A stretch of 64,000 nucleotides of DNA, from positions 9,955 to 73,954 of the IMG/VR virus record IMGVR_UViG_3300021963_004264, one strand, 5' to 3'. Source of the stretch: a virus. The notes beneath the pieces are model-generated. The model was given only the letters and a program-made list of their open reading frames with translations. It was not told where the DNA came from and did no database searches. Of the stretch, positions 1-64,000 are shown piece by piece. Made by a program: the position numbers and the translations under genes. Every line of letters starts with the position of its first letter. Position 1 is the stretch's first letter.

Positions 1-783
1 GCTGAACTACTAGGTGTTAAGATTAAGATCGGTGGTATGTGGCATGCCGGCAGTTATGATCCTGCAGACTTTTTAGGTAGATTGATTGGCAAAGCACCTT
101 GGGTGCGTCATGCAGAAATGAGTATGTATGAATGCTTCGACGATAATTTTTATGCCACAGATTTCCATATTGATATGTTTACAAATACATTCTGGAACGA
201 TGATAGAGATATCGATAGACAACTACTGCACAAGATTCGTAGAGTTGGTTGGCCTATGGAGTACTTAGAGCACAGTTTAGATGCTTATAAGAATTTAGAA
301 AAGAAAAACTTAATTCTTTTTCCACATAGACTTGCGCCAGAAAAACAAGTTGAAATTTTTGAAGATTTAGCAAAACATTTACCGCAGTATGATTTTGTTA
401 TTTGTCAAAATAAGAAATTAACAAAGCATGAATATCATACTTTACTAGGGCAGTCAAAGATGGTATTCTCTGCCAACTTGCAAGAAACATTAGGTATTAG
501 TTGGTATGAGGGGGTGCTTGTAGATGCTATTCCTTTGATACCGGATAGATTAAGTTACAGTGAAATGGCTATCGACAGTTTTAAATATCCGGCTGATTGG
601 ACTACAAATTACGAATCTTATTTAGAAAATAGAGAACATATTATTAATAAAATTATTCAACTAATGGATAATTACGATAGTTTAAAAAATGATTTAACAA
701 CACAAAGAGAGAAATTATCTAATGACTTCTTTAGTGGAAATGCGCTTTACGAAGTCTTAAGGAGTAGGCAACATGGCAAATAA
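1..783 (+). CDS. Glycosyltransferase, GT-B/GT4-like (5'-truncated by window edge)
   Basis: Frame is open from base 1 (AELLGVKIKIGGMWHAGSYDP...). GT-B C-terminal motifs FPHRLAPEKQ and QETLGISWYEG (E-x7-E type). Confidence 0.75.
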   Translation, partial: AELLGVKIKIGGMWHAGSYDPADFLGRLIGKAPWVRHAEMSMYECFDDNFYATDFHIDMFTNTFWNDDRDIDRQLLHKIRRVGWPMEYLEHSLDAYKNLEKKNLILFPHRLAPEKQVEIFEDLAKHLPQYDFVICQNKKLTKHEYHTLLGQSKMVFSANLQETLGISWYEGVLVDAIPLIPDRLSYSEMAIDSFKYPADWTTNYESYLENREHIINKIIQLMDNYDSLKNDLTTQREKLSNDFFSGNALYEVLRSRQHGK

Positions 784-1753
784 AGAAACACAAAAAACAG
801 TACTAGTTACAGGCGGCAGCGGATTTGTAGGCGGCATGGTATGTCGTTTGCTTGTTGATGCAGGTCATAATGTTATCAACGTTGATAGACGTAAAAAAGA
901 TATCGATGGTGTAACACAATATCCGTTTGATATTGATAATCATCAATTAAAGGGTGTTATTCAATTAACTAAACCTGATACTATTATGCACTTTGCCGCT
1001 GATCATGAAGTTGCAAGAAGCGTTGAAGATCCAGGTACATACTATTGGAACAATGTTGCTAACACAATTGCGTTACTTAACCAAGCTGTTAAGGCTGGAG
1101 TAAAGAATTTCGTATTCAGTAGTAGTAGCACAGTTTATGGGTTGGTTGATGTATTCCCAACTCCAGAACCCACAGATAGAGATCCTGTTTCTCCATATGG
1201 TAAAACAAAGAAGATGGTAGAAGACATTCTTGTTGATTATCATAAAGCATATGGATTAAATTTTGCGGCTTTGAGGTACTTTAACGCCGCAGGTGCTGAT
1301 CCATCTCTTAAACACGGCTATACACAAGATCCTGCCTCACACCTAGTACCTATCTTAGCTAGAGCCGCAATTGATAATTCAAAAGTACAAATTTTTGGCG
1401 ATGATTATCCTACTAACGACGGTACCGCTGAACGAGATTACACCCATGTATTTGATATTGCTACAGCACATTTGTCTGCTATGAATTATTTGCAAGATGG
1501 TGGCGACAGCGGAGCATTTAACATAGGCGCCGGCAATAGTGCATCTGTATTAGAAGTTGTTAATACATTTAATGCTGTTAACAATACTGATATTAAGTAT
1601 GAGGTTGTGTCACGCAGACCGGGAGATGTTGCTAAAACATATGCTGATATTACTAAAGCATCTGCGGCATTTGGTTGGTCGCCAATTTATAAATTAGATG
1701 ACATCGTTAAACATTCGTATGAATGGGAAAAGAAAGTTCAAAAGGTCAAATAA
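773..1753 (+). CDS. galE: UDP-glucose 4-epimerase
   Basis: TGGSGFVG Rossmann motif, FSSS, YGKTK (YxxxK), LRYFNAAGA, DGTAERDYTHV, RRPGD. Confidence 0.92.
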   Translation: MANKETQKTVLVTGGSGFVGGMVCRLLVDAGHNVINVDRRKKDIDGVTQYPFDIDNHQLKGVIQLTKPDTIMHFAADHEVARSVEDPGTYYWNNVANTIALLNQAVKAGVKNFVFSSSSTVYGLVDVFPTPEPTDRDPVSPYGKTKKMVEDILVDYHKAYGLNFAALRYFNAAGADPSLKHGYTQDPASHLVPILARAAIDNSKVQIFGDDYPTNDGTAERDYTHVFDIATAHLSAMNYLQDGGDSGAFNIGAGNSASVLEVVNTFNAVNNTDIKYEVVSRRPGDVAKTYADITKASAAFGWSPIYKLDDIVKHSYEWEKKVQKVK

Positions 1754-2212
1754 ATGCAAAAGTACGAATACCTTTCACACGAAGATATGAATGGTTATTA
1801 TGCTGATGTAATTCGCAAACTAGCCAAAGACAATATAAAGCCGGATGTAGTGTTTGCTCCTATGCGCGGCGGCGCCGATTTTGGAATTAAAGTAAGTAAT
1901 TACTACGACATTCCATTTGAATCTATACAGTGGCAGACACGCAGTGGCAATGAACGTAATGTAGAACAGCTACAGTACCTATTCAAAAAATATGATCAAC
2001 AGTGTATTTTAATTGTCGACGATATTTGTGATTCTGGTGCTACACTAAAAGAAATAGCAGAAGTAGCATTAACAATGGATCAAACAAATTTAATTTTTGC
2101 TGTTGCTATTGAAAACCTAGAAAGCCCATTTAGCTGTGATTACTCGTCTAGAGAAATTAGTCGTACAGAAGATACACAATGGTTCATTTTTCCATGGGAA
2201 AAATGGTGGTAA
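1754..2212 (+). CDS. Type I phosphoribosyltransferase (xanthine/guanine PRT-like)
   Basis: PMRGG loop, PRPP-binding ILIVDDICDSGATL, C-terminal WFIFPWE. Confidence 0.88.
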   Translation: MQKYEYLSHEDMNGYYADVIRKLAKDNIKPDVVFAPMRGGADFGIKVSNYYDIPFESIQWQTRSGNERNVEQLQYLFKKYDQQCILIVDDICDSGATLKEIAEVALTMDQTNLIFAVAIENLESPFSCDYSSREISRTEDTQWFIFPWEKWW

Positions 2213-2236
2213 ATTTTATTGTTTGCCTAAATAACA

Positions 2237-2265
2237 TTGACAAAACATATTTTTGTCTATATAAT
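2237..2265 (+). promoter_or_regulatory. Consensus sigma70 promoter for folE, with an inverted repeat across the spacer
   Basis: TTGACA 2237-2242, 17-bp spacer, TATAAT 2260-2265. GACAAAA-catat-TTTTGTC inverted repeat at 2239-2257. TAAATA at 2228-2233. Confidence 0.85.
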
Positions 2266-2307
2266 TAACTTACTAGACATCCACGTCTATAACTCGGAGA
2301 TTTTAAC

Positions 2308-3117
2308 TTGACACAAAAATTTAAACTTGATAATTTAATAAACGGAGATCAAAGAGAACCGTTTAGGATAGACGAGCATGTTACATTAGAAAAAGGCGCC
2401 GGCGATATGAGCGATAAAAATTACGATGAAGGCTATCTAGCAGATGCTATTCGCTTTAAAATGAGGCGCGATAACAAACGTTTCTGGGCAGGTGACAATG
2501 TCTCAGATTATGTTACAGAAGATATTAAGCATAAACTAATTGACGAAGCTACTGAAGCTTTCGAGTTAGTATTAGATCGATTACTTATTGACCGTGATAC
2601 CGATCCTAACAGTAAGGGTACTGCTCGTCGATTAGCTAAAATGTACTTTAATGAAATAATGGCAGGAAGATATGAACCAGCACCAGACGCAACAGCGTTT
2701 CCAAATGACTCGGCGGACCGTTACGAAGGTATGCTGGTTGTTCGCAGTGAGCTTCGCAGTATGTGTAGCCATCATCACCAACCCGTTACTGGCGTTGCTT
2801 ATATTGGTATTATTGCCGCCGAGAAACTTATCGGCCTCAGCAAGTACACCCGTATCGCCCAGTGGTGCGCTAGACGTGGAACTCTCCAGGAGGAACTTGC
2901 TAATGACATTGCTAGGGAAATCGAAAAGGCCACCGGAGCAAAAAACTTAGGTGTATATATTCAAGCAACACACGGTTGTTGTGAGAACCGAGGTATTATG
3001 GCACACAGTAGTTTAACACAGACTACTGTGCTTAAAGGTTCCTTCAAAGAAGATCCCGGCGCAAAGAAAGAGTTCTTTGACAACATTAAACTACAACAAG
3101 AATTTGCGCCAAGGTAA
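2308..3117 (+). CDS. folE: GTP cyclohydrolase I
   Basis: TARRLAKMY, Zn ligands SMCSHH and HGC, GLSKYTR, LQEEL, C-terminal EFF. GGAGA RBS 7 nt before the TTG start (ATG 2407 is an alternative start). Confidence 0.93.
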   Translation: MTQKFKLDNLINGDQREPFRIDEHVTLEKGAGDMSDKNYDEGYLADAIRFKMRRDNKRFWAGDNVSDYVTEDIKHKLIDEATEAFELVLDRLLIDRDTDPNSKGTARRLAKMYFNEIMAGRYEPAPDATAFPNDSADRYEGMLVVRSELRSMCSHHHQPVTGVAYIGIIAAEKLIGLSKYTRIAQWCARRGTLQEELANDIAREIEKATGAKNLGVYIQATHGCCENRGIMAHSSLTQTTVLKGSFKEDPGAKKEFFDNIKLQQEFAPR

Positions 3118-3120
3118 GTT

Positions 3121-3660
3121 ATGATTAAAACTAAAGGACCACATAACATCCACGTTATTGATAGAAATAACGTACCTATATCAGAAGTATGTGATTCAGT
3201 AGCTGATCATAAATCTATTGATTGGATTAAGAATAGATTTTTAGTTACTGATGACGAAGTGTTTGAATGCCTTGACACATATGTTGATCTAACAGACAAA
3301 ACACCATTTGTAATTAAGTTAAATTGTACTGCTGATCCCAACGGCTCAGATATTTACGGCATTGAGACAACTGAAATTAATGATAAAATGTATTTCAGTA
3401 TATTAAACTATGGCCGTATATTTTTTGAAGCTGACTGTTTGCAAGAACTGTTTACTTATTCTTTAAACTTAATTATTATCGAAGCAGTCCTAGATTTGAA
3501 GGATAGTACAGATAATGATCCTATGAGTATGCATAGTGTTGTATTAGATGCTTTTAGAGATTCATATGGTAACATCGATTCATCTAACATTACACATATT
3601 CTTGAGCAGTTAGATCATCAATCTTTAATGAGACAAATGAAACATGCAAAAACCAATTAA
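3121..3660 (+). CDS. Hypothetical protein, N-terminus weakly DUF433/HTH-like
   Basis: Packed between folE and queE. VPISEV..S.DWIKNRFLVTDDEVFECLDTY resembles the DUF433 pattern. Confidence 0.5.
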   Translation: MIKTKGPHNIHVIDRNNVPISEVCDSVADHKSIDWIKNRFLVTDDEVFECLDTYVDLTDKTPFVIKLNCTADPNGSDIYGIETTEINDKMYFSILNYGRIFFEADCLQELFTYSLNLIIIEAVLDLKDSTDNDPMSMHSVVLDAFRDSYGNIDSSNITHILEQLDHQSLMRQMKHAKTN

Positions 3661-4534
3661 ATACAGCGAACTATTCTATAGTGCTCAAGGCGAAGGAAAA
3701 TATGTAGGTATTCCTAGTCTTTGGCTAAGATTTTTCCTTTGCAATTTACAGTGTAACGGGTTCGGTCAATGCGATCCAACAAATCCTGATACATATGAAT
3801 TGCCGTTTGAAACAGTTGATATTAGCAATATCAAACGTGTTGAGGATTTGCCTGTTTTTGAAAAGGGATGCGATAGCAGTTATACTTGGAGTAAACGCTA
3901 CAGCCACCTTATTACAGAGCGTAGTGTCGAAGAAACTGTTGATAATCTAACAGCACTATTACCAAACGGGACCTTTCAACATCCTAAGAGTTCTCAATGG
4001 GCGCATATGGTGTTTACTGGTGGCGAGCCTATGCTTAAGAAGTCTCAGGAAGGCATGATTGCTATTCTCAATGAGTTTGGTCGTAGACTTAACATGCCTA
4101 AGAATATCACAGTTGAAACTAATGGCACACAACCACTTACACCTGAATTAGAACAGTTTATCACTGAATACTTTTGGAAGTATGGTGGAGATTGGTACTG
4201 GAGCGTAAGTCCTAAACTCTGGAGTACAGCAGGCGAGAAGCACAACAGGGCTATCAAGCCAGATGTTCTTGCCTCATATGATCGTGTATCAAAGCACGGA
4301 CAATTAAAGTTTGTTGTAAATGGTAGCAAGGAGAGCTGGCGGGAAGTAGAAGAAAATACGAAAATATTTCGTGATGCAGGCTGTAACTTTCCAGTATGGA
4401 TTATGGGTGTTGGTGGTACGTTAGAAGGCCTCAAAATTACAGAAGCCATGATTGCAGACGAAGCAATACAGCGTGGGTATAACTATACAAGTCGTGTACA
4501 TGTACACATTTATGGTAATGCAATTGGAAAATAA
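3644..4534 (+). CDS. queE: 7-carboxy-7-deazaguanine synthase (radical SAM)
   Basis: ELFYSAQGEG, LRFFLCNLQC...GCDS, FTGGEPML, ETNGT, SVSPKL, LKFVV, RVHVHIYGN; close to folE. Confidence 0.9.
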   Translation: MQKPIKYSELFYSAQGEGKYVGIPSLWLRFFLCNLQCNGFGQCDPTNPDTYELPFETVDISNIKRVEDLPVFEKGCDSSYTWSKRYSHLITERSVEETVDNLTALLPNGTFQHPKSSQWAHMVFTGGEPMLKKSQEGMIAILNEFGRRLNMPKNITVETNGTQPLTPELEQFITEYFWKYGGDWYWSVSPKLWSTAGEKHNRAIKPDVLASYDRVSKHGQLKFVVNGSKESWREVEENTKIFRDAGCNFPVWIMGVGGTLEGLKITEAMIADEAIQRGYNYTSRVHVHIYGNAIGK

Positions 4535-5096
4535 ACAATATAAAGTTTTTGAAAATTTATTTTCTAGTAATACTCTTAATATAATAGAGTCTTACGCTAA
4601 ATTGCTACCAGGTGATAAAAGTAGCTACAATGTATGGCCTTCGGAAGCAACAAATAATAATACAGCGCCAGAATGTTTTACATGCGATATTTTAGGTAAA
4701 GATAGATTAGAAATTATCAATGAATTATATAATAATTCTACATTACCATGCTATAAAAAAAGTTGGTTAAAAGATTGCGATATTGCAGTTCAAAAATTAC
4801 CTATAGGCGGATATATACCTAAGCATACAGATCATTGTATTTTTAGCTTAACAGTATTTTTGTCAGCGCCGGTTGGCGGAGAGTTTGTTTGGTGGGACGA
4901 AAGCAATAACGAGCATGTTGTTACTCCTAAAGTTAACAATGCAGTAATTGCATGTTATGAAAATTTTATTAGGGGTGCAAGTCACGAAGTTCGAAAAGTT
5001 AAGGATGATGTAAGATTTACATTGCAACTTTTTGTGTTTGATAAAAAAGAAAGAACAGCAGATAAATCTGTTGTTTGGGATATAGAGGAATCATAA
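4512..5096 (+). CDS. 2OG-Fe(II) oxygenase
   Basis: HTD (HxD), GGEF, distal H (SHEV), RFTLQ; start refined to ATG 4512/4518. Confidence 0.75.
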   Translation: MVMQLENKQYKVFENLFSSNTLNIIESYAKLLPGDKSSYNVWPSEATNNNTAPECFTCDILGKDRLEIINELYNNSTLPCYKKSWLKDCDIAVQKLPIGGYIPKHTDHCIFSLTVFLSAPVGGEFVWWDESNNEHVVTPKVNNAVIACYENFIRGASHEVRKVKDDVRFTLQLFVFDKKERTADKSVVWDIEES

Positions 5097-5098
5097 AA

Positions 5099-5587
5099 AT
5101 GAAAATACCATTTTGGATGCTACCTGCTAGTTGGGGGCTAAAAGGAAAAACTAGAGAAATTGCCGAAGCTGAATATTATCACGAAGGGCAAGAACTTGAG
5201 GAAAAACTAGCAGAAATTAATGCTACTACACCTGAAGAAAAAGAAATTGCTAAATTAGCAGTTAAGCTCAAACATGAAGAAATTAGTCAAGATGCTTATG
5301 ATAAAGCAGTTGCAACAATTAAAAAAGAACCTTGGGTTAATGTAGTTAAAATGGGTGTAAATCCAACTAATGTTACTCAAGGATTCTTTGAACTTGATTG
5401 GAACGAAGAATTTATTGTTATGCTACAAGAAGCAGGCATTGAAGGTATGAGTGATGAAGAAATCGTTAACAAATGGTTCAACGGTGTATGCAAAACTGTA
5501 CTACTGCAAGAAAAAGCAGATTTAGATTTTGGATTGGAAGAGGCGGCTCGAGAAGATGTCCAGTACACAAGAAAGAGCCAAGATTAA
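5099..5587 (+). CDS. Hypothetical phage protein
   Basis: ATG 5099 with GAGG RBS; FELDWNEEF motif. Confidence 0.7.
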   Translation: MKIPFWMLPASWGLKGKTREIAEAEYYHEGQELEEKLAEINATTPEEKEIAKLAVKLKHEEISQDAYDKAVATIKKEPWVNVVKMGVNPTNVTQGFFELDWNEEFIVMLQEAGIEGMSDEEIVNKWFNGVCKTVLLQEKADLDFGLEEAAREDVQYTRKSQD

Positions 5588-5789
5588 ATTGGCACACCTC
5601 ATGGCAGAGGTGCAACCAATTATTGATAAACATATCTCCGATTTAAGTTCTCCGGAGATAGATTATATCTTGACAAATTATCGAAAGTATCTTAAAATAG
5701 ACATAGAGAGAGACTTAGAAAAGGCAAGAACTACTAAGTTAACTTCAAGTCCGTTAGATGATATTTTAAATGGTGAGATAAATGGCTAA
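5556..5789 (+). CDS. Hypothetical protein
   Basis: ATG 5556; overlaps both neighbours, operon-like packing. Confidence 0.55.
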   Translation: MSSTQERAKIKLAHLMAEVQPIIDKHISDLSSPEIDYILTNYRKYLKIDIERDLEKARTTKLTSSPLDDILNGEING

Positions 5790-6792
5790 TTATATTCTAG
5801 TTGATACACTTAATATGTTTTTCCGTGCCAAGCATGTAGGCGGTGGCAAGGACATTGACATGCGTGTAGGCATGGCGATGCATATTATGTTTAATAGTGT
5901 TAAGAAGGCTTGGCGAGACTTTAATGGAGATCACGTCGTGTTCTGCCTCGAAGGTCGTAGCTGGCGTAAGGACTTTTATCCGCAGTATAAAGCTAACCGT
6001 AAAGTAATTGCAGATAAACGTAGTCCTAGAGAAATTGAAGACGATGCATTGTTCTTTGAAGCATACGAAGACATTGTTAAATACTTTAACGATAAGACTA
6101 ATTGTAGTGTTATTCGTTGCCCTAACGCAGAAGCCGATGATCTTATTGCTACATGGATACAAACACACCCAGATGATAACCATATTATTGTCAGCACAGA
6201 CAGTGATTTTTACCAGTTATTGGCACATAACGTAAAACAGTATAACGGTACTACAGATGAGATTGTTGCGTTAGAAGGTGTCACGAATGCTAAAACTGGT
6301 AAAGCTGTGATTGATAAAAAGACTGGCAAGCCTAAGAGTGTAGGTGACCCTGCGTTTATTTTGTTTGAGAAATGTGTACGCGGTGATCCTACAGATAACG
6401 TCTTTAGTGCGTTTCCTGGTGCACGACTAAAGGGTACTAAGAACAAGACTGGTATTACAGAAGCGTTTGAAGACCGTGAACGTGGCGGATATAATTTCAA
6501 CAACTTCATGCTACAGCGTTGGGTTGACCATGAGGATGTAGAGCATCGTGTGCGCGATGACTATGACCGTAATCGCATACTCATTGATCTTACTGCACAA
6601 CCCGATGACGTTAAAGAAGCATGTCGAACTATTATACGCGATGCCGTCAATAAACCTCATGTAGGGCAAGTCGGTATTCACTTTATGAAGTTTTGTTCAA
6701 AGTGGAATATGCAACGACTTAGTGAGAATCCAACCGAGTTTGCAGAAATACTGGGTAAAGGAATAACTGATTCTAAAATGGTAGATGCATGA
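5782..6792 (+). CDS. rnh: T4-type RNase H / 5'-3' flap exonuclease
   Basis: ILVDTLN, SWRKDFYPQYKANR, EADDLIA, STDSDFYQL, GDPTDNV, RNRILIDL. Confidence 0.92.
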   Translation: MANYILVDTLNMFFRAKHVGGGKDIDMRVGMAMHIMFNSVKKAWRDFNGDHVVFCLEGRSWRKDFYPQYKANRKVIADKRSPREIEDDALFFEAYEDIVKYFNDKTNCSVIRCPNAEADDLIATWIQTHPDDNHIIVSTDSDFYQLLAHNVKQYNGTTDEIVALEGVTNAKTGKAVIDKKTGKPKSVGDPAFILFEKCVRGDPTDNVFSAFPGARLKGTKNKTGITEAFEDRERGGYNFNNFMLQRWVDHEDVEHRVRDDYDRNRILIDLTAQPDDVKEACRTIIRDAVNKPHVGQVGIHFMKFCSKWNMQRLSENPTEFAEILGKGITDSKMVDA

Positions 6793-7835
6793 TAGTCGAA
6801 CACTACGGCGACCCTTATTCAGCTATTACACAAACCCTTGGCCAATTGTCATGTCAAAATATCGACCCTTTGAAAAGAGTTGGTATTATAAATTGGTGGT
6901 GGTTAAATAACGATGAAAGTATGTTAGACAATCTAAAATCTTTTGTCGAACGTCAAGATATATGTTTTTTTCTAAGCGAAGAAATTTTTGGTAAATTTTC
7001 TAATATAGATATAAATGATGTTTTTACATTGCTTAATAAGTATAATGTTTACTATATTTTATTTTCTGAGGACAATACACTTTCTGTAAAACCTCTAGAT
7101 AGTAAATCTTTTTACTCTCCGTGGTTCTATAAATCCCCATTGTTTGTACCATCTACTTTTCGACCGGATATAATTTATAGAGAAAAACCTTACGTATTTA
7201 ATTTAATGTTAGGATCTAAAAAATCTTATCGAACACTAAGTTTTAAATATCTAAAAGACAATAATAAAATTTATTCCTCTTACCTAGGCCATCCTCAATT
7301 TAAAAACGATTCTTCAACATTTTTAGACGATGAAGATATACAGCATAACTTAATTAATCAAAATGTTGAAGTTGAAAAACTCAATACTATGAATCAAGTG
7401 AAAAGAGAAAATCAACAATGTACTATATCACATGTCATCCCAGAAAGAATATATACAAATACTCATTTTGATATTGTTACCGAAACTTTTGTAAAAAACG
7501 ATCACAATTTTCTCACTGAAAAAACAGCAAAGCCTCTAGCCACAGGAAGATTTTTTTGTTGGTATGCATCCCGAGCACTTACATCATATTTAGGACGATA
7601 TGGGTTTGACTTTACTAACTATCCAGCTGATTATGATAATATATCCAACGATGTAGATAGATTTGATTCATTTTTAAGTGTTGTTGAGGAGATAACTTCA
7701 AGTCAGTCACTGTTAGAAGATATCTATGAAAAGACTATGCAATCTAGAAGACATAATATGAGTGTTTACTGGAAAGGTAGAAAAAAAATTTATAATAATT
7801 TATATAGCTGGATGTTAGAATGCATTCAGACGTAA
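6789..7835 (+). CDS. Putative glycosyltransferase (GT10-like TEK motif family)
   Basis: IVTET...FLTEKTAKPLATG...GFDF...YDNI..D.DR; paralogue of 30119..31321 and 33870..35009. Confidence 0.5.
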   Translation: MIVEHYGDPYSAITQTLGQLSCQNIDPLKRVGIINWWWLNNDESMLDNLKSFVERQDICFFLSEEIFGKFSNIDINDVFTLLNKYNVYYILFSEDNTLSVKPLDSKSFYSPWFYKSPLFVPSTFRPDIIYREKPYVFNLMLGSKKSYRTLSFKYLKDNNKIYSSYLGHPQFKNDSSTFLDDEDIQHNLINQNVEVEKLNTMNQVKRENQQCTISHVIPERIYTNTHFDIVTETFVKNDHNFLTEKTAKPLATGRFFCWYASRALTSYLGRYGFDFTNYPADYDNISNDVDRFDSFLSVVEEITSSQSLLEDIYEKTMQSRRHNMSVYWKGRKKIYNNLYSWMLECIQT

Positions 7836-8053
7836 CTAAATGGACCGAAACTGAAAAAGCGTTTTGGATTTTAGAACACGGCGAGCCTGACTATGCTTGG
7901 ATATTTGAACGCAACGGTGATATAGTTTATCGCAGACCGTTTGCCGCACCAGGATCAAAATTGCCTCCATGGGTAAGCACAGAAAGAGAAGAAGTAACTA
8001 ACAAACTTGTTGGAAAACAAATTGATTTAATTATACTGGATGAAATGAAATGA
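7820..8053 (+). CDS. Hypothetical protein
   Basis: Overlaps neighbours; IFERNGDIVYRR motif. Confidence 0.6.
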   Translation: MHSDVTKWTETEKAFWILEHGEPDYAWIFERNGDIVYRRPFAAPGSKLPPWVSTEREEVTNKLVGKQIDLIILDEMK

Positions 8054-8352
8054 ATGTAATTACTAAAGAAGAGCACCCGTTTGATACCGAGCAAGGAAAA
8101 ACTTGGTTACGAGATATGCTACACATGGGTCCTATGACTGTAACATTTACCAAAAAGGATGGTGAAGAACGTGTAATGACTTGCACGTTAAAAGAGGTTG
8201 ATATTCCCATTGAATCGCGCCCTAAAGTGTTAGCTGAAGGCGAAACACCTAAAAAACGTAACGATAACACTATTAGTGTTTGGGATTTGAACGCAAATGG
8301 CTGGCGCAGTTTTGTACTAGCTAACGTAAAAAGAGTTGAATTTTCTCTGTGA
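8050..8352 (+). CDS. WYL_2/DUF2693-like SH3-fold protein
   Basis: VTFTKKDGEERVMTCTL...VWDLNANGWRSF. Confidence 0.7.
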   Translation: MNVITKEEHPFDTEQGKTWLRDMLHMGPMTVTFTKKDGEERVMTCTLKEVDIPIESRPKVLAEGETPKKRNDNTISVWDLNANGWRSFVLANVKRVEFSL

Positions 8353-8906
8353 TAAATAATATCACAGAACAACACATGGATAACATTATGACACACGAAA
8401 AAGCAGTTCTACAACAAATATCAGATGTAGCATGGTTAGTACACCAAGGGCCTAGCAAACTAGGCATTCTTAACAAAGATGTACAAGAACACTACACATA
8501 CATCACTGGTAAAGAATTAGTAAAATTTAACGACCAAGATGCAGTAGTTGAACATTTTGGAAATTTAAAACTATTCACCGAAATTGTTAATGTACCTACT
8601 CAGACCTCCGAAAAGATTTTTATTAAAGGTTTTGAAGTAGACCACGAAAATCCTATTATTATCGACTCTACTCACCCAGATTTCCGAGATGACTTACCTA
8701 TCTATGCAAAAGTAGAGGGTAAAGGAATTTACTATGCAGCCGGATATTATTGCATTCAGTTTGAAAAAGGTTGGAAAAAGTCTCACGGTCCAAAACTAGC
8801 AACACTGCTCAGATATGGATACGAAGGCCCATATAAAACAGAAATAGAAATGCGTCAGCGTCTAAAAGAATTAAACAAGAAAAAGCGAAAGAATGACAGA
8901 GCGTGA
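8349..8906 (+). CDS. Hypothetical phage protein
   Basis: Long ORF in operon; YYAAGYY...PKLATL.RY.YEGPYKT. Confidence 0.7.
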   Translation: MINNITEQHMDNIMTHEKAVLQQISDVAWLVHQGPSKLGILNKDVQEHYTYITGKELVKFNDQDAVVEHFGNLKLFTEIVNVPTQTSEKIFIKGFEVDHENPIIIDSTHPDFRDDLPIYAKVEGKGIYYAAGYYCIQFEKGWKKSHGPKLATLLRYGYEGPYKTEIEMRQRLKELNKKKRKNDRA

Positions 8907-9087
8907 AAAGTTAATTTTGCACTTGCAAAATCTTGCTAAATCTAAGACAAAGAGTGCAACATTCGATGTTTTGTTTTTACTTGGTGTTTTAAATGCGCTA
9001 CCTAAAGAACAACCCAAACCAATTGTACCAAGATTTGATAAAATTGGGCTCGACGTAGACGGCGGCAGTTTTAGCGATGCAGACTGA
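8893..9087 (+). CDS. Hypothetical protein
   Basis: Overlapping packing; ends DVDGGSF. Confidence 0.55.
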   Translation: MTEREKLILHLQNLAKSKTKSATFDVLFLLGVLNALPKEQPKPIVPRFDKIGLDVDGGSFSDAD

Positions 9088-9346
9088 ATCGAGTTCGCGC
9101 GAAGGATGCGGGTATAACGCAATATTTAGATATCAATGGCATACTAATACTAATGCGCTTCCTATGCATGTTATTGGTATGATTGATCGAATAACGGAAA
9201 ATCGTAGATGGGGTTGGACTTTTAAACCACATAAGAATATGGACTACCATAGGACAGATTGGTATAAAGATCAAACACTAATAATAACGTTTGAAGATCA
9301 AACTGATCTAATACAAACTAAGTTAGAGCTTGCACACTTGCTTTAA
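9077..9346 (+). CDS. Hypothetical protein
   Basis: ORF in operon, overlaps upstream gene. Confidence 0.55.
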   Translation: MQTESSSREGCGYNAIFRYQWHTNTNALPMHVIGMIDRITENRRWGWTFKPHKNMDYHRTDWYKDQTLIITFEDQTDLIQTKLELAHLL

Positions 9347-9376
9347 TTAACAGATACTTTAATTGGCTTAAAATGA

Positions 9377-9404
9377 TAAATATGTGTAAGGAGACACACA
9401 TATG
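9377..9404 (+). promoter_or_regulatory. Late-type promoter (TAAATA) with start-codon-occluding hairpin
   Basis: TAAATA 9377-9382; ATATGTGT (9380-87) pairs with ACACATAT (9396-9403); AAGGAG lies in the loop. Confidence 0.7.
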
Positions 9405-9719
9405 AGTAGACCAAAGCCAGAAGTGCTGCTAGAAGCATTGAATAAAACTACCTATAAAGCTGAGCAGGTTCTTGTTGCCGATGCTATTTACAGCGTGTTT
9501 TATTTAGGTAAACCTATTAACTTACGTATTATACATACTTTGGTTAATTACCCAGGACCTAAATATAAAAAAGTAAGTTTTAGCAATCCAGGACATGCAT
9601 TTAATTTAGCTGAAAGATTAAACAAAATTTTTCAAACTAAAGAGTTTGTTGTGGTGCGTATGACCCATGGTGAAGCTGTCAATGAACAGGATATTTTAGC
9701 ACTAACGCACAAAGAATAA
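9402..9719 (+). CDS. Hypothetical phage protein
   Basis: AAGGAG RBS; MSRPKP...YPGPKYKKVSFSNPGHAFNLA. Confidence 0.8.
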   Translation: MSRPKPEVLLEALNKTTYKAEQVLVADAIYSVFYLGKPINLRIIHTLVNYPGPKYKKVSFSNPGHAFNLAERLNKIFQTKEFVVVRMTHGEAVNEQDILALTHKE

Positions 9720-9742
9720 TAAATATCTATGAGGCTAGATTT

Positions 9743-10138
9743 ATGGCAACACAAGTTAGTTTTCATGAACAACTGTTAGCTAAAATTGAAAAAGATGTAT
9801 TAGACTCTTTACAAACAAACAATCTATTTCCTACAAATTACTCAAAGGACGAAATCTTCAGAACTGTTTTTGCAAATTATCGCGTAGTTTCTGGAAGCCC
9901 TGAAGGTCTTCGTCTAACGAATTTTGGCAACAAAGTTCTATCCAAACATTTCGACTTTTATAAGTATCCCATTCAAGATGAAATTAATAATTTTGTCTTC
10001 GTAACTCTTGACAAATCCATGCGTTGGCCTTATTATTTAGGTACTAGGAGTAATTATATCGTATTCTACAGCGAAGAGGATGCGGCCTGGTTTAGATTAA
10101 ACGGAAACAGTATAAAAAGGTATGTAGAAAGCATTTAA
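9743..10138 (+). CDS. Hypothetical phage protein
   Basis: TAAATA 9720-25 and GAGG RBS; GLRLT..G motif. Confidence 0.7.
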   Translation: MATQVSFHEQLLAKIEKDVLDSLQTNNLFPTNYSKDEIFRTVFANYRVVSGSPEGLRLTNFGNKVLSKHFDFYKYPIQDEINNFVFVTLDKSMRWPYYLGTRSNYIVFYSEEDAAWFRLNGNSIKRYVESI

Positions 10139-10144
10139 GTTATT

Positions 10145-10651
10145 ATGGACACATTGGTTTTAAACAAAGACGCACAGCCAATCAGCATTCTTCCGCTGAG
10201 CGCAGTCGGCTGGCAAGAAGCTATCAAGTATATGTGGCTCGACAGAGTTCATGTACTCGAATGGTATGACGACTGGATTGTTCGCAGTCCAAGTTGGGAA
10301 ACTCGTGTGCCTGCCGTAATGATGGTTAAGGATTATGTAAAGAATAAAAAGTACCCACGTTTCAGCAAGTACAATGTTACTCTACGTGACCGCTTCACAT
10401 GCCAATATTGCGAAACTCATGTTGGTACAAACACAGTAACAATGGATCACGTGTTACCAATTAGCCGAGGCGGTAAGACATGTTGGGAAAACATTGTCGC
10501 GGCATGCGGTCCTTGCAACAGTAAAAAAGGTAGTGATATGCATATGAAACCTATATGTGAGCCGTACAAGCCTAGTTATTACGAATTAGCTAATATTCGT
10601 AAGACTCTACCTTTTGATATGCGTCACCCTAGCTGGAAAGACTATCTATGA
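10145..10651 (+). CDS. HNH endonuclease (McrA-like)
   Basis: RDRFTCQYC, TMDHVLPISRGG, WENIVAACGPCNSKKG. Confidence 0.92.
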   Translation: MDTLVLNKDAQPISILPLSAVGWQEAIKYMWLDRVHVLEWYDDWIVRSPSWETRVPAVMMVKDYVKNKKYPRFSKYNVTLRDRFTCQYCETHVGTNTVTMDHVLPISRGGKTCWENIVAACGPCNSKKGSDMHMKPICEPYKPSYYELANIRKTLPFDMRHPSWKDYL

Positions 10652-11040
10652 ACGACAATGACAACATTGTAAAGTTTCCTACCAAAGAACGTAAGAGTAG
10701 TGTTACAAAGGAAAGGACTCAAAAGATTAATGACTTTTCGAGTTCTTTCACTCCCTCTTATAATCTAAATAGTATGTCAGTTACTATGTCAGGTTTTGAT
10801 AAATGGATACCGCCTTTGTTCAATGAGGATACAATTAGTTTTGCTAATTTAAACAACTCAAATTGGTGTCCTTCTTTTGGACCAACTGACACCAACCTTC
10901 TAACATCTATTGTTGATCGTTGCGCGGCAATTCAAAAGCAATGTATTACAGCAGGTTCCAATCAGGAAACAATTGCACTACAGCACGTTTTGGATAAACT
11001 TGACGAAGCATTATTGCTCTCCAAAATTTCTTCAAAATAA
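10648..11040 (+). CDS. Hypothetical protein
   Basis: ATGA overlap with HNH gene; N-terminal NIVKFP. Confidence 0.6.
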   Translation: MNDNDNIVKFPTKERKSSVTKERTQKINDFSSSFTPSYNLNSMSVTMSGFDKWIPPLFNEDTISFANLNNSNWCPSFGPTDTNLLTSIVDRCAAIQKQCITAGSNQETIALQHVLDKLDEALLLSKISSK

Positions 11041-11052
11041 TTTAAAAAAGAC

Positions 11053-11080
11053 TTGACTTTGTCTTGCATTAGTGTATAAT
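11053..11080 (+). promoter_or_regulatory. sigma70-type promoter
   Basis: TTGACT 11053-58, 16-bp spacer, TATAAT 11075-80, A-tract upstream. Confidence 0.75.
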
Positions 11081-11137
11081 GTATATATGTTGCAGACTAA
11101 CAGACTGCACATAACTTTAAAAAGAGGTGACAATAAC

Positions 11138-11407
11138 ATGTCTAATACAAATACTGTAACTAAAGAGAACCGTGTTCTCGAAGCACTTCGTGCTAACTCA
11201 CGTGGTCTTACCGCCGCTCAGATTGAAAGCCAGTTTGGTGTAGGTAACGCTCGTTCAACTGTATCAGCACTTCGCATGAAGGGTTTCGCAATCTATGCAA
11301 ACCAGCATACTGATACAAAGGGTCGTACTAAGACTTTCTATCGTCTAGGTACACCAAGCCGCGCAGTTGTTGCTGCCGGTTATCGTGCGCTCGCACAGGG
11401 TCTCTAA
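11138..11407 (+). CDS. Small basic winged-HTH DNA-binding protein
   Basis: AGAGGTG RBS; LTAAQI..FGV.NARSTVSALRMKGFAI...YRLG; strongly biased codons (CGT/GGT/GCT) suggest high expression. Confidence 0.75.
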   Translation: MSNTNTVTKENRVLEALRANSRGLTAAQIESQFGVGNARSTVSALRMKGFAIYANQHTDTKGRTKTFYRLGTPSRAVVAAGYRALAQGL

Positions 11408-11446
11408 GACCTACTAAACCTTAGTTCTCCTAATAACAAAAGGTTT

Positions 11447-11477
11447 GAAAAGGCACGGCAACGTGCCTTTTCTTTTG
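11447..11477 (+). terminator. Rho-independent terminator
   Basis: GAAAAGGCACG-GCAA-CGTGCCTTTTC followed by TTTT. Confidence 0.9.
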
Positions 11478-11508
11478 ACTTTAATATCTGTAACTATTAA
11501 ATAGTTGT

Positions 11509-12348
11509 ATGAAAAGACTTTTTGCATTTGGTTGTAGTTTAACATATTATTCGTGGCCTACTTGGGCTGATTTAATCGGTGCCAACTTCGATGATTATTA
11601 TAATTTTGGTGTAATGGGAATGGGTAATCAGTTTATCCAGCATACTATTTACGAAGCTAACAGTATTTTTGATTTTACCGAAGATGATACTGTGCTTGTT
11701 ATGTTTACTAATCCTTTTAGAAATGATTCGTTCATTGCAGATACTCAGGATAATCAGTTACGTTGGCAATCGCGAGGCTTTATATATCAACCTTCTAATG
11801 AAGGCATTTATACGGAACAATGGCAACAACAATTTTGGTCTCCGGAGCAAAGCTATATGAATATGTGGCTCGCAATGAAATCTGTTAAACAATTACTTGA
11901 CGCTAAAAAAGTTGCTTATAAGTTTTTGCCAGGTATTAGTTTTCAAAACACAGAAGAAACTGGCCCGTTAGATGTTACAAATCACAGTTTTATTACTCCA
12001 TACTTTGAACAAATTAAAGCTATGTTTAATGTTGATATACCTTTGTTAGAGTGGTCAAGGAAAAACTTCAATGATAATGACTTCTATACATTTAATGATG
12101 TAGGCACAGACCAGCATCCTACCATTAAAATGCATGGATTGTATGCTTTAAAATATCTACATGAATTTTGCAACGAAAACACGCTAAAATACATTGATCT
12201 TCTACATAACAGTATTGATCTTTCCAGTCAAGAAGCAAATTGGCAAAATGACGAGTTTTCACGTATTAGAGGCAAAAAAGCAGGTTCCGTGTGTAACTGG
12301 CAATATATGGTAACAAACAAAGTGGGTAGCGAGTCATTTAAAACCTGA
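11509..12348 (+). CDS. SGNH/GDSL-like protein (GCS variant)
   Basis: AFGCSLT, NFGVMGMGN, C-terminal DQHPTIKMH. Confidence 0.55.
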   Translation: MKRLFAFGCSLTYYSWPTWADLIGANFDDYYNFGVMGMGNQFIQHTIYEANSIFDFTEDDTVLVMFTNPFRNDSFIADTQDNQLRWQSRGFIYQPSNEGIYTEQWQQQFWSPEQSYMNMWLAMKSVKQLLDAKKVAYKFLPGISFQNTEETGPLDVTNHSFITPYFEQIKAMFNVDIPLLEWSRKNFNDNDFYTFNDVGTDQHPTIKMHGLYALKYLHEFCNENTLKYIDLLHNSIDLSSQEANWQNDEFSRIRGKKAGSVCNWQYMVTNKVGSESFKT

Positions 12349-12389
12349 TAAATATTAGTACAGACCCAAAAGCACACTTACAGGAGAGC

Positions 12390-12854
12390 GTGATGTTTGA
12401 AGTAACAATCGTTGGTAAGGTGGAACACAAACGCTACTTGAAACGGTACGCTAAGGACATTCTGTATCATTTTTTTAAGGACAGAATAAAGCGTACAGTA
12501 CCTATTACAATTAAAGTAGTCGATTATTTAGACGGAGATTGGGGATGGTGTTATGGGACCAGATCCGAAGTCACAATAGAATTAGCTAGGGCTGTTAAAG
12601 GCAAGAAAAACAGAAAGCGACGAACACGTCGAGACCAGCTAATAGAAACATTAGCACACGAACTCATACATGCTAAACAATTTATTAGGGGCGAAATAAA
12701 TCAACGTAACCTTATTTGGCGAGGTCAACGTGGTCCATATGATTGTAGACGTTTAGCATATCGTAAAACACCTTGGGAAAAGGAAGCCTTTGGCCAGGAA
12801 AAAGAATTAAAACAAATCTACTGGGATAAACATTATAAACACTTTATAAAGTAG
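12390..12854 (+). CDS. Zincin-like metallopeptidase
   Basis: TLAHELIHAKQ (HExxH), PWEKEA; AGGAG RBS; TAAATA 12349-54. Confidence 0.7.
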   Translation: MMFEVTIVGKVEHKRYLKRYAKDILYHFFKDRIKRTVPITIKVVDYLDGDWGWCYGTRSEVTIELARAVKGKKNRKRRTRRDQLIETLAHELIHAKQFIRGEINQRNLIWRGQRGPYDCRRLAYRKTPWEKEAFGQEKELKQIYWDKHYKHFIK

Positions 12855-12861
12855 GTATTTA

Positions 12862-13560
12862 ATGAACGCTCAAGGTTGGTTCCCCACATTGATATGTGAT
12901 TTTGAAAGCCAGACACACGATCAATTCAAAACTGCATTTTACAATAATATGTCAAAATATGTTCATCCCGAAGGACTAGATGGAGAACATGCTGATCTTT
13001 TTTTCCACCATAATCCTGAACTTGAATTTTTCTTTAAGGAAATAACCGATTTTGCAAAACAATATTTGGTTGCTATGGAACTTGATCCAGAAGAATGGGA
13101 TTTTAATTTAGTTAAGTGTTGGTGGCAAAGTGTTAAAAATAATAATATTCCTATGCACAATCACAGTGATGCACATTTATCATTTGTGTATTATGCAAAT
13201 GTACCACCCGAATCAGGTAATCTAATTTTTCAAACACCTACCGATTACATAAACGATTTAACAAAAGGTTTATTTCTAGATGATTATGAAAAAAAATTAC
13301 CAATAAAAAAATACAATCTTTTTAATTCAATGTCTGTTGCGTATGAAGCAAAAGAAGGTAAGGTAATTATATTTCCTGCAAGATTAGATCATATGACTAC
13401 ACCTATGATGGTTAATACTGCCGACAAACAAACAACAGATGTTGACGTTATCAAAAAACGTCGAATTAGTATAGCAGGCGATTTTTTACTAACATTTAAA
13501 AAACCAAAACATACTGCTATGGGTCTACAACCAGTAAATTGCTGGCGAAATTTTGGCTAA
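12862..13560 (+). CDS. 2OG-Fe(II) oxygenase-like protein
   Basis: PMHNHSDAHLSFVYY, EGKVIIFPARLDH, RISIAGD. Confidence 0.8.
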   Translation: MNAQGWFPTLICDFESQTHDQFKTAFYNNMSKYVHPEGLDGEHADLFFHHNPELEFFFKEITDFAKQYLVAMELDPEEWDFNLVKCWWQSVKNNNIPMHNHSDAHLSFVYYANVPPESGNLIFQTPTDYINDLTKGLFLDDYEKKLPIKKYNLFNSMSVAYEAKEGKVIIFPARLDHMTTPMMVNTADKQTTDVDVIKKRRISIAGDFLLTFKKPKHTAMGLQPVNCWRNFG

Positions 13561-13566
13561 AAACAC

Positions 13567-13651
13567 TGTAAGTTGTTGATTTACAACAGCTTTTTTGTAG
13601 CAAAAAAACAACAAAAAAGTGGTTGACAAACGGGTATGTTTAACGTATACT
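13567..13651 (+). promoter_or_regulatory. IHF-box + sigma70 early promoter
   Basis: TAAGTTGTTGATT (reverse complement AATCAACAACTTA = WATCAANNNNTTR) at 13569-81; TTGACA 13623-28, 17-bp spacer, TATACT 13646-51. Confidence 0.8.
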
Positions 13652-13683
13652 CATATATGTAGTTAGGAAAAAGTAACGCATAT

Positions 13684-13992
13684 ATGTCCTCAAAACAAAA
13701 CATGACTGCAATTATCTACGATAAGCGTGGTAAAGTTGTTTCTATTGGACAAAACAGTTATGTAAAAACTCATCCTCTACAAGCGAAGTATGCTGCCTTA
13801 GCCGGTATGCCCGACAGGCAATTTCTTCATGCAGAGATCCATGCTATTGTAAAATGTAAGGATCTTACTAAGGCCCACAAGATTTTTGTGTCACGCTGGG
13901 ATCGTAAGGGTCAACCTGCTCTTGCTAAACCTTGTCCGGTTTGCATAAGCGCCATTGAAGCCGCAGGCATCGAAATTATTGAACATACCTAA
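13684..13992 (+). CDS. Small cytidine/dCMP deaminase-fold protein
   Basis: LHAEIHAI and AKPCPVC Zn motifs. Confidence 0.8.
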   Translation: MSSKQNMTAIIYDKRGKVVSIGQNSYVKTHPLQAKYAALAGMPDRQFLHAEIHAIVKCKDLTKAHKIFVSRWDRKGQPALAKPCPVCISAIEAAGIEIIEHT

Positions 13993-14029
13993 AAAAAGTG
14001 GTTGACAATAGTGCTAAAGATGCTATTAT
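13992..14029 (+). promoter_or_regulatory. sigma70 early promoter
   Basis: AAAAAAGTGGTTGACAA identical to 13613-13629; TTGACA 14002-07; TG-C-TATTAT extended -10 (14021-29). Confidence 0.8.
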
Positions 14030-14065
14030 TAATATGTAGGTAATAGAAATAAGGAGTAACTTACA

Positions 14066-15172
14066 ATGGATACACTAACTGTAAAGCCCAGTCAAGTTAA
14101 GAGTGTTGCGCTTCGTGCAATGCTTGCAAATCGTCCTCTGTTTATTTGGGGTCCTCCCGGTATTGGTAAGAGTGAACTTGTTCAAGGTATCGCCGCTAGC
14201 GGCTCGCTAGGTAATGCCCTAGTAATTGACCTTCGTCTTGCTCTGCTTGAGCCCACAGACTTGCGTGGCTACCCCTTCCGTAATCCAGAGACTAATACAA
14301 TGGATTGGTCTCCGCCGCAGGATCTTCCCAGCGAAGAACTTGCCGCACAATACGATACAATTATCCTGTTCCTAGACGAGCTTAACAGTGCTCCGCCTAG
14401 TGTGCAGGCCGCGGCATATCAGCTTGTACTTAACCGCCGCATCGGCCAGTATGTTCTTCCTAAGAACGTTAAGATTATTGCCGCAGGTAACCGTGAAACT
14501 GACCGCGGTGTTACGTTCCGTATGCCTGCTCCGTTGGCTAACCGCTTCCGTCACATTAACATGGCAGTAGACTTTGGTGACTGGCAACGTTGGGCTATTA
14601 ATAACGATATCCACCCGGACGTTATTGGTTACCTTTCCTATGCCAAGCAGGACTTGTTTGACTTCGATCCTAAGACCAGTAGCCAAGCATTTGCTACTCC
14701 TCGTTCGTGGTCATACGTTAGCGAGATCCTTTCTACGCTAGGTTTTGAAGGTGCAGAAATTTTTGAACAGAAGGCAGAAATTGCCGGTGCTGTTGGTGAA
14801 GGTATGGCGGGTAAGTTTGTTGAACACCGCCGTATTGCTAGCCACTTGCCTAAGCCAGAAGACATCCTTGCCGGTAAGGTTAAGAAGTTGGACAATAAGT
14901 TGAGCCAAGAAATTTCCGCTAAGTACAGTCTTGTTGTTGGTATGACATATGAGATCAACCAGCTCTATAAGGAAAATGGTACTGGTGGAGACTTTAAGAA
15001 GTGCTTCAACAATGCCGTAGCATTTTCCTACGATAACTTTGAACCTGAAATGGTAGTGTTGTTTTTCAAAACTATTATGACAGACTATGGAATTAAGTTC
15101 AATATCCGCACAGATTTGGATAAAGAACTTTACAAAATCTTCTCTGAGCGTTATACCAAGTATATCGCTTGA
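14066..15172 (+). CDS. MoxR-like AAA+ ATPase
   Basis: Walker A GPPGIGKS, Walker B LFLDELN, AAGN, PLANRF, TPRSW. Confidence 0.9.
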   Translation: MDTLTVKPSQVKSVALRAMLANRPLFIWGPPGIGKSELVQGIAASGSLGNALVIDLRLALLEPTDLRGYPFRNPETNTMDWSPPQDLPSEELAAQYDTIILFLDELNSAPPSVQAAAYQLVLNRRIGQYVLPKNVKIIAAGNRETDRGVTFRMPAPLANRFRHINMAVDFGDWQRWAINNDIHPDVIGYLSYAKQDLFDFDPKTSSQAFATPRSWSYVSEILSTLGFEGAEIFEQKAEIAGAVGEGMAGKFVEHRRIASHLPKPEDILAGKVKKLDNKLSQEISAKYSLVVGMTYEINQLYKENGTGGDFKKCFNNAVAFSYDNFEPEMVVLFFKTIMTDYGIKFNIRTDLDKELYKIFSERYTKYIA

Positions 15173-15179
15173 GGAAGAT

Positions 15180-15255
15180 AGGGTTGAGCCATCCTACCTT
15201 GTTACTCCCTACCTACAGCTCAATCCTTAACGAACCCCCCGGAAACGGGGGGTTC
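15180..15255 (+). ncRNA. Candidate 3'-UTR small RNA: anti-SD loop hairpin plus GAAA-tetraloop hairpin
   Basis: 10-bp stem 15180-89/15218-27 with a 28-nt C/U-rich loop containing TGTTACTCC; then GAACCCCCCG-GAAA-CGGGGGGTTC. Confidence 0.5.
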
Positions 15256-15261
15256 ACCTTA

Positions 15262-15333
15262 TGTAAGTTGTTGATTTACAACGGAAAAATAGGTAGTTTT
15301 TCCAGTTGACAAACCCTCTATTTCGTGTATAAT
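15262..15333 (+). promoter_or_regulatory. IHF-box + sigma70 early promoter
   Basis: 21-bp TGTAAGTTGTTGATTTACAAC identical to 13567-87; TTGACA 15306-11, TATAAT 15328-33. Confidence 0.8.
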
Positions 15334-15363
15334 ATAAGTATAGTAAGAAGGATGGAGTAACAG

Positions 15364-16647
15364 ATGAGTACCGATACAGCAAAGCGTCAAAGCAAGACTA
15401 ACAAGCCTATCCCAGAGACCAAAAAAACTTCTGCTCAAGTAGAAGATGTGCTCATTAAGGCTCGTATTCAAATGCTAATTAGTGCTCCGTTTTTTGGCAA
15501 CCTAGCTACTCGTTTGCGTTTTAAGGACGCAACAGAGTGGCTTTCCACACTTGCCACAGACGGACGTTATTTTTATTACAACCGCAACTTTGTTGACGCA
15601 ATGGCGTTTGATGAGGTTGTGTTCGGCATGGGTCACGAAGTTCTCCATTGTGTTTACGACCACATGGATAAGAAGCGTTTAGGCAATCGTGATCCACGTC
15701 TTTGGAACATTGCTAACGATTACGTTATCAACGCAGACCTAGTTGAAGCTAAGATTGGTGAGCAGATTAAGCTCGTTGACATTTGCTTTGATTGGAAGTA
15801 TCGCGGTAAGATGTCAGAAGAGATTTATGACGATCTATTCCAGAAGGCAGTTAACGAAGGTCGTGTTATTACAGTAGAAGCATTTGATGAGCATATCTAC
15901 CGTGATGATGACGGCGACGACGAAGGTACGGGCGAAGGCGAGGGTAACGATGGATCTAAAGGTCCTGTGCGTTACACTAAGGCAGAGAAGGATCAGATCA
16001 AGCAGGACTTCCAGAATGCTGTGATTCAGAGTGCTAAGGCAGCAGGCGCCGGTAACTTGCCAGGTGGTGTAAAGCGTCTTGTAGACAAGTTGCTTAACCC
16101 ACAGTTGAGCTGGCGTGAACTGTTGCCAATGCAGATCCAAAGTGTTATTAAGAGCGACTATACTTACATGCGTCCAAGCCGCAAGGGTTTAGATGCTGGC
16201 TTCTACTTGCCAGGTATGGATCGCGAACAGACTATTGATGTTGCTATTGCTATTGACACGTCAGGTTCTATTAGCAACGATATGCTAGTAGACTTCCTTA
16301 GCGAAGTACACGGCATTATGAGTCAGTACAATGATTTTAAGATTCATATTTGGTGTTTTGATACCGCAGTACATAACCCTGTGCTAATTACTGCTGACAC
16401 TGCTAATGATCTACTTACGTATGAAATTGGTGGCGGTGGCGGTACCGACTTTGACGTAAACTTTGAATACATGAAGGAGCAAGGTATTGTTCCTAAGAAG
16501 TTTATTATGTTTACAGATGGTTATCCTTGGAACAGTTGGGGTGATGAGAACTACTGTGACAGCCTGTTTATTGTGCATGGTGGTGACGGTGGCAATACAC
16601 CAACCGCACCATTCGGTATTACAGTCCCGTATACAAGGGCCGCTTAA
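15364..16647 (+). CDS. Metallopeptidase-vWA domain protein (DUF2201-like), MoxR partner
   Basis: TLATDG, GHEVLH (HExxH), WNIANDY, MIDAS IDTSGS, GGGGTDF, FTDG. Confidence 0.88.
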   Translation: MSTDTAKRQSKTNKPIPETKKTSAQVEDVLIKARIQMLISAPFFGNLATRLRFKDATEWLSTLATDGRYFYYNRNFVDAMAFDEVVFGMGHEVLHCVYDHMDKKRLGNRDPRLWNIANDYVINADLVEAKIGEQIKLVDICFDWKYRGKMSEEIYDDLFQKAVNEGRVITVEAFDEHIYRDDDGDDEGTGEGEGNDGSKGPVRYTKAEKDQIKQDFQNAVIQSAKAAGAGNLPGGVKRLVDKLLNPQLSWRELLPMQIQSVIKSDYTYMRPSRKGLDAGFYLPGMDREQTIDVAIAIDTSGSISNDMLVDFLSEVHGIMSQYNDFKIHIWCFDTAVHNPVLITADTANDLLTYEIGGGGGTDFDVNFEYMKEQGIVPKKFIMFTDGYPWNSWGDENYCDSLFIVHGGDGGNTPTAPFGITVPYTRAA

Positions 16648-16652
16648 GGAGT

Positions 16653-16922
16653 ATGAAAGTGTCTAGGAAGTTAGATCAAATTGAGTTTGAGCTATTAGGT
16701 AGCACCGATTTCATGGTCCACCTAGTTAGAAATAGTCGCAAAGTAATTGGTATCTCAACAGATATCCTTGAACAGCTCTATGACTATTTGGATACACATG
16801 CTAAAGGTCTATACTATGTACGGGCTGATGAAAATAAAGTTATAGTCTATTTTGAAGATGTGATAGACAGAGAAAATGTAGATAATTTTTTGCGCCAGTT
16901 TTCTGACGAAGAAATTTATTAA
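16653..16922 (+). CDS. Hypothetical protein
   Basis: AAGGAG RBS, ORF. Confidence 0.65.
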   Translation: MKVSRKLDQIEFELLGSTDFMVHLVRNSRKVIGISTDILEQLYDYLDTHAKGLYYVRADENKVIVYFEDVIDRENVDNFLRQFSDEEIY

Positions 16923-16969
16923 GAATTAAATATACATATAATATACCACATAATCAAGGAGTCTATTAT

Positions 16970-17230
16970 ATGGCAAAACAAAAGGTAAAAGAAATGTCAG
17001 AACAAGTACAAGAGACTCAGGCTGATTCAGTACCCGAGTCAATCAGTCTGCAGGATCTTCAAGTCCTACTACAGATTGTTGACCTTGCAAGTAGTCGCGG
17101 TGCTTTCCGAGGTGCAGAGTTAACACAAGTAGGTGCAATTTTTGATAAGCTCAATGCGTTCCTATCATTTATTGCAGAACAGCAAAAAGCTCGCGACGAA
17201 GAAGCAGCCAAACAGGCTGTCGAGGAGTAA
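16970..17230 (+). CDS. Hypothetical phage protein
   Basis: TAAATA 16927-32, AAGGAG RBS; IVDLASSRGAFRGAEL. Confidence 0.75.
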   Translation: MAKQKVKEMSEQVQETQADSVPESISLQDLQVLLQIVDLASSRGAFRGAELTQVGAIFDKLNAFLSFIAEQQKARDEEAAKQAVEE

Positions 17231-17234
17231 CACT

Positions 17235-17843
17235 ATGGCACAGTTAATGAAACACGTTGGTAAGTTTGGCGAAAAACCATGCATTGTTGTATTCCGTGAA
17301 CTACCAGGTGAACAAGACAATTGCTTGATTGTACAAACAGATAACTTAGAAAGCAGACAACACGACGACTTGATGAATGTTATTCAAAGTTCTGAAGCAC
17401 AGCAAGCAAACGATATCAGCGAAGTATTGTTTAGACGTCAATTCACTGACGGTAGCAATATGCTAAACACACTTCACTATGGTAAGAAGTTGCAGAAGGT
17501 TCCGGTTGGTTTAGTTCAACTAACACCTGCGCCTAACCAATCACTACCATTAGATCAAGTTAATGCAGAAATTCGTAAACTAAAGGGAGGCTATACTCCC
17601 CCAGTTAATGATCCTTCGCATCTAGGCGAAACCTCTACCAAACCAGTAAGCACAACCGAAGCAACTTCAGATACTAACGCTGAAAGCGATGTATCAGGTA
17701 TTGCAAAAACACTTCTTGCACAAGCTACTCTTATGGAAGAAGATGGTCAACGTATGCTTACAGAAGCAGAAGCTAAAAAGCAAGAAGCGTTTAGACTTGA
17801 CCCGTCTTTGAGACCACCAGGTCGTCCTAAGAAAGTTAGATAA
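17235..17843 (+). CDS. Hypothetical phage protein
   Basis: True start ATG 17235 after GAGGAGTAAC; MKHVG...VVFRELP; basic GRPKK tail. Confidence 0.75.
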   Translation: MAQLMKHVGKFGEKPCIVVFRELPGEQDNCLIVQTDNLESRQHDDLMNVIQSSEAQQANDISEVLFRRQFTDGSNMLNTLHYGKKLQKVPVGLVQLTPAPNQSLPLDQVNAEIRKLKGGYTPPVNDPSHLGETSTKPVSTTEATSDTNAESDVSGIAKTLLAQATLMEEDGQRMLTEAEAKKQEAFRLDPSLRPPGRPKKVR

Positions 17844-17877
17844 ATAATAACAATAAGTTTTTAATAGGATTATATGC

Positions 17878-18216
17878 GTGTCTCATGCACCTAGCGTTGT
17901 AATTTTAGGTAGATCAAGCAATAAAATCGATAACGAATATATCAAAAATTTAATTTCTTCAATTGACCCTGAAGGTGTTCCAGAAGAATTTATTTACAGA
18001 GTATTCGTTATCGATGAGCAAGATAACAGGTTTTTAATGCCTGAAAATTTTTATACAAAAGGTATAAAATATAACAATCTGTTTAAAACAATGAGTCGTT
18101 TCAAAACAGAACATCCAATTAAAACAGTCGAAATTGTTATCGATTTACTATCTGTAAAAGATAAGTTAGAATCTGAAGCAAACGAAATTTTTTCCCAATT
18201 ACCAAATTCAAATTAG
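17878..18216 (+). CDS. Hypothetical protein
   Basis: TAAATA 17841-46 upstream, AGGA RBS. Confidence 0.6.
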   Translation: MSHAPSVVILGRSSNKIDNEYIKNLISSIDPEGVPEEFIYRVFVIDEQDNRFLMPENFYTKGIKYNNLFKTMSRFKTEHPIKTVEIVIDLLSVKDKLESEANEIFSQLPNSN

Positions 18217-18244
18217 TTGACAATATATAACTTTGTGTTATTAT
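18217..18244 (+). promoter_or_regulatory. sigma70 promoter for the lipoprotein gene
   Basis: TTGACA 18217-22; TG-T-TATTAT extended -10 ending 18244. Confidence 0.7.
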
Positions 18245-18277
18245 AGTTATATGTTCAATTAACTGTACGGTATTTTG

Positions 18278-20023
18278 ATGACTCGTAATCTAGTATCATT
18301 GGTAGCAATGTCAATACTCCTCGCTTCTTGCGGAGGAGGTGGCAGCGAAACCCCCCCAGTGTTGGTATCATCTCCACAAGTATACACACCAACTACTACT
18401 ACTGCCTTAGACAATCGATATAAGTTTGAACCTTTTGCATATACACTTATGCTACCAACAGGCGAAACTACAGTAAGCTATCGATTGGGTGACTTCAAGT
18501 CATCGGATCAGTTTGCAAAAACATACAAATATAAAATTGAAGATTACGGTTTTTTTGAAGTCTCGGTAAAAGGTCTTAACAACGGTTGTCCTAGAAGTGA
18601 GTGTGGCGAAGAATATGCACCGCCTGGGCCATGGAATCATAGACCATATCAAATTATTGAATCTGATATTAATCGTGACGGCTACAAAGATTTCTATTTG
18701 TTTGAAACTATTCACGGATCTAGGGACCAATCTCCTAATGACTTAGTTCATGCTTTTATTAATGATGGACGAGGTCATTTTCAACTTTCAAATACTACAG
18801 TATTTGCAACAGGTACCGCTTGTACTAGACAAGGTGGTATTGGCCCACAAGCACTAACAGCCAAAAATAAAAACAGCAATTGCGGGTATTCTACCGGCTC
18901 TACAAGACATGCACTTGTTGCAGACTTTAATAATGATGGCATGGATGACATATTTGGTTCTATGACCTTACACCTTAGCGACAAAGGTGTACTACATAAT
19001 AAAACACTAAGCAATATTCCAGATTATTTTCGCAGTAGTCATATGGGTGCGTTGTTTACGCATGACCAGTATGCAGGAGATGCAACCGGTGATAAACATA
19101 TAGACATTTTTATTCCTTCTATCCATACCGCAGAGAAAGGATTTTGGGGTGATGGAACAAAAATCGATGGCTGTAGTGAATGTATTGCTACAGTACCTTG
19201 GTCTTTATTAGTTAATGATGGGACTGGAAAGTTTTCATTAAATCAAAACTTTCCTATTATGGGTGTAGGCAAAGATCATCCGTTAGTAAGACAGTACATG
19301 CCGCATAACGATCCAAATAAGGGTATCCTATGGGGAGGTAATGTGGAAAAAATGTGGGCAACAACTACGGCGATTGCTGATTTTGACAAGGACGGTCATC
19401 CTGATGTTGTAGTAGGTTGGTTCAATCCTAGAGCAACTGAAACTTGGGGATTAGGTAAGAACAGTGCCGGAGCAGTCTACTATAACGATGGTAAAAATGA
19501 TTGGCGTAACCGTCCTATTATGTCATTACCTGCCAGCTTCTATAACAATAATGGTAATGCAAACGATATTGAAGTAATGGATTTTGACGAAGACGGGTGG
19601 ATTGATATTATAGTAGCATCTACTAAACACTCACCCTATTACGAAGGCAGAATACTTCAGTTTTTTAGAAATAATAAAGATGGTACATTTAGCGATGTAA
19701 CTAATACTGTTCATCCGGCTCCTGAAAAGTATGCCAACGGAACAGGTACACCATTGTGGAACGGTGAAGGTCAAATCATCTTACGTGATTTCAACGGTGA
19801 CGGTAGATTAGACATAGTTGATAGTAACACGTATACTTACGTACTGCTTAATAATGGTTATGGAAAATTTACAATGTACGACTCACACAATTTTCCTAGA
19901 GTTACAGGAAGTGACGGTACATATTTTCCTATAAAAATTGATTTAAACTATGGATTTATTGGTTACGGAACTACTTGTGCCGCAGACAAATGCACAACTT
20001 CATATTTTCAAGTTAAACAATAG
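18278..20023 (+). CDS. FG-GAP/VCBS-repeat lipoprotein (beta-propeller)
   Basis: Signal peptide with lipobox LASC-GGGGS; six DxxxDG-type repeats (DINRDG, DFNNDG, DATGDK, DFDKDG, DFDEDG, DFNGDG). Confidence 0.85.
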   Translation: MTRNLVSLVAMSILLASCGGGGSETPPVLVSSPQVYTPTTTTALDNRYKFEPFAYTLMLPTGETTVSYRLGDFKSSDQFAKTYKYKIEDYGFFEVSVKGLNNGCPRSECGEEYAPPGPWNHRPYQIIESDINRDGYKDFYLFETIHGSRDQSPNDLVHAFINDGRGHFQLSNTTVFATGTACTRQGGIGPQALTAKNKNSNCGYSTGSTRHALVADFNNDGMDDIFGSMTLHLSDKGVLHNKTLSNIPDYFRSSHMGALFTHDQYAGDATGDKHIDIFIPSIHTAEKGFWGDGTKIDGCSECIATVPWSLLVNDGTGKFSLNQNFPIMGVGKDHPLVRQYMPHNDPNKGILWGGNVEKMWATTTAIADFDKDGHPDVVVGWFNPRATETWGLGKNSAGAVYYNDGKNDWRNRPIMSLPASFYNNNGNANDIEVMDFDEDGWIDIIVASTKHSPYYEGRILQFFRNNKDGTFSDVTNTVHPAPEKYANGTGTPLWNGEGQIILRDFNGDGRLDIVDSNTYTYVLLNNGYGKFTMYDSHNFPRVTGSDGTYFPIKIDLNYGFIGYGTTCAADKCTTSYFQVKQ

Positions 20024-20025
20024 GT

Positions 20026-20724
20026 TTACTTAAAACCAATTTGCATGAATCTTGTGTACGCAGGTGTTTTCATAATGCCTGCGTACAACCTTTTCTGCAT
20101 TGGGTACTTGGCAAACATTTCTTCAATACTTGTGCAAGTATTAATGTGACCAATGTAGCCTTCGCTGTCGTTGGTTTGCATAGCAATTAATTGACTGCTG
20201 TCAGCAGTATCAAACCAATGTGTGTCCATGTGTTCACAACTGGTATTAATAACAACATCGGGTGTGGTCTGAATAAGTTCACCACCAGTTTCAAATAGCA
20301 TGTTACTGGTACATAATGTACTTGCATCAGCAACAACACCTTTGAACTTCCAACTATCTTGTACATAACGTTGATTGAAACGTTCTGCTAATTCAATTGC
20401 ACCAGCATCAACATCAATGCCGTATACTCGCTTAACATCAGCAATGTTAAACAAAGGCTGTACAATACTGCCTACCCAACAACCTAGCAGTGCAACTGTA
20501 TACTCATGAGTGTATACCATGTTGCGGAATAGTTTTTCTAATAACCAACTCTTGCTTGCCAACTGACCTTTGCTGAATGCATCTCTAGGATAACCACCGT
20601 ATATGGCTCGTTCAAAGTAACTAGGAGGCATAGCAACAAAACTGCTTTCGCTGTCAATGTATGCTTCTACTTTTGCCCAGGTATTAATGTTGATTGTATC
20701 TATTTCGCAGCCACTCATAATCAT
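20026..20724 (-). CDS. Class I SAM-dependent methyltransferase-like protein
   Basis: ALLGCWVG motif I, VYGIDVD acidic motif II, VINTSCEH. Confidence 0.7.
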   Translation of the reverse strand: MIMSGCEIDTININTWAKVEAYIDSESSFVAMPPSYFERAIYGGYPRDAFSKGQLASKSWLLEKLFRNMVYTHEYTVALLGCWVGSIVQPLFNIADVKRVYGIDVDAGAIELAERFNQRYVQDSWKFKGVVADASTLCTSNMLFETGGELIQTTPDVVINTSCEHMDTHWFDTADSSQLIAMQTNDSEGYIGHINTCTSIEEMFAKYPMQKRLYAGIMKTPAYTRFMQIGFK

Positions 20725-23700
20725 TTATCCTTGCTAATGCTTCTACATCATTGCGGTTAGCTTGTGCATATGCACGACCTTCTTCGGCACCACGCTTTGC
20801 TTCTTTGCTAAAGTCTGCGTCTTGTACAGGATGCAACCAACCTTCTAATCTTTCTCGACTATCAGCATCATCCTTTAGTGCTAACTTAACACACTCACGG
20901 AATGCGCTACGCCATGTGCTATACTCATCGCTGTTAAACTTTGTTACACAACTCACTTCAGGCATTGCTTTGAACCTAGTACTTAGTCCTGTTGTAAAGT
21001 CTAGTCCCCAGCTTGTGGCATTGATTACTTGTTCACGATTGAATAGCTTAACACCACCGTATCCATATTCTTGCCCAGTTACTGGGTTACGGCTTGCCCA
21101 AACGTGTACTACTTCTTGGTCATATACATCGGGTATATACCCAAAATCGAATGTATCCAAAATTTCTGCATCGGCGTCTACTACCCAAAACATCTTGCTT
21201 TTAACGCTTCTAGCAGCCTCTTTGTGTGCATTAAATATTCCTGCTATATCTTTGACCCAGGTAGCGTTAAAACGTGCTGTAAGACGCTTATATGCGCTTG
21301 TAGCACCCTGTTCTTTGTATGATAAGAACACAATATCGTAAGGTTGATAGGTACTACCCAATTCTTTAACATATTGGATATCCTTTAGCTTATTTAATCG
21401 GATACTATCTGTGGTTAATTGGGAATAGTCTTTTTGGGTAGGCCATAATCGGAGACCACCATAACTATGAACCTTTTGGGTATGAGGATTCTGTCTTTGC
21501 CAAACATGTATTTTATTAATGCTCAAAATGTCTGGTAGGTAGCCTGCGTCCAATACACTTTGTTCAACACTAACATCAGGATCAATAGTCCACAGGAAAG
21601 GAACTTCCTGATTAGCAAATTCCTGTAGAGCAGTAACCAACTCTGATTTTGTAACATCTTTTAGATGTACCACTGGCCACTGAGGACGCAGACTACCAAC
21701 AGTATTTATTTGTTTTAGATTACTAAAGCTGTTGTTAGCTACATCTTTATCTGTAAGTGTGGTCGAGAATGTACCTTTAGGATACAATCTAATGTTTCTA
21801 TACTTACCATCTTCGTCTGCAAAAACGTGTACGTTCTTTTCGTCCCATTGTGTAGGATAATAATCAAACTTAAAATCGGGATGCACTCTAGTGAAAGGAT
21901 CCACAACCCAATACATAGAATTCTCTACAGTACTGTCTATGTGTGTAAGTTGTTCAATAATATCGAGCTGTGGATCCAGTTTTAAAATAGGAAATTCTTT
22001 TTGTGTACATGCAGGTTCTCGAATGTACTTAGGTCTTCCTTTAGCTTGTGGTACTTTAGGACATAGCATAACGCCAGAATAATCATATTGACGACCTGTA
22101 ACAGGATTTAATTTTTGCCAGACATGTGTTTTTCCTTCATCCCACGTTTCAGGAATAAAGTCAAAGTCAAAATTTTCTAGTACAGTAACGTTAGGATCTA
22201 TGACCCAAAACCAGTTATTAGTAGATTTTTCTCGGCCCAATTCTTCACTATTAAATTTTTCAAATTCTAAATCTTTAAAAGGGCTAATAAAATGTATCAC
22301 AAGTTCAACATTGTTCCACGTTTTAGGAACCCAACGAATACCACCCATGCTTTCAGGATACTTGTGTTTTAGTTGTTCACCTAAATGAAAGCTGTGTATC
22401 ATATTGCGTTGAAAATCAGGTGGCACCCAAGATACTTCTCTAGCTAATTTATATTCTTTGTCGATAAGCCAACAGTCTTGTGTTACTACTCTATAATCAT
22501 TTGGATCTTCTACATAAAGAATAGGGTACTGCTTGTTTCCTGTAGGAGAAGACGAAATGTATTTTGCGTCGTCTTTATTATATTTAACAGGAACTAGTTT
22601 AGCACCGCCGCAACGATTATCGCTAACATTAGTAACACTTAAAGGATACTTATGTTGTAATTGATCTGGTATTTTAAAAATATGAATATACTTTTGATCG
22701 TACTTGTGTGGGACATAGTTGAATACATCATTTAACTCGTGCTCACTGTCAACAAGCCAAAACATTTTAGTTCTACTTTTTCTAGCATAAGTTTCATAAT
22801 TGTTTATATCGGTTGAATAAAAAATATCATAACGAACAGGTACAATTCCTAATTGATATTTGTGTTTAGTCATATCAAATTTCTTATGTACAAGTCGTAC
22901 ACCGCCACAGCGAATATCCCAAGGTTCATTTACTGATTCAGGATAACGTTCGTCTAAATGTCCAGGTATTTTAAACACATGTATATATTCAACTTCGTGT
23001 GTCGCAGGCACATAATAGAGCTTACCGTTAAATGTAAAATCTCTGTCTACTATCCAAAACCAATCAGTTTTACTGCGTTCTGCATATTCATTATATGTTT
23101 CTACATTGAATTCGTCGCTGTCTATAAAGAATATATCATATTCTTTATCAGCAATAGGACAAGCAGGATGTATTTTTAGTTCAGCATTTTGCCAACACTT
23201 AGGTACTAATCTTATACCACCCATCGCTTGAGGATATTTTTCTGTGAGCTGATAAGGCATACGGAAGCAGTGTATGTAATCTTGTTCGAAAGGATTAGGG
23301 ACCCAGTCTAATGTACTTGTGTCGATGCTATGATCATTATCTATAAGCCAAACATAATCATCTTTAAATTTATCACGCTGTGCATAGTTGTTTACATCAG
23401 TTACATATAATACAGGATACTCTAATCCTGCATCTAGGAAGCTATGATATTTTATTTGTGCGCTAGCCCAATTATTAGGATATAGCTTGATACCGCCTTC
23501 TCGCTCAGGATACTTATGTTCTAACTGTCCGCGTAAATGAAAGCTATGAATAAAAGTAGGCTCAAAATTATCTGGAGCCCAGTCAATATCATTGTTTAAC
23601 TTATATTCAGGATCTACACACCACACATGACTAGCATATGGATGAACATCAAAATAATCTTCTGGTGTTGTTGTATATACTATATCAAATGCTTTACGGC

Positions 23701-23983
23701 ATACAATATGATTAACTTGTTTTGTTCCGAGCGGTGTAGTGCGAGGTAATAATTTTACACCGCCATAATTGTTACTGTTCCATTTCCAAATGTGTTCATA
23801 TACTTGGTCATGGTCTGGTGGTCTAAATTCAAATACTTGTGTATCAACAACTTCAATGTTTGGTTCAACAACCCAATACATTTTTGTTTTGGATGAAATT
23901 TGTTCGTAAGATTCTACTTGCTTTGCAAAAGGCAAAACATCTTTTAGTTTTTTATTTTCACCTATGTAGAATATATCAAACAC
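20684..23983 (-). CDS. Tandem-repeat glycosyltransferase-like protein (about 10 GT-A-like modules)
   Basis: Repeat Y(D/P)I.Y...FW.VD...P...H.F...GG.RL.PK ten times; the last module has WVVDAD and WRSAFREC like 43130..44125. Confidence 0.7.
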   Translation of the reverse strand: MFDIFYIGENKKLKDVLPFAKQVESYEQISSKTKMYWVVEPNIEVVDTQVFEFRPPDHDQVYEHIWKWNSNNYGGVKLLPRTTPLGTKQVNHIVCRKAFDIVYTTTPEDYFDVHPYASHVWCVDPEYKLNNDIDWAPDNFEPTFIHSFHLRGQLEHKYPEREGGIKLYPNNWASAQIKYHSFLDAGLEYPVLYVTDVNNYAQRDKFKDDYVWLIDNDHSIDTSTLDWVPNPFEQDYIHCFRMPYQLTEKYPQAMGGIRLVPKCWQNAELKIHPACPIADKEYDIFFIDSDEFNVETYNEYAERSKTDWFWIVDRDFTFNGKLYYVPATHEVEYIHVFKIPGHLDERYPESVNEPWDIRCGGVRLVHKKFDMTKHKYQLGIVPVRYDIFYSTDINNYETYARKSRTKMFWLVDSEHELNDVFNYVPHKYDQKYIHIFKIPDQLQHKYPLSVTNVSDNRCGGAKLVPVKYNKDDAKYISSSPTGNKQYPILYVEDPNDYRVVTQDCWLIDKEYKLAREVSWVPPDFQRNMIHSFHLGEQLKHKYPESMGGIRWVPKTWNNVELVIHFISPFKDLEFEKFNSEELGREKSTNNWFWVIDPNVTVLENFDFDFIPETWDEGKTHVWQKLNPVTGRQYDYSGVMLCPKVPQAKGRPKYIREPACTQKEFPILKLDPQLDIIEQLTHIDSTVENSMYWVVDPFTRVHPDFKFDYYPTQWDEKNVHVFADEDGKYRNIRLYPKGTFSTTLTDKDVANNSFSNLKQINTVGSLRPQWPVVHLKDVTKSELVTALQEFANQEVPFLWTIDPDVSVEQSVLDAGYLPDILSINKIHVWQRQNPHTQKVHSYGGLRLWPTQKDYSQLTTDSIRLNKLKDIQYVKELGSTYQPYDIVFLSYKEQGATSAYKRLTARFNATWVKDIAGIFNAHKEAARSVKSKMFWVVDADAEILDTFDFGYIPDVYDQEVVHVWASRNPVTGQEYGYGGVKLFNREQVINATSWGLDFTTGLSTRFKAMPEVSCVTKFNSDEYSTWRSAFRECVKLALKDDADSRERLEGWLHPVQDADFSKEAKRGAEEGRAYAQANRNDVEALARINDYEWLRNRYNQH

Positions 23984-23984
23984 T

Positions 23985-24152
23985 TTATTTTTTCTCTGTT
24001 TTTTTAATCTGTTGTGATTTTAATTTGTTTAGCGCACTAAGTACAGTTCTCCAAGGATGCTGACTACAATCTTTAGTATGCTTAGGTAAAAGTTCTTTAC
24101 ATTCTACGCATCGGCCTTCTAAAATAAGTTGTGCCTTATCAATCTTGTCCAT
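23985..24152 (-). CDS. 55-aa Cys/His protein absent from the ORF track
   Basis: Hand translation MDKIDKAQLILEGRCVECKELLPKHTKDCSQHPWRTVLSALNKLKSQQIKKTEKK; fills the gap between flanking genes. Confidence 0.6.
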   Translation of the reverse strand: MDKIDKAQLILEGRCVECKELLPKHTKDCSQHPWRTVLSALNKLKSQQIKKTEKK

Positions 24153-25662
24153 CACTTGTATGAACCTTTACTCCATAGTATTTTTCAAATTCTTTAGCAT
24201 CGTTTTCATCGTTAACAATTGGCTGACCTTTAATATTTAAGCTAGTATTAACTAACATAGGACAGCCTGTCTTTTTATGAAATGCCTTAAGTAATTTATA
24301 AAGTCCAGGATGCTGATTTTTGTTTACTGTTTGTACACGACTAGTGCCATCAGCATGTATAATTGCAGGAAACTCTTCTGGCTTTTTACACTTAGCAACA
24401 AATTGCATATAAGGACTTGTTAATCCGTTAACAGGCATTTCAAAATATTCGTCGCAATGTTCTTCTAAAATAACGGGAGCAAATGGGCGAAACTTTTGAC
24501 GCTTTTTAATTGCGTTCATCTTGTTTTTAATGTCACCTCCTCGTGGATCAGCTAGCAGACTCCGGTTCCCGAGTGCTCGAGGACCATACTCAGCTCGCCC
24601 ATTTGCTATCCCAAAGATCTCACCACGCTCTAATGATTGTAGTGCTTTCTTTACAGGGTAGGCACCAGGGATATTAAACCCTAGATATGGACCCTGCCAT
24701 TCTACTCTTTTAGAGGTTAAGTTATAGTAATGTAGTGCGGCAGCGCCTAAGCTACTGCCAGCATCACCGGGGTTAGGCATAATATGTACATTATCATATA
24801 ACTTGAATAAGTGTCTGTTTGCAACACAGTTGAGAGCGACTCCGCCCATAAAAACTAAATTTTTGCTGCCGGTTATTTGTTGTGCCTTTAGTGCATATTG
24901 AAAAATTCGTTGTTCTACAATAGATTGAGCACTGGCAGCAATATCGTAATCAGTTTGATAGTGACCTGATTCGTCTTTGTCGCCTGTACGAATAATAAAG
25001 TCTTTCTCAAAGCCACGTTGTAGATTAACTTTCATTGCTATAGGATTAGAAGATTTTTTAAAAAGTTCTTCTTCCATATATTTTTTAAACATAGGTTCGC
25101 CGTATGCCGACATACCCATAAGAATATATTCATCTTCGTTGGGTTTTAATCCTACAAGATGTGTTGCCGCACTGTAAAATAGACCTAAGCTGCTCGGAAA
25201 CCATGTGCTATGTTTCTTTTTTAGTTTACCTGATTCCCAATGCCAAATACTTGATGTATCAAACTCGCCGATAGCATCTAGAACAATAACAGCACATTCG
25301 TTAAAGTCGCTGGTAAGCACGCCGGCTGCGGCATGCGTTTCGTGATGCATGTATTGTTTAGAGGGAATGTTACTTAGTTCAGGATAAAAGTTTGCAACCC
25401 AGCCCTGCTGAGTAGGTTCTTTAACTGCACTCCAGTTACCTGCTCGCATTAAACGAAGTTGTTTTAATGTTGCATTTTCATGATAAACAACGTAGTCGGG
25501 CTTGCCATATGTAAGAGCTTCAGCCACAAGTTTACGATTTAAGAATCTATCGTTTTTAATTTTGCTGTAACGTTCTGCGTGTGCGGCAAAAACTATCTTA
25601 CCGTCATCTACTACAGTAACGCTAGCATCATGAAACATACTGCTGATGCCAAGAATTCTCAT
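24139..25662 (-). CDS. O-carbamoyltransferase (NodU/CmcH/TobZ family)
   Basis: HDAS, HHETHAA, DAIGE, SLGLFY, GGVALNCVAN, PGDAG, EYGPRALGNRS, FRPFAP, DGTSRVQTV, NTSLN. Confidence 0.95.
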   Translation of the reverse strand: MRILGISSMFHDASVTVVDDGKIVFAAHAERYSKIKNDRFLNRKLVAEALTYGKPDYVVYHENATLKQLRLMRAGNWSAVKEPTQQGWVANFYPELSNIPSKQYMHHETHAAAGVLTSDFNECAVIVLDAIGEFDTSSIWHWESGKLKKKHSTWFPSSLGLFYSAATHLVGLKPNEDEYILMGMSAYGEPMFKKYMEEELFKKSSNPIAMKVNLQRGFEKDFIIRTGDKDESGHYQTDYDIAASAQSIVEQRIFQYALKAQQITGSKNLVFMGGVALNCVANRHLFKLYDNVHIMPNPGDAGSSLGAAALHYYNLTSKRVEWQGPYLGFNIPGAYPVKKALQSLERGEIFGIANGRAEYGPRALGNRSLLADPRGGDIKNKMNAIKKRQKFRPFAPVILEEHCDEYFEMPVNGLTSPYMQFVAKCKKPEEFPAIIHADGTSRVQTVNKNQHPGLYKLLKAFHKKTGCPMLVNTSLNIKGQPIVNDENDAKEFEKYYGVKVHTSDGQD

Positions 25663-25665
25663 ATC

Positions 25666-25809
25666 TTACCTGTAAATGAAAGGATCCATTTTGCGAAGTT
25701 CTTCTAACTTCTTTTTTAACTGCTCCTCTTCTTCAGCAGTTAGCTCTAACTCAGGAGCGTCTTTTTCGTTTTGCTCTTTTTTATTTTCTTGATCTAATGG
25801 CTTGTTCAT
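25666..25809 (-). CDS. 47-aa acidic peptide ending DPFIYR
   Basis: AGAGGA RBS before ATG 25809; stop 3 bp before the carbamoyltransferase start. Confidence 0.65.
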   Translation of the reverse strand: MNKPLDQENKKEQNEKDAPELELTAEEEEQLKKKLEELRKMDPFIYR

Positions 25810-26422
25810 ATAATTCCTCTGCGATTGAATTGTGTACCTGCTCATTACCATGATGTAGTTCGCTGTAATGATCAGGCATCAGTTCTTCGTAATCCTCAAA
25901 TATAGCATTGAACGGCTTATAATACTTATCGTTGAATAATTCATTAAATGCTGGATGCTGGACATCTTCATAAAATTTATTCCATGCATTAAAAAACAAA
26001 TAGTCTATACCCTTGTTTTCAAGGAACGATTTTAATGCAAGTTGATTGATCAGCGTTCTTTCTAGTCCTAATGTGTTCCAATTACAACAATAAAGACTCA
26101 TAAAATCAAATAATTTTTGAAGCTGTTCTTTATTGTTAATGTTATCAGGTACTTGTCTACCCAGTCCAAAATGATGCCATTCTTCGTTAAAAATAACTTC
26201 TTGTCTTTCGTATGTAGTCCAGCCAATAACAACAAAATCAACAGGATTATTTAAACAATAGTTAATTGTTGTTCTTAGAATACGGTCGTTGCCGCCGCCG
26301 GGCATAGCTAAGTTAACAGATTTCATGCCTAGTTTTTCTGCAAGCGGTTGAACAAAACTTATAGACGATTCAGATCCTGCAACATGACTACAACCGTTAG
26401 CAAGCAATACTTTATTTGTCAT
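25781..26422 (-). CDS. SGNH/GDSL-like protein (GCS variant)
   Basis: ANGCSH, NLAMPGGGNDRI, IGWT...R, HHGNEQVH. Confidence 0.6.
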   Translation of the reverse strand: MTNKVLLANGCSHVAGSESSISFVQPLAEKLGMKSVNLAMPGGGNDRILRTTINYCLNNPVDFVVIGWTTYERQEVIFNEEWHHFGLGRQVPDNINNKEQLQKLFDFMSLYCCNWNTLGLERTLINQLALKSFLENKGIDYLFFNAWNKFYEDVQHPAFNELFNDKYYKPFNAIFEDYEELMPDHYSELHHGNEQVHNSIAEELYEQAIRSRK

Positions 26423-27710
26423 ACATTAAATTCCACAGCTCAGGAATGGCATTGCTCATACTTTCATTACGCTGTCGATCAAGCAGGCTGGTATACTTCT
26501 TAAAAATAGCTAACTGTTTTTCCCAATCATCGTGACGATTTTCTTTAAGTGCTTTAATAAGAGCATTGATAGCTTGTAGATTATTTTCTCGTTTAACTAA
26601 AATTTTACTTGTAGGAATCCATGCTTCTAATCGTTCTACTGCTACTGCACGGACACTATCAGGTAAATTTCTAAAATCTAAACTGCGAGGATAGTCACAA
26701 ATTAAAAATGTTAAATGTATTTCTCTGTTATACTCTTGCTCTAATGTTTCACAATAGTCTAGTAATTTGGTTATGTCTAAGATGTTATATATTTGAATAA
26801 CAGGACTAAACAGTAGGCTACCTACTACTTTACTAGCACAGTAGCGACGAACGTTTTCGTCTGTTTGTGTCCAGTGGCTAGCACCACGAATATATTCGTT
26901 TAATTCTCCATATGCATCTACACTAAAGCACATCAACACTTTCTTAAATTGCTCTACAAGATTAATAAAGCGAGGCTTAATATTAGTCATATTGCTATTA
27001 AAAACTAATTCAATATTTTTAGCAATACCTAGTTCAACGCATTTTTCTAAGATCCAGTATGTACGTTCAATTAGCGTAGGTTCGCCTCCAGTGAAATATA
27101 ACTTATTAACACCCGGTAGCCATTCTTCGACCTGACGCAAAAATTCAGGATCATCTTGCCAAGGAGTAATGTGATCAGCAAATTGACCCCAAGTAAAATG
27201 ATCTTTAATAAACTGTCCCGACATAGGATCAATTTCTTCGATACGTTTGTATTCTTTTTGTATCTGACTACTGTTTTGTGGTTGACACATACGGCACTTT
27301 AGGTTACATAAGTTACCTAAACGGAAGTCCAAATACATTGGTGCTTCCTCTACTACATAGTCGTTGTCAATACTGCGCTCAATGCGTTGCATAATGCTTT
27401 CGCCGTGTCCACTGTATTCAAACCAGTCTCGAATATAGTTAGTGCGATAGCTAGGGAAGCCCATCTTTTCTAAATCGTAGCAATGTTCGCAACCCTTAAC
27501 TGTTTCGCCTTCAATCATTTGTTTGCGTATCTTACGCATGTGATTATTGTTCCACACACTTTCAATACGATCACCTTTGTTAAGGTCGAACATAGTACCG
27601 TCGTCGTTTTTAAAGTTGTCGCGAGCAACACAGCACCAGCTTACTGTTCCAGTAGGCTGAGTCATTACATGTATCCATGGATAAGGACAAAATGTTTTAC
27701 TATATTCCAT
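26412..27710 (-). CDS. N-terminal Twitch-domain radical SAM protein
   Basis: CPYPW..CC..CEHC, then CNLKCRMC, FTGGEP. Confidence 0.9.
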   Translation of the reverse strand: MEYSKTFCPYPWIHVMTQPTGTVSWCCVARDNFKNDDGTMFDLNKGDRIESVWNNNHMRKIRKQMIEGETVKGCEHCYDLEKMGFPSYRTNYIRDWFEYSGHGESIMQRIERSIDNDYVVEEAPMYLDFRLGNLCNLKCRMCQPQNSSQIQKEYKRIEEIDPMSGQFIKDHFTWGQFADHITPWQDDPEFLRQVEEWLPGVNKLYFTGGEPTLIERTYWILEKCVELGIAKNIELVFNSNMTNIKPRFINLVEQFKKVLMCFSVDAYGELNEYIRGASHWTQTDENVRRYCASKVVGSLLFSPVIQIYNILDITKLLDYCETLEQEYNREIHLTFLICDYPRSLDFRNLPDSVRAVAVERLEAWIPTSKILVKRENNLQAINALIKALKENRHDDWEKQLAIFKKYTSLLDRQRNESMSNAIPELWNLMYDK

Positions 27711-28906
27711 TAAAATTCCTCTGGTGCATTACCATGCTCTTTTAGGATTTTATAAAATTCAGGGAAAGTGTCCTTAAACTTTTCGTCCCTGTATTGATCA
27801 CTAAACATTGTATGCTTATAGAAAATGTGCATTTTTGATGTATCATAATCTACATCAGTGCAATATTTAACTGAGCTAACAATATCTGGATGTGTATTGT
27901 TAGCAAATTTTTCAAATACTTTCATCTTAACACGCTTAGGCAATACTTTACAACTTAAATGTTCTGGTGTATACACATGATTAAAGTATATAGGTGTATC
28001 AGGAAACTCTTTATCTCGCCAAGCAATAATTTCATCTAGATAGAATATGTTGAATATACTAACAGTATAACATATGTCAGGAAATAGTACAGGAATTTTT
28101 TGATCTAACAACTTTCTTAAGTTATCTCTAACCTGATCCCACTTAGTAGGATTTCTTATGTATTCAAAATGAGAACCAATGCCGTCAATACTAAAACTTA
28201 CCATAACACGTTTAAAGTGTGGCCACAATTCAACACCTCGTTCAGGATAAATGCTGCCGTTCGTATTATAGTTTAGTGTAATGTCTTTACTGCGGCCAGT
28301 ATCAACTAAGTTTTGTAAAATGTCATAGTGGTCGGTAATTAGTAATGGCTCGCCACCATAAAATTCTAGTACTTCTAAGTCAGTACTAATCTCTTTAAAA
28401 TCCTCCCAGAAAGCAGGATTGCGCTCTGGCCAACGGCCTGCTACTCGCATCTGATCCCAAAAACGATTGCCTTCGCCGTCGCGTTTCTTTTCTTCAGGTA
28501 CCCACAAGCTACTAGCAAAGCTGTTGCAAATTCTACATCTATTGTTACATATATTTCCTAGCTTTAGATCCATAGCAATAGGCTTTTGTAACTCTTTAGC
28601 TTCCTGTGCATTTTTTAATGCATCTGGAAAGTCTTTTAGCGCACGTTGACGCTTACTATGCACGCCAGCGTCTTCAGCAGTCCAACAACTATAACAAGAG
28701 GCTGGCTTTTCACCATTTAAGAAATCCTGCCTTAACTTATCAAGCCACTCACTGTTCCATCCGTCGCTTAGTGTATTCTCTGCAAGATTTAGTTTCTTAC
28801 CATCAGGGCCTTTAATCAATTCGTCCATTTGACAGCAAACACTCATGTGTCCATCAGTACGTGCTTCAATGTTTACGAAAGGCATTGGACAAAAATGTTT
28901 GCTCAT
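27710..28906 (-). CDS. N-terminal Twitch-domain radical SAM protein
   Basis: CPMPF..CC..CYSC, then CNNRCRIC, YGGEP, TNG, SIDG. Confidence 0.9.
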   Translation of the reverse strand: MSKHFCPMPFVNIEARTDGHMSVCCQMDELIKGPDGKKLNLAENTLSDGWNSEWLDKLRQDFLNGEKPASCYSCWTAEDAGVHSKRQRALKDFPDALKNAQEAKELQKPIAMDLKLGNICNNRCRICNSFASSLWVPEEKKRDGEGNRFWDQMRVAGRWPERNPAFWEDFKEISTDLEVLEFYGGEPLLITDHYDILQNLVDTGRSKDITLNYNTNGSIYPERGVELWPHFKRVMVSFSIDGIGSHFEYIRNPTKWDQVRDNLRKLLDQKIPVLFPDICYTVSIFNIFYLDEIIAWRDKEFPDTPIYFNHVYTPEHLSCKVLPKRVKMKVFEKFANNTHPDIVSSVKYCTDVDYDTSKMHIFYKHTMFSDQYRDEKFKDTFPEFYKILKEHGNAPEEF

Positions 28907-30117
28907 ATGTTCTTTAACTCCGGGAATGTTTCTGCAAAGTTATCGCCTCTTAGGTCGTCAAATTCTGCATTAAATTTTTTAAATTCTTCTAATAAATGGG
29001 TATGGTCATCATCTAAAAATTTCATAGCACTGCGGTAGCCTTCTGTAGCTCTACCAATGTGATCCTGCGGTTCTAACCAACGCAAATGTTTATTCCATTT
29101 ATATTTTATTTCTTCTTTTAAACTTTGTGGCAATACACTCATACGAAAACGTGGATTATTTAACAGTACATTAACATACCAATCACCTGCTTTGATGTAA
29201 CCTTTTTCTACCCAACTACGATGAAAGTCTGTAATATGCCATGCATTGTATGCGCTAACTGTAGAACTAACATAAAAATCTATTTCAGGTGCTCTTGTTC
29301 TAAGTTCTTCTATGTTAGCAATAACATCATTCCATATTGTGCCTTTACGTTGATACTCTCCTCGAGCACCTTCTGCATCTAAACTAGCACCAACACTAAT
29401 ATGCTTAAAGTTTTTCCACAAGTCAATGACATTATGTTGCTTATATTTAAGTTTTGTAAAGTTTGTATTGTAGAATATTCGGATATCTGTCTTGCCTAAC
29501 TCAACAAGACGATTCATAATGTGCCAGTGTTCGTCCATAATAATAGGTTCGCCACCAGCCCAATATATTTGTTCGATATGTGGTAGCATAGTTTCGAACT
29601 CTTCCATAAAGCCTTCGACGTCTTTACGGATTTGAATTACGCTTTCTGTGGGTGTTTGGTTAAAACTGCTCTTTACAGCATCTTGAAACCAGTTACTGCT
29701 TAGTTCTGGGCCGCAGTAGCGACAGCGTAGGTTACATACGTTACTGAAGCGGAAGTCTAAGTATACAATATGCAGGTCATCTAAGCTGCCATCAGGATTA
29801 GTTTTTGCAACTTTATCCCAATGCGGCTCTAACCAGTCTTTGTTACTGCGAACACGTAAGCTGTCGTGACCATACTTTTCCTTTTCGTAACAGCGAACAC
29901 ACTCTTTGCAACTTTTGCCCTGTAGCATGTTAAGGCGAACCTGACGCATAGCAGGACTGTTCCATACTTCGCGTAAGCTGTTCTCTCGCAAATCGCCTAT
30001 GTTTGTTTCCCAAGGGCTGTCACAGCACAGCATAGTTTTGCCATTGGGCCATGGGTGCATGTGAATCCATGGCAATATACACATGGTCTTACTATTCTTA
30101 TGATCATCTATGTTCAT
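28903..30117 (-). CDS. N-terminal Twitch-domain radical SAM protein
   Basis: CILPW..CC..CVRC, then CNLRCRYC, AGGEP. Confidence 0.9.
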   Translation of the reverse strand: MNIDDHKNSKTMCILPWIHMHPWPNGKTMLCCDSPWETNIGDLRENSLREVWNSPAMRQVRLNMLQGKSCKECVRCYEKEKYGHDSLRVRSNKDWLEPHWDKVAKTNPDGSLDDLHIVYLDFRFSNVCNLRCRYCGPELSSNWFQDAVKSSFNQTPTESVIQIRKDVEGFMEEFETMLPHIEQIYWAGGEPIIMDEHWHIMNRLVELGKTDIRIFYNTNFTKLKYKQHNVIDLWKNFKHISVGASLDAEGARGEYQRKGTIWNDVIANIEELRTRAPEIDFYVSSTVSAYNAWHITDFHRSWVEKGYIKAGDWYVNVLLNNPRFRMSVLPQSLKEEIKYKWNKHLRWLEPQDHIGRATEGYRSAMKFLDDDHTHLLEEFKKFNAEFDDLRGDNFAETFPELKNI

Positions 30118-30118
30118 T

Positions 30119-31321
30119 TTAAAAATTACTATCTACCCAAGCTTCTATATCATTTGATTGTGCTAGTGTTTTTACTCTATAAAAATTATTTGCTAATCTC
30201 ACAGACATATTTCTTTGTTTTAATATCTCACACCAACCGTTTATTGTATACATATTTACTAAACGTTTTAATTCATCAAACACTAAATCACATCGTTTAT
30301 AAATGTTATCTTCTTTATCATAATTATGATTCACTATATCGTCAAACATATCAAAACCTAGCTCTCGTAGCACTTGTACCATTCCTGGTGCAGCGATGAA
30401 TAAAGGAATTTGATTCATTAAAAATGCTTTAGCAGTTTTTTCTGTAAAAAATACTCTATCAGACGAAACTGTTTGCCAATTATATGGCACAGGACTATAA
30501 TATTTAACATGACTTCTAACATCACTACCAACAGACGACTCTTGAACAACATTAAAAATTGCTGATTCAAATTCTTTGAAAAAATGATGTTGATCATTGT
30601 CTGCGTGATTAACAGATACAGGAAATTTAGCAAGCTCGTCGTCACTAAGCATTAATTTTAAATAATTTATGCTGTTCGGATCTTTCCAAACATTTAATGT
30701 GTCATTGCCCCAACCACAAGTTACTATACCCTTATTTAATAAGTCGGCCTCATTTAAAATTTTGTTAGTAAAATAGATACGTTCTTGTCTAACTAATCTA
30801 CCTAAGCTAACAAAATGTTTATTTTTACAACCTATGTCGCCAGCAGTTGGAATTTTATCTACCACTAAAGGTCTAAAAAGAGATTTAAAAAATGTTGGTG
30901 CAGTAAAGTGTGTTATTTTTAATTTTTCTAGGTGTCTAAGGACAGGGCCTTTAGTGAGGGCGCCATCAATCCATAAAATATTTTTATAACCATCGCTCTG
31001 CAACATATCAAACACAATGTTCCAATATGTTGAGTTTAATGCTTCGGTTGTATAACCAACAATAATATTTTCTTTCTTAGGAAGGCAAGAAAGCGCATAT
31101 TTTGTATAAAGACTAATATCAAATTCGGAGATACTTTGATAATCTATGATGTTAAATGAATTACTTTTATTTGTTAGGCTATCATATAGTGCATCGTACT
31201 GGTCGTTAAGGTGTACAATATCTGCATGACAGATAGTTTTTGTCTTAGTAATTTCTAGATTTTTATTAGGATCTAGATAACTAGGATGATAAAACTTTTC
31301 AATATGTGTGGTTGTATCCAT
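30119..31321 (-). CDS. Putative glycosyltransferase (GT10-like TEK motif family)
   Basis: VVQES...FFTEKTAKAF..QIPLF...GFDMFDDIVNHNYD. Confidence 0.5.
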   Translation of the reverse strand: MDTTTHIEKFYHPSYLDPNKNLEITKTKTICHADIVHLNDQYDALYDSLTNKSNSFNIIDYQSISEFDISLYTKYALSCLPKKENIIVGYTTEALNSTYWNIVFDMLQSDGYKNILWIDGALTKGPVLRHLEKLKITHFTAPTFFKSLFRPLVVDKIPTAGDIGCKNKHFVSLGRLVRQERIYFTNKILNEADLLNKGIVTCGWGNDTLNVWKDPNSINYLKLMLSDDELAKFPVSVNHADNDQHHFFKEFESAIFNVVQESSVGSDVRSHVKYYSPVPYNWQTVSSDRVFFTEKTAKAFLMNQIPLFIAAPGMVQVLRELGFDMFDDIVNHNYDKEDNIYKRCDLVFDELKRLVNMYTINGWCEILKQRNMSVRLANNFYRVKTLAQSNDIEAWVDSNF

Positions 31322-32543
31322 ACTTCTCTATCATTTCTATTAGTTCAGGGAACACAGCACGCCAAGTTAAACTAGCTGGGTGTTGACGTTGCTTATCTAG
31401 TTGATCATTGTAGCGACAAAACTGTTCCCATTTATTTGAATCCCAGTCATCGTTTTCAAATAAACCTGTAATATTTGAAAAATGTACGCCATTACCGTAC
31501 TTACCAACTCTATATTTGTGAATAATTTCTTTTCTTACCTCCGGAGGTAGAACCGCAGGACTTAAAAAGTCAGGATCATATACAAAATTCATATCTACTG
31601 GTACAGGAGCCCAATCTAAAAATTCTTCCAAGTAAGCAAAATTATAAGCACTAACAGTTTGTGTGATGCGTATAGTTAAATCTGTTTCCATAAGTCTATT
31701 AAGATTATCTCTAACATCAGCCCAGTATGTTGGAAAACGTATATAATGATTACGTACATGCAAATCGTCGATGCTCGGGCATACACGAGTCTCTTTGAAT
31801 TCTTTCCATAAAGGAATAGCCTGTTCGGGTAAGTTAGTCATATTAATGTTATACCACAATGTAATATTTTTACTACGGCCACCGTCTACTAACTTACGTA
31901 GATACTTCCAATGTGCTTTAATAAGTGTTGGTTCGCCTCCATTGATATACAATACTTCCATGTTAGGCGCACTATTGTACAAATCTTCATAGAAGCTTTC
32001 ATCCTCAGGCCATTTAAAATCGTTTTTATGATCTAGCCAACTATATCCGTCGTTTACAAACTCTAATTTTTCCACCAATTCTTGATAATCTCGGCGCCAC
32101 TGACTGCTACTTGCTGGATTGCAAGTACGACAGCGAACATTGCATACATTACCAAGACGGAGCTCGACAAAACGAAGGTCAAGAGGAATGCCACCGTTAG
32201 TGTCAGTAATGCTGCTAGCCCAAGTAAGGTCTCGATGAGGATACTGGCCCATTTCATGTTTTCTTTTGCTAACAATTTTTTTATCTTCTTCATCATAACA
32301 CCTCATACATGCAACAGGTTTTTCACCATTTAACATTTGTTGCCTTATTTGCTTAAAGTAATCACTGTTCATGTGGGTGTTAATATCGTGATTATTTAAT
32401 GTAAAGAATTGATCTCCATCTGGGCCAAAATTTCTAGCACGATTTTTACCTGCTGTGTGATCGCTGATACAGCAAGGTGTAACACCACCATGCGGGTGTG
32501 TACCTAAATGAATCCACGGTAGTGGACAGAATGTATTACTCAT
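31299..32543 (-). CDS. N-terminal Twitch-domain radical SAM protein
   Basis: CPLPW..CC..CMRC, then CNVRCRTC, NGGEP. Confidence 0.9.
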   Translation of the reverse strand: MSNTFCPLPWIHLGTHPHGGVTPCCISDHTAGKNRARNFGPDGDQFFTLNNHDINTHMNSDYFKQIRQQMLNGEKPVACMRCYDEEDKKIVSKRKHEMGQYPHRDLTWASSITDTNGGIPLDLRFVELRLGNVCNVRCRTCNPASSSQWRRDYQELVEKLEFVNDGYSWLDHKNDFKWPEDESFYEDLYNSAPNMEVLYINGGEPTLIKAHWKYLRKLVDGGRSKNITLWYNINMTNLPEQAIPLWKEFKETRVCPSIDDLHVRNHYIRFPTYWADVRDNLNRLMETDLTIRITQTVSAYNFAYLEEFLDWAPVPVDMNFVYDPDFLSPAVLPPEVRKEIIHKYRVGKYGNGVHFSNITGLFENDDWDSNKWEQFCRYNDQLDKQRQHPASLTWRAVFPELIEMIEKYGYNHTY

Positions 32544-33877
32544 ATAAATGCGCCTTTCGCTACAGCGCCGTAACGTGGATCTTCTACAGCTTTAGCGTAG
32601 TGAAAATCATAATCAAAATATGGTTTGATTATTTCATACAGTTCAGGAAATACTTTTCTAAAATCTTCGCCTCTATATCTATCACCTGCAACCAGTTGTT
32701 GCATAAACATTCTACGTCTAACAGCCATTTCTGTTTCAACAGTAATATTAGGATCAGGAACATCGCTCCAATCACGCATGGGTATTACTACTTGCTCCAG
32801 TGGTGTTAGTACATGATTAATAATACCTTTGATTTGCCCTTCAACGGAAGCATTAGGAAAAGTCATGTTTTGTAAAGGCGCAACTACTTTGGTTTTTACA
32901 AATTCCTCAAACACATTACTATTAAACCAGCTGGGGAAATGAACCATATTAAAGAAAATTTCAAAATTAGGCCAACGTTCAGCAAATACTTCTACATATT
33001 CTTTTAAGTACATCACATTCATTGCTGATACCGTACATGTAATACTTACATAAATTTCTTTGTTAGTATGTAATGTATGGAAATGGTCTAAATTTTTACT
33101 TACTACATCCCAATCAGCACCATGTCTTAAATATTCAAATCTTTCTTTACTGGCAGCATCAACACTAATACCGAAACCAACATCCTTAAAGTTCTTAATA
33201 AGTTTACCTACCAAGTCAGTGTGTAATTGTGTTCCGTTAGTGCTAAAGTTAAGAGCAATATCTTTTGCAAGATCACGTTCAATAAGTTTTTCAGCAAATG
33301 ATTTAAACTCTTTCATATACAGCGGCTCGCCGCCCATAATTTCTAGATACTTAATATCCTTGATCCAGTCATCCATCTCAGTCCAAAACTTTGCATTTTC
33401 CATGTCGTCCATTTGAATAGCAACTGTTTCTTTTAGATAGGGCAGACCTCTATCTTCAGACTCTTTAACCCACTTACTGCTATAGTTAGGATTACACGTT
33501 CTGCATTTAATATTACAAGTTGTTCCTAAAATAAGTTGGAAGTCTTGCGGCATTTCTGGTTCTTGAGAATAGTCTATTTCTTCGTAGCGCCATTTAGCAT
33601 ACTCGTTATAAATTTCACGTTTAGACTGTTTACCATTAGCTTCGTCTTGCCAACAATGCTTACAGTTTTTTGGTAAACCACCTTCTCTAATTTCTTGGCG
33701 GACATTTTTATAAAATTCACTGTGGAAGATGTCACGAACACTAGTTTCACCAAGTGTATAAAATTCTCCATTAGGCTTTGTTACACGTTGTTGTGCAATA
33801 CAACATGTTCTAACAAATCCACCTGGTTCGTTACTCATGTGCTTCCAAAGCAAACTGCAATATCTAGGTTCAGACAT
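32540..33877 (-). CDS. N-terminal Twitch-domain radical SAM protein
   Basis: CSLLW..CC..CKHC, then CNIKCRTC, MGGEP, STNG. Confidence 0.9.
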   Translation of the reverse strand: MSEPRYCSLLWKHMSNEPGGFVRTCCIAQQRVTKPNGEFYTLGETSVRDIFHSEFYKNVRQEIREGGLPKNCKHCWQDEANGKQSKREIYNEYAKWRYEEIDYSQEPEMPQDFQLILGTTCNIKCRTCNPNYSSKWVKESEDRGLPYLKETVAIQMDDMENAKFWTEMDDWIKDIKYLEIMGGEPLYMKEFKSFAEKLIERDLAKDIALNFSTNGTQLHTDLVGKLIKNFKDVGFGISVDAASKERFEYLRHGADWDVVSKNLDHFHTLHTNKEIYVSITCTVSAMNVMYLKEYVEVFAERWPNFEIFFNMVHFPSWFNSNVFEEFVKTKVVAPLQNMTFPNASVEGQIKGIINHVLTPLEQVVIPMRDWSDVPDPNITVETEMAVRRRMFMQQLVAGDRYRGEDFRKVFPELYEIIKPYFDYDFHYAKAVEDPRYGAVAKGAFI

Positions 33878-35009
33878 TTACTACTTCCTCTTTTTCGTTA
33901 TAAATCTTATATGCTAGGTTATAGTTATGATCTAAAACTTCTTGAACTTCTTCACTATAAACTTTTTCTTTTAAACTGTTAAAAGGCATATCTAAGTATG
34001 TTGTTACTTGATTTAAAATATGATCTATTCTTTCAAAACTGTCGTCTATATCATCATAGCTTTCATCAAATAAAATACCATCAAATGTTTTGAAGCCCCA
34101 TGACCGTAAAACTTTTAATCCGTTTGGCATGCCAAACCTAATAAAAGGTCTTTTATATATTATTGATCTAAAAAGTTTTTCGGATAACACATCTTCTTTC
34201 CACCAATCATTCTTATTTTTAAATTCTTTATAATCTTCAAAACTATAAAAATCCTCTGCTTCATGATAGTCAATATTAAAATTAAATAAACACGAAGAAA
34301 AAGAATTTTTAAATTCGTCAGTTTCGCCAAGCCATATATTTGAAGTCCTAACAATGTTCTCAACATTTTTTGTTAACGAATTAAAGTAATTTTTTTGTTC
34401 GTTAGTTAAATTCCAATCGTCGGGTACATCAAAATTTTCGTAAAAAAACGATGTTATCATCTTTTCTATTCTTGGTGTATTAACAATATTTTTTAAATAC
34501 CATTGTAACACAAAATTTCTATGTAGTGTAGGTCTACCTACAAACATACTTACATGCTTAGTTTCTTCTTTTTCTAAATAGCTACAACCATTTAAAAATA
34601 ATCGCTCTAACCAAAGACTCTTAGGTTGATTGTATACTTTTATTTTTTTATCTATTAGATTTTTGTTACACCATTTATTGTAGCTGTCAGTACTATAAAT
34701 GTTTGATGTTAAAAAAACAATATTTTCTTCGGGAATTTGAAAATGTTTAGATAGGTCATGTAATATATCAAACCATAATTTACTTTTATCGCGAGAACCA
34801 AACAACATAGGCTCTTCTACACAATCTATTATGAGTTGTTTATCTTTATTTTCTAATGCGGCTTTTTCAAAAACTTGTTTAATTTTAAAAAGTTTATTGT
34901 CGTTAGATGATAAAGGGAACCCGCCATGAATAGTTATATAGTAAGAAGTTAGAGGAGAATGAACTCCCCTAACTTCCATTTTACCTGTTATTGTTTTTTG
35001 CAATAACAT
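33870..35009 (-). CDS. Putative glycosyltransferase (GT10-like SEK motif family)
   Basis: LSEKLFRSI..RPFI...GFKTFD..FDESYDDI. Confidence 0.45.
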   Translation of the reverse strand: MLLQKTITGKMEVRGVHSPLTSYYITIHGGFPLSSNDNKLFKIKQVFEKAALENKDKQLIIDCVEEPMLFGSRDKSKLWFDILHDLSKHFQIPEENIVFLTSNIYSTDSYNKWCNKNLIDKKIKVYNQPKSLWLERLFLNGCSYLEKEETKHVSMFVGRPTLHRNFVLQWYLKNIVNTPRIEKMITSFFYENFDVPDDWNLTNEQKNYFNSLTKNVENIVRTSNIWLGETDEFKNSFSSCLFNFNIDYHEAEDFYSFEDYKEFKNKNDWWKEDVLSEKLFRSIIYKRPFIRFGMPNGLKVLRSWGFKTFDGILFDESYDDIDDSFERIDHILNQVTTYLDMPFNSLKEKVYSEEVQEVLDHNYNLAYKIYNEKEEVVNV

Positions 35010-36292
35010 TACCTAGTATTGCCGTAATGAACTACTTCTACACCAGTTAAATCAGGTGTTTTACGCCACGGATCAACTACAACACTTCCTTCGGCAAAGC
35101 TAAGGGTAGTACCATTAGCTGTTGCTACTGTTAATGCTTCATCTGCACCTGTAACTCTGTGATCATTATACCAACCTTTTACAAAGTCTAGCTGTTCACC
35201 GTAAGTAATCTGCGGATTGTGTGCTAGCAAGTAAACAGCTGGGCTAGATAGAACATCAGCTGGCGGTACTTCTCCCATTACTTCGTCTAAGTAATAAAGT
35301 TTAGCACCAAGTTGTTCTACATAATGCCCAACCAACATACTGCTACTACCGGCATCATATGGCACTAATGGCTTATATGCTTTACCTACAATAACTACAG
35401 GCTTGCCGGATGCAAGTTCAACTAACTTTTTAGCCATGTTTTCTGCTTGTACTTCACGTGAACGCATTACAGCATCAAATAAGTCATAGCCTAAGTCTAG
35501 GCGCTCTGCTAGAAAGCGTAGAGCAATATTATCGCGTGGGTGACATGCACCGCCATCGCCCATGCCAGGCTTCATGTAACCTGGTCCCATAATGCGTCTG
35601 TCGCTTGTTGCTAGTGCATCGCAAACTACTTCAGCATTAACATGACCTAGCTTTTCAGCTACGTCCTGAATCATGTTTACTAGGCTTACTTTAGCACTAA
35701 TGAATGTATTATAGAATACTTTGATACATTCTGTTTCTTCCCAAGTACCTACAATGTAACGTGGGCTGTTCTGCATAATGGTCTTGTAGAAGTCTACAAG
35801 TTCTTTTGCATCACCAGTTTCGCTGCCATCCTCTGTACCAATCATAACCATTTCTGGGTTAACCATGTCCCACTTAACAGTACCCATAGCAATTAAGTAT
35901 GGATTATAAATGAAACGTGCATTAGTTATTAATGGTTGTAACTGACTACGAACTGTACCTGGTAGTACAGTTGAGATTAGAACAATTAACTGAGACGGTG
36001 TTGCAACCGCATTTACTTCACGCAGAACGTTCTTGACTACAGTGTAATCAAAGTCTTTGTTAGGTAAATGACTGGTTGGTGCTTTGCCATCATATTTTGG
36101 ATCGTGCGGTGTTTCAACTGCGATAAACACAATATCTTGACCGCGTACTGCATCAGCGAGTGTAGGAACCATTTTAAAGTTCTCTGGCTCGCGTGGTGAA
36201 ATATCATATCCAACAACATCATGGACTTCAGCGACCATCTCGGCGCAGGCTTGTCCTAGCTTGCCAACTCCGATAAATCCGATTGAGGCCAT
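35009..36292 (-). CDS. UDP-glucose/GDP-mannose 6-dehydrogenase family
   Basis: GFIGVGKLG, AVETP, STVLPGT, catalytic K (IKVFYN) and GGACHPRD, AYKP. Confidence 0.9.
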   Translation of the reverse strand: MASIGFIGVGKLGQACAEMVAEVHDVVGYDISPREPENFKMVPTLADAVRGQDIVFIAVETPHDPKYDGKAPTSHLPNKDFDYTVVKNVLREVNAVATPSQLIVLISTVLPGTVRSQLQPLITNARFIYNPYLIAMGTVKWDMVNPEMVMIGTEDGSETGDAKELVDFYKTIMQNSPRYIVGTWEETECIKVFYNTFISAKVSLVNMIQDVAEKLGHVNAEVVCDALATSDRRIMGPGYMKPGMGDGGACHPRDNIALRFLAERLDLGYDLFDAVMRSREVQAENMAKKLVELASGKPVVIVGKAYKPLVPYDAGSSSMLVGHYVEQLGAKLYYLDEVMGEVPPADVLSSPAVYLLAHNPQITYGEQLDFVKGWYNDHRVTGADEALTVATANGTTLSFAEGSVVVDPWRKTPDLTGVEVVHYGNTR

Positions 36293-36310
36293 TTTCTTCT
36301 CCTAAGTTGT

Positions 36311-36342
36311 TAAGTACAGTTTTAACTGTACCTACATATTTA
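36311..36342 (-). promoter_or_regulatory. Late-type promoter with 5' stem-loop
   Basis: GATAAATA on - strand (TAAATA 36342-36337); GTACAGTT-AA-AACTGTAC hairpin; AGGAG RBS downstream. Confidence 0.6.
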
Positions 36343-36363
36343 TCAGGTAATTTTACTTGATTA

Positions 36364-37758
36364 TCAAGTATTTGGCTTTCTCATCCACCAATCGTATAGT
36401 TCGTTGTCGGCTTTGTATATGTCTTCGATGCGTAAAGGCTGTTCTGGACGAATATCAGCAATCTTATCCTGCCAGTTGCGTCCTTTGAAGAAACTGGCTT
36501 CAGCTTGATCTGGCCACTGTTCTTGGAACGTAGGTGTTACTAACATATTCTCTAGTTCACGTATTAGTGTTTGTTGTTTATGTGTAGCACGTGGTACAAT
36601 ATAATCTAAATTTTCTTTAATGATACGATCTAAAATGTGTCTCGGCCAAGCCATAGGACTAAACACAATGTCGGAATGAAATGCAAACATACGTTTAGTT
36701 TCAATTTTAACATCTAATTCTAATGCATAATTAAAGAAAGTTTTTAAATCAAACATACCTGGGCCAGTTAATGTAAGATCCATGAGCATACGATCTTTAC
36801 CTCCTGGTAGTGCTACACCTTCACGGAAGTTACGATCCCATTCATTCCACTTTAACCCAGTACGGATAAATTCACCAATAGTACCAGTACCATCAATACT
36901 AGCGCACATAGTCCAGTCCTTGGCTTGTGGTAACCAATCATACAAATAGTGATTATTAAATCTTACTCTGCTTAAGTTACTGTTATAACGTAAATGTACT
37001 TTTTTAAGATTGTCGTCTTGCGATAAACGATCCATTGCACGCCAGTGAATATCATACATCAATGGTTCACCGCCGACCCAATAAATTTCCTCTACAATAC
37101 CTCGACAGATGGCATCCCAAAATTCTTCTTCTACAACTTCTTTTTGGAATTTCTCAATGATCTTTTTATTTTCGGGGACCATGAAAGGTTGGTTTTCTGG
37201 ACTCCAGAGACCGTGCTTTTTCTTTTCTGCTTCCCAGCTTGAAGAAAGAGGTTCACCACACATACGACACTTAAAATTGCATAAATTACTGACCCTATAG
37301 TCAAAGCTAATAGGCTCCATACGAGTAGTTCCATCATCATCTGTCTCCTCGAACGCTTGTTCGATCTTGTCCTTAAATAAAAATCCTGTAAACCACTGGC
37401 GATAAGTGCTTTGACTTAAAATGCTATCATTACATACTGCACATTGTGGTATTGTTTCCCCGGACATTAGCTTCTTGCGAATGTCCTTCATATAATCACT
37501 ATTCCAGTGTTCGTGTAAACTTACTGGTTTATAATCGTCAATAGTGCCTACTTCTTTATACTTGCCGGTGCTCTTGTCGTTGCTAGCGTCAATGTATTGA
37601 CGCTGCATCATATGTTCTTCGCGACTAGCACAGCACATGCGTCGCTCGCTTTGAGGACTAATGTACGTATGCGTCCATGGCGCCATACAAAATGTTTTGT
37701 TAGGAGATTCTGGACTCATTTGCCCATGTTCCCAAATTGGTTTAATTCTTTTTGTCAT
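36364..37758 (-). CDS. N-terminal Twitch-domain radical SAM protein
   Basis: CMAPW..CC..CAVC, then CNFKCRMC, VGGEP, SIDG. Confidence 0.9.
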   Translation of the reverse strand: MTKRIKPIWEHGQMSPESPNKTFCMAPWTHTYISPQSERRMCCASREEHMMQRQYIDASNDKSTGKYKEVGTIDDYKPVSLHEHWNSDYMKDIRKKLMSGETIPQCAVCNDSILSQSTYRQWFTGFLFKDKIEQAFEETDDDGTTRMEPISFDYRVSNLCNFKCRMCGEPLSSSWEAEKKKHGLWSPENQPFMVPENKKIIEKFQKEVVEEEFWDAICRGIVEEIYWVGGEPLMYDIHWRAMDRLSQDDNLKKVHLRYNSNLSRVRFNNHYLYDWLPQAKDWTMCASIDGTGTIGEFIRTGLKWNEWDRNFREGVALPGGKDRMLMDLTLTGPGMFDLKTFFNYALELDVKIETKRMFAFHSDIVFSPMAWPRHILDRIIKENLDYIVPRATHKQQTLIRELENMLVTPTFQEQWPDQAEASFFKGRNWQDKIADIRPEQPLRIEDIYKADNELYDWWMRKPNT

Positions 37759-37982
37759 AGTTTTTGTATATCTATTACGCCGTAGTGATCCATTGTGGCT
37801 ACTGTTATGTTATGTCGCTTAATTACTGCAAATACTAAATCAATCATTACCTGACTGTTGCCGCAAATTATTTTTAAAGGCACTAATTTTTGATTCATGA
37901 AAATAAAGTTTTCCACTATGCGATCAACGTCATGATGTCTTACTCCGTGTAAATCTAATGTATTATTTTTACCCATTTGCAA
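37755..37982 (-). CDS. Stand-alone Smr-like domain protein
   Basis: LDLHG...LKIICGNS. Confidence 0.65.
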   Translation of the reverse strand: MQMGKNNTLDLHGVRHHDVDRIVENFIFMNQKLVPLKIICGNSQVMIDLVFAVIKRHNITVATMDHYGVIDIQKL

Positions 37983-38709
37983 TCTCTAGTATTTCTAAAT
38001 TTTTAAAGTAATCATAAAATTGTTGAGGTGTTAACAAGGCTGCATTATCACTATCTTCATCGCCCAGATACTTTTCAATAAATTCTACACCTTTATATGC
38101 AACTGCAACACTAGGGAATATGCCTACATCTTTACTTTCGTACCCTACAGTATAACCTTGCTGTATTAATTTATCTAGTTCGTTTAAATGAATTTCATTG
38201 ATCTCAGGCGGAAAATTTTCTGTAGTGTAATATACTTGCAGATTCTTTCTACCTTTACCATATAGTGTTTGGTAGTCTTCATTGTGTTTGTAACTAAAGA
38301 TAACTTCTGTAAAATTATTTTTGCAAAATCTAGATAGTTCGTAAATGTTGACAGCACTGTTATGAAGCTTAATAACTTTAGCATCACAATACTCTTTTAC
38401 AAATTCTGCCGCATTACTGTCAGTAACACTCCATATAACGGGTATACCTATTCTATTTGCTAAATTGCTAATATGTTCAGCTGAATTTATATCTATCTCA
38501 CTACGTTTAGCAACTTCAATATATGGTAAATGCCCCCAGCGACTTGGTATAGAAACATATTTCTTTTCTTCCGGTATAAGCAAACTAGGTGTGCTTTTGC
38601 TAATTACAACTGCATCAGCATTACACTGTGCAGCCGCAATTAGTCTTGCTTCTAAGACACTAATTTTATTTTCGTGTCCTACACCTATGTTAGCATATAG
38701 TTTAGCCAT
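37969..38709 (-). CDS. NeuB (N-acetylneuraminate synthase)-like protein, degenerate
   Basis: ANIGVGH, ADAV, GIPVIWSV, FPP, VGY..., IEK pattern; the metal-binding His residues appear replaced. Confidence 0.65.
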   Translation of the reverse strand: MAKLYANIGVGHENKISVLEARLIAAAQCNADAVVISKSTPSLLIPEEKKYVSIPSRWGHLPYIEVAKRSEIDINSAEHISNLANRIGIPVIWSVTDSNAAEFVKEYCDAKVIKLHNSAVNIYELSRFCKNNFTEVIFSYKHNEDYQTLYGKGRKNLQVYYTTENFPPEINEIHLNELDKLIQQGYTVGYESKDVGIFPSVAVAYKGVEFIEKYLGDEDSDNAALLTPQQFYDYFKNLEILEIANG

Positions 38710-40378
38710 TGCCTTCTACACCACCTAAACCATCTAATTCTGTATCCCAGCCAATGCTACTGCCACCAATTTTTTTCATCATTTCAGCACGAGCTTCAGG
38801 GTCTAATGGATTGTCGTACCAGTCTGCACTTTCACCTGTCTTACGATCACGCTTACGAACTTCCTCTACAACAACTTCACCATCTTCGCTTACTGTACGA
38901 TGTGCATAAACAGCACCGTCTTTAGCTAATGTCTTTGGTTGCTGGATATCCATTTCTTTTTTCACTAGTGGCAGAACTTTGATGTTATCATAGAACTCTA
39001 CTAGATTAGGAAATGTTTTGCGGAAGTCTTTGCCGCGACGTGCATCATACTGCTCATGGAATACTTTAAAGTCATGCTCTAGTAGTTCACGGTCAGCAGT
39101 ATTACGATGCGGTGTTTTAACAACGTCTAGATACTCAATAAGACGACTTAGCTGATCCTGCTCCCAAGGTTGCACCAACTGTAGTCCATTAGCATCACGC
39201 TCGTCCTTTTCACGTACTTCTTTAAGCCAGTTAAAGATTTGGTCGTGATACTTTTTACGTAACTCATCTGGTAGTGTTAATGGACTTTGGAAACTAGGGA
39301 AGCGTAGAATGTTGCAAGTAAAGCCTGGACGATTATGTCCGTACTTGCGCTTCATTGACAGCATCCAGTTTAAAAAGTCTACAATACTATCTAAGCACAG
39401 CGCATTAATGGTCATCATCATGTGCAAGCCTTCGATACGTGCTTCACTACACATACGTTCAAAGTTATGTGTCCATTCTTCCCAGTTTAGTCCGTCGCGA
39501 ATATATTCAGCTTGTGGGCCGTATGCTTCGCAACTAGTATACAAGTGGAAACGATTAATATACTGTGTACCGGCAATTAACTTGTCAATAAGGTCTTTCT
39601 TAGAACCTAAGTTACTGTTAATAGCTAAACGCATTTTTTGTGCTTGCGGTGTATCAGCGTTTTCTTTAAACCAATCAAACAGTTTATAGATGTCAGGAGT
39701 CATTGTAGGTTCACCACCAGTAACACGAATTTCTTCTAGCTCTTGGCTAAGTTCAGGCCACCAACGCCAGAACGCATCTACATATGGATTAAAGTCATCT
39801 CTGTCAAATGGTTCTGCATAAGGTGCATCGTCAATAAAATGCCCACGTGCATCGCTACGGATATTATGGTAACCGCCATTATTTCGAATGTCTTTTACCC
39901 ATGTAGTACTGAAAGCAGGATTACAATAGCTACATGCGAACTGACAAGTTCTATTAAAGGAAATTTCTAAAGTCTTAAGACCAACGTCTGCATCTGGATT
40001 TAGTTTAGCAATCTTCATCAAGTCTTCATCTTCATAGATAACAGTCTTGTATGTACGATCACTTACAGGCTCGTTGCCGTCAGCATCCTTGCCCATATCC
40101 TCAATCTTCCAGCAGTATTCACATTCTTTGGGACGCTTGCCTTCCTGCATCATTTGACGCATTTTCTTTTTGTGCTTGGTATTGTGAATAGCAGTAGGAT
40201 TAGTTTTGATTTCTTCTAAATCAATTTGGTGTGCGGGAGGGTGATGGCAACTAGTAGTGCCACCATGCCCTAGCCAAATAGTAGCATTAAGCCACTTAGC
40301 CGCACAGAATGATTCCGAAACCGGATCAATCATTCTCTTCTTAAACTCTCTGTGGCTTTCGCCTTGCTTACGTCCCAT
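38702..40378 (-). CDS. N-terminal Twitch-domain radical SAM protein (CxHPP subtype)
   Basis: CAAKW..SCHHPP..CEYCW, then CQFACSYC, TGGEP. Confidence 0.9.
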   Translation of the reverse strand: MGRKQGESHREFKKRMIDPVSESFCAAKWLNATIWLGHGGTTSCHHPPAHQIDLEEIKTNPTAIHNTKHKKKMRQMMQEGKRPKECEYCWKIEDMGKDADGNEPVSDRTYKTVIYEDEDLMKIAKLNPDADVGLKTLEISFNRTCQFACSYCNPAFSTTWVKDIRNNGGYHNIRSDARGHFIDDAPYAEPFDRDDFNPYVDAFWRWWPELSQELEEIRVTGGEPTMTPDIYKLFDWFKENADTPQAQKMRLAINSNLGSKKDLIDKLIAGTQYINRFHLYTSCEAYGPQAEYIRDGLNWEEWTHNFERMCSEARIEGLHMMMTINALCLDSIVDFLNWMLSMKRKYGHNRPGFTCNILRFPSFQSPLTLPDELRKKYHDQIFNWLKEVREKDERDANGLQLVQPWEQDQLSRLIEYLDVVKTPHRNTADRELLEHDFKVFHEQYDARRGKDFRKTFPNLVEFYDNIKVLPLVKKEMDIQQPKTLAKDGAVYAHRTVSEDGEVVVEEVRKRDRKTGESADWYDNPLDPEARAEMMKKIGGSSIGWDTELDGLGGVEGNG

Positions 40379-40388
40379 TGTGTGTCCT

Positions 40389-41924
40389 CTAAATCATTGC
40401 ATTTGCTTCTTGGCAAATTTGCCACCAGTCTTCCATTTCCGGGAACACTGATAAAAAGTCTGTGTCTCTACGCTGATCATGTTGCGTAAAGAATTTATAA
40501 AAATTAGCTCGCGCTTTTAATACTTCTTCTTCACTTAACTTACTGCCCGCTTTCATCCATTCTAGATTACGACGAGCCTTATCAATTTCAAAATCCTTAA
40601 AGCCTCTATAGTCTATGTACTGCTCGTTGGCAGCATTAAGTTCCATAAAAGCAATTGCTTCTTCTAAGTAGTCCTGGTACCATTCTGGCATTACTTGTAT
40701 GCACTGCCAGTGTGGTGCTCGCAATAACGGAATATCAAACCAAATACGTTGCTTAGGACGTATTTCGTAGTCAGGGTGTTTGTGTCCACCATTATCCGGT
40801 ACTGGTATGTATTTAATGCCTTGGCGATCTTTAGCGAACTCTTCGCGGAGCTCTAGAATAAACTGTAGCCATTCTCGGAAGCTGGTTAAGCTAAGTGCAT
40901 TAAATGTGTTAATAAATGTTATAGTGGTATTGTCTGTTTCACGTAGTACACGCAATACATTCTTCTTTAGCACTTCAAAGTCCATGCCGTTACGCATGTA
41001 CTCTGCTTGCTTACCATAACCGTCACAGCTAACAAACACAGCGAAGTTCTTACAAGCCGGTGCTACATACCAGTTGTTTCCACTGTTTGGATTAAACTTC
41101 TGTGGATCTTCCCAAATTTGAATCTGTTCTAAACGCTGTAGCGATTCAATAAACTTGTCCATTAGCTGTGGCTTTGGTGGAACCATGTTTGATGTTACAC
41201 TCATTTCTAGCCATGCGTTAGGATTTTTATACACATAGTCTAGTACTTTAAAAGTATTTACGTCCATCAGTGGTTCACCACCTGTCATACGGAACACTTC
41301 TAGATTCTTGTATAACTCTGGCCACCATTTCCAGAACGCTTCTACATATGGATTCTCATCCTGTGCTACACGCAAAGGCATTAGGCCTGCGCGAGCTAAA
41401 CTTTCTGTGTTGTTATGCTCGCCACCCACAATTTGATATGGACCGTGATCTTTAATCTCTTGATGCCAGCTGGTGCTTAGATGCGGACTGCAATAACTGC
41501 ATTTGAAGTTGCAGGCTTGGTTAAAGTTTACTTCTACATAGCGTGGGTTGATGTTGCCTTCCCAACCTGCTGTCTTAATATCTTCTTTAGCGTTCTGTGC
41601 CCAGTATTCGCCACTGCGGTAAACACGATCACTGCGGCCACCTACATCTTCGATGCGCCAGCAGTAGCTACAACCAGCTGGGCGTTTTCCTTCCAGCATG
41701 TCTTTACGCTGTTCTTTTTTCTCAGATGTATTGTGTAGCGCACTGGGATTAGCCTTTAGTTCTTCTAGGTCAATTTTGTGCGTAGGCGGATGATAACAAC
41801 TGTGTGTCATGCCGTTAGTCAAGTGCATAGATACCTGCGCCCACTTTGCATAACACATAGTAGGGCTAATAGCATCTAGTTCTTTTTGGGCGGCATCTGC
41901 TGCCTGTTCATAAATACTAGTCAT
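40389..41924 (-). CDS. N-terminal Twitch-domain radical SAM protein (CxHPP subtype)
   Basis: CYAKW..SCYHPP..CSYCW, then CNFKCSYC, TGGEP. Confidence 0.9.
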   Translation of the reverse strand: MTSIYEQAADAAQKELDAISPTMCYAKWAQVSMHLTNGMTHSCYHPPTHKIDLEELKANPSALHNTSEKKEQRKDMLEGKRPAGCSYCWRIEDVGGRSDRVYRSGEYWAQNAKEDIKTAGWEGNINPRYVEVNFNQACNFKCSYCSPHLSTSWHQEIKDHGPYQIVGGEHNNTESLARAGLMPLRVAQDENPYVEAFWKWWPELYKNLEVFRMTGGEPLMDVNTFKVLDYVYKNPNAWLEMSVTSNMVPPKPQLMDKFIESLQRLEQIQIWEDPQKFNPNSGNNWYVAPACKNFAVFVSCDGYGKQAEYMRNGMDFEVLKKNVLRVLRETDNTTITFINTFNALSLTSFREWLQFILELREEFAKDRQGIKYIPVPDNGGHKHPDYEIRPKQRIWFDIPLLRAPHWQCIQVMPEWYQDYLEEAIAFMELNAANEQYIDYRGFKDFEIDKARRNLEWMKAGSKLSEEEVLKARANFYKFFTQHDQRRDTDFLSVFPEMEDWWQICQEANAMI

Positions 41925-42576
41925 AAATTTTAGTATAGTCCCAACCTTGATCCATAAATTTACTGTGTTGTTTCCAACGCATAATAACTCTATGCATATG
42001 TTCCCCGCCGGCTACCGACCAAATGTCGTTATTATTAAAGCCGTCATTTAATAAATGGTCACTGATTAGTTTGGCATATTTTTGCTTTTTTTCTTGTGTC
42101 ATATCACTTATACATGCGCCTGCAACTATTAAGCCTTTATCTTTTCCGCCTATTGTAAAAATAAGCTGTTGTTCAGAACTTCTTAATAATCTATATAGTA
42201 TACAATCAGGAAAGTCTTTTTCGTAAGCGATAGTACTTGTAGAAAAAATAAACGTGCCTTTCATTTTATTTTCTAAGTATTTTAACAACGTTAGTTTAAA
42301 CCAAAAACCTATTCTCCAAGAGTTTATAAAATTATCATACGTGTCTTTTTGTTCTATCAAAGGTCTAGTATAATCAAAATCGGCACCCTGAATATTTGCA
42401 TTAAAAAATATTCTATCTGGAAGCTCTTTATTTTTTATAGATTCTATGAATTCTTCTGGTTTACTATAATCAACATTATGTCGGCCGAATTTAATAACTT
42501 CGTGACCGGCGGCTTCTAAATCGGCAATAATGTATTTTGCATACTCTGAAGATGCACCAAAAAACCAATATTTCAT
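41917..42576 (-). CDS. Short-chain dehydrogenase-like Rossmann protein (divergent)
   Basis: FFGASS..A..I...LEAAGHEV, FFNAN, FIFSTS, Y-x3-R in place of YxxxK. Confidence 0.55.
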   Translation of the reverse strand: MKYWFFGASSEYAKYIIADLEAAGHEVIKFGRHNVDYSKPEEFIESIKNKELPDRIFFNANIQGADFDYTRPLIEQKDTYDNFINSWRIGFWFKLTLLKYLENKMKGTFIFSTSTIAYEKDFPDCILYRLLRSSEQQLIFTIGGKDKGLIVAGACISDMTQEKKQKYAKLISDHLLNDGFNNNDIWSVAGGEHMHRVIMRWKQHSKFMDQGWDYTKIYD

Positions 42577-43130
42577 TTTTTCTCTTCTTTGGTTCGGTCA
42601 AGCATCATTGAAATAGTAAATCTATCTACTGCGTTGTGATCTAGTAGTCCTACACTATGAAAACTTTTATCCAAAACTTTAAATAATAAAAGTTGATTAG
42701 GTTTCCCACCTATGTCAATCGGATCGTTGCCATACGTATCTGAATGAAATGTTGTACCACAAGCGTTGTTTAAATATAAAACACCTCTAATCGGCACATG
42801 TATCCAATGTGTATCATTATGAATATGTAATTTATTTCCAGCTGGAAGTAAGTTAACAGAAGACTTGTTTTCTATGCAGTTTTCTTGCCAAACCAGATTA
42901 ATAGCATTTAACATTTCACTTTCATATTTTAATAATACTTCCATTAGTGGGTGGCCTGATAAAGACATAAAGCCTTCTAATTTATCATTAGTTACAAAAT
43001 AATCCAATAAGTATTTTTTATGTGCTGCATCAAATAATTGAGGATCAAAAAAGTTGTCAATGAGTATGTACTCTGTGCCATGACAGACTTTTATATTTTC
43101 TCGACATATTTGATCAATGTTTAACAGCAT
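42573..43130 (-). CDS. 2OG-Fe(II) oxygenase
   Basis: HND (HxD), LYLN, FHSV, DRFTI; start refined to ATG 43130 (TAATG overlap). Confidence 0.75.
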   Translation of the reverse strand: MLLNIDQICRENIKVCHGTEYILIDNFFDPQLFDAAHKKYLLDYFVTNDKLEGFMSLSGHPLMEVLLKYESEMLNAINLVWQENCIENKSSVNLLPAGNKLHIHNDTHWIHVPIRGVLYLNNACGTTFHSDTYGNDPIDIGGKPNQLLLFKVLDKSFHSVGLLDHNAVDRFTISMMLDRTKEEKK

Positions 43131-44125
43131 TATAACAAGCCTTTTTCCAGCAGTTCTTGGATCTGTTTTTCTCGAATCATTACACCCCAACGGCGTGGAT
43201 TTACATAAGTTTTTTTAAAGAACTCACACATTTTTGGATTAGGATCAAACAACATCATTTTGTTGATATCTTCATTTAGTTCTTGTCCTAGAGTACATAT
43301 TGCATTATACAACATTTCTTTGTTCCACGCAACCTTTGTATAGCGGCAAACTGTGTCGCCTGCAAACTGTGGAGCGATTTCTTTATTAAAATAATCTTTA
43401 AACCACTCATAGTCTGAAATTTGATTAGTGTCCCAATCTGTTAATACAGTTTTTTGACAGCCTAACCTAGCGCCGTAGATTGCCCACAACCCATTTTCAA
43501 CATCGCTACCGATATTGCACCACGTTTGTAATCTGTTATAATTTTGCCACCAAATTTTATCTGCAAACTCATCTGCACGTACTTTTCGTCCTTGGTCTAG
43601 ACTCATCTTTACGCCTTCACGGAAGCCTGCACGAAAAGCCTGGAACGGACTGGCTGTTTGATGTACTTCACTAAATGTGTCGTTGAGCTGAATATAGTTT
43701 AACTTCCAGCAGAACTCCATGCCTTCGCCATCGCCTGCTGACTCGTGTGTTTGCATCTGTAGTGCATACTCTTTGGGCCAACACTTAAGACCACCGTTGC
43801 CATATACTAATCCGTTTAGTAGGTTCTTAGCGTTCCAGCTAAAGATGCTTTCGCTAATGTTGTTGCCGTCATGGTCTGTATCGGGTACATCTAGCACCTG
43901 TTCAAAGAAATCATCCATTACGATATTATCACCGTCTACAGTAATAAAACGTTCAGTTTCACTTTGTGCGGCAGCGGCTTTGTGCGCGGCATCGAACCCT
44001 TTAACACCGTGAACTCGTTTTGCCCAAGGTACCTTGTTAAGCAAGTCTGCCCAATTTTCTTCCGCATTGGGTTCATCGTAAGAGATATAAAAGATGTCTA
44101 GTTCAGTAACATCAATTTTGGCCAT
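43130..44125 (-). CDS. GT-A-like glycosyltransferase
   Basis: DIFYISYDEP, GFDAAHKAAA, ITVDGD (DxD), YGNGGLK, AFRAGFREG. Confidence 0.65.
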   Translation of the reverse strand: MAKIDVTELDIFYISYDEPNAEENWADLLNKVPWAKRVHGVKGFDAAHKAAAAQSETERFITVDGDNIVMDDFFEQVLDVPDTDHDGNNISESIFSWNAKNLLNGLVYGNGGLKCWPKEYALQMQTHESAGDGEGMEFCWKLNYIQLNDTFSEVHQTASPFQAFRAGFREGVKMSLDQGRKVRADEFADKIWWQNYNRLQTWCNIGSDVENGLWAIYGARLGCQKTVLTDWDTNQISDYEWFKDYFNKEIAPQFAGDTVCRYTKVAWNKEMLYNAICTLGQELNEDINKMMLFDPNPKMCEFFKKTYVNPRRWGVMIREKQIQELLEKGLL

Positions 44126-44158
44126 ATGTGTGTCCTATATTAAGTACACACATATTTA
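44124..44158 (-). promoter_or_regulatory. Late-type promoter with start-codon-occluding hairpin
   Basis: TAAATA 44158-53; perfect 10-bp stem ATATGTGTGT/ACACACATAT covering the AT of the ATG. Confidence 0.75.
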
Positions 44159-44207
44159 TCATGTTATTTGAAGGTATCTATCAAAGGCTGGCCCATATAC
44201 GCCTAAT

Positions 44208-44864
44208 CTAAACTTCTCTTGAATATTTTTCGAATGCTTTAACAGTATAAATGCTACATTCTAATGGGATGTCTTTGATTTTAATGGTTAGCAGTTTATT
44301 AGTTAATAGTTGACGTAACGACACATATTCACTGTGTAACATTATGTGTGGATCGTTTTTTGCTGTAAAATAAAATTTTAAAATTTTATGTCCATTTGCG
44401 GTTGCAGTAAAAGGATCTATATCTTTATATTTTTGTAAAATATTATCGTTAAGCTCAATGATAAATTGATTTTTTGTTAATGTACATTTACAGTCAAAAT
44501 CATCGTTATGGTCAATAAGCATAAGCGAATTATTTTCAGCTGATACTATAGTACTCTCTAAAGGCCTAGATTCTATACTATAAAGATTGTCAACTAGCAA
44601 ATCCTTTTTTACAAAGAAAAGATTCCAATTTTTACCTTCGAGAATTTGTAGTTGGTTATCGTCGAATTCTCGAAACTGCCACTCTGGGTTTGCTTCTATT
44701 TCTTCTTTAGTAATAGAAACAATTGTTCCATCATTTAAAAAATATACTTTTGGCTTTTTTGAAAGTTCTTGCTTCATCAAGGCAGCAAAACTTCCGCCAG
44801 CAGATTCTTTTGACGCTAAAAACCTTAATCTTCGTTCTTCAGCTTCTTTAGATACCATAATCAT
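44208..44864 (-). CDS. Hypothetical protein
   Basis: 218-aa ORF overlapping the GT8-like gene; FYFTAKNDPH. Confidence 0.7.
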   Translation of the reverse strand: MIMVSKEAEERRLRFLASKESAGGSFAALMKQELSKKPKVYFLNDGTIVSITKEEIEANPEWQFREFDDNQLQILEGKNWNLFFVKKDLLVDNLYSIESRPLESTIVSAENNSLMLIDHNDDFDCKCTLTKNQFIIELNDNILQKYKDIDPFTATANGHKILKFYFTAKNDPHIMLHSEYVSLRQLLTNKLLTIKIKDIPLECSIYTVKAFEKYSREV

Positions 44865-45711
44865 TTTCCATTTGTTTAATCATTTTTAGTGTTAGCCAGT
44901 CCTTTTCAACATAATGAAATGGCAACAACTGTTGGAAGTTTCCTACTTTGAAATCAGTATAAGTGTTATAGTAAGTAGGTATAGTTTCAGTCCAGTTATG
45001 GCTTATTATCGATGTTGGTACGTTTTGTACATGGCTTTTCATATGTACAAAGGTAGGAACGGCGTCAATGTTTTCTCTAGTACATTCATGTTCAATGCCC
45101 AATAGTTGCATAGCTAGTGCAAATGCAACATCGCCACTCAGCCTGTCTGGTTTACCTTCGGGCATATACTTGTAAAAGAAACGCTGCCAATGCTGGAACA
45201 CAATTTCTGTCATAGCAAATAATTCACTAGCCAGTTCGCTTTTCTTAAAATAAAAGAAAGCTGTATACACATTAGGTAAATTATTTTTTACAAAATATTC
45301 TCTATAATAATTACTGCTAACAATTTCACCGCGAAAAGTACGTACTTTGGTAGTAGCCCACACATCACGTTGTGATAATATATCCCACCAATGGCTGACA
45401 TCTGTTGGAAATAACATATCAGTATCTAATACAACTGTTTCATCGTATGGCGTCATATGTAGATATTTCCATTTATTGTTAATTTTCCAATCTTCGCCTT
45501 GTGCATCATCTTGCCAAGGAATGTCAACAATATAGTCAAATACCTGTTTGTGTTTGTTGGTGATTTTTTTCTTTGTTTCGGCATCAACACAAACGGTTAA
45601 ATTATTAACACTGCTTTGTGTTAGTTTTAAATTTAACGCAAGAGCATATGCCTGTTGAAGATAATCAACAGATGCATTATTTTGTGCTATTACAATATAG
45701 CCCTTACTCAT
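44848..45711 (-). CDS. GT8-like nucleotide-diphospho-sugar transferase
   Basis: TPYDETVVLDTDML (DxD), FVHMK, FHY; paralogue of 47157..48065. Confidence 0.7.
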   Translation of the reverse strand: MSKGYIVIAQNNASVDYLQQAYALALNLKLTQSSVNNLTVCVDAETKKKITNKHKQVFDYIVDIPWQDDAQGEDWKINNKWKYLHMTPYDETVVLDTDMLFPTDVSHWWDILSQRDVWATTKVRTFRGEIVSSNYYREYFVKNNLPNVYTAFFYFKKSELASELFAMTEIVFQHWQRFFYKYMPEGKPDRLSGDVAFALAMQLLGIEHECTRENIDAVPTFVHMKSHVQNVPTSIISHNWTETIPTYYNTYTDFKVGNFQQLLPFHYVEKDWLTLKMIKQMENDYGI

Positions 45712-46523
45712 TAAACACCTTCTTTAAATTCTGGACAGTAGTAGTCAACGAATCTGTTTTTAATATGTGGCAATATTATTTCTTTAGTAAAATATTCATG
45801 CATAATTCGTGTAGGATGATTATCAGGCCACTTTATTGTTTCTCCGTGTTCTTCAATTTTCACGTCAATTTGAGGGAAATCATTATCAGTCCAGTGTGTG
45901 TAGCACCATTCGTGCATACTGCCTACTGGTAACCAATGGCTCCAATCAATAAGATCTCGCATCCAAATGACATTTGGATTTTTATAAAAATCTGTATCTT
46001 TAAAAACTTCTGATGTAAATGTAGTCATAAAATATTTAATACCTGCCAATTTTAAGTACGATTGTACCCAAAGAATTTTTTCATAGGTATTAACTCTATG
46101 ATTAACAAAATCATGCAAATGCGAATAATAAATTTTAGATGTCTTTTCTTTCCAATGAGGATTCATAATTAACCAGCCGCCGGGATCGTCGTCGACATAT
46201 GTTGTAGGATTAATAAACATACTATCTAAACTTTTAACATCATCACTAAGCTGTCCTTTAATATTAGAAATATATGTGTCGTGCCTATCTGGTCCGCTCC
46301 ACATAATACCTACTAGAATTTCGTCTGGCTTTGCACCTTGATCTAATAATTGCTGTACAGCAAATATTGCTTTTCTAGCAATTAAACTATTACCTTGACT
46401 TGATAAACCCATGTGAACACAGTTAACATCGTACGATGCTTCTAAATGTATTGGCCAGGTATAACGTGTGATAGCATCGCTAAAACTACAACCCGATGTA
46501 ACTATATGTTTAAAGTTTTTCAT
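45711..46523 (-). CDS. SGNH/GDSL-like protein (GCS variant)
   Basis: TSGCSFS, GLSSQGNSLI, IMWSGPDR, DNHPTRIMH. Confidence 0.6.
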   Translation of the reverse strand: MKNFKHIVTSGCSFSDAITRYTWPIHLEASYDVNCVHMGLSSQGNSLIARKAIFAVQQLLDQGAKPDEILVGIMWSGPDRHDTYISNIKGQLSDDVKSLDSMFINPTTYVDDDPGGWLIMNPHWKEKTSKIYYSHLHDFVNHRVNTYEKILWVQSYLKLAGIKYFMTTFTSEVFKDTDFYKNPNVIWMRDLIDWSHWLPVGSMHEWCYTHWTDNDFPQIDVKIEEHGETIKWPDNHPTRIMHEYFTKEIILPHIKNRFVDYYCPEFKEGV

Positions 46524-46525
46524 TT

Positions 46526-47176
46526 TTACTTTACACCACTAGATAACACAATTTTACAAATATGTTCTAGGCGTTCAATGTGTTCCATAGCACGCCATGG
46601 ACTAGTATCTATTGCTACAACCCCATGACCTTTAATGCCAACAATGTCATATGCAATGTTACCCTCACTGTCAAGCTGTAAATTTTCGTGACACTTTACA
46701 GCTAGTTCTTCGCTGATAGGTGGAACATCTGGCACATTAGGTGCTACTCGTGTATAGCGTCCTAGTTCAGGAAAGTCTTTCACTAACTCAGCTAGTTCTA
46801 TTCCGGCGTGCATGGCTGCTACACAATAAGTCGGATGCAGATGCATAACTACTCGCACGTCATTTTTGTGCTGACCCATTTCTTTTTGTAAGCCGAAGTG
46901 TAGAGGAATTTCGCCGCTGGGCTTTAGATTAGCACTAATGTCTGTATAAAACTCTTCTACCCAACCGTATTGTACGAAAGGAGGTGCGGCATATGGCACA
47001 CGATTAATTTGAATCTTTTTAAACTGATCAGGTTGCATTGTCTGCTTACGCACACCACTAGGCGTAATATAAAAATGATTACGGTCGTGGTGACGAATAC
47101 TTACATTGCCGTCACGACTGGTAATCCAGTTGCGCTTATACGCTTCTACTAATGTATCACAGATTGTTTCTAACAT
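46526..47176 (-). CDS. Class II aldolase/adducin family protein
   Basis: DGNVS, ITPSG, PSGEIPLH, MHLHPTY (HxH), KGHGVV. Confidence 0.88.
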   Translation of the reverse strand: MLETICDTLVEAYKRNWITSRDGNVSIRHHDRNHFYITPSGVRKQTMQPDQFKKIQINRVPYAAPPFVQYGWVEEFYTDISANLKPSGEIPLHFGLQKEMGQHKNDVRVVMHLHPTYCVAAMHAGIELAELVKDFPELGRYTRVAPNVPDVPPISEELAVKCHENLQLDSEGNIAYDIVGIKGHGVVAIDTSPWRAMEHIERLEHICKIVLSSGVK

Positions 47177-48065
47177 GATTGATTAATTCCTCACTTATTC
47201 TATTTATTGCCCATTTATTCATAACGTGTAAATCAACATTACTCCATTTAGTAAGCATAAAGTCGCCCGGGCTACGTGGCTTTTCTAAATACATTATCAG
47301 AGTATGATCGTTAACTGCACTGTGTATATCGTCAGTGTCAAATGTTTTATACAGTGTGGTAGGAAGTTGTGGTATTCCTCTATCTTTAAATCCGCTCATC
47401 ATATGAGCCGCTATACTGAAACTGTAATCATTTCTGTATAAACTGCCTTTCCATTTGTAAACGTCTTGATAATATTGTTTATTATTTTTAACATGTTTAA
47501 CACAATTAAAAAAACTTTCTGTTAAAGGCGTTTTACGAAAGTACACAACAGTAGCCCAATACATTGTAATGCCAAAATCGTTTAATCTATTAAGTGTAAG
47601 ATCTTTACGTTCATACATGATGTCCTGGTAACGCCAATTCATCATTAGTTCTTCGTTGTGTCCCCAGCACTGATTAAGTGTATCACTTAGTATTAGGTAG
47701 TCTACATCTAGTAATATAGTTTCTTCATACGGACTTAGATCATATGCATCACAACGATTAACATTATAAAAACTTAATGGCTTTGCAGTATGGCTGGTGT
47801 CTTTAAATGTTCGTATGTTTTGTTCTTTAAACTTTTTATCTTTTTCAACAACAATAAGATTGTTTATTGCATTATCTATAACGTCTTTACCCAAAGATTT
47901 TTCAGCATATTCTAAACTAGCAGGATCGGTAACTACTGTAATATTCTTAATACCTAAATGCTTTTGTATTAAAAGACTGTTTACAACAGCTAGTTTAAAA
48001 TAATCAATTTCTGCGTTGTTGTGGGCAAACATAATGATGCCACGATCATTATTTGCCTTCATCAT
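47157..48065 (-). CDS. GT8-like nucleotide-diphospho-sugar transferase
   Basis: SPYEETILLDVDYL (DxD), YWATVVYF, RNDYSFSIA, HVMNK. Confidence 0.7.
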   Translation of the reverse strand: MMKANNDRGIIMFAHNNAEIDYFKLAVVNSLLIQKHLGIKNITVVTDPASLEYAEKSLGKDVIDNAINNLIVVEKDKKFKEQNIRTFKDTSHTAKPLSFYNVNRCDAYDLSPYEETILLDVDYLILSDTLNQCWGHNEELMMNWRYQDIMYERKDLTLNRLNDFGITMYWATVVYFRKTPLTESFFNCVKHVKNNKQYYQDVYKWKGSLYRNDYSFSIAAHMMSGFKDRGIPQLPTTLYKTFDTDDIHSAVNDHTLIMYLEKPRSPGDFMLTKWSNVDLHVMNKWAINRISEELINHVRNNL

Positions 48066-48408
48066 TGAGATCTAATACCTTATGTACTTTGCGTGACTTA
48101 CGTAGTTTTTCGTACTCTGCATAATAGTCGTTGGTTACTTCAAAGTAACGACTGAGTACTTCATCATAAAAACTTTCAATATCAACTTTAATAGGATTTT
48201 GGTATATGTCTAAAAGAACTGCTTCAGTTTGCTTTTCTTCTAGCAATAATTTACAAAAATTAAGTAGCGAACGATCAATTGTAAACGTGCCACCATTAAT
48301 GCTGTAACTTAATAAACTTTGAGTTTTGGCTCGTAGTGCGGCTTGCTGATTATTAAGTGTAACTCGATAATTAGCAAATTCAAGTGCGTCAGTTAGTCTA
48401 GTGCTCAT
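48049..48408 (-). CDS. Hypothetical protein, possibly tail-fibre assembly related
   Basis: TAAATA 5 nt upstream of ATG; located next to the tail genes. Confidence 0.6.
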   Translation of the reverse strand: MSTRLTDALEFANYRVTLNNQQAALRAKTQSLLSYSINGGTFTIDRSLLNFCKLLLEEKQTEAVLLDIYQNPIKVDIESFYDEVLSRYFEVTNDYYAEYEKLRKSRKVHKVLDLNDEGK

Positions 48409-48425
48409 GCAAGTATTTAAGACAA

Positions 48426-48457
48426 AAAAAAGCCAGTATCCGTAAATACTGGCTTTT
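48426..48457. terminator. Bidirectional-looking terminator, copy 1 of a 32-bp direct repeat
   Basis: AAAAAAGCCAGTAT-CCGTAA-ATACTGGCTTTT. Confidence 0.85.
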
Positions 48458-48493
48458 GTTCGACACTATTTAAAAACAGACTAGTCTGTTATA

Positions 48494-48691
48494 TTACTTA
48501 GGCTGTACTGCGCCCGCATCTGCTGGTGCCGCAACTGGAGCAGGTGTTGCTGGTGCTGTGGCATTATCAGCTGGTGCTACTACTGCGGCAGCTGGTGCTG
48601 CTTCAGTTGGTGCTGGTGCTGGCTCGGTCTTTGAGCAAGCTGTTAGGCCTAGTAGTGCAGTAGATACTGCGATTGTTGTGAACATCTTCAT
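48494..48691 (-). CDS. Small Pro/Ala-rich lipoprotein
   Basis: AAGGAG RBS, ATG 48691, signal peptide with lipobox LTAC, PAPAP/AAPAA tail. Confidence 0.8.
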   Translation of the reverse strand: MKMFTTIAVSTALLGLTACSKTEPAPAPTEAAPAAAVVAPADNATAPATPAPVAAPADAGAVQPK

Positions 48692-48735
48692 AAGTTTATT
48701 TCTCCTTGTGTTCTTCACGTTTATACTTATACATT

Positions 48736-48767
48736 AAAAAAGCCAGTATCCTTAAATACTGGCTTTT
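48736..48767. terminator. Bidirectional-looking terminator, copy 2 of the 32-bp direct repeat
   Basis: AAAAAAGCCAGTAT-CCTTAA-ATACTGGCTTTT, one mismatch to copy 1. Confidence 0.85.
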
Positions 48768-48852
48768 TAGTGTAGTTTACTCTACTCTTTAAGTAACCCG
48801 CATAGTGTGCATTGCTAAGAGGCAGTTTGGGTGTTGTTAACTATATGTATTA

Positions 48853-49887
48853 TTAGCTGATTGCAGCCATGCTTATTGTTGGAGCAGTAATAGTAATACT
48901 CGAACCGTTTGCATTTGGTTGTTTGCGTCGACCATTAAGTGTTAGTGTACCGTCAATACTGTCAGTATATCCACTAGTCTCATCGCCTGAACTTGGTACG
49001 CCGTCTGGACCAATAGCACCATCAGCGGATGCTGCGGCTGCTGCGGTATAAGGATCGCTCCAAGTTGCTTTTAATGTAATTACAGTTGGATCAGTGATAC
49101 TGTTAACCTTACCTTCTAACTTAAAGAAGTTAGAAGCATAAGCACCTGAACCGTATTTGATAAACAACTGCTGATAAGAGGCTGTTAATTCATAAAAACC
49201 AATACCTGCACTTGTACCTGAACTTGCACTTGTATCGTTGTAATTCATTAATACATCGCCCATAGCACTTAACAAACTGGCCCAGTCACTGTTTTGTGTA
49301 GTAGCTGAACCACCAGTTCTCGATGAACTTACACCTAGTGCGCCTCCTGCATTAAAAAATGCACGGGCTGCGCTTTCGCTAGCAAATGTCCATGTTGTTT
49401 CTTCAGTTAATGTACTAGTCCAAGCTGTTGTTCTTGTAACATTGCTAACGCTAGACATTGTTGTACTTGCTGGACTAAATCTGTTATCCCAACAATCCTT
49501 AATGTTTAGCATTAAGTTATTCCAAGTAGTTGCAGCGATCGTTGTAGCAGTTGTTACGTCAGTTCCTACGCCTGTTCGTACCGTCTGACCTAAAAATGCA
49601 CACAATGACTGAACGTCATCTTGTAAACGTTTAAAGCCGCCTGTGGCATTATCTGCATAAACTAAACCGCCTGTACTGGCAGCACTTACGGATGAACCAC
49701 CTTGTGTGTATCCGTATGTACTTGCGGCTGTATATGTACCTAATGTTACATCTGCCGCAGTACCAAGTAGTAAGTTTACGTTTGTTCTTGCATTGTTGAA
49801 GTCAGCCGGAACAACAGTATCAGTTCCTGCGACAACTTGTGTCATTGTTGTCATTCCCGACGATGTGATTGTTGCACCTGATGGCAT
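48853..49887 (-). CDS. Virion structural protein (tail/fibre associated)
   Basis: Thr/Ser/Gly-rich; ARAFFNAGG motif; in the tail gene block; AGGAG RBS. Confidence 0.65.
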   Translation of the reverse strand: MPSGATITSSGMTTMTQVVAGTDTVVPADFNNARTNVNLLLGTAADVTLGTYTAASTYGYTQGGSSVSAASTGGLVYADNATGGFKRLQDDVQSLCAFLGQTVRTGVGTDVTTATTIAATTWNNLMLNIKDCWDNRFSPASTTMSSVSNVTRTTAWTSTLTEETTWTFASESAARAFFNAGGALGVSSSRTGGSATTQNSDWASLLSAMGDVLMNYNDTSASSGTSAGIGFYELTASYQQLFIKYGSGAYASNFFKLEGKVNSITDPTVITLKATWSDPYTAAAAASADGAIGPDGVPSSGDETSGYTDSIDGTLTLNGRRKQPNANGSSITITAPTISMAAIS

Positions 49888-49916
49888 GTTATCTCCTAAT
49901 TATTACAATATTTATA

Positions 49917-51482
49917 TTACTTAACGCCTATTACAGCTTCAACAACACCTAAATTGTCCGTTGTTTTCTGTTCAAGACTTCTACCAATAACCTTACGTGG
50001 ATCATATTCGTTAAATCCTAGCGCCATTGCTACGCCTGGTAAATGGCTGCTAATTAATCGTTCACCTTTTAGTACTTTACCAAATACTTTAACTGGTACA
50101 CGACCTTTTAATGCAACAGGCAAACCTTCTGCTTCACTGTTCATTAAATAAGCAGGGTCAGTTGAAATAACACCAAATACATTCATATCTTCGATACTTG
50201 TTGTTTGTGTAATTTCTGCGCTGCCGCCTAGTTTTACAACTGTGCCCGGCTCGTAAGTTTCGTCGCTGGCATAAATTTCTGCCAAGTCAGCGTAACGTGC
50301 CGCTGTTGCAACGGCTGTTACTACGTTAGCCGAGAAGCTACCTGCACTATCTCTTAGTACAAGTGTATTGGCCGTGTTTGTTGTAACTGCATCTGTTGCA
50401 GTACCTGTAGCAAAACTTACGTTTCCGCTTACGTTAAATTGAGTAGTATGAATAGTACTGATTCGTGTTGTGCTATTACCAATAGCTACGTTACCTGCAC
50501 CAAGTATTGCACCTGATGTGCCGTTACCTACATACACTGTACCAGTGTGGAGGTCTGCAAATCTATAACTTGCACTACCAATGTTATAGGTATTTGTTGC
50601 ATCAGGAACATAATTTCTTCCTGTATGAATAATTTCACTTGCATTGACGTTTGCACCGTCTGAGCCAACGCTACCTAAGTTTATTTTATATGAAGCATCT
50701 GAGCGATATGATCTTTCGCTTAACGCTAGTGAAGTTGTGTTATATTCAGTACGTAAATTTAGACCAGGACGAATAATAGCACCGATGCCGCCTGAACCAA
50801 CAAGTTCAGTGTACCAGTTGCGACTCTCGCCTTCTGTACTACTGTTCGAGTTAGCGGCAGTAAATTGTGCATGGTCACTGAAAATAGCCATGATTGTTTC
50901 TGCACCAAAGGCTGTAGTAGTACTACCATAATTTACCGAAGGACTAGATGAATCGTTAACATAAGTTAATGCAAGTACTGCGCGGTCAACACCTGTACTA
51001 TCACGTAAGAAAATGTTACGTAGTTTAGTACCATAGTTAGAGGGATTACCTATGTTACTTGTACTTGCAAACGCACTAGAAACTTCACCTGCATAACCTG
51101 CAAATTTAAAACTGCTACCATCATGTACACGAAGTTTATCATCTGTAGTATCAAACCACGCTGTACCTGCTACTAAGTTAGTTGATGGCGCTGAAGAACT
51201 AACTACAATATTAGTAGCTCTTTTCCATCTTGTGCCGTCATAAACCCTTAGTAGATTCTCTGTTTTATCATACCAAAGCTGACCTGTTAGTGTTGTACTT
51301 GCACTAGGTGCAGTTGCACTTGCAAAGTTTTCTAATTGACGTACAGCATTTTGTGCAAAGTATAGACCGTAGTTAGATACGTTACGTCCAACCAATGCTA
51401 TTGCATAGGTACTGGTATCTATCGTACTGTCAGCAACTGTTGTCGAAACACTTCCGTCACTGTTATTAAATGTATATGGCAT
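49917..51482 (-). CDS. Tail fibre protein with C-terminal autocleaving chaperone (Peptidase G2/IMC-like)
   Basis: LENFA..P...GQLWYD repeats; C-terminal ADLAEIY..GTVV..GVIST.PAYLMN..VALKGRVPVKV. Confidence 0.75.
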   Translation of the reverse strand: MPYTFNNSDGSVSTTVADSTIDTSTYAIALVGRNVSNYGLYFAQNAVRQLENFASATAPSASTTLTGQLWYDKTENLLRVYDGTRWKRATNIVVSSSAPSTNLVAGTAWFDTTDDKLRVHDGSSFKFAGYAGEVSSAFASTSNIGNPSNYGTKLRNIFLRDSTGVDRAVLALTYVNDSSSPSVNYGSTTTAFGAETIMAIFSDHAQFTAANSNSSTEGESRNWYTELVGSGGIGAIIRPGLNLRTEYNTTSLALSERSYRSDASYKINLGSVGSDGANVNASEIIHTGRNYVPDATNTYNIGSASYRFADLHTGTVYVGNGTSGAILGAGNVAIGNSTTRISTIHTTQFNVSGNVSFATGTATDAVTTNTANTLVLRDSAGSFSANVVTAVATAARYADLAEIYASDETYEPGTVVKLGGSAEITQTTSIEDMNVFGVISTDPAYLMNSEAEGLPVALKGRVPVKVFGKVLKGERLISSHLPGVAMALGFNEYDPRKVIGRSLEQKTTDNLGVVEAVIGVK

Positions 51483-51503
51483 CTCTTATTCCCTCAAATA
51501 ATT

Positions 51504-52163
51504 TTAGCTCAACTGTACTCTGACAGTATAGATTACCTCAATAATTCTGTTTTGTGACTTTTGTACAGGATGAAAAACTACATGAGTAAGCATTGTACTT
51601 GTATTAATTGGATCAGCATCTGTTGGATCACTAGGATAACTAAACAGTGCTAATTCATCAAAAATATAATCACCTTCATTTGTAGTACTACTGTCAAACA
51701 AATCCTGATCGCTAGGTTCTGCATAACCTAGTGTACAAGTTACTTTAATGTCTGTGTAACTTGAACCTGGAATTATTTGTATTTTGTCCGTTTCTGTATC
51801 AGCTGAGATAATCTTATAATAAGTTCTACTGTACAGACTTGCGCCGGTTTCATATGCTTCACTTACACGCGGTGACTTGTAGATTACTCTACCAGCGGTA
51901 TCAACACTAGTTGCACCGTTACCAAAAGCCATGTAATGAACATATGCACCTTGAGCATTGTTTAAAGCGTTAGCGATTAAATTAGCCATATTGCCATAAT
52001 GAATAGCATTACGCTTATTGATGAGTTCTTCGCCCGTTTCTTTATCGCGGATCAATATATGACCGCTAATATTGATACCGGCAACTTCATCTGGCTTCTT
52101 TTGAGGAGTAGCATTTTCTTGCATTTTCTCTGCGCCTTCGTCTTTTTTGTCAATGTCTAACAT
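51504..52163 (-). CDS. Virion structural protein (tail collar/baseplate-associated)
   Basis: KRNAIH, FGNG, IFDELAL, LTHVVFHPVQKS; start likely ATG 52163 (TAAATA-N5-ATG). Confidence 0.65.
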   Translation of the reverse strand: MLDIDKKDEGAEKMQENATPQKKPDEVAGINISGHILIRDKETGEELINKRNAIHYGNMANLIANALNNAQGAYVHYMAFGNGATSVDTAGRVIYKSPRVSEAYETGASLYSRTYYKIISADTETDKIQIIPGSSYTDIKVTCTLGYAEPSDQDLFDSSTTNEGDYIFDELALFSYPSDPTDADPINTSTMLTHVVFHPVQKSQNRIIEVIYTVRVQLS

Positions 52164-52201
52164 ACGTTTATTTATCACTTTTTTTAAACTAGCAGTTAAT
52201 T

Positions 52202-55200
52202 TTAAATTCCATGGATGAATTTCATCAAACTTTCAACGTTAGCATAGTCTGCGTTAGCTACGTCTGCCAAGCTCAGTGCTGAATTTGAACCAGTGTTTAG
52301 TGTTGGAATTTCTAGTGTAATTGTGGTATTTCCGTTAATAAATTCGGATATATCATCGTCATACTCTTCGGAATCAAAACCATAGTAGTCCCATAACCCA
52401 TCCTGTAAGAATAAATCATCCTCTACTGTAATTGTTAAGTTTGCATTATCAATATCTGTAATGTAGAAGAATGTTACATTGCTTGTATAAGATGTGCTGT
52501 AATGTGTACCATTAGCAGTTAACATAGTGCCGTTAGCTGACATAGATACCACACCACCTGCATTTAACAATGCAATAGCATTTGCTGTTGTTACAATAGA
52601 CAACTGATTTGGTGCAACATAAGCAACATTAGAACCTGCGTAAGACTGATATGTGTAGAATTGAGAACCAACTTCTAACCATATTGCACGATTAGTATCT
52701 AATCTGTTAAATGTTTCTTCTTCAGAACCTTCGATAACGTCTACTGTTACAGGATTTCCATAGATGTCTATAATCAAGTGATCCTGTATACTTGTGCCGG
52801 CGCTGCCTCTGGTTAGTTGACTAATAACATTTCCGTCAAGTCTGTCGTAAAGAATACGCTCTGTTCCTACCCATATAATACCAGGATCTCCTGGGCGTGG
52901 GGTCTGGAATACACTACCATCAACTACTGTAATTTCTGTTGAATATGAATATACGTTAGCTGAAAGTGTAGTACTCTTATTAGTTGTAATTCTAACATAT
53001 TCAGTATCACCGAATAAGTTTTGGTGCATTCTATACTTAACTGCAATCGCATCTGGTGATACAGGTGTAGTACTTGTATTACCTCCAGCATATGGACTTG
53101 TGTAAACGTCAATGATTAGTGATTCTAGTGGGTCCAGGAACACCATTTCTTCTGGACGCTCTTCACCGTATAGAATTTTCTTAAATGTTGCGCCGTCAAA
53201 ACCTTCGTAAGTATCATTATTACGTCTTAGCGTAATATTACCTTGCGCTAATTCACTAAAGATACCTTCGTAGTTAACAACTTCAACTGTTCTATCTAAT
53301 GCATACATATCCCAAGGATCTGTATCCCAACCAAAGCTACTTAAGAAATCAACGGTTGAGTCTAAACCTGCTACTGCATTAGTAAACAAGTTAGCATCTA
53401 ATAGTTCGCCTCTCCAGCCACCACCAACTTTTTCTTTTACAAGAGTTAGTGTTGTGCTTAAGTTTCCTGCATTAATAATATCATGCAATACACTAGCATT
53501 TGTGATAATACTTGTATTTGTTCCTGCTGATGAATTATTAAAGTGTGAATTAACTTCCGCAACAAACGATGCACGAACAATTGGATCAAACTTAAATATT
53601 CTATCAATTGCTCTCATTTGTGAACTTGCAGTAATGTTTGCTTCGTTCATTTGGTTGATATTAGCAATATTTCTAGCAATACTTACGTTAACAGTAGTGT
53701 TACTTCTATTATGGCCAAATTGTGTTAATTCGTAGTTGGTTCTATCAAACACAAGTGTAGTATTGTTATGTCTAAATACATTATCGCCCTTGTTTGTAAT
53801 GCTGAAATAATTCTTATAAGCATTATCAAAGAACATGATATTAGCATCATTTTCGCTAAAGTCATCTAGGACACGAACAACACCTAAACCTCTGTCGATG
53901 TAAGGAGGCTTATCAAAGTCACTAACCATTGTTGGACCAACAACTTCAATTGGTGCTCTCTTACCATCTCTATATTCACGAATCTTAGCAGTGAATGGTT
54001 TAACTTCGTTCATGTATTCAATAATACGTGCAAAGTTATCAGGTTTAAATCCGTTTGTAGGAATCAAATCTTCTTCATCTTTTTCAATGTATAGATATGA
54101 AGTCTTGAATGCCCAGCTTAACTGTGTTTGTTCAGCATAAGCATGTTTTAGCATTTCAAAGAATACCTTATTCCACAAACCAATGTCGTTAAAGATTGGA
54201 CTACGTAAAATGTTTAGTAGTATTCTTAATTCATTAGCAAGGGTAGCATTACTTGAAGATGTTTCCAACGATTCTTTAATCTGTAATGTTTCTCTCTTAA
54301 TTGAAATTAGTTTAAAGTCATCGGACGATGCAATATACATCCAAAGTTGTGGCCTGTCAGAAGTAGATGATTTAACTTGAATCACTGTACCATCGGGCAG
54401 ACCCTTCAATGTGAATAGTTCGCCTACACTACCTACGTTAAAGATTGGCTTGTAGCTACTGTCATATCTAATCTTCGTATTAGTGCTGTTATCAACTCGT
54501 TCGACTTCGTACCAGTTAACACGTTCTAAGTAAGTAAGTGTTGTTGGTAAATCTGCATCCCATGTTGAATACTGTGTTTCAAGTTTCAAGTCAATTAACA
54601 GCTCATTAACTACAGAACGTAGTGCTCTACGTGCAGAGCCTAAGTCTCTGAACAATGTCTGTCTTGGTCTAAAACCAATACCGTATTTTTCTACTTCACT
54701 AAGTGTAGGATCAGGTACAACTTGACCGATAGCATTTTCTCCACATAAGCTATCAATTAATTTGTCACTAATATGTTCAGGAATAATGCTGTTATTGTCA
54801 TTTTCACGTACTAACTTCCAAGCAGTATGTTTAATACCATCGCTATTACTGTTGCGATTAATGTTAATTTGTACTACATTTTCATCTTTTAGTACAGTTG
54901 AAATGTTATGTAGAACAAAACTTTCATCGCTGATGAAGCTAGCCATTGTAAGGCCATAGCCCACTGGGTTAGCAATATAACGTGCAATTGTTTCGGTGTC
55001 CATTTCACGTCCGAGGCTACGTTTAATTCTGTCGTCAACAACAGTTCTATTTTGTACCCAGTAATAGTAATATGTTACAAATTTGCCTGAATCTGGATCG
55101 ATACGACGTTCTGAAACATATCTATCTGACCATCTTGGTGTACCGTTACCGTTCCAGTTCTGTGGAAGTGCTTTACTTTCTACCCATTCACATACAGTGA

Positions 55201-58200
55201 TAGCACTTCCTGGGAATGTGCGACCCCAGTTAATCCAGCGTTCGCGGTTTGATCCTTGTTCGTACCACATGTACTTAACTGTACTTGTATCCCACCAAAC
55301 TTTACCTACATTGTTTAGGCCAAAGTTAGTGCGAGCATTGTTGTAATTTACTGGATCATTTTCACTAATGTAATGGATTTCGTTAGAAACAAATCCTGGT
55401 AATACGCCCTTGAACGGATCCCATAAATCAAACTGAACAGTCTTATTACCTGTATCCGGATCGTAAATTAGCGCACTCTTAACATAATTTGTATCTACCA
55501 GAGGAGTCTGCCAACGCTGAGGAATACCATTTTCTAGGTATGCCCAACCGCCTAGTACGAAATCTGGCATTGAAATATTAGCAGGGTCTAAGTTGAAATA
55601 CGAATCAACCCAAGCATTAGCTAATTCAGTTGTTTCTGACTCTAACAAATCTGGTTTTAGATACAGCTTATTATCATTATATTCAAGTACGTTATTCCAA
55701 CGTTGACTTGCAAATGCATAGACATTAACATTTTGTTGATCGCTACCGTTTAGAGAAACAACATCACCGAATATGTTTCTAATATCATACTTGTATAGTT
55801 CTTTTACAAATGTTATGCTGCCGTCGCCATTGAAACCAGAATTTTCTAAATTAGGGTTCAGTCTTCTGTATTTGTCAGGATCAGGAATTATAGGACCATC
55901 GCTCTTAACAGAGTCAACGCAAAGTAGCGACAATATAGTTGGAGGAGCAGCCTGTGCAGATAGTGCCGCTGTAGATGTATACTTGGCAATGTCTTCCTGT
56001 GATAATAATCCAAATGGTCCTGACTTGTAAAGATTTTCATATTCTGTTTTTAACTGACTATCTGATAAATCAGGCTGAACGAATTCTGCTTCAATACATA
56101 GCATACCAGCATTATAGTCGCCTAACTCGATACCTAATTTTTCTGGGAATCCAGGAGTATCCGTATCAATGTTCACGCTTGGATAATTGGTTGATATAAC
56201 AAGTTTACCTACGCCTGGGCCGGCTGGTTGTAAGCTAACAGAAATGTCTTCTGGTAGATAACCTGCGCCGCGAAGTGCATCGTTCAATGCATCAGCTAGT
56301 ACTTCAGGTGCGTTAATATCAGCAATCTGATCTGGTAAACCTAAATCTTCTTTTGCTCGTCCCTTTTCTGAACAGTCAGGTACTTCATCTGCTGTTAAGA
56401 ATACTCTAGCACCAGTACCGCCAGAAACACGTAATGGTGTTACGTAATTACCAAATTCTGGATCTAGTGGATCGAACACAATGTCATACTGTTTAGCTAG
56501 TCGTTGTCCGCCAATTTCTACAGATGTCTGCGGATCGTATGCACCAGGAGATCCTGTGTAGACAACCCATGCATTTGGATCGTTTGCTGTCTTAGTAGGA
56601 TCATATTTCCATTCAGTGTAGTTAGAAAAGGATGGATGTTTTCCGTTAACAAAAGGTGCTTGACTGTATTCAGGATGATTTACACCGTATGGAGTATTAT
56701 CTTGTGTGCTTGGGTCAACAACACCTAAGTTATTGCTGCTTGCCCAGCCAGGTGAACCAATATAATCATAATCATACTCTAATGGAATACCTTGTGTTAA
56801 ATCAGCTGGGAATACTTTATATAAGCCTCTGTCTAGGATACGTAAACTTGTAATTGCACCCGATCCATCCACACCTGTTACAATAAATTTAGCTACACGT
56901 AGTGGACCTGCAAGTGATTTATATCCCTTAATATAAGCATAAGGGTTAGCATCATTATCTGTTGGATCAGCAAGTGCGCTGTTTCTATCAACAACACCGA
57001 CCTTAGCTGTGACTTCAGCTGGCTGTACTGCCATTCTTTGATCTGGAATACGTTTTAGTGCGCCAACTGCAATCGCGCTTTCAATCGGCTCTCTTAAGCT
57101 AATTTCAAATGTTGTGTGAGAGTTAATGATGTTTGCAACATTGCTGGTAAAATATGAATCTTTTACAAATATGTTTGCGCCAGAAACTGTATCAACAGTA
57201 AACGCAACATTATCCATATAGCTTTCTATAACGTTAGCATTTGCGTTGCCGTCACTGTTAACTAACAGTGTAATAACTCCGCCAGGAACAACTTTACCGC
57301 TAATTGCAGAAGCATTTGCAACCTGAAGTCTAAATGTACCGGTGTCTCCAGTGTCAATAAATGCTACAGGACTAATATTTGCATCACTGATAGTTGTAAC
57401 TGCACCTAATGTAATAGTGTTAGCTACAACACGATAGAATGTTGAATCAGAGATAACAATATTACTAGTAGCATTGTTAAAGTTTTGAACTTCTAGGATA
57501 GTATTATAAGTGTATGTCAAACCTGGTAAGTTTGTTGCATCAACAGTAGTATATAAGTTACGTGGACTTATATCTGTAATTGTAACTGTAGGAGGATTTT
57601 TAACATCGTAACCTACCCCAGGGTTCAACATACGAATACCTGTTATAGCCCCAGTAAATTCATCGAGGCTGGTAACTTCAGCACTTGCGCCTACGCCAGG
57701 ACTGTTGTCATTACCAAAACTAATTCTCAAGTTGGCAGCATTGTTATATCCAACACCAGCAAAGTTAACGCAAATACTACCAAGTGGGCCTCTAGTATTA
57801 TTGGTTGGAGTACCGCCAAGTAGACGTAATCTATCCCCAATTTGATAGCCACTACCACCGCTCATATAAGTTGAACTGTTGGTTGTAGTTACTGTCTTAC
57901 TTGGCAGAACAGCACCAATAAATGGAGTAATTTCATCGTCTGGAACAAATATTGTAGAATTACCGGAACAATCATATAAAGTATATGATGCTGTCGGTGT
58001 TTGGCCAATGTTGCCGTCTGCATAACCAGTTGTGGCTGATAATACTGTAGCATTTGAACTACAACTTTCAGTATTGGTTGTAGTTGTTGTTTGTTCAAAA
58101 CCACGTACAATATGGAAGTCGCCTACACGCTTTAGTGTGCCGCCGCCGCAGCCGTTTTTAACTGCAAAGCTGTTATCGCTACATGATCTAATTAATAAAC

Positions 58201-61200
58201 TATCGGTACCGTCTGCGTTTTTCAATACTTTAGCATCAACACCCGATTGATTACATTTAATCTGATTTGCAATATCGCGCGGTGTTGTTCCTGGAACAAA
58301 ATGTACCAATGCCTGATTAAAAAATAATTGTGTACCAGCTGGAACACTAGCTAAATCATTTGCACTAATTTTAACCTGTGGTGTTGGTCTAAAAATATTA
58401 GCAATAGCAGTTGGGCCAGCTGGAACAAAACTACCATCATCGCCGTAAGTTAACGGAGTAATATTAATTGTAGGCACTTTAGTATAGGTAATGTTACCGG
58501 TTTCTACTTGCGAATCTTGTACATCAACAGTTCCAGTAGGGCCTAACTCAACAACATTACGTTTAGTTTCGACGTCAAATGTTGCTGGTATCTCATTTAG
58601 AGTCTTAATTGTTACTGTGTTGTTATCATCTACAGTGTTAGAATCTGTGGTGATATTATTAACAGGTACACCGTTTAACATCATTGATGTGCCAATTTTC
58701 TTAGGCGCATAGTTAACATTACGCAATGTAGTGTTTAAATCGCCTAGTGTCTTAGCATTTGGTCTATACCAGGGTTGATTTACTATCTCATAACTCTTTA
58801 ATGGTGTAGCTGTTCTAGATACAACAGTTAATTGTTTAGCCAACGGAATTGTAAATCCACCAGTTACACGTTGTTGTGTAGCATTTACATAACGGCCTTC
58901 TTCAAGTGTTTGCGTATATCCGTATTTCTGTGGATCAACAATTCGAGATCTGTTAGGCTTCTTAAAGCTACTTGGCATGAAGTTGTACCCAGTTAATCCT
59001 GGTTGACTATATCCTGCAAAGTTTACTTCAAAGTTGCTATATTCGGCAAATCGGCCGCCTCCGCCAGAGTATAGTCTTGCTGGATCTGATGCACCATAAG
59101 TTGTACTTGATGCTCCAGCAGTGTCAGATCCTGCGCCTGCGCCTGATGTAGTAGAACTAAATGTAGGTGTATCAGGACATAGTTTTTCCATTACTGCCTT
59201 CATTACAGGATCTAAGTTTTTCATTTCTCCTGCACGGAATTTACCGCAATCATCTTCTGGGCAACTACGACTTGAGAATAGTAGTGGACCGCTATAGCCA
59301 GGACCTTTAATACTAATATTAAAGACACCATCTTTAGCACCATTACCGTAAATAACTCGAACAAAGTAATAGCCGCCACCTTTTAGGTACACACTACCAG
59401 TACGTTTTTGTGAAGCGTGCAATCCGCCATTGTTTACTACAGCATTTTGCCAGTTGTAATTTTTGTCACCTAGTTCAGGATGATTACCATCAGCTTTGTA
59501 TTTTTCTTCGCCACTTAAATCGTCTTTATCTGATATCCAAACATATGATGCATCATCCGATGAAGTCTCAACACTATAGGTGCCTGATTTAGGAGAATAG
59601 AAATAACCTTTAACTTCAAATGTAGTTGATTCTCCTGGTTGTCCTCCGCCAAATGTTCTTAGTGATTGTTTACCAGCTTCTTTAGCGCCTGAAGGTACGC
59701 TAGCACCCCTATCAACACCGTTGTTAATCATTTCCTGTGTTGGTGCGCTGTAAGGATAATAAATGTTGTCTTCGTTACTGCCTAGAGTACCTTTTTTCCA
59801 TGAACCAAAATAGCCTGTGCCGTTAAGTTTCTTTTTCTTACCAAACAGTCCGCCGAGTAATCCGCCAAGTATGACAGCGGCACCTGCAACAGCCCAACCA
59901 ACTGGGCCTGATGCGGCAACAATACCAAAGCCTGCACCAAGACTAGCACCGAATCCAGCGGCCGCATAAGCTGCAACGCCGATTGCTCCACCGGCGGCAC
60001 CAATGACTGTACCTAAATTGTTACCGGTATTTTTATTTCCTGAATATGTATAAGCAGTTACAATGCCACCTTCTTTGTAAGCTCTTGAGCCTGCTTCAGC
60101 ACAACCATCTGTTACAACCTGGTCATATTTTACATCAATTTCGTTAGGAGCATCAACTGAATACTTGACAAATAGTGCATATTTGCCTGTTTTATTTGCA
60201 GATCCTTTTGATACAGTGATTCTAACAAATTGACCCAGTGAACAGTCAACAGTTCTGCTTAAGAATCCAAACCCGCTGACGCCAACAACTTTGTTAGTTG
60301 TCTTGTTTCTAGCGGTTTCAGCAATAGTTCTACCTGGTGTGGTATTAAATTTATTTAAGGGATTATCAAGTACTCGTTGAGTCAGTACACCTAACGCATT
60401 TTCAGCAGGCTTGTAGATTATTGTGCTTAAGTCTGGGATAACATCAAAACCATAACGACCAATTTGACTGCCGTTTGTTTCTACTCTGTTTGAACCATCA
60501 GTTTGAGTGTCTATGATATAACGACTTACCCCAGAACTGAAATCTTCTGTAGCAGATTGTTCAATGGTAATACCGTTTACTGATTTAGTACCTGCACCGT
60601 CATCATAAGAGAAATCAAATATTACTAATAACGATTTTTTACCTTGAATCTTAATAACGTGCGTTTCGTCAACGTTAACGTCATTAGTTTTTTCTGTTAA
60701 AAGCCCTGTTCTTTCTACAGTAGGTCTTACAGTACATGGTCCGCTAATTTGTGTTTTAGGAGGAACAGGATTTGGTGATAGTATATCACACGCACTTGGC
60801 AAACCTTCAAGTACACTACCAGTTAGTACTGGAGCAGGATTGTCTTTGTTCTTTTCATCAACAATAGTTACAGCTCTATACGGTTCAGGTGTTCCGCGGC
60901 CAATCCCAGAACCTGCGCCTAAACCTATCTGACTAATATTTCTTGCTACGGCCGCTGGTATAGATACTCCTGTACGTACTTCATCTACTCTAGGTAGTTC
61001 ATCTTCATCACCGGTTGATCCGCCGATATATACTGTATCTGGTGAAAATACACCGTAGCTGTCTGGAGAAGCAGTTTGTCCTGCTAGGTCTCCGGGAAGG
61101 ACTACACTATCGCTAACAATATTTTTCCAGCGTTCGCCACCCCAACCGGTATCAGCGATTGGTCTACGCATTACTGCATCAGCCGGAAGCTCTGTTAAAC

Positions 61201-64000
61201 GAATATATTTAACACGAGTTATAGTACCTTGGTAATCTTTGTATACAGGTGTTGGGTTACCATCATTGTCTTTATTATTATAATCAAAGCCAATCATCTG
61301 ATTCTTATATGTATGTGGCTCTGTCCAGAAACATGCTACAAAAATTTCATCTGCACGTAGTTTTGTATTTTGTGCATCAGATGGATTGTCTGTATCTTCA
61401 TCAAATAGTGTAAATCCATCAACAGAGTTCATTAATGGGAACACCTTAAACTGCTTACTATACTTAAATCTAGGTTGTTTCTTATACCATCCGTCAGCAT
61501 TAAATCCAGGATATGGATTAATTATATCGCTAGCTGGATCGTACGTTGAACCAGCATCTTTGGTTAATGCTGTTAAATCATCACTCCAGAAATTTGGTAC
61601 GTGGTTATCGTTTAGCGCATAATATCCTCTACCAAAGCCCCAGCCAACGCTTGAACCGCCAGAGCCAGCTAAATTGCCTGGACCTTCTGGTTGTGGTTCC
61701 CACTTACCTGATGTTAGACCTGGTTGCCACATTAAGAAACTGTTGTGTCCTGGTGTGGTAACAACAACATTAGTTTCTTTATCAATTTGCAAGCTACCAA
61801 TTAATAAATCTTTTGGTAAAAATTCTAAGTTAGCTAATGCACTTGTTCCGTTGCCACCGTTAACAGCAAATGGTTCAGGTATAATCTGTTTACCAACAAA
61901 GAATGCAGGTTCTACTGGTGGTATTTCAATATATCTGTTACTATTAGCATTTGCTGATGCTTTGTTTACAGGATTAGGTCCTGCATCGCTGAACGCAGTA
62001 TCAGTTACATAGTAAGTATCTTCTAATATCTTGCTTCCGCTAAATGTATTATATGCACTAACTGTTGCAAAATAATCGTAAGGGTATCCAGTATTTGTAG
62101 GTGCAATATCTACTAAGATATAGTATACAGTTCCTGCACTATTTGCAATAGCTTCGTAAACTTCAAACTGCCAAATTTCGCTAGTCTTTAATCTCCAACG
62201 CTTGTATACAACTGAATTGTATGTTACTGTTGCAGACATATCGTAAGTTTTCCACTTAGCACCCTTTGTAGTTGTAACAGAAGGATCGCTGTCAGCTGAA
62301 CCTGGAATTAATGTTAATACTTTACCACCGTCAACATGATCTTTTGTTAGTGCAGGCTTTGGTAATTCTGCGGGTGTAAAATCATCGCCCTCAGAAGCAG
62401 CCGCATTAACACTATCTTCAGATCCATCGCTGACTTCTGAATTGTTTAGTATTTCAAACTCAATACCTGTAGCAGTTGATCTTAGAATTGACTCGTAAAC
62501 AGGAATGTATCTTCTTAATTTTATATCCCAATAGAAAGAAACACCAGTTTGATCCTGATACTTCATGCCTTTTAATGGTCCGATTAATGATGGACCTGTA
62601 TCAAATTTGGGGTCTTTGTTATGTTCGATTGAGTCTGAAATTCTCATATCGCCCACAACTTGAGCACCGCTCGAATTGCCTAACACGTTTGTAAGTGATT
62701 CAGCATCTCTTACATAAGGACCATAGTTATGAATCTTACTAGGTTTCGCTGAGATATCTGTATTTGGAATATTTACAGGTGTTGTAAAATCTTCAAGCAT
62801 GTTGAAAGAAATATTTAATTTACCTGTACTGTCTGTTGAAATAGCACGTCGTCTTAAATCAATAGCACGTTTAATTCCAGAAACCATACCTTCTGGGTTA
62901 TTGTAACTGTTAATGTTAATAACAGAATTATTTAATGTTACTTTAGTATGATCAACTGTTGTTACAACAGGATATCTAAAGTCAGTAACAATAGGCTCAC
63001 GTATAATTACAAAGCCAGATGAAACATTTGCGTTGCTGTGAAGAATTCTATTCTTAAATGTTACTGTTGTGTTTGAAAGATTTTCTTCAATGTAGTAATC
63101 GCCAGCAATCACAGGCTGTGTGTTTGATGCATACAGTACTGTTACTGATTGTAATAATGGTCTACTTGAAATTGTAATTACATTTGAAGAAATATTAGCA
63201 AATCCGCTGGCTACATCAAAATATACACTAGCAGTATCATTGATTGTAAATTCGTCGCGAACATCGATAGTATCACTTCCCACAGAAGTCATACGATAAA
63301 TTTTATTGTATGCTTTTGGAGATGCAAAGTGAACAGCTACACGCTTGTTGTAATCTATAGATTCTTGTGGTATACCATGTGGATCAGTAGTTTTAATTTG
63401 TAAGCCGCGAGTAATAATTGTACCAGTTACATTTGTATCATATGTATAAGGTGCGGAAACAATAATGGCATTAGATTCAGGTACAGAATTAACAATATAT
63501 GCGCCTGTCCATGCGTTAGCATACACCTTAACTACATCACCAGATGATAAACTGTGATTTGAACTTGCTACAAGTTTAGTTAGGTTCATGTGACGAACGT
63601 CAACGTTGTATTCTTTCTTTGCAGTAATACTTGTTGTGCTAACAGGTGAAGTATAGTTTCTCGATAACAACCAAGTATTTCCGCTTCCAGAAACAATAAC
63701 TGTAGGTTCAGTTATACCTGTTCCAGATAAACGCATATTAGTTTCAATTGCACCAGTTACTGCACCGCTAACAGTTAATGTTGTACTAGTAATAGATCCA
63801 TTAAATGTAGCGGTTTTATTTGCTACACCCGGTAACGTAATCGTAAATGAATTTGTAGTAGCATTTGAAACTATGTAATGATTAGATGGTCCGCCGTAAT
63901 CAACAAAAGTTGATGTAATGTAGCGTACATTTCCTAAACTTGATACTACGTTAGCATTAGCAAAGTAACTGCTTTCGATTACAAAAGTATTTGCACTAAC
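52202..64000 (-). CDS. Giant virion protein (>3900 aa; baseplate/tail-associated) with PA14 domain; 5' end outside the window
   Basis: Frame stays open from 63736 to 64000 (VSANTFVIESSY...). Motifs DLWDPFKG, VGKVWWDTS, YYYWV, YMNEVKPF, GGSGYQIGD repeats and PA14 (SSDDAS). Confidence 0.8.
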   Translation of the reverse strand, partial: VSANTFVIESSYFANANVVSSLGNVRYITSTFVDYGGPSNHYIVSNATTNSFTITLPGVANKTATFNGSITSTTLTVSGAVTGAIETNMRLSGTGITEPTVIVSGSGNTWLLSRNYTSPVSTTSITAKKEYNVDVRHMNLTKLVASSNHSLSSGDVVKVYANAWTGAYIVNSVPESNAIIVSAPYTYDTNVTGTIITRGLQIKTTDPHGIPQESIDYNKRVAVHFASPKAYNKIYRMTSVGSDTIDVRDEFTINDTASVYFDVASGFANISSNVITISSRPLLQSVTVLYASNTQPVIAGDYYIEENLSNTTVTFKNRILHSNANVSSGFVIIREPIVTDFRYPVVTTVDHTKVTLNNSVININSYNNPEGMVSGIKRAIDLRRRAISTDSTGKLNISFNMLEDFTTPVNIPNTDISAKPSKIHNYGPYVRDAESLTNVLGNSSGAQVVGDMRISDSIEHNKDPKFDTGPSLIGPLKGMKYQDQTGVSFYWDIKLRRYIPVYESILRSTATGIEFEILNNSEVSDGSEDSVNAAASEGDDFTPAELPKPALTKDHVDGGKVLTLIPGSADSDPSVTTTKGAKWKTYDMSATVTYNSVVYKRWRLKTSEIWQFEVYEAIANSAGTVYYILVDIAPTNTGYPYDYFATVSAYNTFSGSKILEDTYYVTDTAFSDAGPNPVNKASANANSNRYIEIPPVEPAFFVGKQIIPEPFAVNGGNGTSALANLEFLPKDLLIGSLQIDKETNVVVTTPGHNSFLMWQPGLTSGKWEPQPEGPGNLAGSGGSSVGWGFGRGYYALNDNHVPNFWSDDLTALTKDAGSTYDPASDIINPYPGFNADGWYKKQPRFKYSKQFKVFPLMNSVDGFTLFDEDTDNPSDAQNTKLRADEIFVACFWTEPHTYKNQMIGFDYNNKDNDGNPTPVYKDYQGTITRVKYIRLTELPADAVMRRPIADTGWGGERWKNIVSDSVVLPGDLAGQTASPDSYGVFSPDTVYIGGSTGDEDELPRVDEVRTGVSIPAAVARNISQIGLGAGSGIGRGTPEPYRAVTIVDEKNKDNPAPVLTGSVLEGLPSACDILSPNPVPPKTQISGPCTVRPTVERTGLLTEKTNDVNVDETHVIKIQGKKSLLVIFDFSYDDGAGTKSVNGITIEQSATEDFSSGVSRYIIDTQTDGSNRVETNGSQIGRYGFDVIPDLSTIIYKPAENALGVLTQRVLDNPLNKFNTTPGRTIAETARNKTTNKVVGVSGFGFLSRTVDCSLGQFVRITVSKGSANKTGKYALFVKYSVDAPNEIDVKYDQVVTDGCAEAGSRAYKEGGIVTAYTYSGNKNTGNNLGTVIGAAGGAIGVAAYAAAGFGASLGAGFGIVAASGPVGWAVAGAAVILGGLLGGLFGKKKKLNGTGYFGSWKKGTLGSNEDNIYYPYSAPTQEMINNGVDRGASVPSGAKEAGKQSLRTFGGGQPGESTTFEVKGYFYSPKSGTYSVETSSDDASYVWISDKDDLSGEEKYKADGNHPELGDKNYNWQNAVVNNGGLHASQKRTGSVYLKGGGYYFVRVIYGNGAKDGVFNISIKGPGYSGPLLFSSRSCPEDDCGKFRAGEMKNLDPVMKAVMEKLCPDTPTFSSTTSGAGAGSDTAGASSTTYGASDPARLYSGGGGRFAEYSNFEVNFAGYSQPGLTGYNFMPSSFKKPNRSRIVDPQKYGYTQTLEEGRYVNATQQRVTGGFTIPLAKQLTVVSRTATPLKSYEIVNQPWYRPNAKTLGDLNTTLRNVNYAPKKIGTSMMLNGVPVNNITTDSNTVDDNNTVTIKTLNEIPATFDVETKRNVVELGPTGTVDVQDSQVETGNITYTKVPTINITPLTYGDDGSFVPAGPTAIANIFRPTPQVKISANDLASVPAGTQLFFNQALVHFVPGTTPRDIANQIKCNQSGVDAKVLKNADGTDSLLIRSCSDNSFAVKNGCGGGTLKRVGDFHIVRGFEQTTTTTNTESCSSNATVLSATTGYADGNIGQTPTASYTLYDCSGNSTIFVPDDEITPFIGAVLPSKTVTTTNSSTYMSGGSGYQIGDRLRLLGGTPTNNTRGPLGSICVNFAGVGYNNAANLRISFGNDNSPGVGASAEVTSLDEFTGAITGIRMLNPGVGYDVKNPPTVTITDISPRNLYTTVDATNLPGLTYTYNTILEVQNFNNATSNIVISDSTFYRVVANTITLGAVTTISDANISPVAFIDTGDTGTFRLQVANASAISGKVVPGGVITLLVNSDGNANANVIESYMDNVAFTVDTVSGANIFVKDSYFTSNVANIINSHTTFEISLREPIESAIAVGALKRIPDQRMAVQPAEVTAKVGVVDRNSALADPTDNDANPYAYIKGYKSLAGPLRVAKFIVTGVDGSGAITSLRILDRGLYKVFPADLTQGIPLEYDYDYIGSPGWASSNNLGVVDPSTQDNTPYGVNHPEYSQAPFVNGKHPSFSNYTEWKYDPTKTANDPNAWVVYTGSPGAYDPQTSVEIGGQRLAKQYDIVFDPLDPEFGNYVTPLRVSGGTGARVFLTADEVPDCSEKGRAKEDLGLPDQIADINAPEVLADALNDALRGAGYLPEDISVSLQPAGPGVGKLVISTNYPSVNIDTDTPGFPEKLGIELGDYNAGMLCIEAEFVQPDLSDSQLKTEYENLYKSGPFGLLSQEDIAKYTSTAALSAQAAPPTILSLLCVDSVKSDGPIIPDPDKYRRLNPNLENSGFNGDGSITFVKELYKYDIRNIFGDVVSLNGSDQQNVNVYAFASQRWNNVLEYNDNKLYLKPDLLESETTELANAWVDSYFNLDPANISMPDFVLGGWAYLENGIPQRWQTPLVDTNYVKSALIYDPDTGNKTVQFDLWDPFKGVLPGFVSNEIHYISENDPVNYNNARTNFGLNNVGKVWWDTSTVKYMWYEQGSNRERWINWGRTFPGSAITVCEWVESKALPQNWNGNGTPRWSDRYVSERRIDPDSGKFVTYYYYWVQNRTVVDDRIKRSLGREMDTETIARYIANPVGYGLTMASFISDESFVLHNISTVLKDENVVQININRNSNSDGIKHTAWKLVRENDNNSIIPEHISDKLIDSLCGENAIGQVVPDPTLSEVEKYGIGFRPRQTLFRDLGSARRALRSVVNELLIDLKLETQYSTWDADLPTTLTYLERVNWYEVERVDNSTNTKIRYDSSYKPIFNVGSVGELFTLKGLPDGTVIQVKSSTSDRPQLWMYIASSDDFKLISIKRETLQIKESLETSSSNATLANELRILLNILRSPIFNDIGLWNKVFFEMLKHAYAEQTQLSWAFKTSYLYIEKDEEDLIPTNGFKPDNFARIIEYMNEVKPFTAKIREYRDGKRAPIEVVGPTMVSDFDKPPYIDRGLGVVRVLDDFSENDANIMFFDNAYKNYFSITNKGDNVFRHNNTTLVFDRTNYELTQFGHNRSNTTVNVSIARNIANINQMNEANITASSQMRAIDRIFKFDPIVRASFVAEVNSHFNNSSAGTNTSIITNASVLHDIINAGNLSTTLTLVKEKVGGGWRGELLDANLFTNAVAGLDSTVDFLSSFGWDTDPWDMYALDRTVEVVNYEGIFSELAQGNITLRRNNDTYEGFDGATFKKILYGEERPEEMVFLDPLESLIIDVYTSPYAGGNTSTTPVSPDAIAVKYRMHQNLFGDTEYVRITTNKSTTLSANVYSYSTEITVVDGSVFQTPRPGDPGIIWVGTERILYDRLDGNVISQLTRGSAGTSIQDHLIIDIYGNPVTVDVIEGSEEETFNRLDTNRAIWLEVGSQFYTYQSYAGSNVAYVAPNQLSIVTTANAIALLNAGGVVSMSANGTMLTANGTHYSTSYTSNVTFFYITDIDNANLTITVEDDLFLQDGLWDYYGFDSEEYDDDISEFINGNTTITLEIPTLNTGSNSALSLADVANADYANVESLMKFIHGI

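Follow-up and report, generated by a model that had tools for sequence, protein, structure and literature searches.

We identified a hairpin directly downstream of a phage MoxR-like ATPase gene whose loop is complementary to the translation initiation region of the same gene. On comparative sequence grounds this hairpin is a conserved RNA motif of uncultured aquatic phages, absent from Rfam and previously unannotated. We consider it probable, though well short of certain, that the MoxR mRNA limits its own translation when the loop of its 3'UTR hairpin pairs with its own leader, in a manner similar to icaR of Staphylococcus aureus. The features on which this reading is built are given below in the coordinates of the window, meaning the whole stretch of 64,000 nucleotides that was analyzed.

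14002–14029, + strand: predicted promoter of the MoxR-like gene, sigma-70-type, TTGACA-16 nt-TATTAT with TG, 11 of 12 consensus matches.
14035–14042, + strand: MoxR leader block 1, TGTAGGTA, at the predicted mRNA 5' end; complement of loop 15210–15217.
14053–14060, + strand: MoxR leader block 2, GGAGTAAC, over the Shine-Dalgarno (SD) sequence, -13 to -6 from the AUG; complement of loop 15201–15208.
14066–15172, + strand: MoxR-like AAA+ ATPase gene, 368 aa; Pfam AAA_5 and AAA; PHROG 1297 ATPase, E = 1.6e-94.
15180–15189, + strand: 5' arm of the presenting hairpin, AGGGTTGAGC, forming a 10-bp stem with the 3' arm, one G.U pair.
15190–15217, + strand: anti-leader loop, CATCCTACCTTGTTACTCCCTACCTACA, 28 nt with one G.
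15218–15227, + strand: 3' arm of the presenting hairpin, GCTCAATCCT, supported by fold and stem covariation.
15232–15255, + strand: GC-rich hairpin with GAAA tetraloop, GAACCCCCCG-GAAA-CGGGGGGTTC, 10-bp GC stem, predicted intrinsic terminator of MoxR.
15306–15333, + strand: predicted promoter of the vWA-like gene, consensus sigma-70, 12 of 12 matches.
15354–15362, + strand: GGAGTAACA at the ribosome-binding site (RBS) of the vWA-like gene; loop bases 15200–15208 may have it as a second partner, though not in all lineages.
15364–16647, + strand: vWA-like or putative metallopeptidase gene, DUF2201_N and DUF2201; the usual partner gene of MoxR.

As predicted from these features, the MoxR-like gene is a self-contained unit of promoter, leader, coding region, presenting hairpin and terminator. 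The position of the promoter places the predicted transcript start at about 14035–14037, and the predicted transcript ends, set by this promoter and the terminator hairpin, make the unit monocistronic. The leader of ~30 nt is unstructured when folded alone (-5.4 kcal/mol, z +0.8). Related loci also carry a TTGAC-type -35 box and a TATAAT-like -10 box upstream of MoxR; in L011 no -35 box was found in the stretch inspected.

The presenting hairpin starts 7 bases past the MoxR stop codon and is followed after 4 bases by the GC hairpin. Folded together the two reach -37.7 kcal/mol (z = -4.4), a stability matched by none of 200 shuffles. Two adjoining loop segments account for the complementarity, with GTTACTCC (15201–15208) facing the SD block and TACCTACA (15210–15217) facing the 5'-end block. 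In the window the two loop/leader blocks are antiparallel and collinear, the gap between them being 1 nt on the loop side and 10 nt on the leader side. The terminator tail in the window, ACCTTATGTA, is a weak U-tract, and read-through transcripts may therefore exist; a consensus scan did not list this terminator. The 92%-identical relative L200 has ACCTTTTGTA after the terminator stem, and among 44 sequence variants of relatives, all with the GC hairpin, 31 have at least four consecutive T after the stem. Rfam returned no match at gathering score for the whole window, and a relaxed threshold over 13950–15400 gave only chance-level matches (E 0.5–9, wrong strand).

An earlier note, made by reading this DNA without database searches, had described the 10-bp stem, the 28-nt nearly G-free loop and the GC-rich GAAA hairpin, each of which we recovered in place. 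The short matches it had proposed were likewise located: GGAGTAACA at 15354 (vWA RBS) and at 17224 (RBS of the gene at 17235), the 8-nt match GGAGTAAC to the MoxR RBS at 14053, TGTAGGTA at 14035 and, on the minus strand, at 36336, and AGGATGG in the vWA leader at 15349. The order of CCATCCT and TGTTACTCC in the loop is wrong for simultaneous pairing with the vWA leader.

The decisive evidence came from relatives, for which homologues of MoxR were fetched with their flanks from IMG/VR and metagenome contigs. The element lies directly 3' of the MoxR stop codon in 83 viral or metagenomic loci (MoxR 56–92% identical), which reduce to 49 unique loop/leader combinations. Its layout in relatives comprises a 9–15-bp stem of differing sequence, a 14–28-nt loop, the GC hairpin and usually a T-run. 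The loop is conserved as a G-poor segment (0–2 G in 15 stem-typed lineages); in more distant MoxR homologues there is just a plain terminator, or else the next gene overlaps. A covariance model was iterated from five sequences through two rounds, R1 and R2, the narrow R1 missing divergent lineages. Of the loci searched, 34 gave a single R2 match each, on the MoxR strand, and the window's own 73,954-bp record likewise gave one. An IMG/VR scan with a 14-base loop pattern returned mostly coding noise (V-T-P-T codons) and one new true lineage, L119/L170.

Covariation in related phages, which the earlier note had named as a check, was found in the stem. A MAFFT alignment of all hairpins misaligned the stems; pairs were counted in two alignments, A5 and A6, that were fitted to the structure of the model and favor that structure somewhat: standard pairs were formed in 97.7% (A5) and 95.7% (A6) of stem cells, and 7 of 8 stem pairs were changed on both sides in each. 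Double-change cells numbered 43 against 13 in shuffles for A5 and 76 against 24.5 for A6, counts reached by 0/500 shuffles in either alignment, and sliding the 3' partner by 1–3 columns left 17–52% (A5) or 21–51% (A6) of cells paired. An independent, loop-anchored tabulation of 15 lineages gave 4–6 pair types at each of nine stem positions.

The frequent G.U pairs in the stem indicate an RNA read from the MoxR strand. They weigh against the idea of a DNA-level signal, in which the leader blocks and the loop would be inverted operator copies for a phage regulator, for example one looping the MoxR gene. The blocks do occur in both orientations 1.1 kb apart, and similar blocks adjoin other promoters. 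Nonetheless, we regard this idea as extremely improbable, since it leaves unexplained a covarying stem whose many G.U pairs are mismatches on the opposite strand, as well as why one strand is strictly G-poor, why the element always lies between stop codon and terminator, and why the pairing overlaps the SD.

In every lineage examined the loop is the Watson–Crick complement of its own MoxR leader. The longest exact complement measures 7–11 nt in 48 of the 49 unique combinations (median 8 nt), and in 46 of the 49 it lies over the SD region, ending at -10 to -2. Against composition-preserving loop shuffles, duplex energy has a median z of -3.6 across the 49 combinations, with p of 0–0.05 for the own leader in nearly all of them. 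For the window loop and the MoxR leader the duplex energy is -19.5 kcal/mol, reached by 0/500 shuffled loops. Loops also prefer their own leaders (duplex energy -17.2 kcal/mol; longest match 8.5 nt) to those of other lineages (-14.1 kcal/mol; 7.4 nt). The permutation p for own versus foreign leaders is <5e-5 (0/20,000) with the 49 combinations and, for energy, also with 13 representatives, although these p-values overstate independence because the lineages are related. Within its 7-kb locus the MoxR initiation region is the best partner of the loop in 9 of 13 lineages. The covariance model for the hairpin also matched the reverse complement of a MoxR leader (L209, 566–609, minus strand, E = 0.016), an unplanned confirmation of leader/loop complementarity. 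Representative pairings are listed as lineage, loop segment, matching segment of the own leader, and length.

Window: loop GTTACTCC; leader GGAGTAAC (SD, -13 to -6); 8 nt.
Window: loop TACCTACA; leader TGTAGGTA (predicted 5' end); 8 nt.
L001: loop TACATCACTCC; leader GGAGTGATGTA; 11 nt.
L004: loop TACTACTCCT; leader AGGAGTAGTA; 10 nt.
L004: loop ACCTACA; leader TGTAGGT; 7 nt.
L009: loop CTCCTACC; leader GGTAGGAG; 8 nt.
L009: loop CTAACTAA; leader TTAGTTAG; 8 nt.
L011: loop TGTTACTCC; leader GGAGTAACA; 9 nt.
L011: loop CCTACCTAA; leader TTAGGTAGG; 9 nt.
L017 and L243: loop TGTTACTCCTA; leader TAGGAGTAACA; 11 nt.
L018 group: loop TTACTCCTAC; leader GTAGGAGTAA; 10 nt.
L002: loop AACCTACCT; leader AGGTAGGTT; 9 nt.
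L236: loop ACCTACCTAT; leader ATAGGTAGGT; 10 nt.
L119: loop TTACTCCTA; leader TAGGAGTAA; 9 nt.
L119: loop ACCTACATA; leader TATGTAGGT; 9 nt.

A second collinear block of 7–9 bp is thus present in L004, L006, L009, L011 and L119 as well, giving 9+9 bp in L119 compared with 8+8 bp in the window; the 8-nt 5'-end block is shared by L200. Compensatory change is clearest between the window, with L200, and the clade of L001, L201, L202 and L246, in which MoxR is ~90% identical. There GTTAC in the loop has become ATCAC while GTAAC in the leader has become GTGAT, turning GTTACTCC/GGAGTAAC of the window into ATCACTCC/GGAGTGAT of the L001 clade by a G-C to A-T and a T-A to C-G exchange. Pairing is kept through these two double substitutions in the L001 clade, where the loop is cut to 14 nt and the duplex lengthened to 11 bp. 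Clear compensatory double substitutions come mainly from this one clade. Other lineages have a multi-module loop (CCTACCT twice plus GTTACTCC) matching different SD flavors, which is conservation with register switching, not strict covariation.

These comparisons also bear on the idea of a structural element of the mRNA 3' end, acting as an exonuclease barrier or as a protein site for the C/U-rich loop, with the complementarity arising as a by-product of pyrimidine meeting purine. A terminator-adjoining position and a stable covarying stem would suit a 3' stabilizer, and C/U-rich loops pair somewhat with any SD, the off-diagonal duplexes averaging -14 kcal/mol. However, loops shuffled at constant composition do far worse with the own leader, own leaders outdo foreign ones, and the complementary blocks reach 3–7 nt past the GGAG core and include the 5'-end block. 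The compensatory changes of the L001 clade point the same way, and a stabilizer would have no need for a conserved 14–28-nt loop sequence. We therefore hold this explanation to be very unlikely. Both it and the operator idea fit poorly with the shuffle controls, the preference for own over foreign leaders, the covarying stem with its G.U pairs and the strand-specific G-poverty.

Complementarity between a 3' flank and the leader of the same gene is not a general rule in this genome. For its other genes the 3' flank showed no excess over background against the own leader, the mean longest match being 5.75 for own and 5.79 for cross pairs. Two further ideas about the loop were discarded. Loop sequence TACCTTGTTAC complements the universal 16S '1492R' site, but this is unconserved, L010–L017 having TACCTATGTTAC; loop bases 15196–15207 read CTACCTTGTTAC, the complement of 16S rRNA GUAACAAGGUAG, which is probably coincidence. 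The minus strand of the loop resembles an RBS followed by ATG, as if for an antisense ORF, but L002 and L004 lack the ATG.

A distant MoxR group (53–56% identity) has no presenting hairpin, and its 3'UTR begins with TTCTCCTGCT(AGG) right after the stop codon. In L027, L028, L033 and L257 TTCTCCTGCT is a perfect 10-nt complement of the own SD region AGCAGGAGAA; L042, L043 and L264 match over 8 nt and L040 over 6 nt. Judging by this second, hairpin-less architecture, these phage MoxR genes may have arrived more than once at anti-SD control exerted by the 3'UTR. In L050, L054, L273, L275 and L278, the 13–16-nt loop of the terminator after MoxR itself carries TTTACTCTCC; L054 and L278 have a 9-nt complement, TTTTACTCT/AGAGTAAAA, in their own leader upstream of the SD, and the match is weak in L050, L273 and L275.

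Two other repeated or hairpin-forming features were seen in the window. An exact 18-nt repeat, AAGTTGTTGATTTACAAC, with a small 5-bp hairpin, occurs at 13570–13587 and 15265–15282, both copies lying 23–35 nt upstream of a consensus -35 box, and similar sequence occurs in L001 and L015. At least three matches to this repeat at up to 3 mismatches were obtained in 0/100 shuffles, and its role may be that of a regulator site, an UP-like element or a weak terminator. A hairpin at 11416–11477 is located in the 3'UTR of a small HTH-like gene, just before a good terminator. It was considered as a second self-pairing copy and rejected, as its loop CTCCTAAT is by eye not complementary to the SD of that gene, AAGAGGTGA.

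The earlier note had cast the loop as antisense to several translation initiation regions, with MoxR as a secondary 8-nt match. The loop is indeed directed against an initiation region, but MoxR is the only near-universal partner. When the 77 predicted initiation regions of the window were ranked, MoxR came 2nd, the vWA-like gene 3rd, the gene at 13684 6th and the gene at 17235 7th. Comparison with shuffled loops, also proposed in the note, singled out the MoxR leader by energy, as described above, and did not support the number of 8-nt targets: 3 of 77 regions have an 8-nt match where shuffled loops have 1.2 ± 1.1 (P = 0.13). For 9-nt matches the count is 2 of 77 compared with 0.29 (P = 0.023). 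The proposed matches in the leaders of the 17235 gene and the dehydrogenase are present, but they are single 8–9-mers in about the number expected by chance in the window. Given these weak match counts, near chance in the window alone, the claim of several targets rests mainly on relatives, some lineages of which do have extra partners, and is lineage-dependent there. A genome-wide RNAduplex ranking of all 40-nt windows was dominated by G.U-rich chance duplexes and gave no discrimination.

The vWA leader, also among the proposed targets, is complementary to the loop in ~70% of lineages (median z -2.5 over 42 combinations) and exceeds shuffles in 30 of the 42 combinations (p ≤ 0.05), but the match has been lost in several lineages. 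It is down to 3–6 nt in L001, L202, L246, L011, L017, L241 and L243, in which MoxR pairing is kept at 8–11 bp (9–11 bp in L001, L011, L017, L241 and L243). On these sequence comparisons the vWA leader appears to be a frequent but dispensable partner and MoxR self-targeting the invariant feature. Further leaders pair well in certain lineages: in the L018/L048 group the vWA leader pairs better than that of MoxR, in L009 and L006 the leader of another gene pairs about equally well, and L004, L002, L009 and L006 have additional leaders of the same family, located near promoters, whose duplexes with the loop reach -18 to -24 kcal/mol (L004 position 1171 and L009 position 1901 are examples). Given that the MoxR leader has rivals of similar pairing strength in some lineages, the loop could also act in trans. 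Leaders at window positions 13651–13683, 14030–14065 and 15334–15363 are alike, as are those at about 1135–1170 in L004 and about 2180–2215 and 2595–2630 in L002. They share (T)GTAGGT/TAGTTAGG at the predicted start, an A-rich spacer and AGGAG(TA), a resemblance that points to one leader class shared by a subset of sigma-70-driven genes within one phage.

In a rival reading, hairpin and terminator would form a trans-acting, 3'UTR-derived sRNA of ~75–80 nt that represses a regulon with shared leaders, consisting of MoxR, the vWA-like gene and a few others, with self-targeting as just one effect. This reading overlaps with self-repression and is a compatible extension of it; as the primary account we think it possible, if rather unlikely. 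A loop seed followed by a terminator is a typical small-RNA layout, and the features expected of such an RNA are present, namely the G-poor loop in 15 lineages, a shared GC terminator hairpin and a T-run in 31 of the 44 variants, the T-run of the window being weak. The vWA leader and the additional leaders just described also speak for it, and the neighboring window genes at 13684, 14066, 15364 and 17235 are among the best seven of the 77 initiation regions. Against it, seven lineages have given up vWA complementarity while retaining that of MoxR, the compensatory changes follow the MoxR leader, and the window count of regions with an 8-nt match is near chance. Moreover, a consensus scan found no strong plus-strand sigma-70-like promoter just upstream of the hairpin, and the U-tail in this genome is poor for an Hfq-type small RNA. 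Four metatranscriptome runs compared with 13600–16000 contributed only short Logan contigs of relatives, uninformative on ends, strand and level.

We therefore return to self-repression of the MoxR mRNA. The earlier note had left a choice between an sRNA derived from the 3'UTR and a cis element working at long range, with a set of mRNAs as the target to be silenced; the cis option fits best, and the set is mainly MoxR itself. We hypothesize that the hairpin would hold out an unstructured loop, poor in G, whose sequence is complementary in antiparallel order to the SD region of its own mRNA and, in this genome and several relatives, also to the first nucleotides of that mRNA. Once the 3'UTR has been made, the loop would pair with the leader, either that of its own molecule or that of a sibling MoxR mRNA, and the duplex would compete with 30S binding. 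Such competition is suggested by the promoter-leader-coding-loop-terminator layout and by the overlap of the pairing with the SD. Full-length MoxR mRNA would then be translated less and would probably decay more quickly, and the element would serve as a built-in limiter of MoxR output. Pairing in vivo, predominantly cis action and net repression of MoxR are what we infer from sequence. With the loop closed by its stem, contact with the leader would be pseudoknot-like and thus beyond scoring by standard folding programs; the free 5' end and blocks of 8–11 bp make the contact sterically plausible. Pairing of the 5'-terminal block could, instead or additionally, stabilize or protect the 5' end of the MoxR mRNA.

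Among the closest parallels is icaR of S. aureus, in which the 3'UTR pairs with the SD, preventing initiation and generating a substrate for RNase III (PMC3868564). Both have a pyrimidine-rich, anti-SD-like 3'UTR motif that complements the SD of the same mRNA, and both are monocistronic with their own terminator, as predicted for MoxR; by analogy, blocked initiation and faster decay would be the expected outcome for MoxR. The two differ in that there is no sequence homology between UCCCCUG of icaR and the MoxR loop (GTTACTCC or CTCCTACC). UCCCCUG was not found in the MoxR-element loops, and gene and host context also differ. The element thus appears from its sequence to be an analogue of icaR and not a member of the icaR sequence family. 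While icaR came from mRNAs chosen for 3'UTRs >100 nt (PMC3868564), the MoxR motif is located in the loop of a short covarying hairpin adjoining the terminator in a ~90-nt 3'UTR, and several MoxR lineages add a second block that complements the mRNA 5' end. The MoxR element is also phage-encoded and kept down to 56% MoxR identity.

In Bacillus subtilis reporters, anti-SD-like 8-mers placed hundreds of nt further downstream form pairs with the RBS, block initiation and speed decay, and such sequences are generally depleted from genes (PMC12697547). For hbs, a 5'/3'-UTR interaction is reported to govern how ribonucleases act and to couple mRNA stability with translation (PMC5737220). The MoxR element resembles both in setting a distant pyrimidine-rich segment, hundreds of nt away, against its own RBS, and an hbs-type outcome, with stability tied to translation, is conceivable for it. 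Unlike the depleted B. subtilis sequences, the MoxR anti-SD is positively conserved and structurally displayed. As in RsaE (PMC6158497) and 3'UTR-derived sRNAs (reviewed in PMC7821165), an unstructured C/U-rich loop serves as the putative seed against a G-rich SD, and as in the latter the predicted terminator is shared with the parent mRNA; the MoxR element differs from these in that its best-conserved target is the parent mRNA and in having no Rfam match.

Searches of cultured phages with blastn and tblastn yielded no MoxR relative above 46% amino acid identity, and consequently there is no homologue with annotation or experimental work behind it; jumbo phages supply the nearest MoxR homologues in culture (≤46% identity). 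Near-identical DNA occurs in marine, estuarine and freshwater metagenomes. Related contigs reach 100–200 kb, and the CheckV completeness of 20% for the 74-kb record indicates that it is probably a fragment of a much larger (jumbo) phage. A 3843-aa ORF (52202–63736, minus strand) had raised the idea of an N4-like phage, which is unsupported, as this ORF matches a virion structural protein PHROG.

Taken on its sequence, the MoxR hairpin is most likely a known regulatory principle in a new form, whose likeliest job would be self-repression of the MoxR mRNA, with trans targets optional. Among comparable published cases we found none in phage and none with equal comparative evidence. The element is a compact module of ~80 nt: its stem covaries, its loop is defined, and over a dozen pairing registers occur naturally. 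The consensus sigma-70 promoters make reporter testing directly feasible in E. coli. It complements the B. subtilis reporter study (PMC12697547) by presenting a case in which a distant anti-SD, normally selected against, is selected for, and it gives uncultured aquatic phages a further RNA family, one that had lacked annotation. The findings also hint at unusually tight control of phage MoxR ATPase dosage relative to the vWA-like partner. A broader and tentative proposal, which we hold to be unlikely, is that the hairpin founds a phage RNA class, in which a terminator-proximal loop would circularize the mRNA through its 5'-terminal nucleotides and SD and then, released as a stable 3' fragment, would act as an sRNA that switches off, in a coordinated way, a family of early genes whose leaders are related, the MoxR/vWA pair among them; the phages concerned would be uncultured, aquatic and probably jumbo. 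If this were true, distant anti-SD 3'UTRs would imply that tight RNA-based dosage control is generally required by these MoxR ATPases.

Follow-up and report, generated by a model that had tools for sequence, protein, structure and literature searches.

The Ralstonia phage RsoM2USA, a cultured jumbo phage, keeps a sub-module of radical SAM, DUF6071 and carbamoyltransferase genes, in which the radical SAM gene is flanked by two relatives of the DUF6071 protein g04 listed below, and its gp202 and gp199 are 52% and 48% identical to g15 and g03, respectively, of the locus described herein. RsoM2USA is a possible model phage. Using NF033640, the NCBIfam profile for N-terminal Twitch (N-Twitch) radical SAM proteins (cut-off, 170 bits), three matching records were found in a collection of 50,697 cultured-phage records, the largest array consisting of four copies. 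The locus described herein carries eight, and a comparable array exists in none of these records, which supports the preliminary description of this DNA in knowing of no characterised phage pathway with such radical SAM content. A literature search yielded no published description of this kind of operon.

Organization and conservation of the gene block

The whole stretch of DNA analysed (hereafter, the window) is 64,000 nt in length. Its carrier is an uncultured jumbo phage from water. On the minus strand, positions 20026-48408 form a single block in which 25 ORFs reach 80 aa or more and three further ORFs are small, in good agreement with the co-directional, tightly packed run of about 27 genes noted previously. 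Neighbouring genes mostly overlap or lie less than 12 nt apart; the gaps exceeding 70 nt are 44126-44207, 37759-37968, 36293-36363, 25663-25780 and 23984-24138, and the three small ORFs, taken from the ORF list, are placed in the larger gaps. The features are listed below from the first gene to the last.

48049-48408, minus: g25, 119-aa helical protein, first gene of the block, without Pfam match
47157-48065, minus: g24, GT8-like glycosyltransferase, paralogue of g21 (A5 family profile against glycogenin)
46526-47176, minus: g23, class II aldolase/epimerase family, variable gene (PF00596, 98 bits)
45711-46523, minus: g22, DUF6071, SGNH-like by motif, variable gene (PF19547, 38 bits; G-C-S-F block near the N-terminus)
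44848-45711, minus: g21, GT8-like glycosyltransferase (A5 family profile against glycogenin)
44208-44864, minus: g20, 218-aa protein (orthologues 34-49% in relatives)
44126-44207, minus: intergenic, promoter-like motif TGATAAATATGT at 44150-44161, before g19 (exact 12-mer)
43130-44125, minus: g19, GT-A-fold glycosyltransferase-like, with C-terminal helical domain (AF2 model, pLDDT 85)
42573-43190, minus: g18, possible 2OG-Fe(II) oxygenase, variable gene (H-x-D...H sequence pattern only)
41917-42576, minus: g17, possible Rossmann/SDR-like, variable gene (Gly-rich N-terminus only)
40389-41924, minus: g16, N-Twitch radical SAM, long subtype (NF033640, 323 bits; CNFKCSYC at residue 138)
38702-40378, minus: g15, N-Twitch radical SAM, long subtype (NF033640, 313 bits; orthogroup support 98)
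37969-38709, minus: g14, NeuB-family TIM-barrel without SAF domain (PF03102, 53 bits)
37755-37982, minus: small ORF, 75 aa, LDLHG motif, between g14 and g13
36364-37758, minus: g13, N-Twitch radical SAM (NF033640, 301 bits)
36293-36363, minus: intergenic, second TGATAAATATGT at 36334-36345, before g12 (exact 12-mer)
35009-36292, minus: g12, NDP-sugar 6-dehydrogenase family (PF00984, 64 bits; PF03721, 55 bits)
33870-35009, minus: g11, possible GT10-like, variable gene (TEK-type motif; A7 profile)
32540-33877, minus: g10, N-Twitch radical SAM (NF033640, 298 bits; CNIKCRTC)
31299-32543, minus: g09, N-Twitch radical SAM (355 bits in the genome scan; CNVRCRTC)
30119-31321, minus: g08, possible GT10-like, variable gene (weak similarity to g11; A7 profile)
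28903-30117, minus: g07, N-Twitch radical SAM, copy nearest to the family consensus (NF033640, 402 bits)
27710-28906, minus: g06, N-Twitch radical SAM (358 bits; CNNRCRIC)
26412-27710, minus: g05, N-Twitch radical SAM (NF033640, 364 bits; CNLKCRMC)
25781-26422, minus: g04, DUF6071, SGNH-like by motif (PF19547, 36 bits; G-C-S-H block)
25666-25851, minus: small acidic ORF ending in DPFIYR, 3 nt before the g03 start
24139-25662, minus: g03, NodU/TobZ-type carbamoyltransferase (PF16861, 187 bits; PF02543, 145 bits)
23985-24155, minus: small ORF, 56 aa, three Cys, between g03 and g02 (ORF list only)
20684-23983, minus: g02, 1099 aa, ten tandem GT-A-derived modules (repeat anchors and profile comparison)
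20026-20724, minus: g01, possible SAM-dependent methyltransferase, last gene of the block (sub-threshold Pfam matches)

Upstream of the block on the same strand, a 521-aa protein with tail-fibre PHROG matches and a 3844-aa protein bearing a PA14/GLEYA domain are encoded, confirming the location directly downstream of tail genes; a lipoprotein moron (48424-48768) lies directly upstream. No membrane segment or signal peptide was found among the 25 island proteins. GalE is encoded elsewhere in the same window, and a partial 7-deazaguanine gene set, separate from the block, is present among the plus-strand genes of the phage. Co-conservation of the block across related phages, on which the earlier proposal depended, was indeed found: its synteny extends over no fewer than 16 IMG/VR contigs and reaches more distant phage-like contigs, in which a tail-fibre-like gene still adjoins it. 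Two freshwater metatranscriptome runs hold near-identical short contigs, possibly from carried-over DNA.

The eight N-Twitch radical SAM proteins

All eight radical SAM genes counted previously (starting at coordinates 26412, 27710, 28903, 31299, 32540, 36364, 38702 and 40389) encode intact NF033640 members with scores of 298-402 bits, well above the cut-off, and with the CX3CX2C motif; the whole set also shares an invariant GGEP and four invariant Cys in the N-terminal part. Since the eight are packed into 15.5 kb, as compared with no above-cut-off match in any of 14 control genomes, the clustering is beyond chance. Every one of the eight is matched by a 1:1 orthologue in the genome G001, and five of the orthogroups, which extend to distant phage-like contigs as that of g16 does, are older than the splits between related and distant contigs. 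This indicates old copies, each retained in its own right. The g13 orthogroup (support 100) includes the contigs L029, L034 and L037, and that of g06 reaches the same three.

In the family profile, the N-terminal segment 4-79 finds its counterpart in the Twitch domain (E 8e-6) of BtrN, an enzyme that acts on an aminocyclitol. The AF2 model of g07 has a pLDDT of 94. In the fold search with the radical SAM model, the sugar-acting BlsE and DesII were among the top ties together with the peptide-acting anSME, CteB, SuiB and SkfB, and the nucleotide-acting viperin and MoaA also tied, so that sugars, nucleotides and peptides would, as judged from both the fold and the profile comparisons, be candidate substrates on an equal footing. 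In bacteria, one member of the NF033640 family is fused to a GT2 domain, and TPR or Sel1 repeats are joined to many of the relatives, a hint at partners that are proteins. A census of bacterial neighbours (125 ORFs at 22 loci; small counts, without matched control) gave GT2 (6), PhyH dioxygenase (5), ABC transporter (4) and FAD oxidoreductase (3) as the commonest families, followed by carbamoyltransferase, NDP-sugar epimerase/dehydratase and GT1 with two each.

Glycosyltransferase-like, sugar-supply and tailoring genes

About six glycosyltransferase-like genes had been proposed, and GT folds or profiles were found for g19, g21/g24 and g02. The A5 profile of g21 and g24, which match each other by BLAST (E 6e-6), matches glycogenin (GT8), and the match (E 5e-6) takes in the DxD; conservation in relatives is 75-90% for g21 (30-33% in distant phage-like contigs) and 75-88% for g24. 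The g19 model resembles B4GALNT1 and other GT-A enzymes (VIA Z 10.5, rmsd 3.2 A over 142 residues), its DxD (D64, D66) is invariant, and it has more than 7,900 unnamed metagenomic homologues. Ten W-x-[VI]-[DE] anchors, spaced 84-135 aa, mark the modules of g02 (orthologues 42-91%): the profile of modules 1-9 aligned by hhalign with the g19 family (probability 97.4%, E 1.3e-11), and the last module, the sole full g19-like domain of the ten, matched g19 by BLAST (E 2e-9). In contrast, the GT10 label of g08 and g11 is unproven, as the best PDB match of the A7 profile, a GT10 fucosyltransferase, is weak (E 1.2). As a radical SAM candidate, g08 was excluded by its lack of CX3CX2C.

The carbamoyltransferase, UDP-sugar dehydrogenase, NeuB-like and class II aldolase assignments all held at the family level, above Pfam cut-offs. 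Among the equivalogs, g12 (conservation 73-93%) scored 148 bits on TIGR03026 against a cut-off of 189.8, g14 (46-76%) fell far under the NeuB and PseI cut-offs, and g23, found in L025 alone among the relatives checked, stayed under every NCBIfam cut-off. The SDR (g17) and 2OG oxygenase (g18) labels are unproven, family searches including Pfam and NCBIfam giving no match to either, and so is that of methyltransferase for g01 (conservation 53-91%), for which all Pfam methyltransferase matches are sub-threshold (E 0.014-0.05). Both genes formerly called SGNH-like (g04 and g22) encode DUF6071 proteins above the Pfam cut-off, but their SGNH nature is suggested only by a G-C-S block in the sequence. 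No usable match to g20 was found in Pfam, PHROGs or Atlas; relatives keep g25 at 73-87%, and it can still be recognized in L034. The 75-aa ORF may be Smr-like, to judge from its LDLHG motif alone. The tail of the small acidic ORF, LKKKLEELRK(R/M)DPF(I/V)YR, is kept in at least 10 related contigs, and among the neighbours of bacterial carbamoyltransferases its position is taken by a membrane peptide that ends in APFIYTVF.

Proposed pathway and alternatives

We propose, with a probability of about one half, that the block specifies a soluble cytoplasmic pathway for assembly, decoration and radical editing of an oligosaccharide, of which the acceptor is most probably a virion surface protein. This proposal is based on the intact radical SAM set with its anciently diverged copies, its BtrN-like Twitch and BlsE/DesII ties, the GT folds and profiles, the conserved synteny, the GT2 fusion and neighbours in bacteria, the RsoM2USA sub-module, GalE, the lack of membrane segments, and the near-identical metatranscriptome contigs; it is weakened by the ties of peptide- and nucleotide-acting enzymes with sugar-acting ones, by the TPR/Sel1 fusions, by the small counts of the neighbour census, by the possible DNA origin of the metatranscriptome contigs, and by island proteins that have no assignment (g20, g25) or one at motif level (g17, g18). 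By family, sugars would be supplied by g12, g14 and g23, together with GalE from outside the block, and transferred by g24/g21, g19, the ten-module g02 and the variable g08/g11, with activities predicted from the computed folds and profiles. For decoration, g03 and its small PFIY-tailed partner peptide would carry out O-carbamoylation, the DUF6071 proteins g04 and g22 would handle esters, and g01 and g18 may add methyl and hydroxyl groups, respectively. Each of the eight N-Twitch enzymes would then perform a different radical step at unactivated sugar C-H positions, the candidates being oxidation, epimerisation, deoxygenation, decarboxylation and C-C bond formation. Just upstream on the same strand, the genes for the giant PA14/GLEYA fibre and for the tail-fibre proteins specify the leading candidate acceptors; it is only gene order that suggests a virion acceptor and late timing.

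It is rather unlikely that the radical SAM enzymes modify instead a protein or peptide, for instance structural proteins of the virion or some small peptide of the phage, by cross-linking, epimerisation or oxidation, with the glycosyltransferases acting on the same protein. The peptide-acting SPASM/Twitch enzymes among the best fold matches, which tie, the TPR or Sel1 repeats and the small conserved ORFs within the block would fit such a role, but neither a RiPP recognition element nor a Cys-rich repeat precursor came to light, the Twitch domain occupies the radical SAM N-terminus, the conserved small ORF accompanies the carbamoyltransferase, not the radical SAM genes, in bacteria too, and the GT2 fusion and the sugar and tailoring enzymes as neighbours point elsewhere. 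Remodelling of a host surface glycan (LPS, capsule or glycoprotein), which would block superinfection or re-adsorption of progeny to lysed cells, is likewise an improbable function: O-antigen and capsule glycosyltransferases are often soluble or peripheral, a lipoprotein moron adjoins the block, and sugar-nucleotide genes like galE are typical of surface-glycan loci, but among the 25 proteins, which lack membrane segments and signal peptides, there is no flippase, polymerase, ligase or initiating phosphoglycosyl transferase, and the block is co-oriented with the fibre genes, an adjacency kept even in distant relatives.

Synthesis of a small molecule that stays free, for example an aminoglycoside- or nucleoside-like glycoside directed against the host or competitors or used as a signal, seems quite improbable. 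The island encodes no cyclitol synthase, aminotransferase, NRPS, PKS scaffold enzyme or exporter, its four or more GT-like proteins, one of ten modules, better fit a polymer or protein-linked glycan, and its position beside the fibre genes is conserved, against which stand the resemblance to antibiotic sugar tailoring (BtrN-like Twitch, TobZ/NodU-type carbamoyltransferase, BlsE/DesII ties) and the PhyH dioxygenases and ABC transporters among bacterial neighbours. Phage GT-A and GT-B enzymes glycosylate DNA bases (bioRxiv 10.1101/2023.12.21.572611), and thymidine hypermodification involves radical SAM enzymes (PMC5889632 and PMC8989533); nevertheless, hypermodification of phage DNA with a tailored glycan, in the manner of the 5hmC/5hmU glycosylation pathways, is very improbable here. 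The block sits with the fibre genes, the partial 7-deazaguanine gene set is separate on the plus strand, neither a thymidylate-synthase-like hydroxymethylase nor a C5-methyltransferase was found in five related incomplete records, one of 250 kb, and a TET/JBP search gave no match, but neither did its control.

Promoter-like elements

The hexamer TAAATA is present at all three sites (48414, 44153 and 36337) previously described as promoters, but it occurs 39 times in total on the minus strand. Two of the three sites sit inside the exact 12-mer TGATAAATATGT, which has three copies in the window, each sense-upstream of a gene. This 12-mer is kept upstream of the g19 orthologues in four relatives (L022, L025, L027 and L028), and the G001 orthologue of g12 is preceded by the related CGATAAATAGTG. 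At the head of the block, TAAATA lies 7-9 nt before the ATG of g25 in the window and four relatives.

Organization and conservation of the gene block

The gene block is laid out on the minus strand of the window from position 48408 to 20026, and consists of 25 ORFs of at least 80 amino acids (g25, the first gene, to g01, the last) plus three small ORFs, nearly all of them overlapping or separated by a few bases. The window covers bases 9955 to 73954 of a 73,954-bp IMG/VR record, for which CheckV estimated a completeness of about 20%, and thus the genome should be near 370 kb. The plus-strand flank carries genes for an exonuclease, a MoxR-type ATPase and an HNH endonuclease, the ATPase sharing 46% identity with its counterparts in PA5oct, a jumbo phage of Pseudomonas, and in relatives of that phage, while the minus-strand flank encodes a 3844-aa PA14/GLEYA protein, a 224-aa phage protein and a 521-aa protein matching tail-fibre PHROGs. 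At the nucleotide level, 20 kb of the block and 20 kb of the flank gave no match among cultured phages by megablast. Sequencing runs of 18 studies, mostly labelled as estuary, marine, lake-water or freshwater metagenomes, contain the window DNA or close variants.

The preliminary description of this DNA had treated the block as a single unit coupling glycan assembly with eight radical SAM (rSAM) enzymes. After a search with the protein g07, one of the rSAM enzymes, a total of 16 IMG/VR contigs was identified with 75-93% identity, and the same gene order recurs across these contigs and, in four larger records, over extended stretches. The queries of the locus searches were one protein and, at a later stage, an alignment of 26 sequences. 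The core set includes g25, g24, g21, g20, g19, g16, g15, g14, g13, g12, g10, g09, g07, g06, g05, g03, g02 and g01, and the variable set g04, g08, g11, g17, g18, g22 and g23. On distant contigs, with 30-50% identity, a tail-fibre-like gene is followed by relatives of g25, g24, g21 and g19, five or six rSAM genes, the carbamoyltransferase gene and a relative of g02. Four contigs carrying a tail-fibre-like gene together with genes of the block (L029, L030, L034 and L037) are filed in metagenome-assembled genomes of Legionellales, Verrucomicrobia and Haliscomenobacter, the two Haliscomenobacter contigs being 148 and 183 kb in length; these four probably represent DNA of jumbo phages that was assigned to bacterial genomes in binning.

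Parts of the block were also found in cultured phages. The Ralstonia jumbo phage RsoM2USA (343.8 kb; PMC8504454) carries an orthologue of the rSAM gene g15 (52% identity) between two DUF6071-like genes, followed by a carbamoyltransferase gene (48%), and the genome paper makes no mention of carbamoyl or radical SAM genes (PMC8504454). The presence of this sub-module in a cultured phage makes part of the question directly testable. The KVP40-like Vibrio phages K566 and K567 carry four very distant rSAM genes of the same family in one cluster (positions 15001-21800 of the K566 record, L001), and no relatives of the other genes of the block were detectable in these two phages. Our literature search found no published description of an operon of this kind.

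Eight radical SAM genes of the N-Twitch family

The eight rSAM genes are as follows.

26412, 27710, 28903, 31299, 32540, 36364, 38702 and 40389 (starts), minus strand: rSAM genes of NCBIfam family NF033640 (N-terminal Twitch domain radical SAM; N-Twitch family)

All eight genes that had been read as rSAM from the sequence scored 298-402 bits against the NF033640 model (cut-off 170) over model positions 1 to 397/398. The CX3CX2C motif is present in every copy, and the GGEP motif and four N-terminal Cys are invariant, so that by score and motifs these proteins are members of NF033640 and of the radical SAM superfamily. In six copies the Pfam SPASM/Twitch match (approximately residues 6-110) precedes the Radical_SAM match, which is the reverse of the usual order. 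Pairwise identity among the eight is 19-33%, with a split into a six-member and a two-member subtype. The latter, g15 and g16 (38702-41924, minus strand), carries S-C-(H/Y)-H-P-P in place of the Twitch CC pair, together with long insertions or tails, a change that may reflect a different ligation of the auxiliary cluster.

In a tree constructed by a quick method, every window paralogue pairs with one gene of the related record G001 with support of 100, and the groups of g13, g15, g16, g06 and g07 reach the distant contigs. This one-to-one pairing and the reach of the groups indicate that the rSAM copies are old and distinct and that each has been kept in its own right, which would fit a different job for each copy. 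Related records carry 6-10 NF033640 copies each. The family as a whole is large, with 10,343 clusters (at 50% identity) at E ≤ 0.001 and 1,582 at E ≤ 1e-30; in the literature we found no member with a characterised reaction, the family being present as a catalogue entry only, and no description of an array of eight old rSAM paralogues in a phage.

When compared with solved structures, the N-terminal domain of the family (profile positions 4-79) aligned to the Twitch domain of BtrN, the butirosin Twitch rSAM dehydrogenase (PDB 4m7s/4m7t), with E of 8e-6. The likeness lies in this domain, which is C-terminal in BtrN but N-terminal in the window family, whereas the cores show only remote similarity, and BtrN does not appear among the 50 best Z-scores for g07. 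The four-Cys spacing of the window proteins presumably resembles that of BtrN. For the rSAM core, the best profile match was the uncharacterised rSAM protein 8vpo, followed by viperin and SkfB. The predicted model of g07 (pLDDT 94) matched in the fold search the sugar-acting BlsE (Z 12.3) and DesII (Z 12.2), the peptide-acting anSME (12.3), CteB (11.9), SuiB (11.8) and SkfB (11.5), and the nucleotide-acting viperin (11.6) and MoaA (11.5); since all these lie within one Z unit, the structure does not settle the substrate class. BlsE and DesII (PDB 7vob, 8hzv), acting on sugar nucleosides and NDP-sugars, gave the best structural ties to the g07 core (rmsd 3.5-3.8 Å over 218-229 residues), but with only 10-14% identity and with peptide- and nucleotide-acting enzymes tying, so that nothing in the match is sugar-specific. 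BlsE acts on a glucuronic-acid substrate, and the NDP-sugar 6-dehydrogenase gene g12 sits amid the rSAM genes of the window.

The genomic context of the family gives some indication as to substrate. Of 10 fused NF033640 relatives examined, TPR or Sel1 repeats were found in six and a GT2 domain in one; the remaining three had no additional Pfam match. Among 125 ORFs neighbouring bacterial NF033640 genes (22 loci on large contigs; enrichment was judged only against general expectation), the most frequent families were GT2 (six times), PhyH dioxygenase (five), ABC transporter (four) and FAD oxidoreductase (three), and carbamoyltransferase, NDP-sugar epimerase/dehydratase and GT1 were counted twice each. 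The GT2 fusion and the neighbourhoods lean toward a sugar substrate class for the family, short of proof.

Glycosyltransferase-like genes

The assignment of g19 (43130-44125, minus strand) as a GT-A enzyme was upheld by fold search: its predicted model (pLDDT 85) matched B4GALNT1 with Z of 10.5 and rmsd of 3.2 Å over 142 residues, together with many further GT-A enzymes, the aligning part being the first 160 residues. Among the structural matches are PBCV-1 A64R, which glycosylates the virion (Z 8.7), and mimivirus R699 (Z 9.1). In the model this part is a Rossmann-like alpha/beta/alpha domain, and D64 and D66 of its DxD motif are invariant in the family alignment, as for a GT-A enzyme. The nucleotidyltransferases MobA and IspD share the fold and reach Z of about 9, and therefore we infer the transferase chemistry of g19. 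A profile search of PDB sequences with g19 returned only noise, and it took the fold search to reveal the match. In metagenomes, g19 has more than 7,900 relatives.

The two GT8-like genes predicted in the block, g21 and g24, were also corroborated. With their orthologues they form a profile of which positions 2-106, including the DxD region, match glycogenin-1 and -2 (E of 5e-6 to 1e-4; residues 3-116 of glycogenin-2). Only these N-terminal positions align to glycogenin and at low identity, and self-glucosylation is not implied. As to the C-terminal His-containing metal/UDP-binding motif of GT8, the family alignment shows invariant H280 and K284, in a segment that did not align to glycogenin.

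The protein g02 (1099 aa), previously described as a ten-repeat GT-A protein, contains ten W-x-[VI]-[DE] anchors at a spacing of 84-135 aa. A profile of modules 1-9 matched the DxD-to-GG(x)KL core of the g19 family by hhalign (probability 97.4%, E of 1.3e-11, 61 columns), and the last module matches g19 directly. By this homology the modules, each of about 100 aa and without one beta-alpha unit of the full GT-A domain, are GT-A-derived. The repeats were missed by self-BLAST and were revealed by motif anchoring and hhalign.

For g08 and g11, labelled GT10-like, the fucosyltransferase-like TEK motif is present, whereas the top PDB match, Glycoprotein 3-alpha-L-fucosyltransferase A aligned at the ENxxxxxYxTEK motif, had E of 1.2 and offers no evidence for the label, and there was no Pfam match. 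The possibility that g08 is a decayed rSAM paralogue was rejected, as it shows neither similarity to the rSAM genes nor CX3CX2C. Neither Pfam (E ≤ 10) nor PHROGs yielded a usable match for g02, g08, g11, g17, g18, g19, g20, g21 and g24, and an Atlas search gave nothing for g20.

Carbamoyltransferase and other tailoring genes

Outside the rSAM genes, family-level support was obtained for a NodU/TobZ-type carbamoyltransferase, two DUF6071 proteins, an NDP-sugar dehydrogenase, a NeuB-family barrel and a class II aldolase-family protein. The O-carbamoyltransferase call for g03 was confirmed by both domains, Carbam_trans_N with 145 bits (cut-off 24) and Carbam_trans_C with 187 bits (cut-off 27), and the NodU equivalog model gave 149 bits, well short of its cut-off of 1000. 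Upstream of g03, at a distance of 3 nt, stops a small acidic ORF whose product ends in DPFIYR. Its tail, LKKKLEELRK(R/M)DPF(I/V)YR, is conserved in at least 10 related contigs, and others show a shorter ending, FY(I/L); at two bacterial loci, the gene preceding the homologous carbamoyltransferase encodes a membrane peptide ending in APFIYTVF. The abutting PF(I/V)Y-tailed ORF in both phages and bacteria points to a conserved enzyme-peptide pair. In this respect g03 resembles the NodU/TobZ/SxtI-type O-carbamoyltransferases, in which both domains and an adjoining small PF(I/V)Y-tailed ORF occur, but the phage version is a soluble helical peptide of acidic character, in contrast to the membrane peptide of the bacterial loci. 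This partner of g03 may be of the SxtK/DUF5989 type.

The N-terminal and central UDPG/MGDP dehydrogenase domains of g12 exceed the Pfam cut-offs and its C-terminal domain was not matched; with TIGR03026 at 148 bits (cut-off 189.8) and all equivalogs far below cut-off, g12 is, by its domain matches, a member of this family at the family level only. Likewise g14 is by its scores a NeuB-like barrel and not a NeuB equivalog, with 53 bits for Pfam NeuB (cut-off 22.1) and 38.7 bits for TIGR03569 (cut-off 399.65), no SAF domain, and an end at 246 aa. The putative SGNH label of g04 and g22 is based on DUF6071 matches and a G-C-S block in the sequence. Three further labels are tentative: g17 (SDR) and g18 (2OG oxygenase) show the corresponding sequence motifs but no usable Pfam or PHROG match, and g01 (methyltransferase) gave sub-threshold matches only.

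Proposed pathway and alternative readings

We propose, with a probability of about 0.5, that the block encodes a soluble pathway in which a glycan would be assembled in the cytoplasm by the transferases of the block, decorated with carbamoyl and ester groups and possibly with methyl or hydroxyl groups, and edited by several distinct rSAM reactions, with a virion fibre protein as the probable acceptor. It is mainly gene order that favours an acceptor on the virion, because the block stands constantly after the fibre genes and on the same strand in near and distant relatives. One candidate acceptor is the 3844-aa protein, probably a giant adhesin-like fibre, encoded directly upstream of the fibre-like genes.

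52202-63736, minus strand: 3844-aa protein with a PA14/GLEYA lectin-like domain at approximately residues 1362-1477

The preliminary description had likewise proposed radical tailoring of a glycan on the virion or the host surface; the glycosyltransferase folds and profiles and the synteny speak for it, whereas the fold search left the rSAM substrate class unsettled. A further extension, which we offer only tentatively, is that NF033640 is a glycan-editing family whose eight specialised phage members perform different C-H functionalisations on a protein-linked oligosaccharide, giving fibres a radical-made sugar coat without counterpart in characterised viral or bacterial protein glycosylation.

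As to remodelling of host-surface glycans, a hydropathy scan detected transmembrane segments or signal peptides in none of the 25 proteins; this implies a cytoplasmic pathway devoid of its own export or polymerisation machinery, which weakens an autonomous role at the host surface, and we regard this reading as unlikely. Modification of a protein or peptide by the rSAM enzymes appears similarly improbable. In its favour, the peptide-acting enzymes tie in the fold search; against it, no RRE-type Pfam domain was found on any of the eight copies, and the small ORFs seen in the block do not resemble the repeat-Cys precursors of RiPP systems. That the product is a free small-molecule glycoside, for which the likeness to BlsE and DesII might be cited, is in our view quite improbable, the constant position after the fibre genes pointing to the virion.

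Hypermodification of phage DNA is the least probable reading. Phage GT-A-like enzymes occur in the biosynthetic clusters of DNA glycan hypermodification (bioRxiv 10.1101/2023.12.21.572611), as in the block. Those clusters adjoin C5-methyltransferase and TET-like oxygenase genes, or ThyS-like genes (Pyle et al., bioRxiv 10.1101/2023.12.21.572611), whereas neither a ThyA-like hydroxymethylase (PF00303) nor a C5-methyltransferase (PF00145) was found in five related records (18-66% complete, one of 250 kb), although the search controls gave matches; the C5-methyltransferase/ThyS-like partner of the DNA-glycan clusters is thus not found in these records. The search for PF12851 (TET/JBP) matched nothing anywhere and hence is uninformative.

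The nearest literature deals with glycosylation of virions by virus-encoded enzymes, with glycosylation of phage DNA, and with a lineage of aquatic jumbo phages (Moraphage) that has four core glycosyltransferase groups, in the description of which rSAM or carbamoyltransferase genes are not mentioned (PMC12619734). Glycans of mycobacteriophage capsids and tails represent virus-encoded virion glycosylation (Freeman et al. 2023, as cited in PMC12619734). Like the mycobacteriophage, PBCV-1 A64R and mimivirus R699 systems, the block encodes its own soluble glycosyltransferases, and like virus-encoded virion glycosylation systems it lies in the structural-gene region; unlike those three systems, it has rSAM enzymes, a carbamoyltransferase and a ten-module GT-like protein. 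The new point is that virus glycosylation and rSAM sugar tailoring, known only separately, appear joined in one conserved operon. Its carriers form a group of jumbo phages that is very common in aquatic habitats, and about 8% of the estimated 370-kb genome is devoted to it, the candidate gains being host recognition, particle stability and defence evasion. Identification of the product would give a large rSAM family its first function and would probably reveal new sugar chemistry.

Promoter-like sequences and expression

The TAAATA hexamer, from which late-type promoters had been proposed, is too common to be informative alone. The exact 12-mer TGATAAATATGT occurs three times in the window, each time in sense orientation and just upstream of a gene.

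9374, plus strand: TGATAAATATGT
36334, minus strand: TGATAAATATGT
44150, minus strand: TGATAAATATGT

Four relatives have a conserved version, T(T/C)GATAAATATGTG(T/C)GTA, about 30 nt ahead of their g19 orthologue, despite only 34-49% conservation of the overlapping gene g20, and this motif is plausible as a phage promoter. The conserved motif of the block is GATAAATA, as against TATAAATA of the T4-type late -10 element; the exact TATAAATA occurs on the minus strand only once, at 49909, upstream of a gene for a 344-aa protein. The PA5oct paper gives no late-promoter motif comparable to that of the block, and scans for sigma-70-type promoters and terminators stayed at or below shuffle expectation. 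Two freshwater metatranscriptome runs yielded short contigs that match, exactly or almost exactly, portions of g19 and g21, the junction of g22 and g23, and the structural gene upstream; covering scattered parts of the stretch and showing neither timing nor strand, they are compatible with expression in nature, with DNA carry-over as an alternative.

Strong Shine-Dalgarno-like AGGA/AGGAG sequences, located 7-10 nt before ATG, were observed in three segments (36293-36363, 44126-44207 and 48409-48852). A Bacteroidota host would not normally be expected to use such sites, even though relatives were binned into the metagenome-assembled genomes mentioned above.

Additional genes in and around the block

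The plus-strand region of the window carries the following genes.

773-1753, plus strand: UDP-glucose 4-epimerase GalE (TIGR01179, 335 bits, above cut-off)
1754-2212, plus strand: phosphoribosyltransferase, partial 7-deazaguanine (preQ0-type) set
2308-3117, plus strand: FolE-like GTP cyclohydrolase I, same set
3644-4534, plus strand: QueE-like radical SAM, weak match, same set
11509-12348, plus strand: weak nucleotide-diphospho-sugar-transferase-like match (E 0.006)
12862-13560, plus strand: clear 2OG-Fe(II) oxygenase (PF13759, E 1e-11)
18275-20023, plus strand: 582-aa FG-GAP/VCBS-repeat protein with a hydrophobic N-terminus

The GalE gene, outside the block and on the opposite strand, indicates further sugar-nucleotide capacity in the phage, and the matches at 11509-12348 and 12862-13560 add candidate tailoring genes beyond the block. 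The partial 7-deazaguanine set (1754-4534) is separate from the block, among plus-strand genes of nucleotide metabolism; no TGT/DpdA-family gene was found in the window record or in four related records. The FG-GAP/VCBS-repeat gene converges on the end of the block, and RsoM2USA likewise encodes a VCBS-repeat protein (PMC8504454).

Two small genes were noted on the minus strand. Between the fibre genes and the block (48409-48852) lies a gene for a 65-aa lipoprotein with an Ala/Pro-rich tail and its own ribosome-binding site; flanked by two copies of a terminator-like hairpin, it looks like a moron. A 75-aa ORF between g14 and g13 (37755-37982) contains the LDLHG motif typical of Smr-domain proteins.
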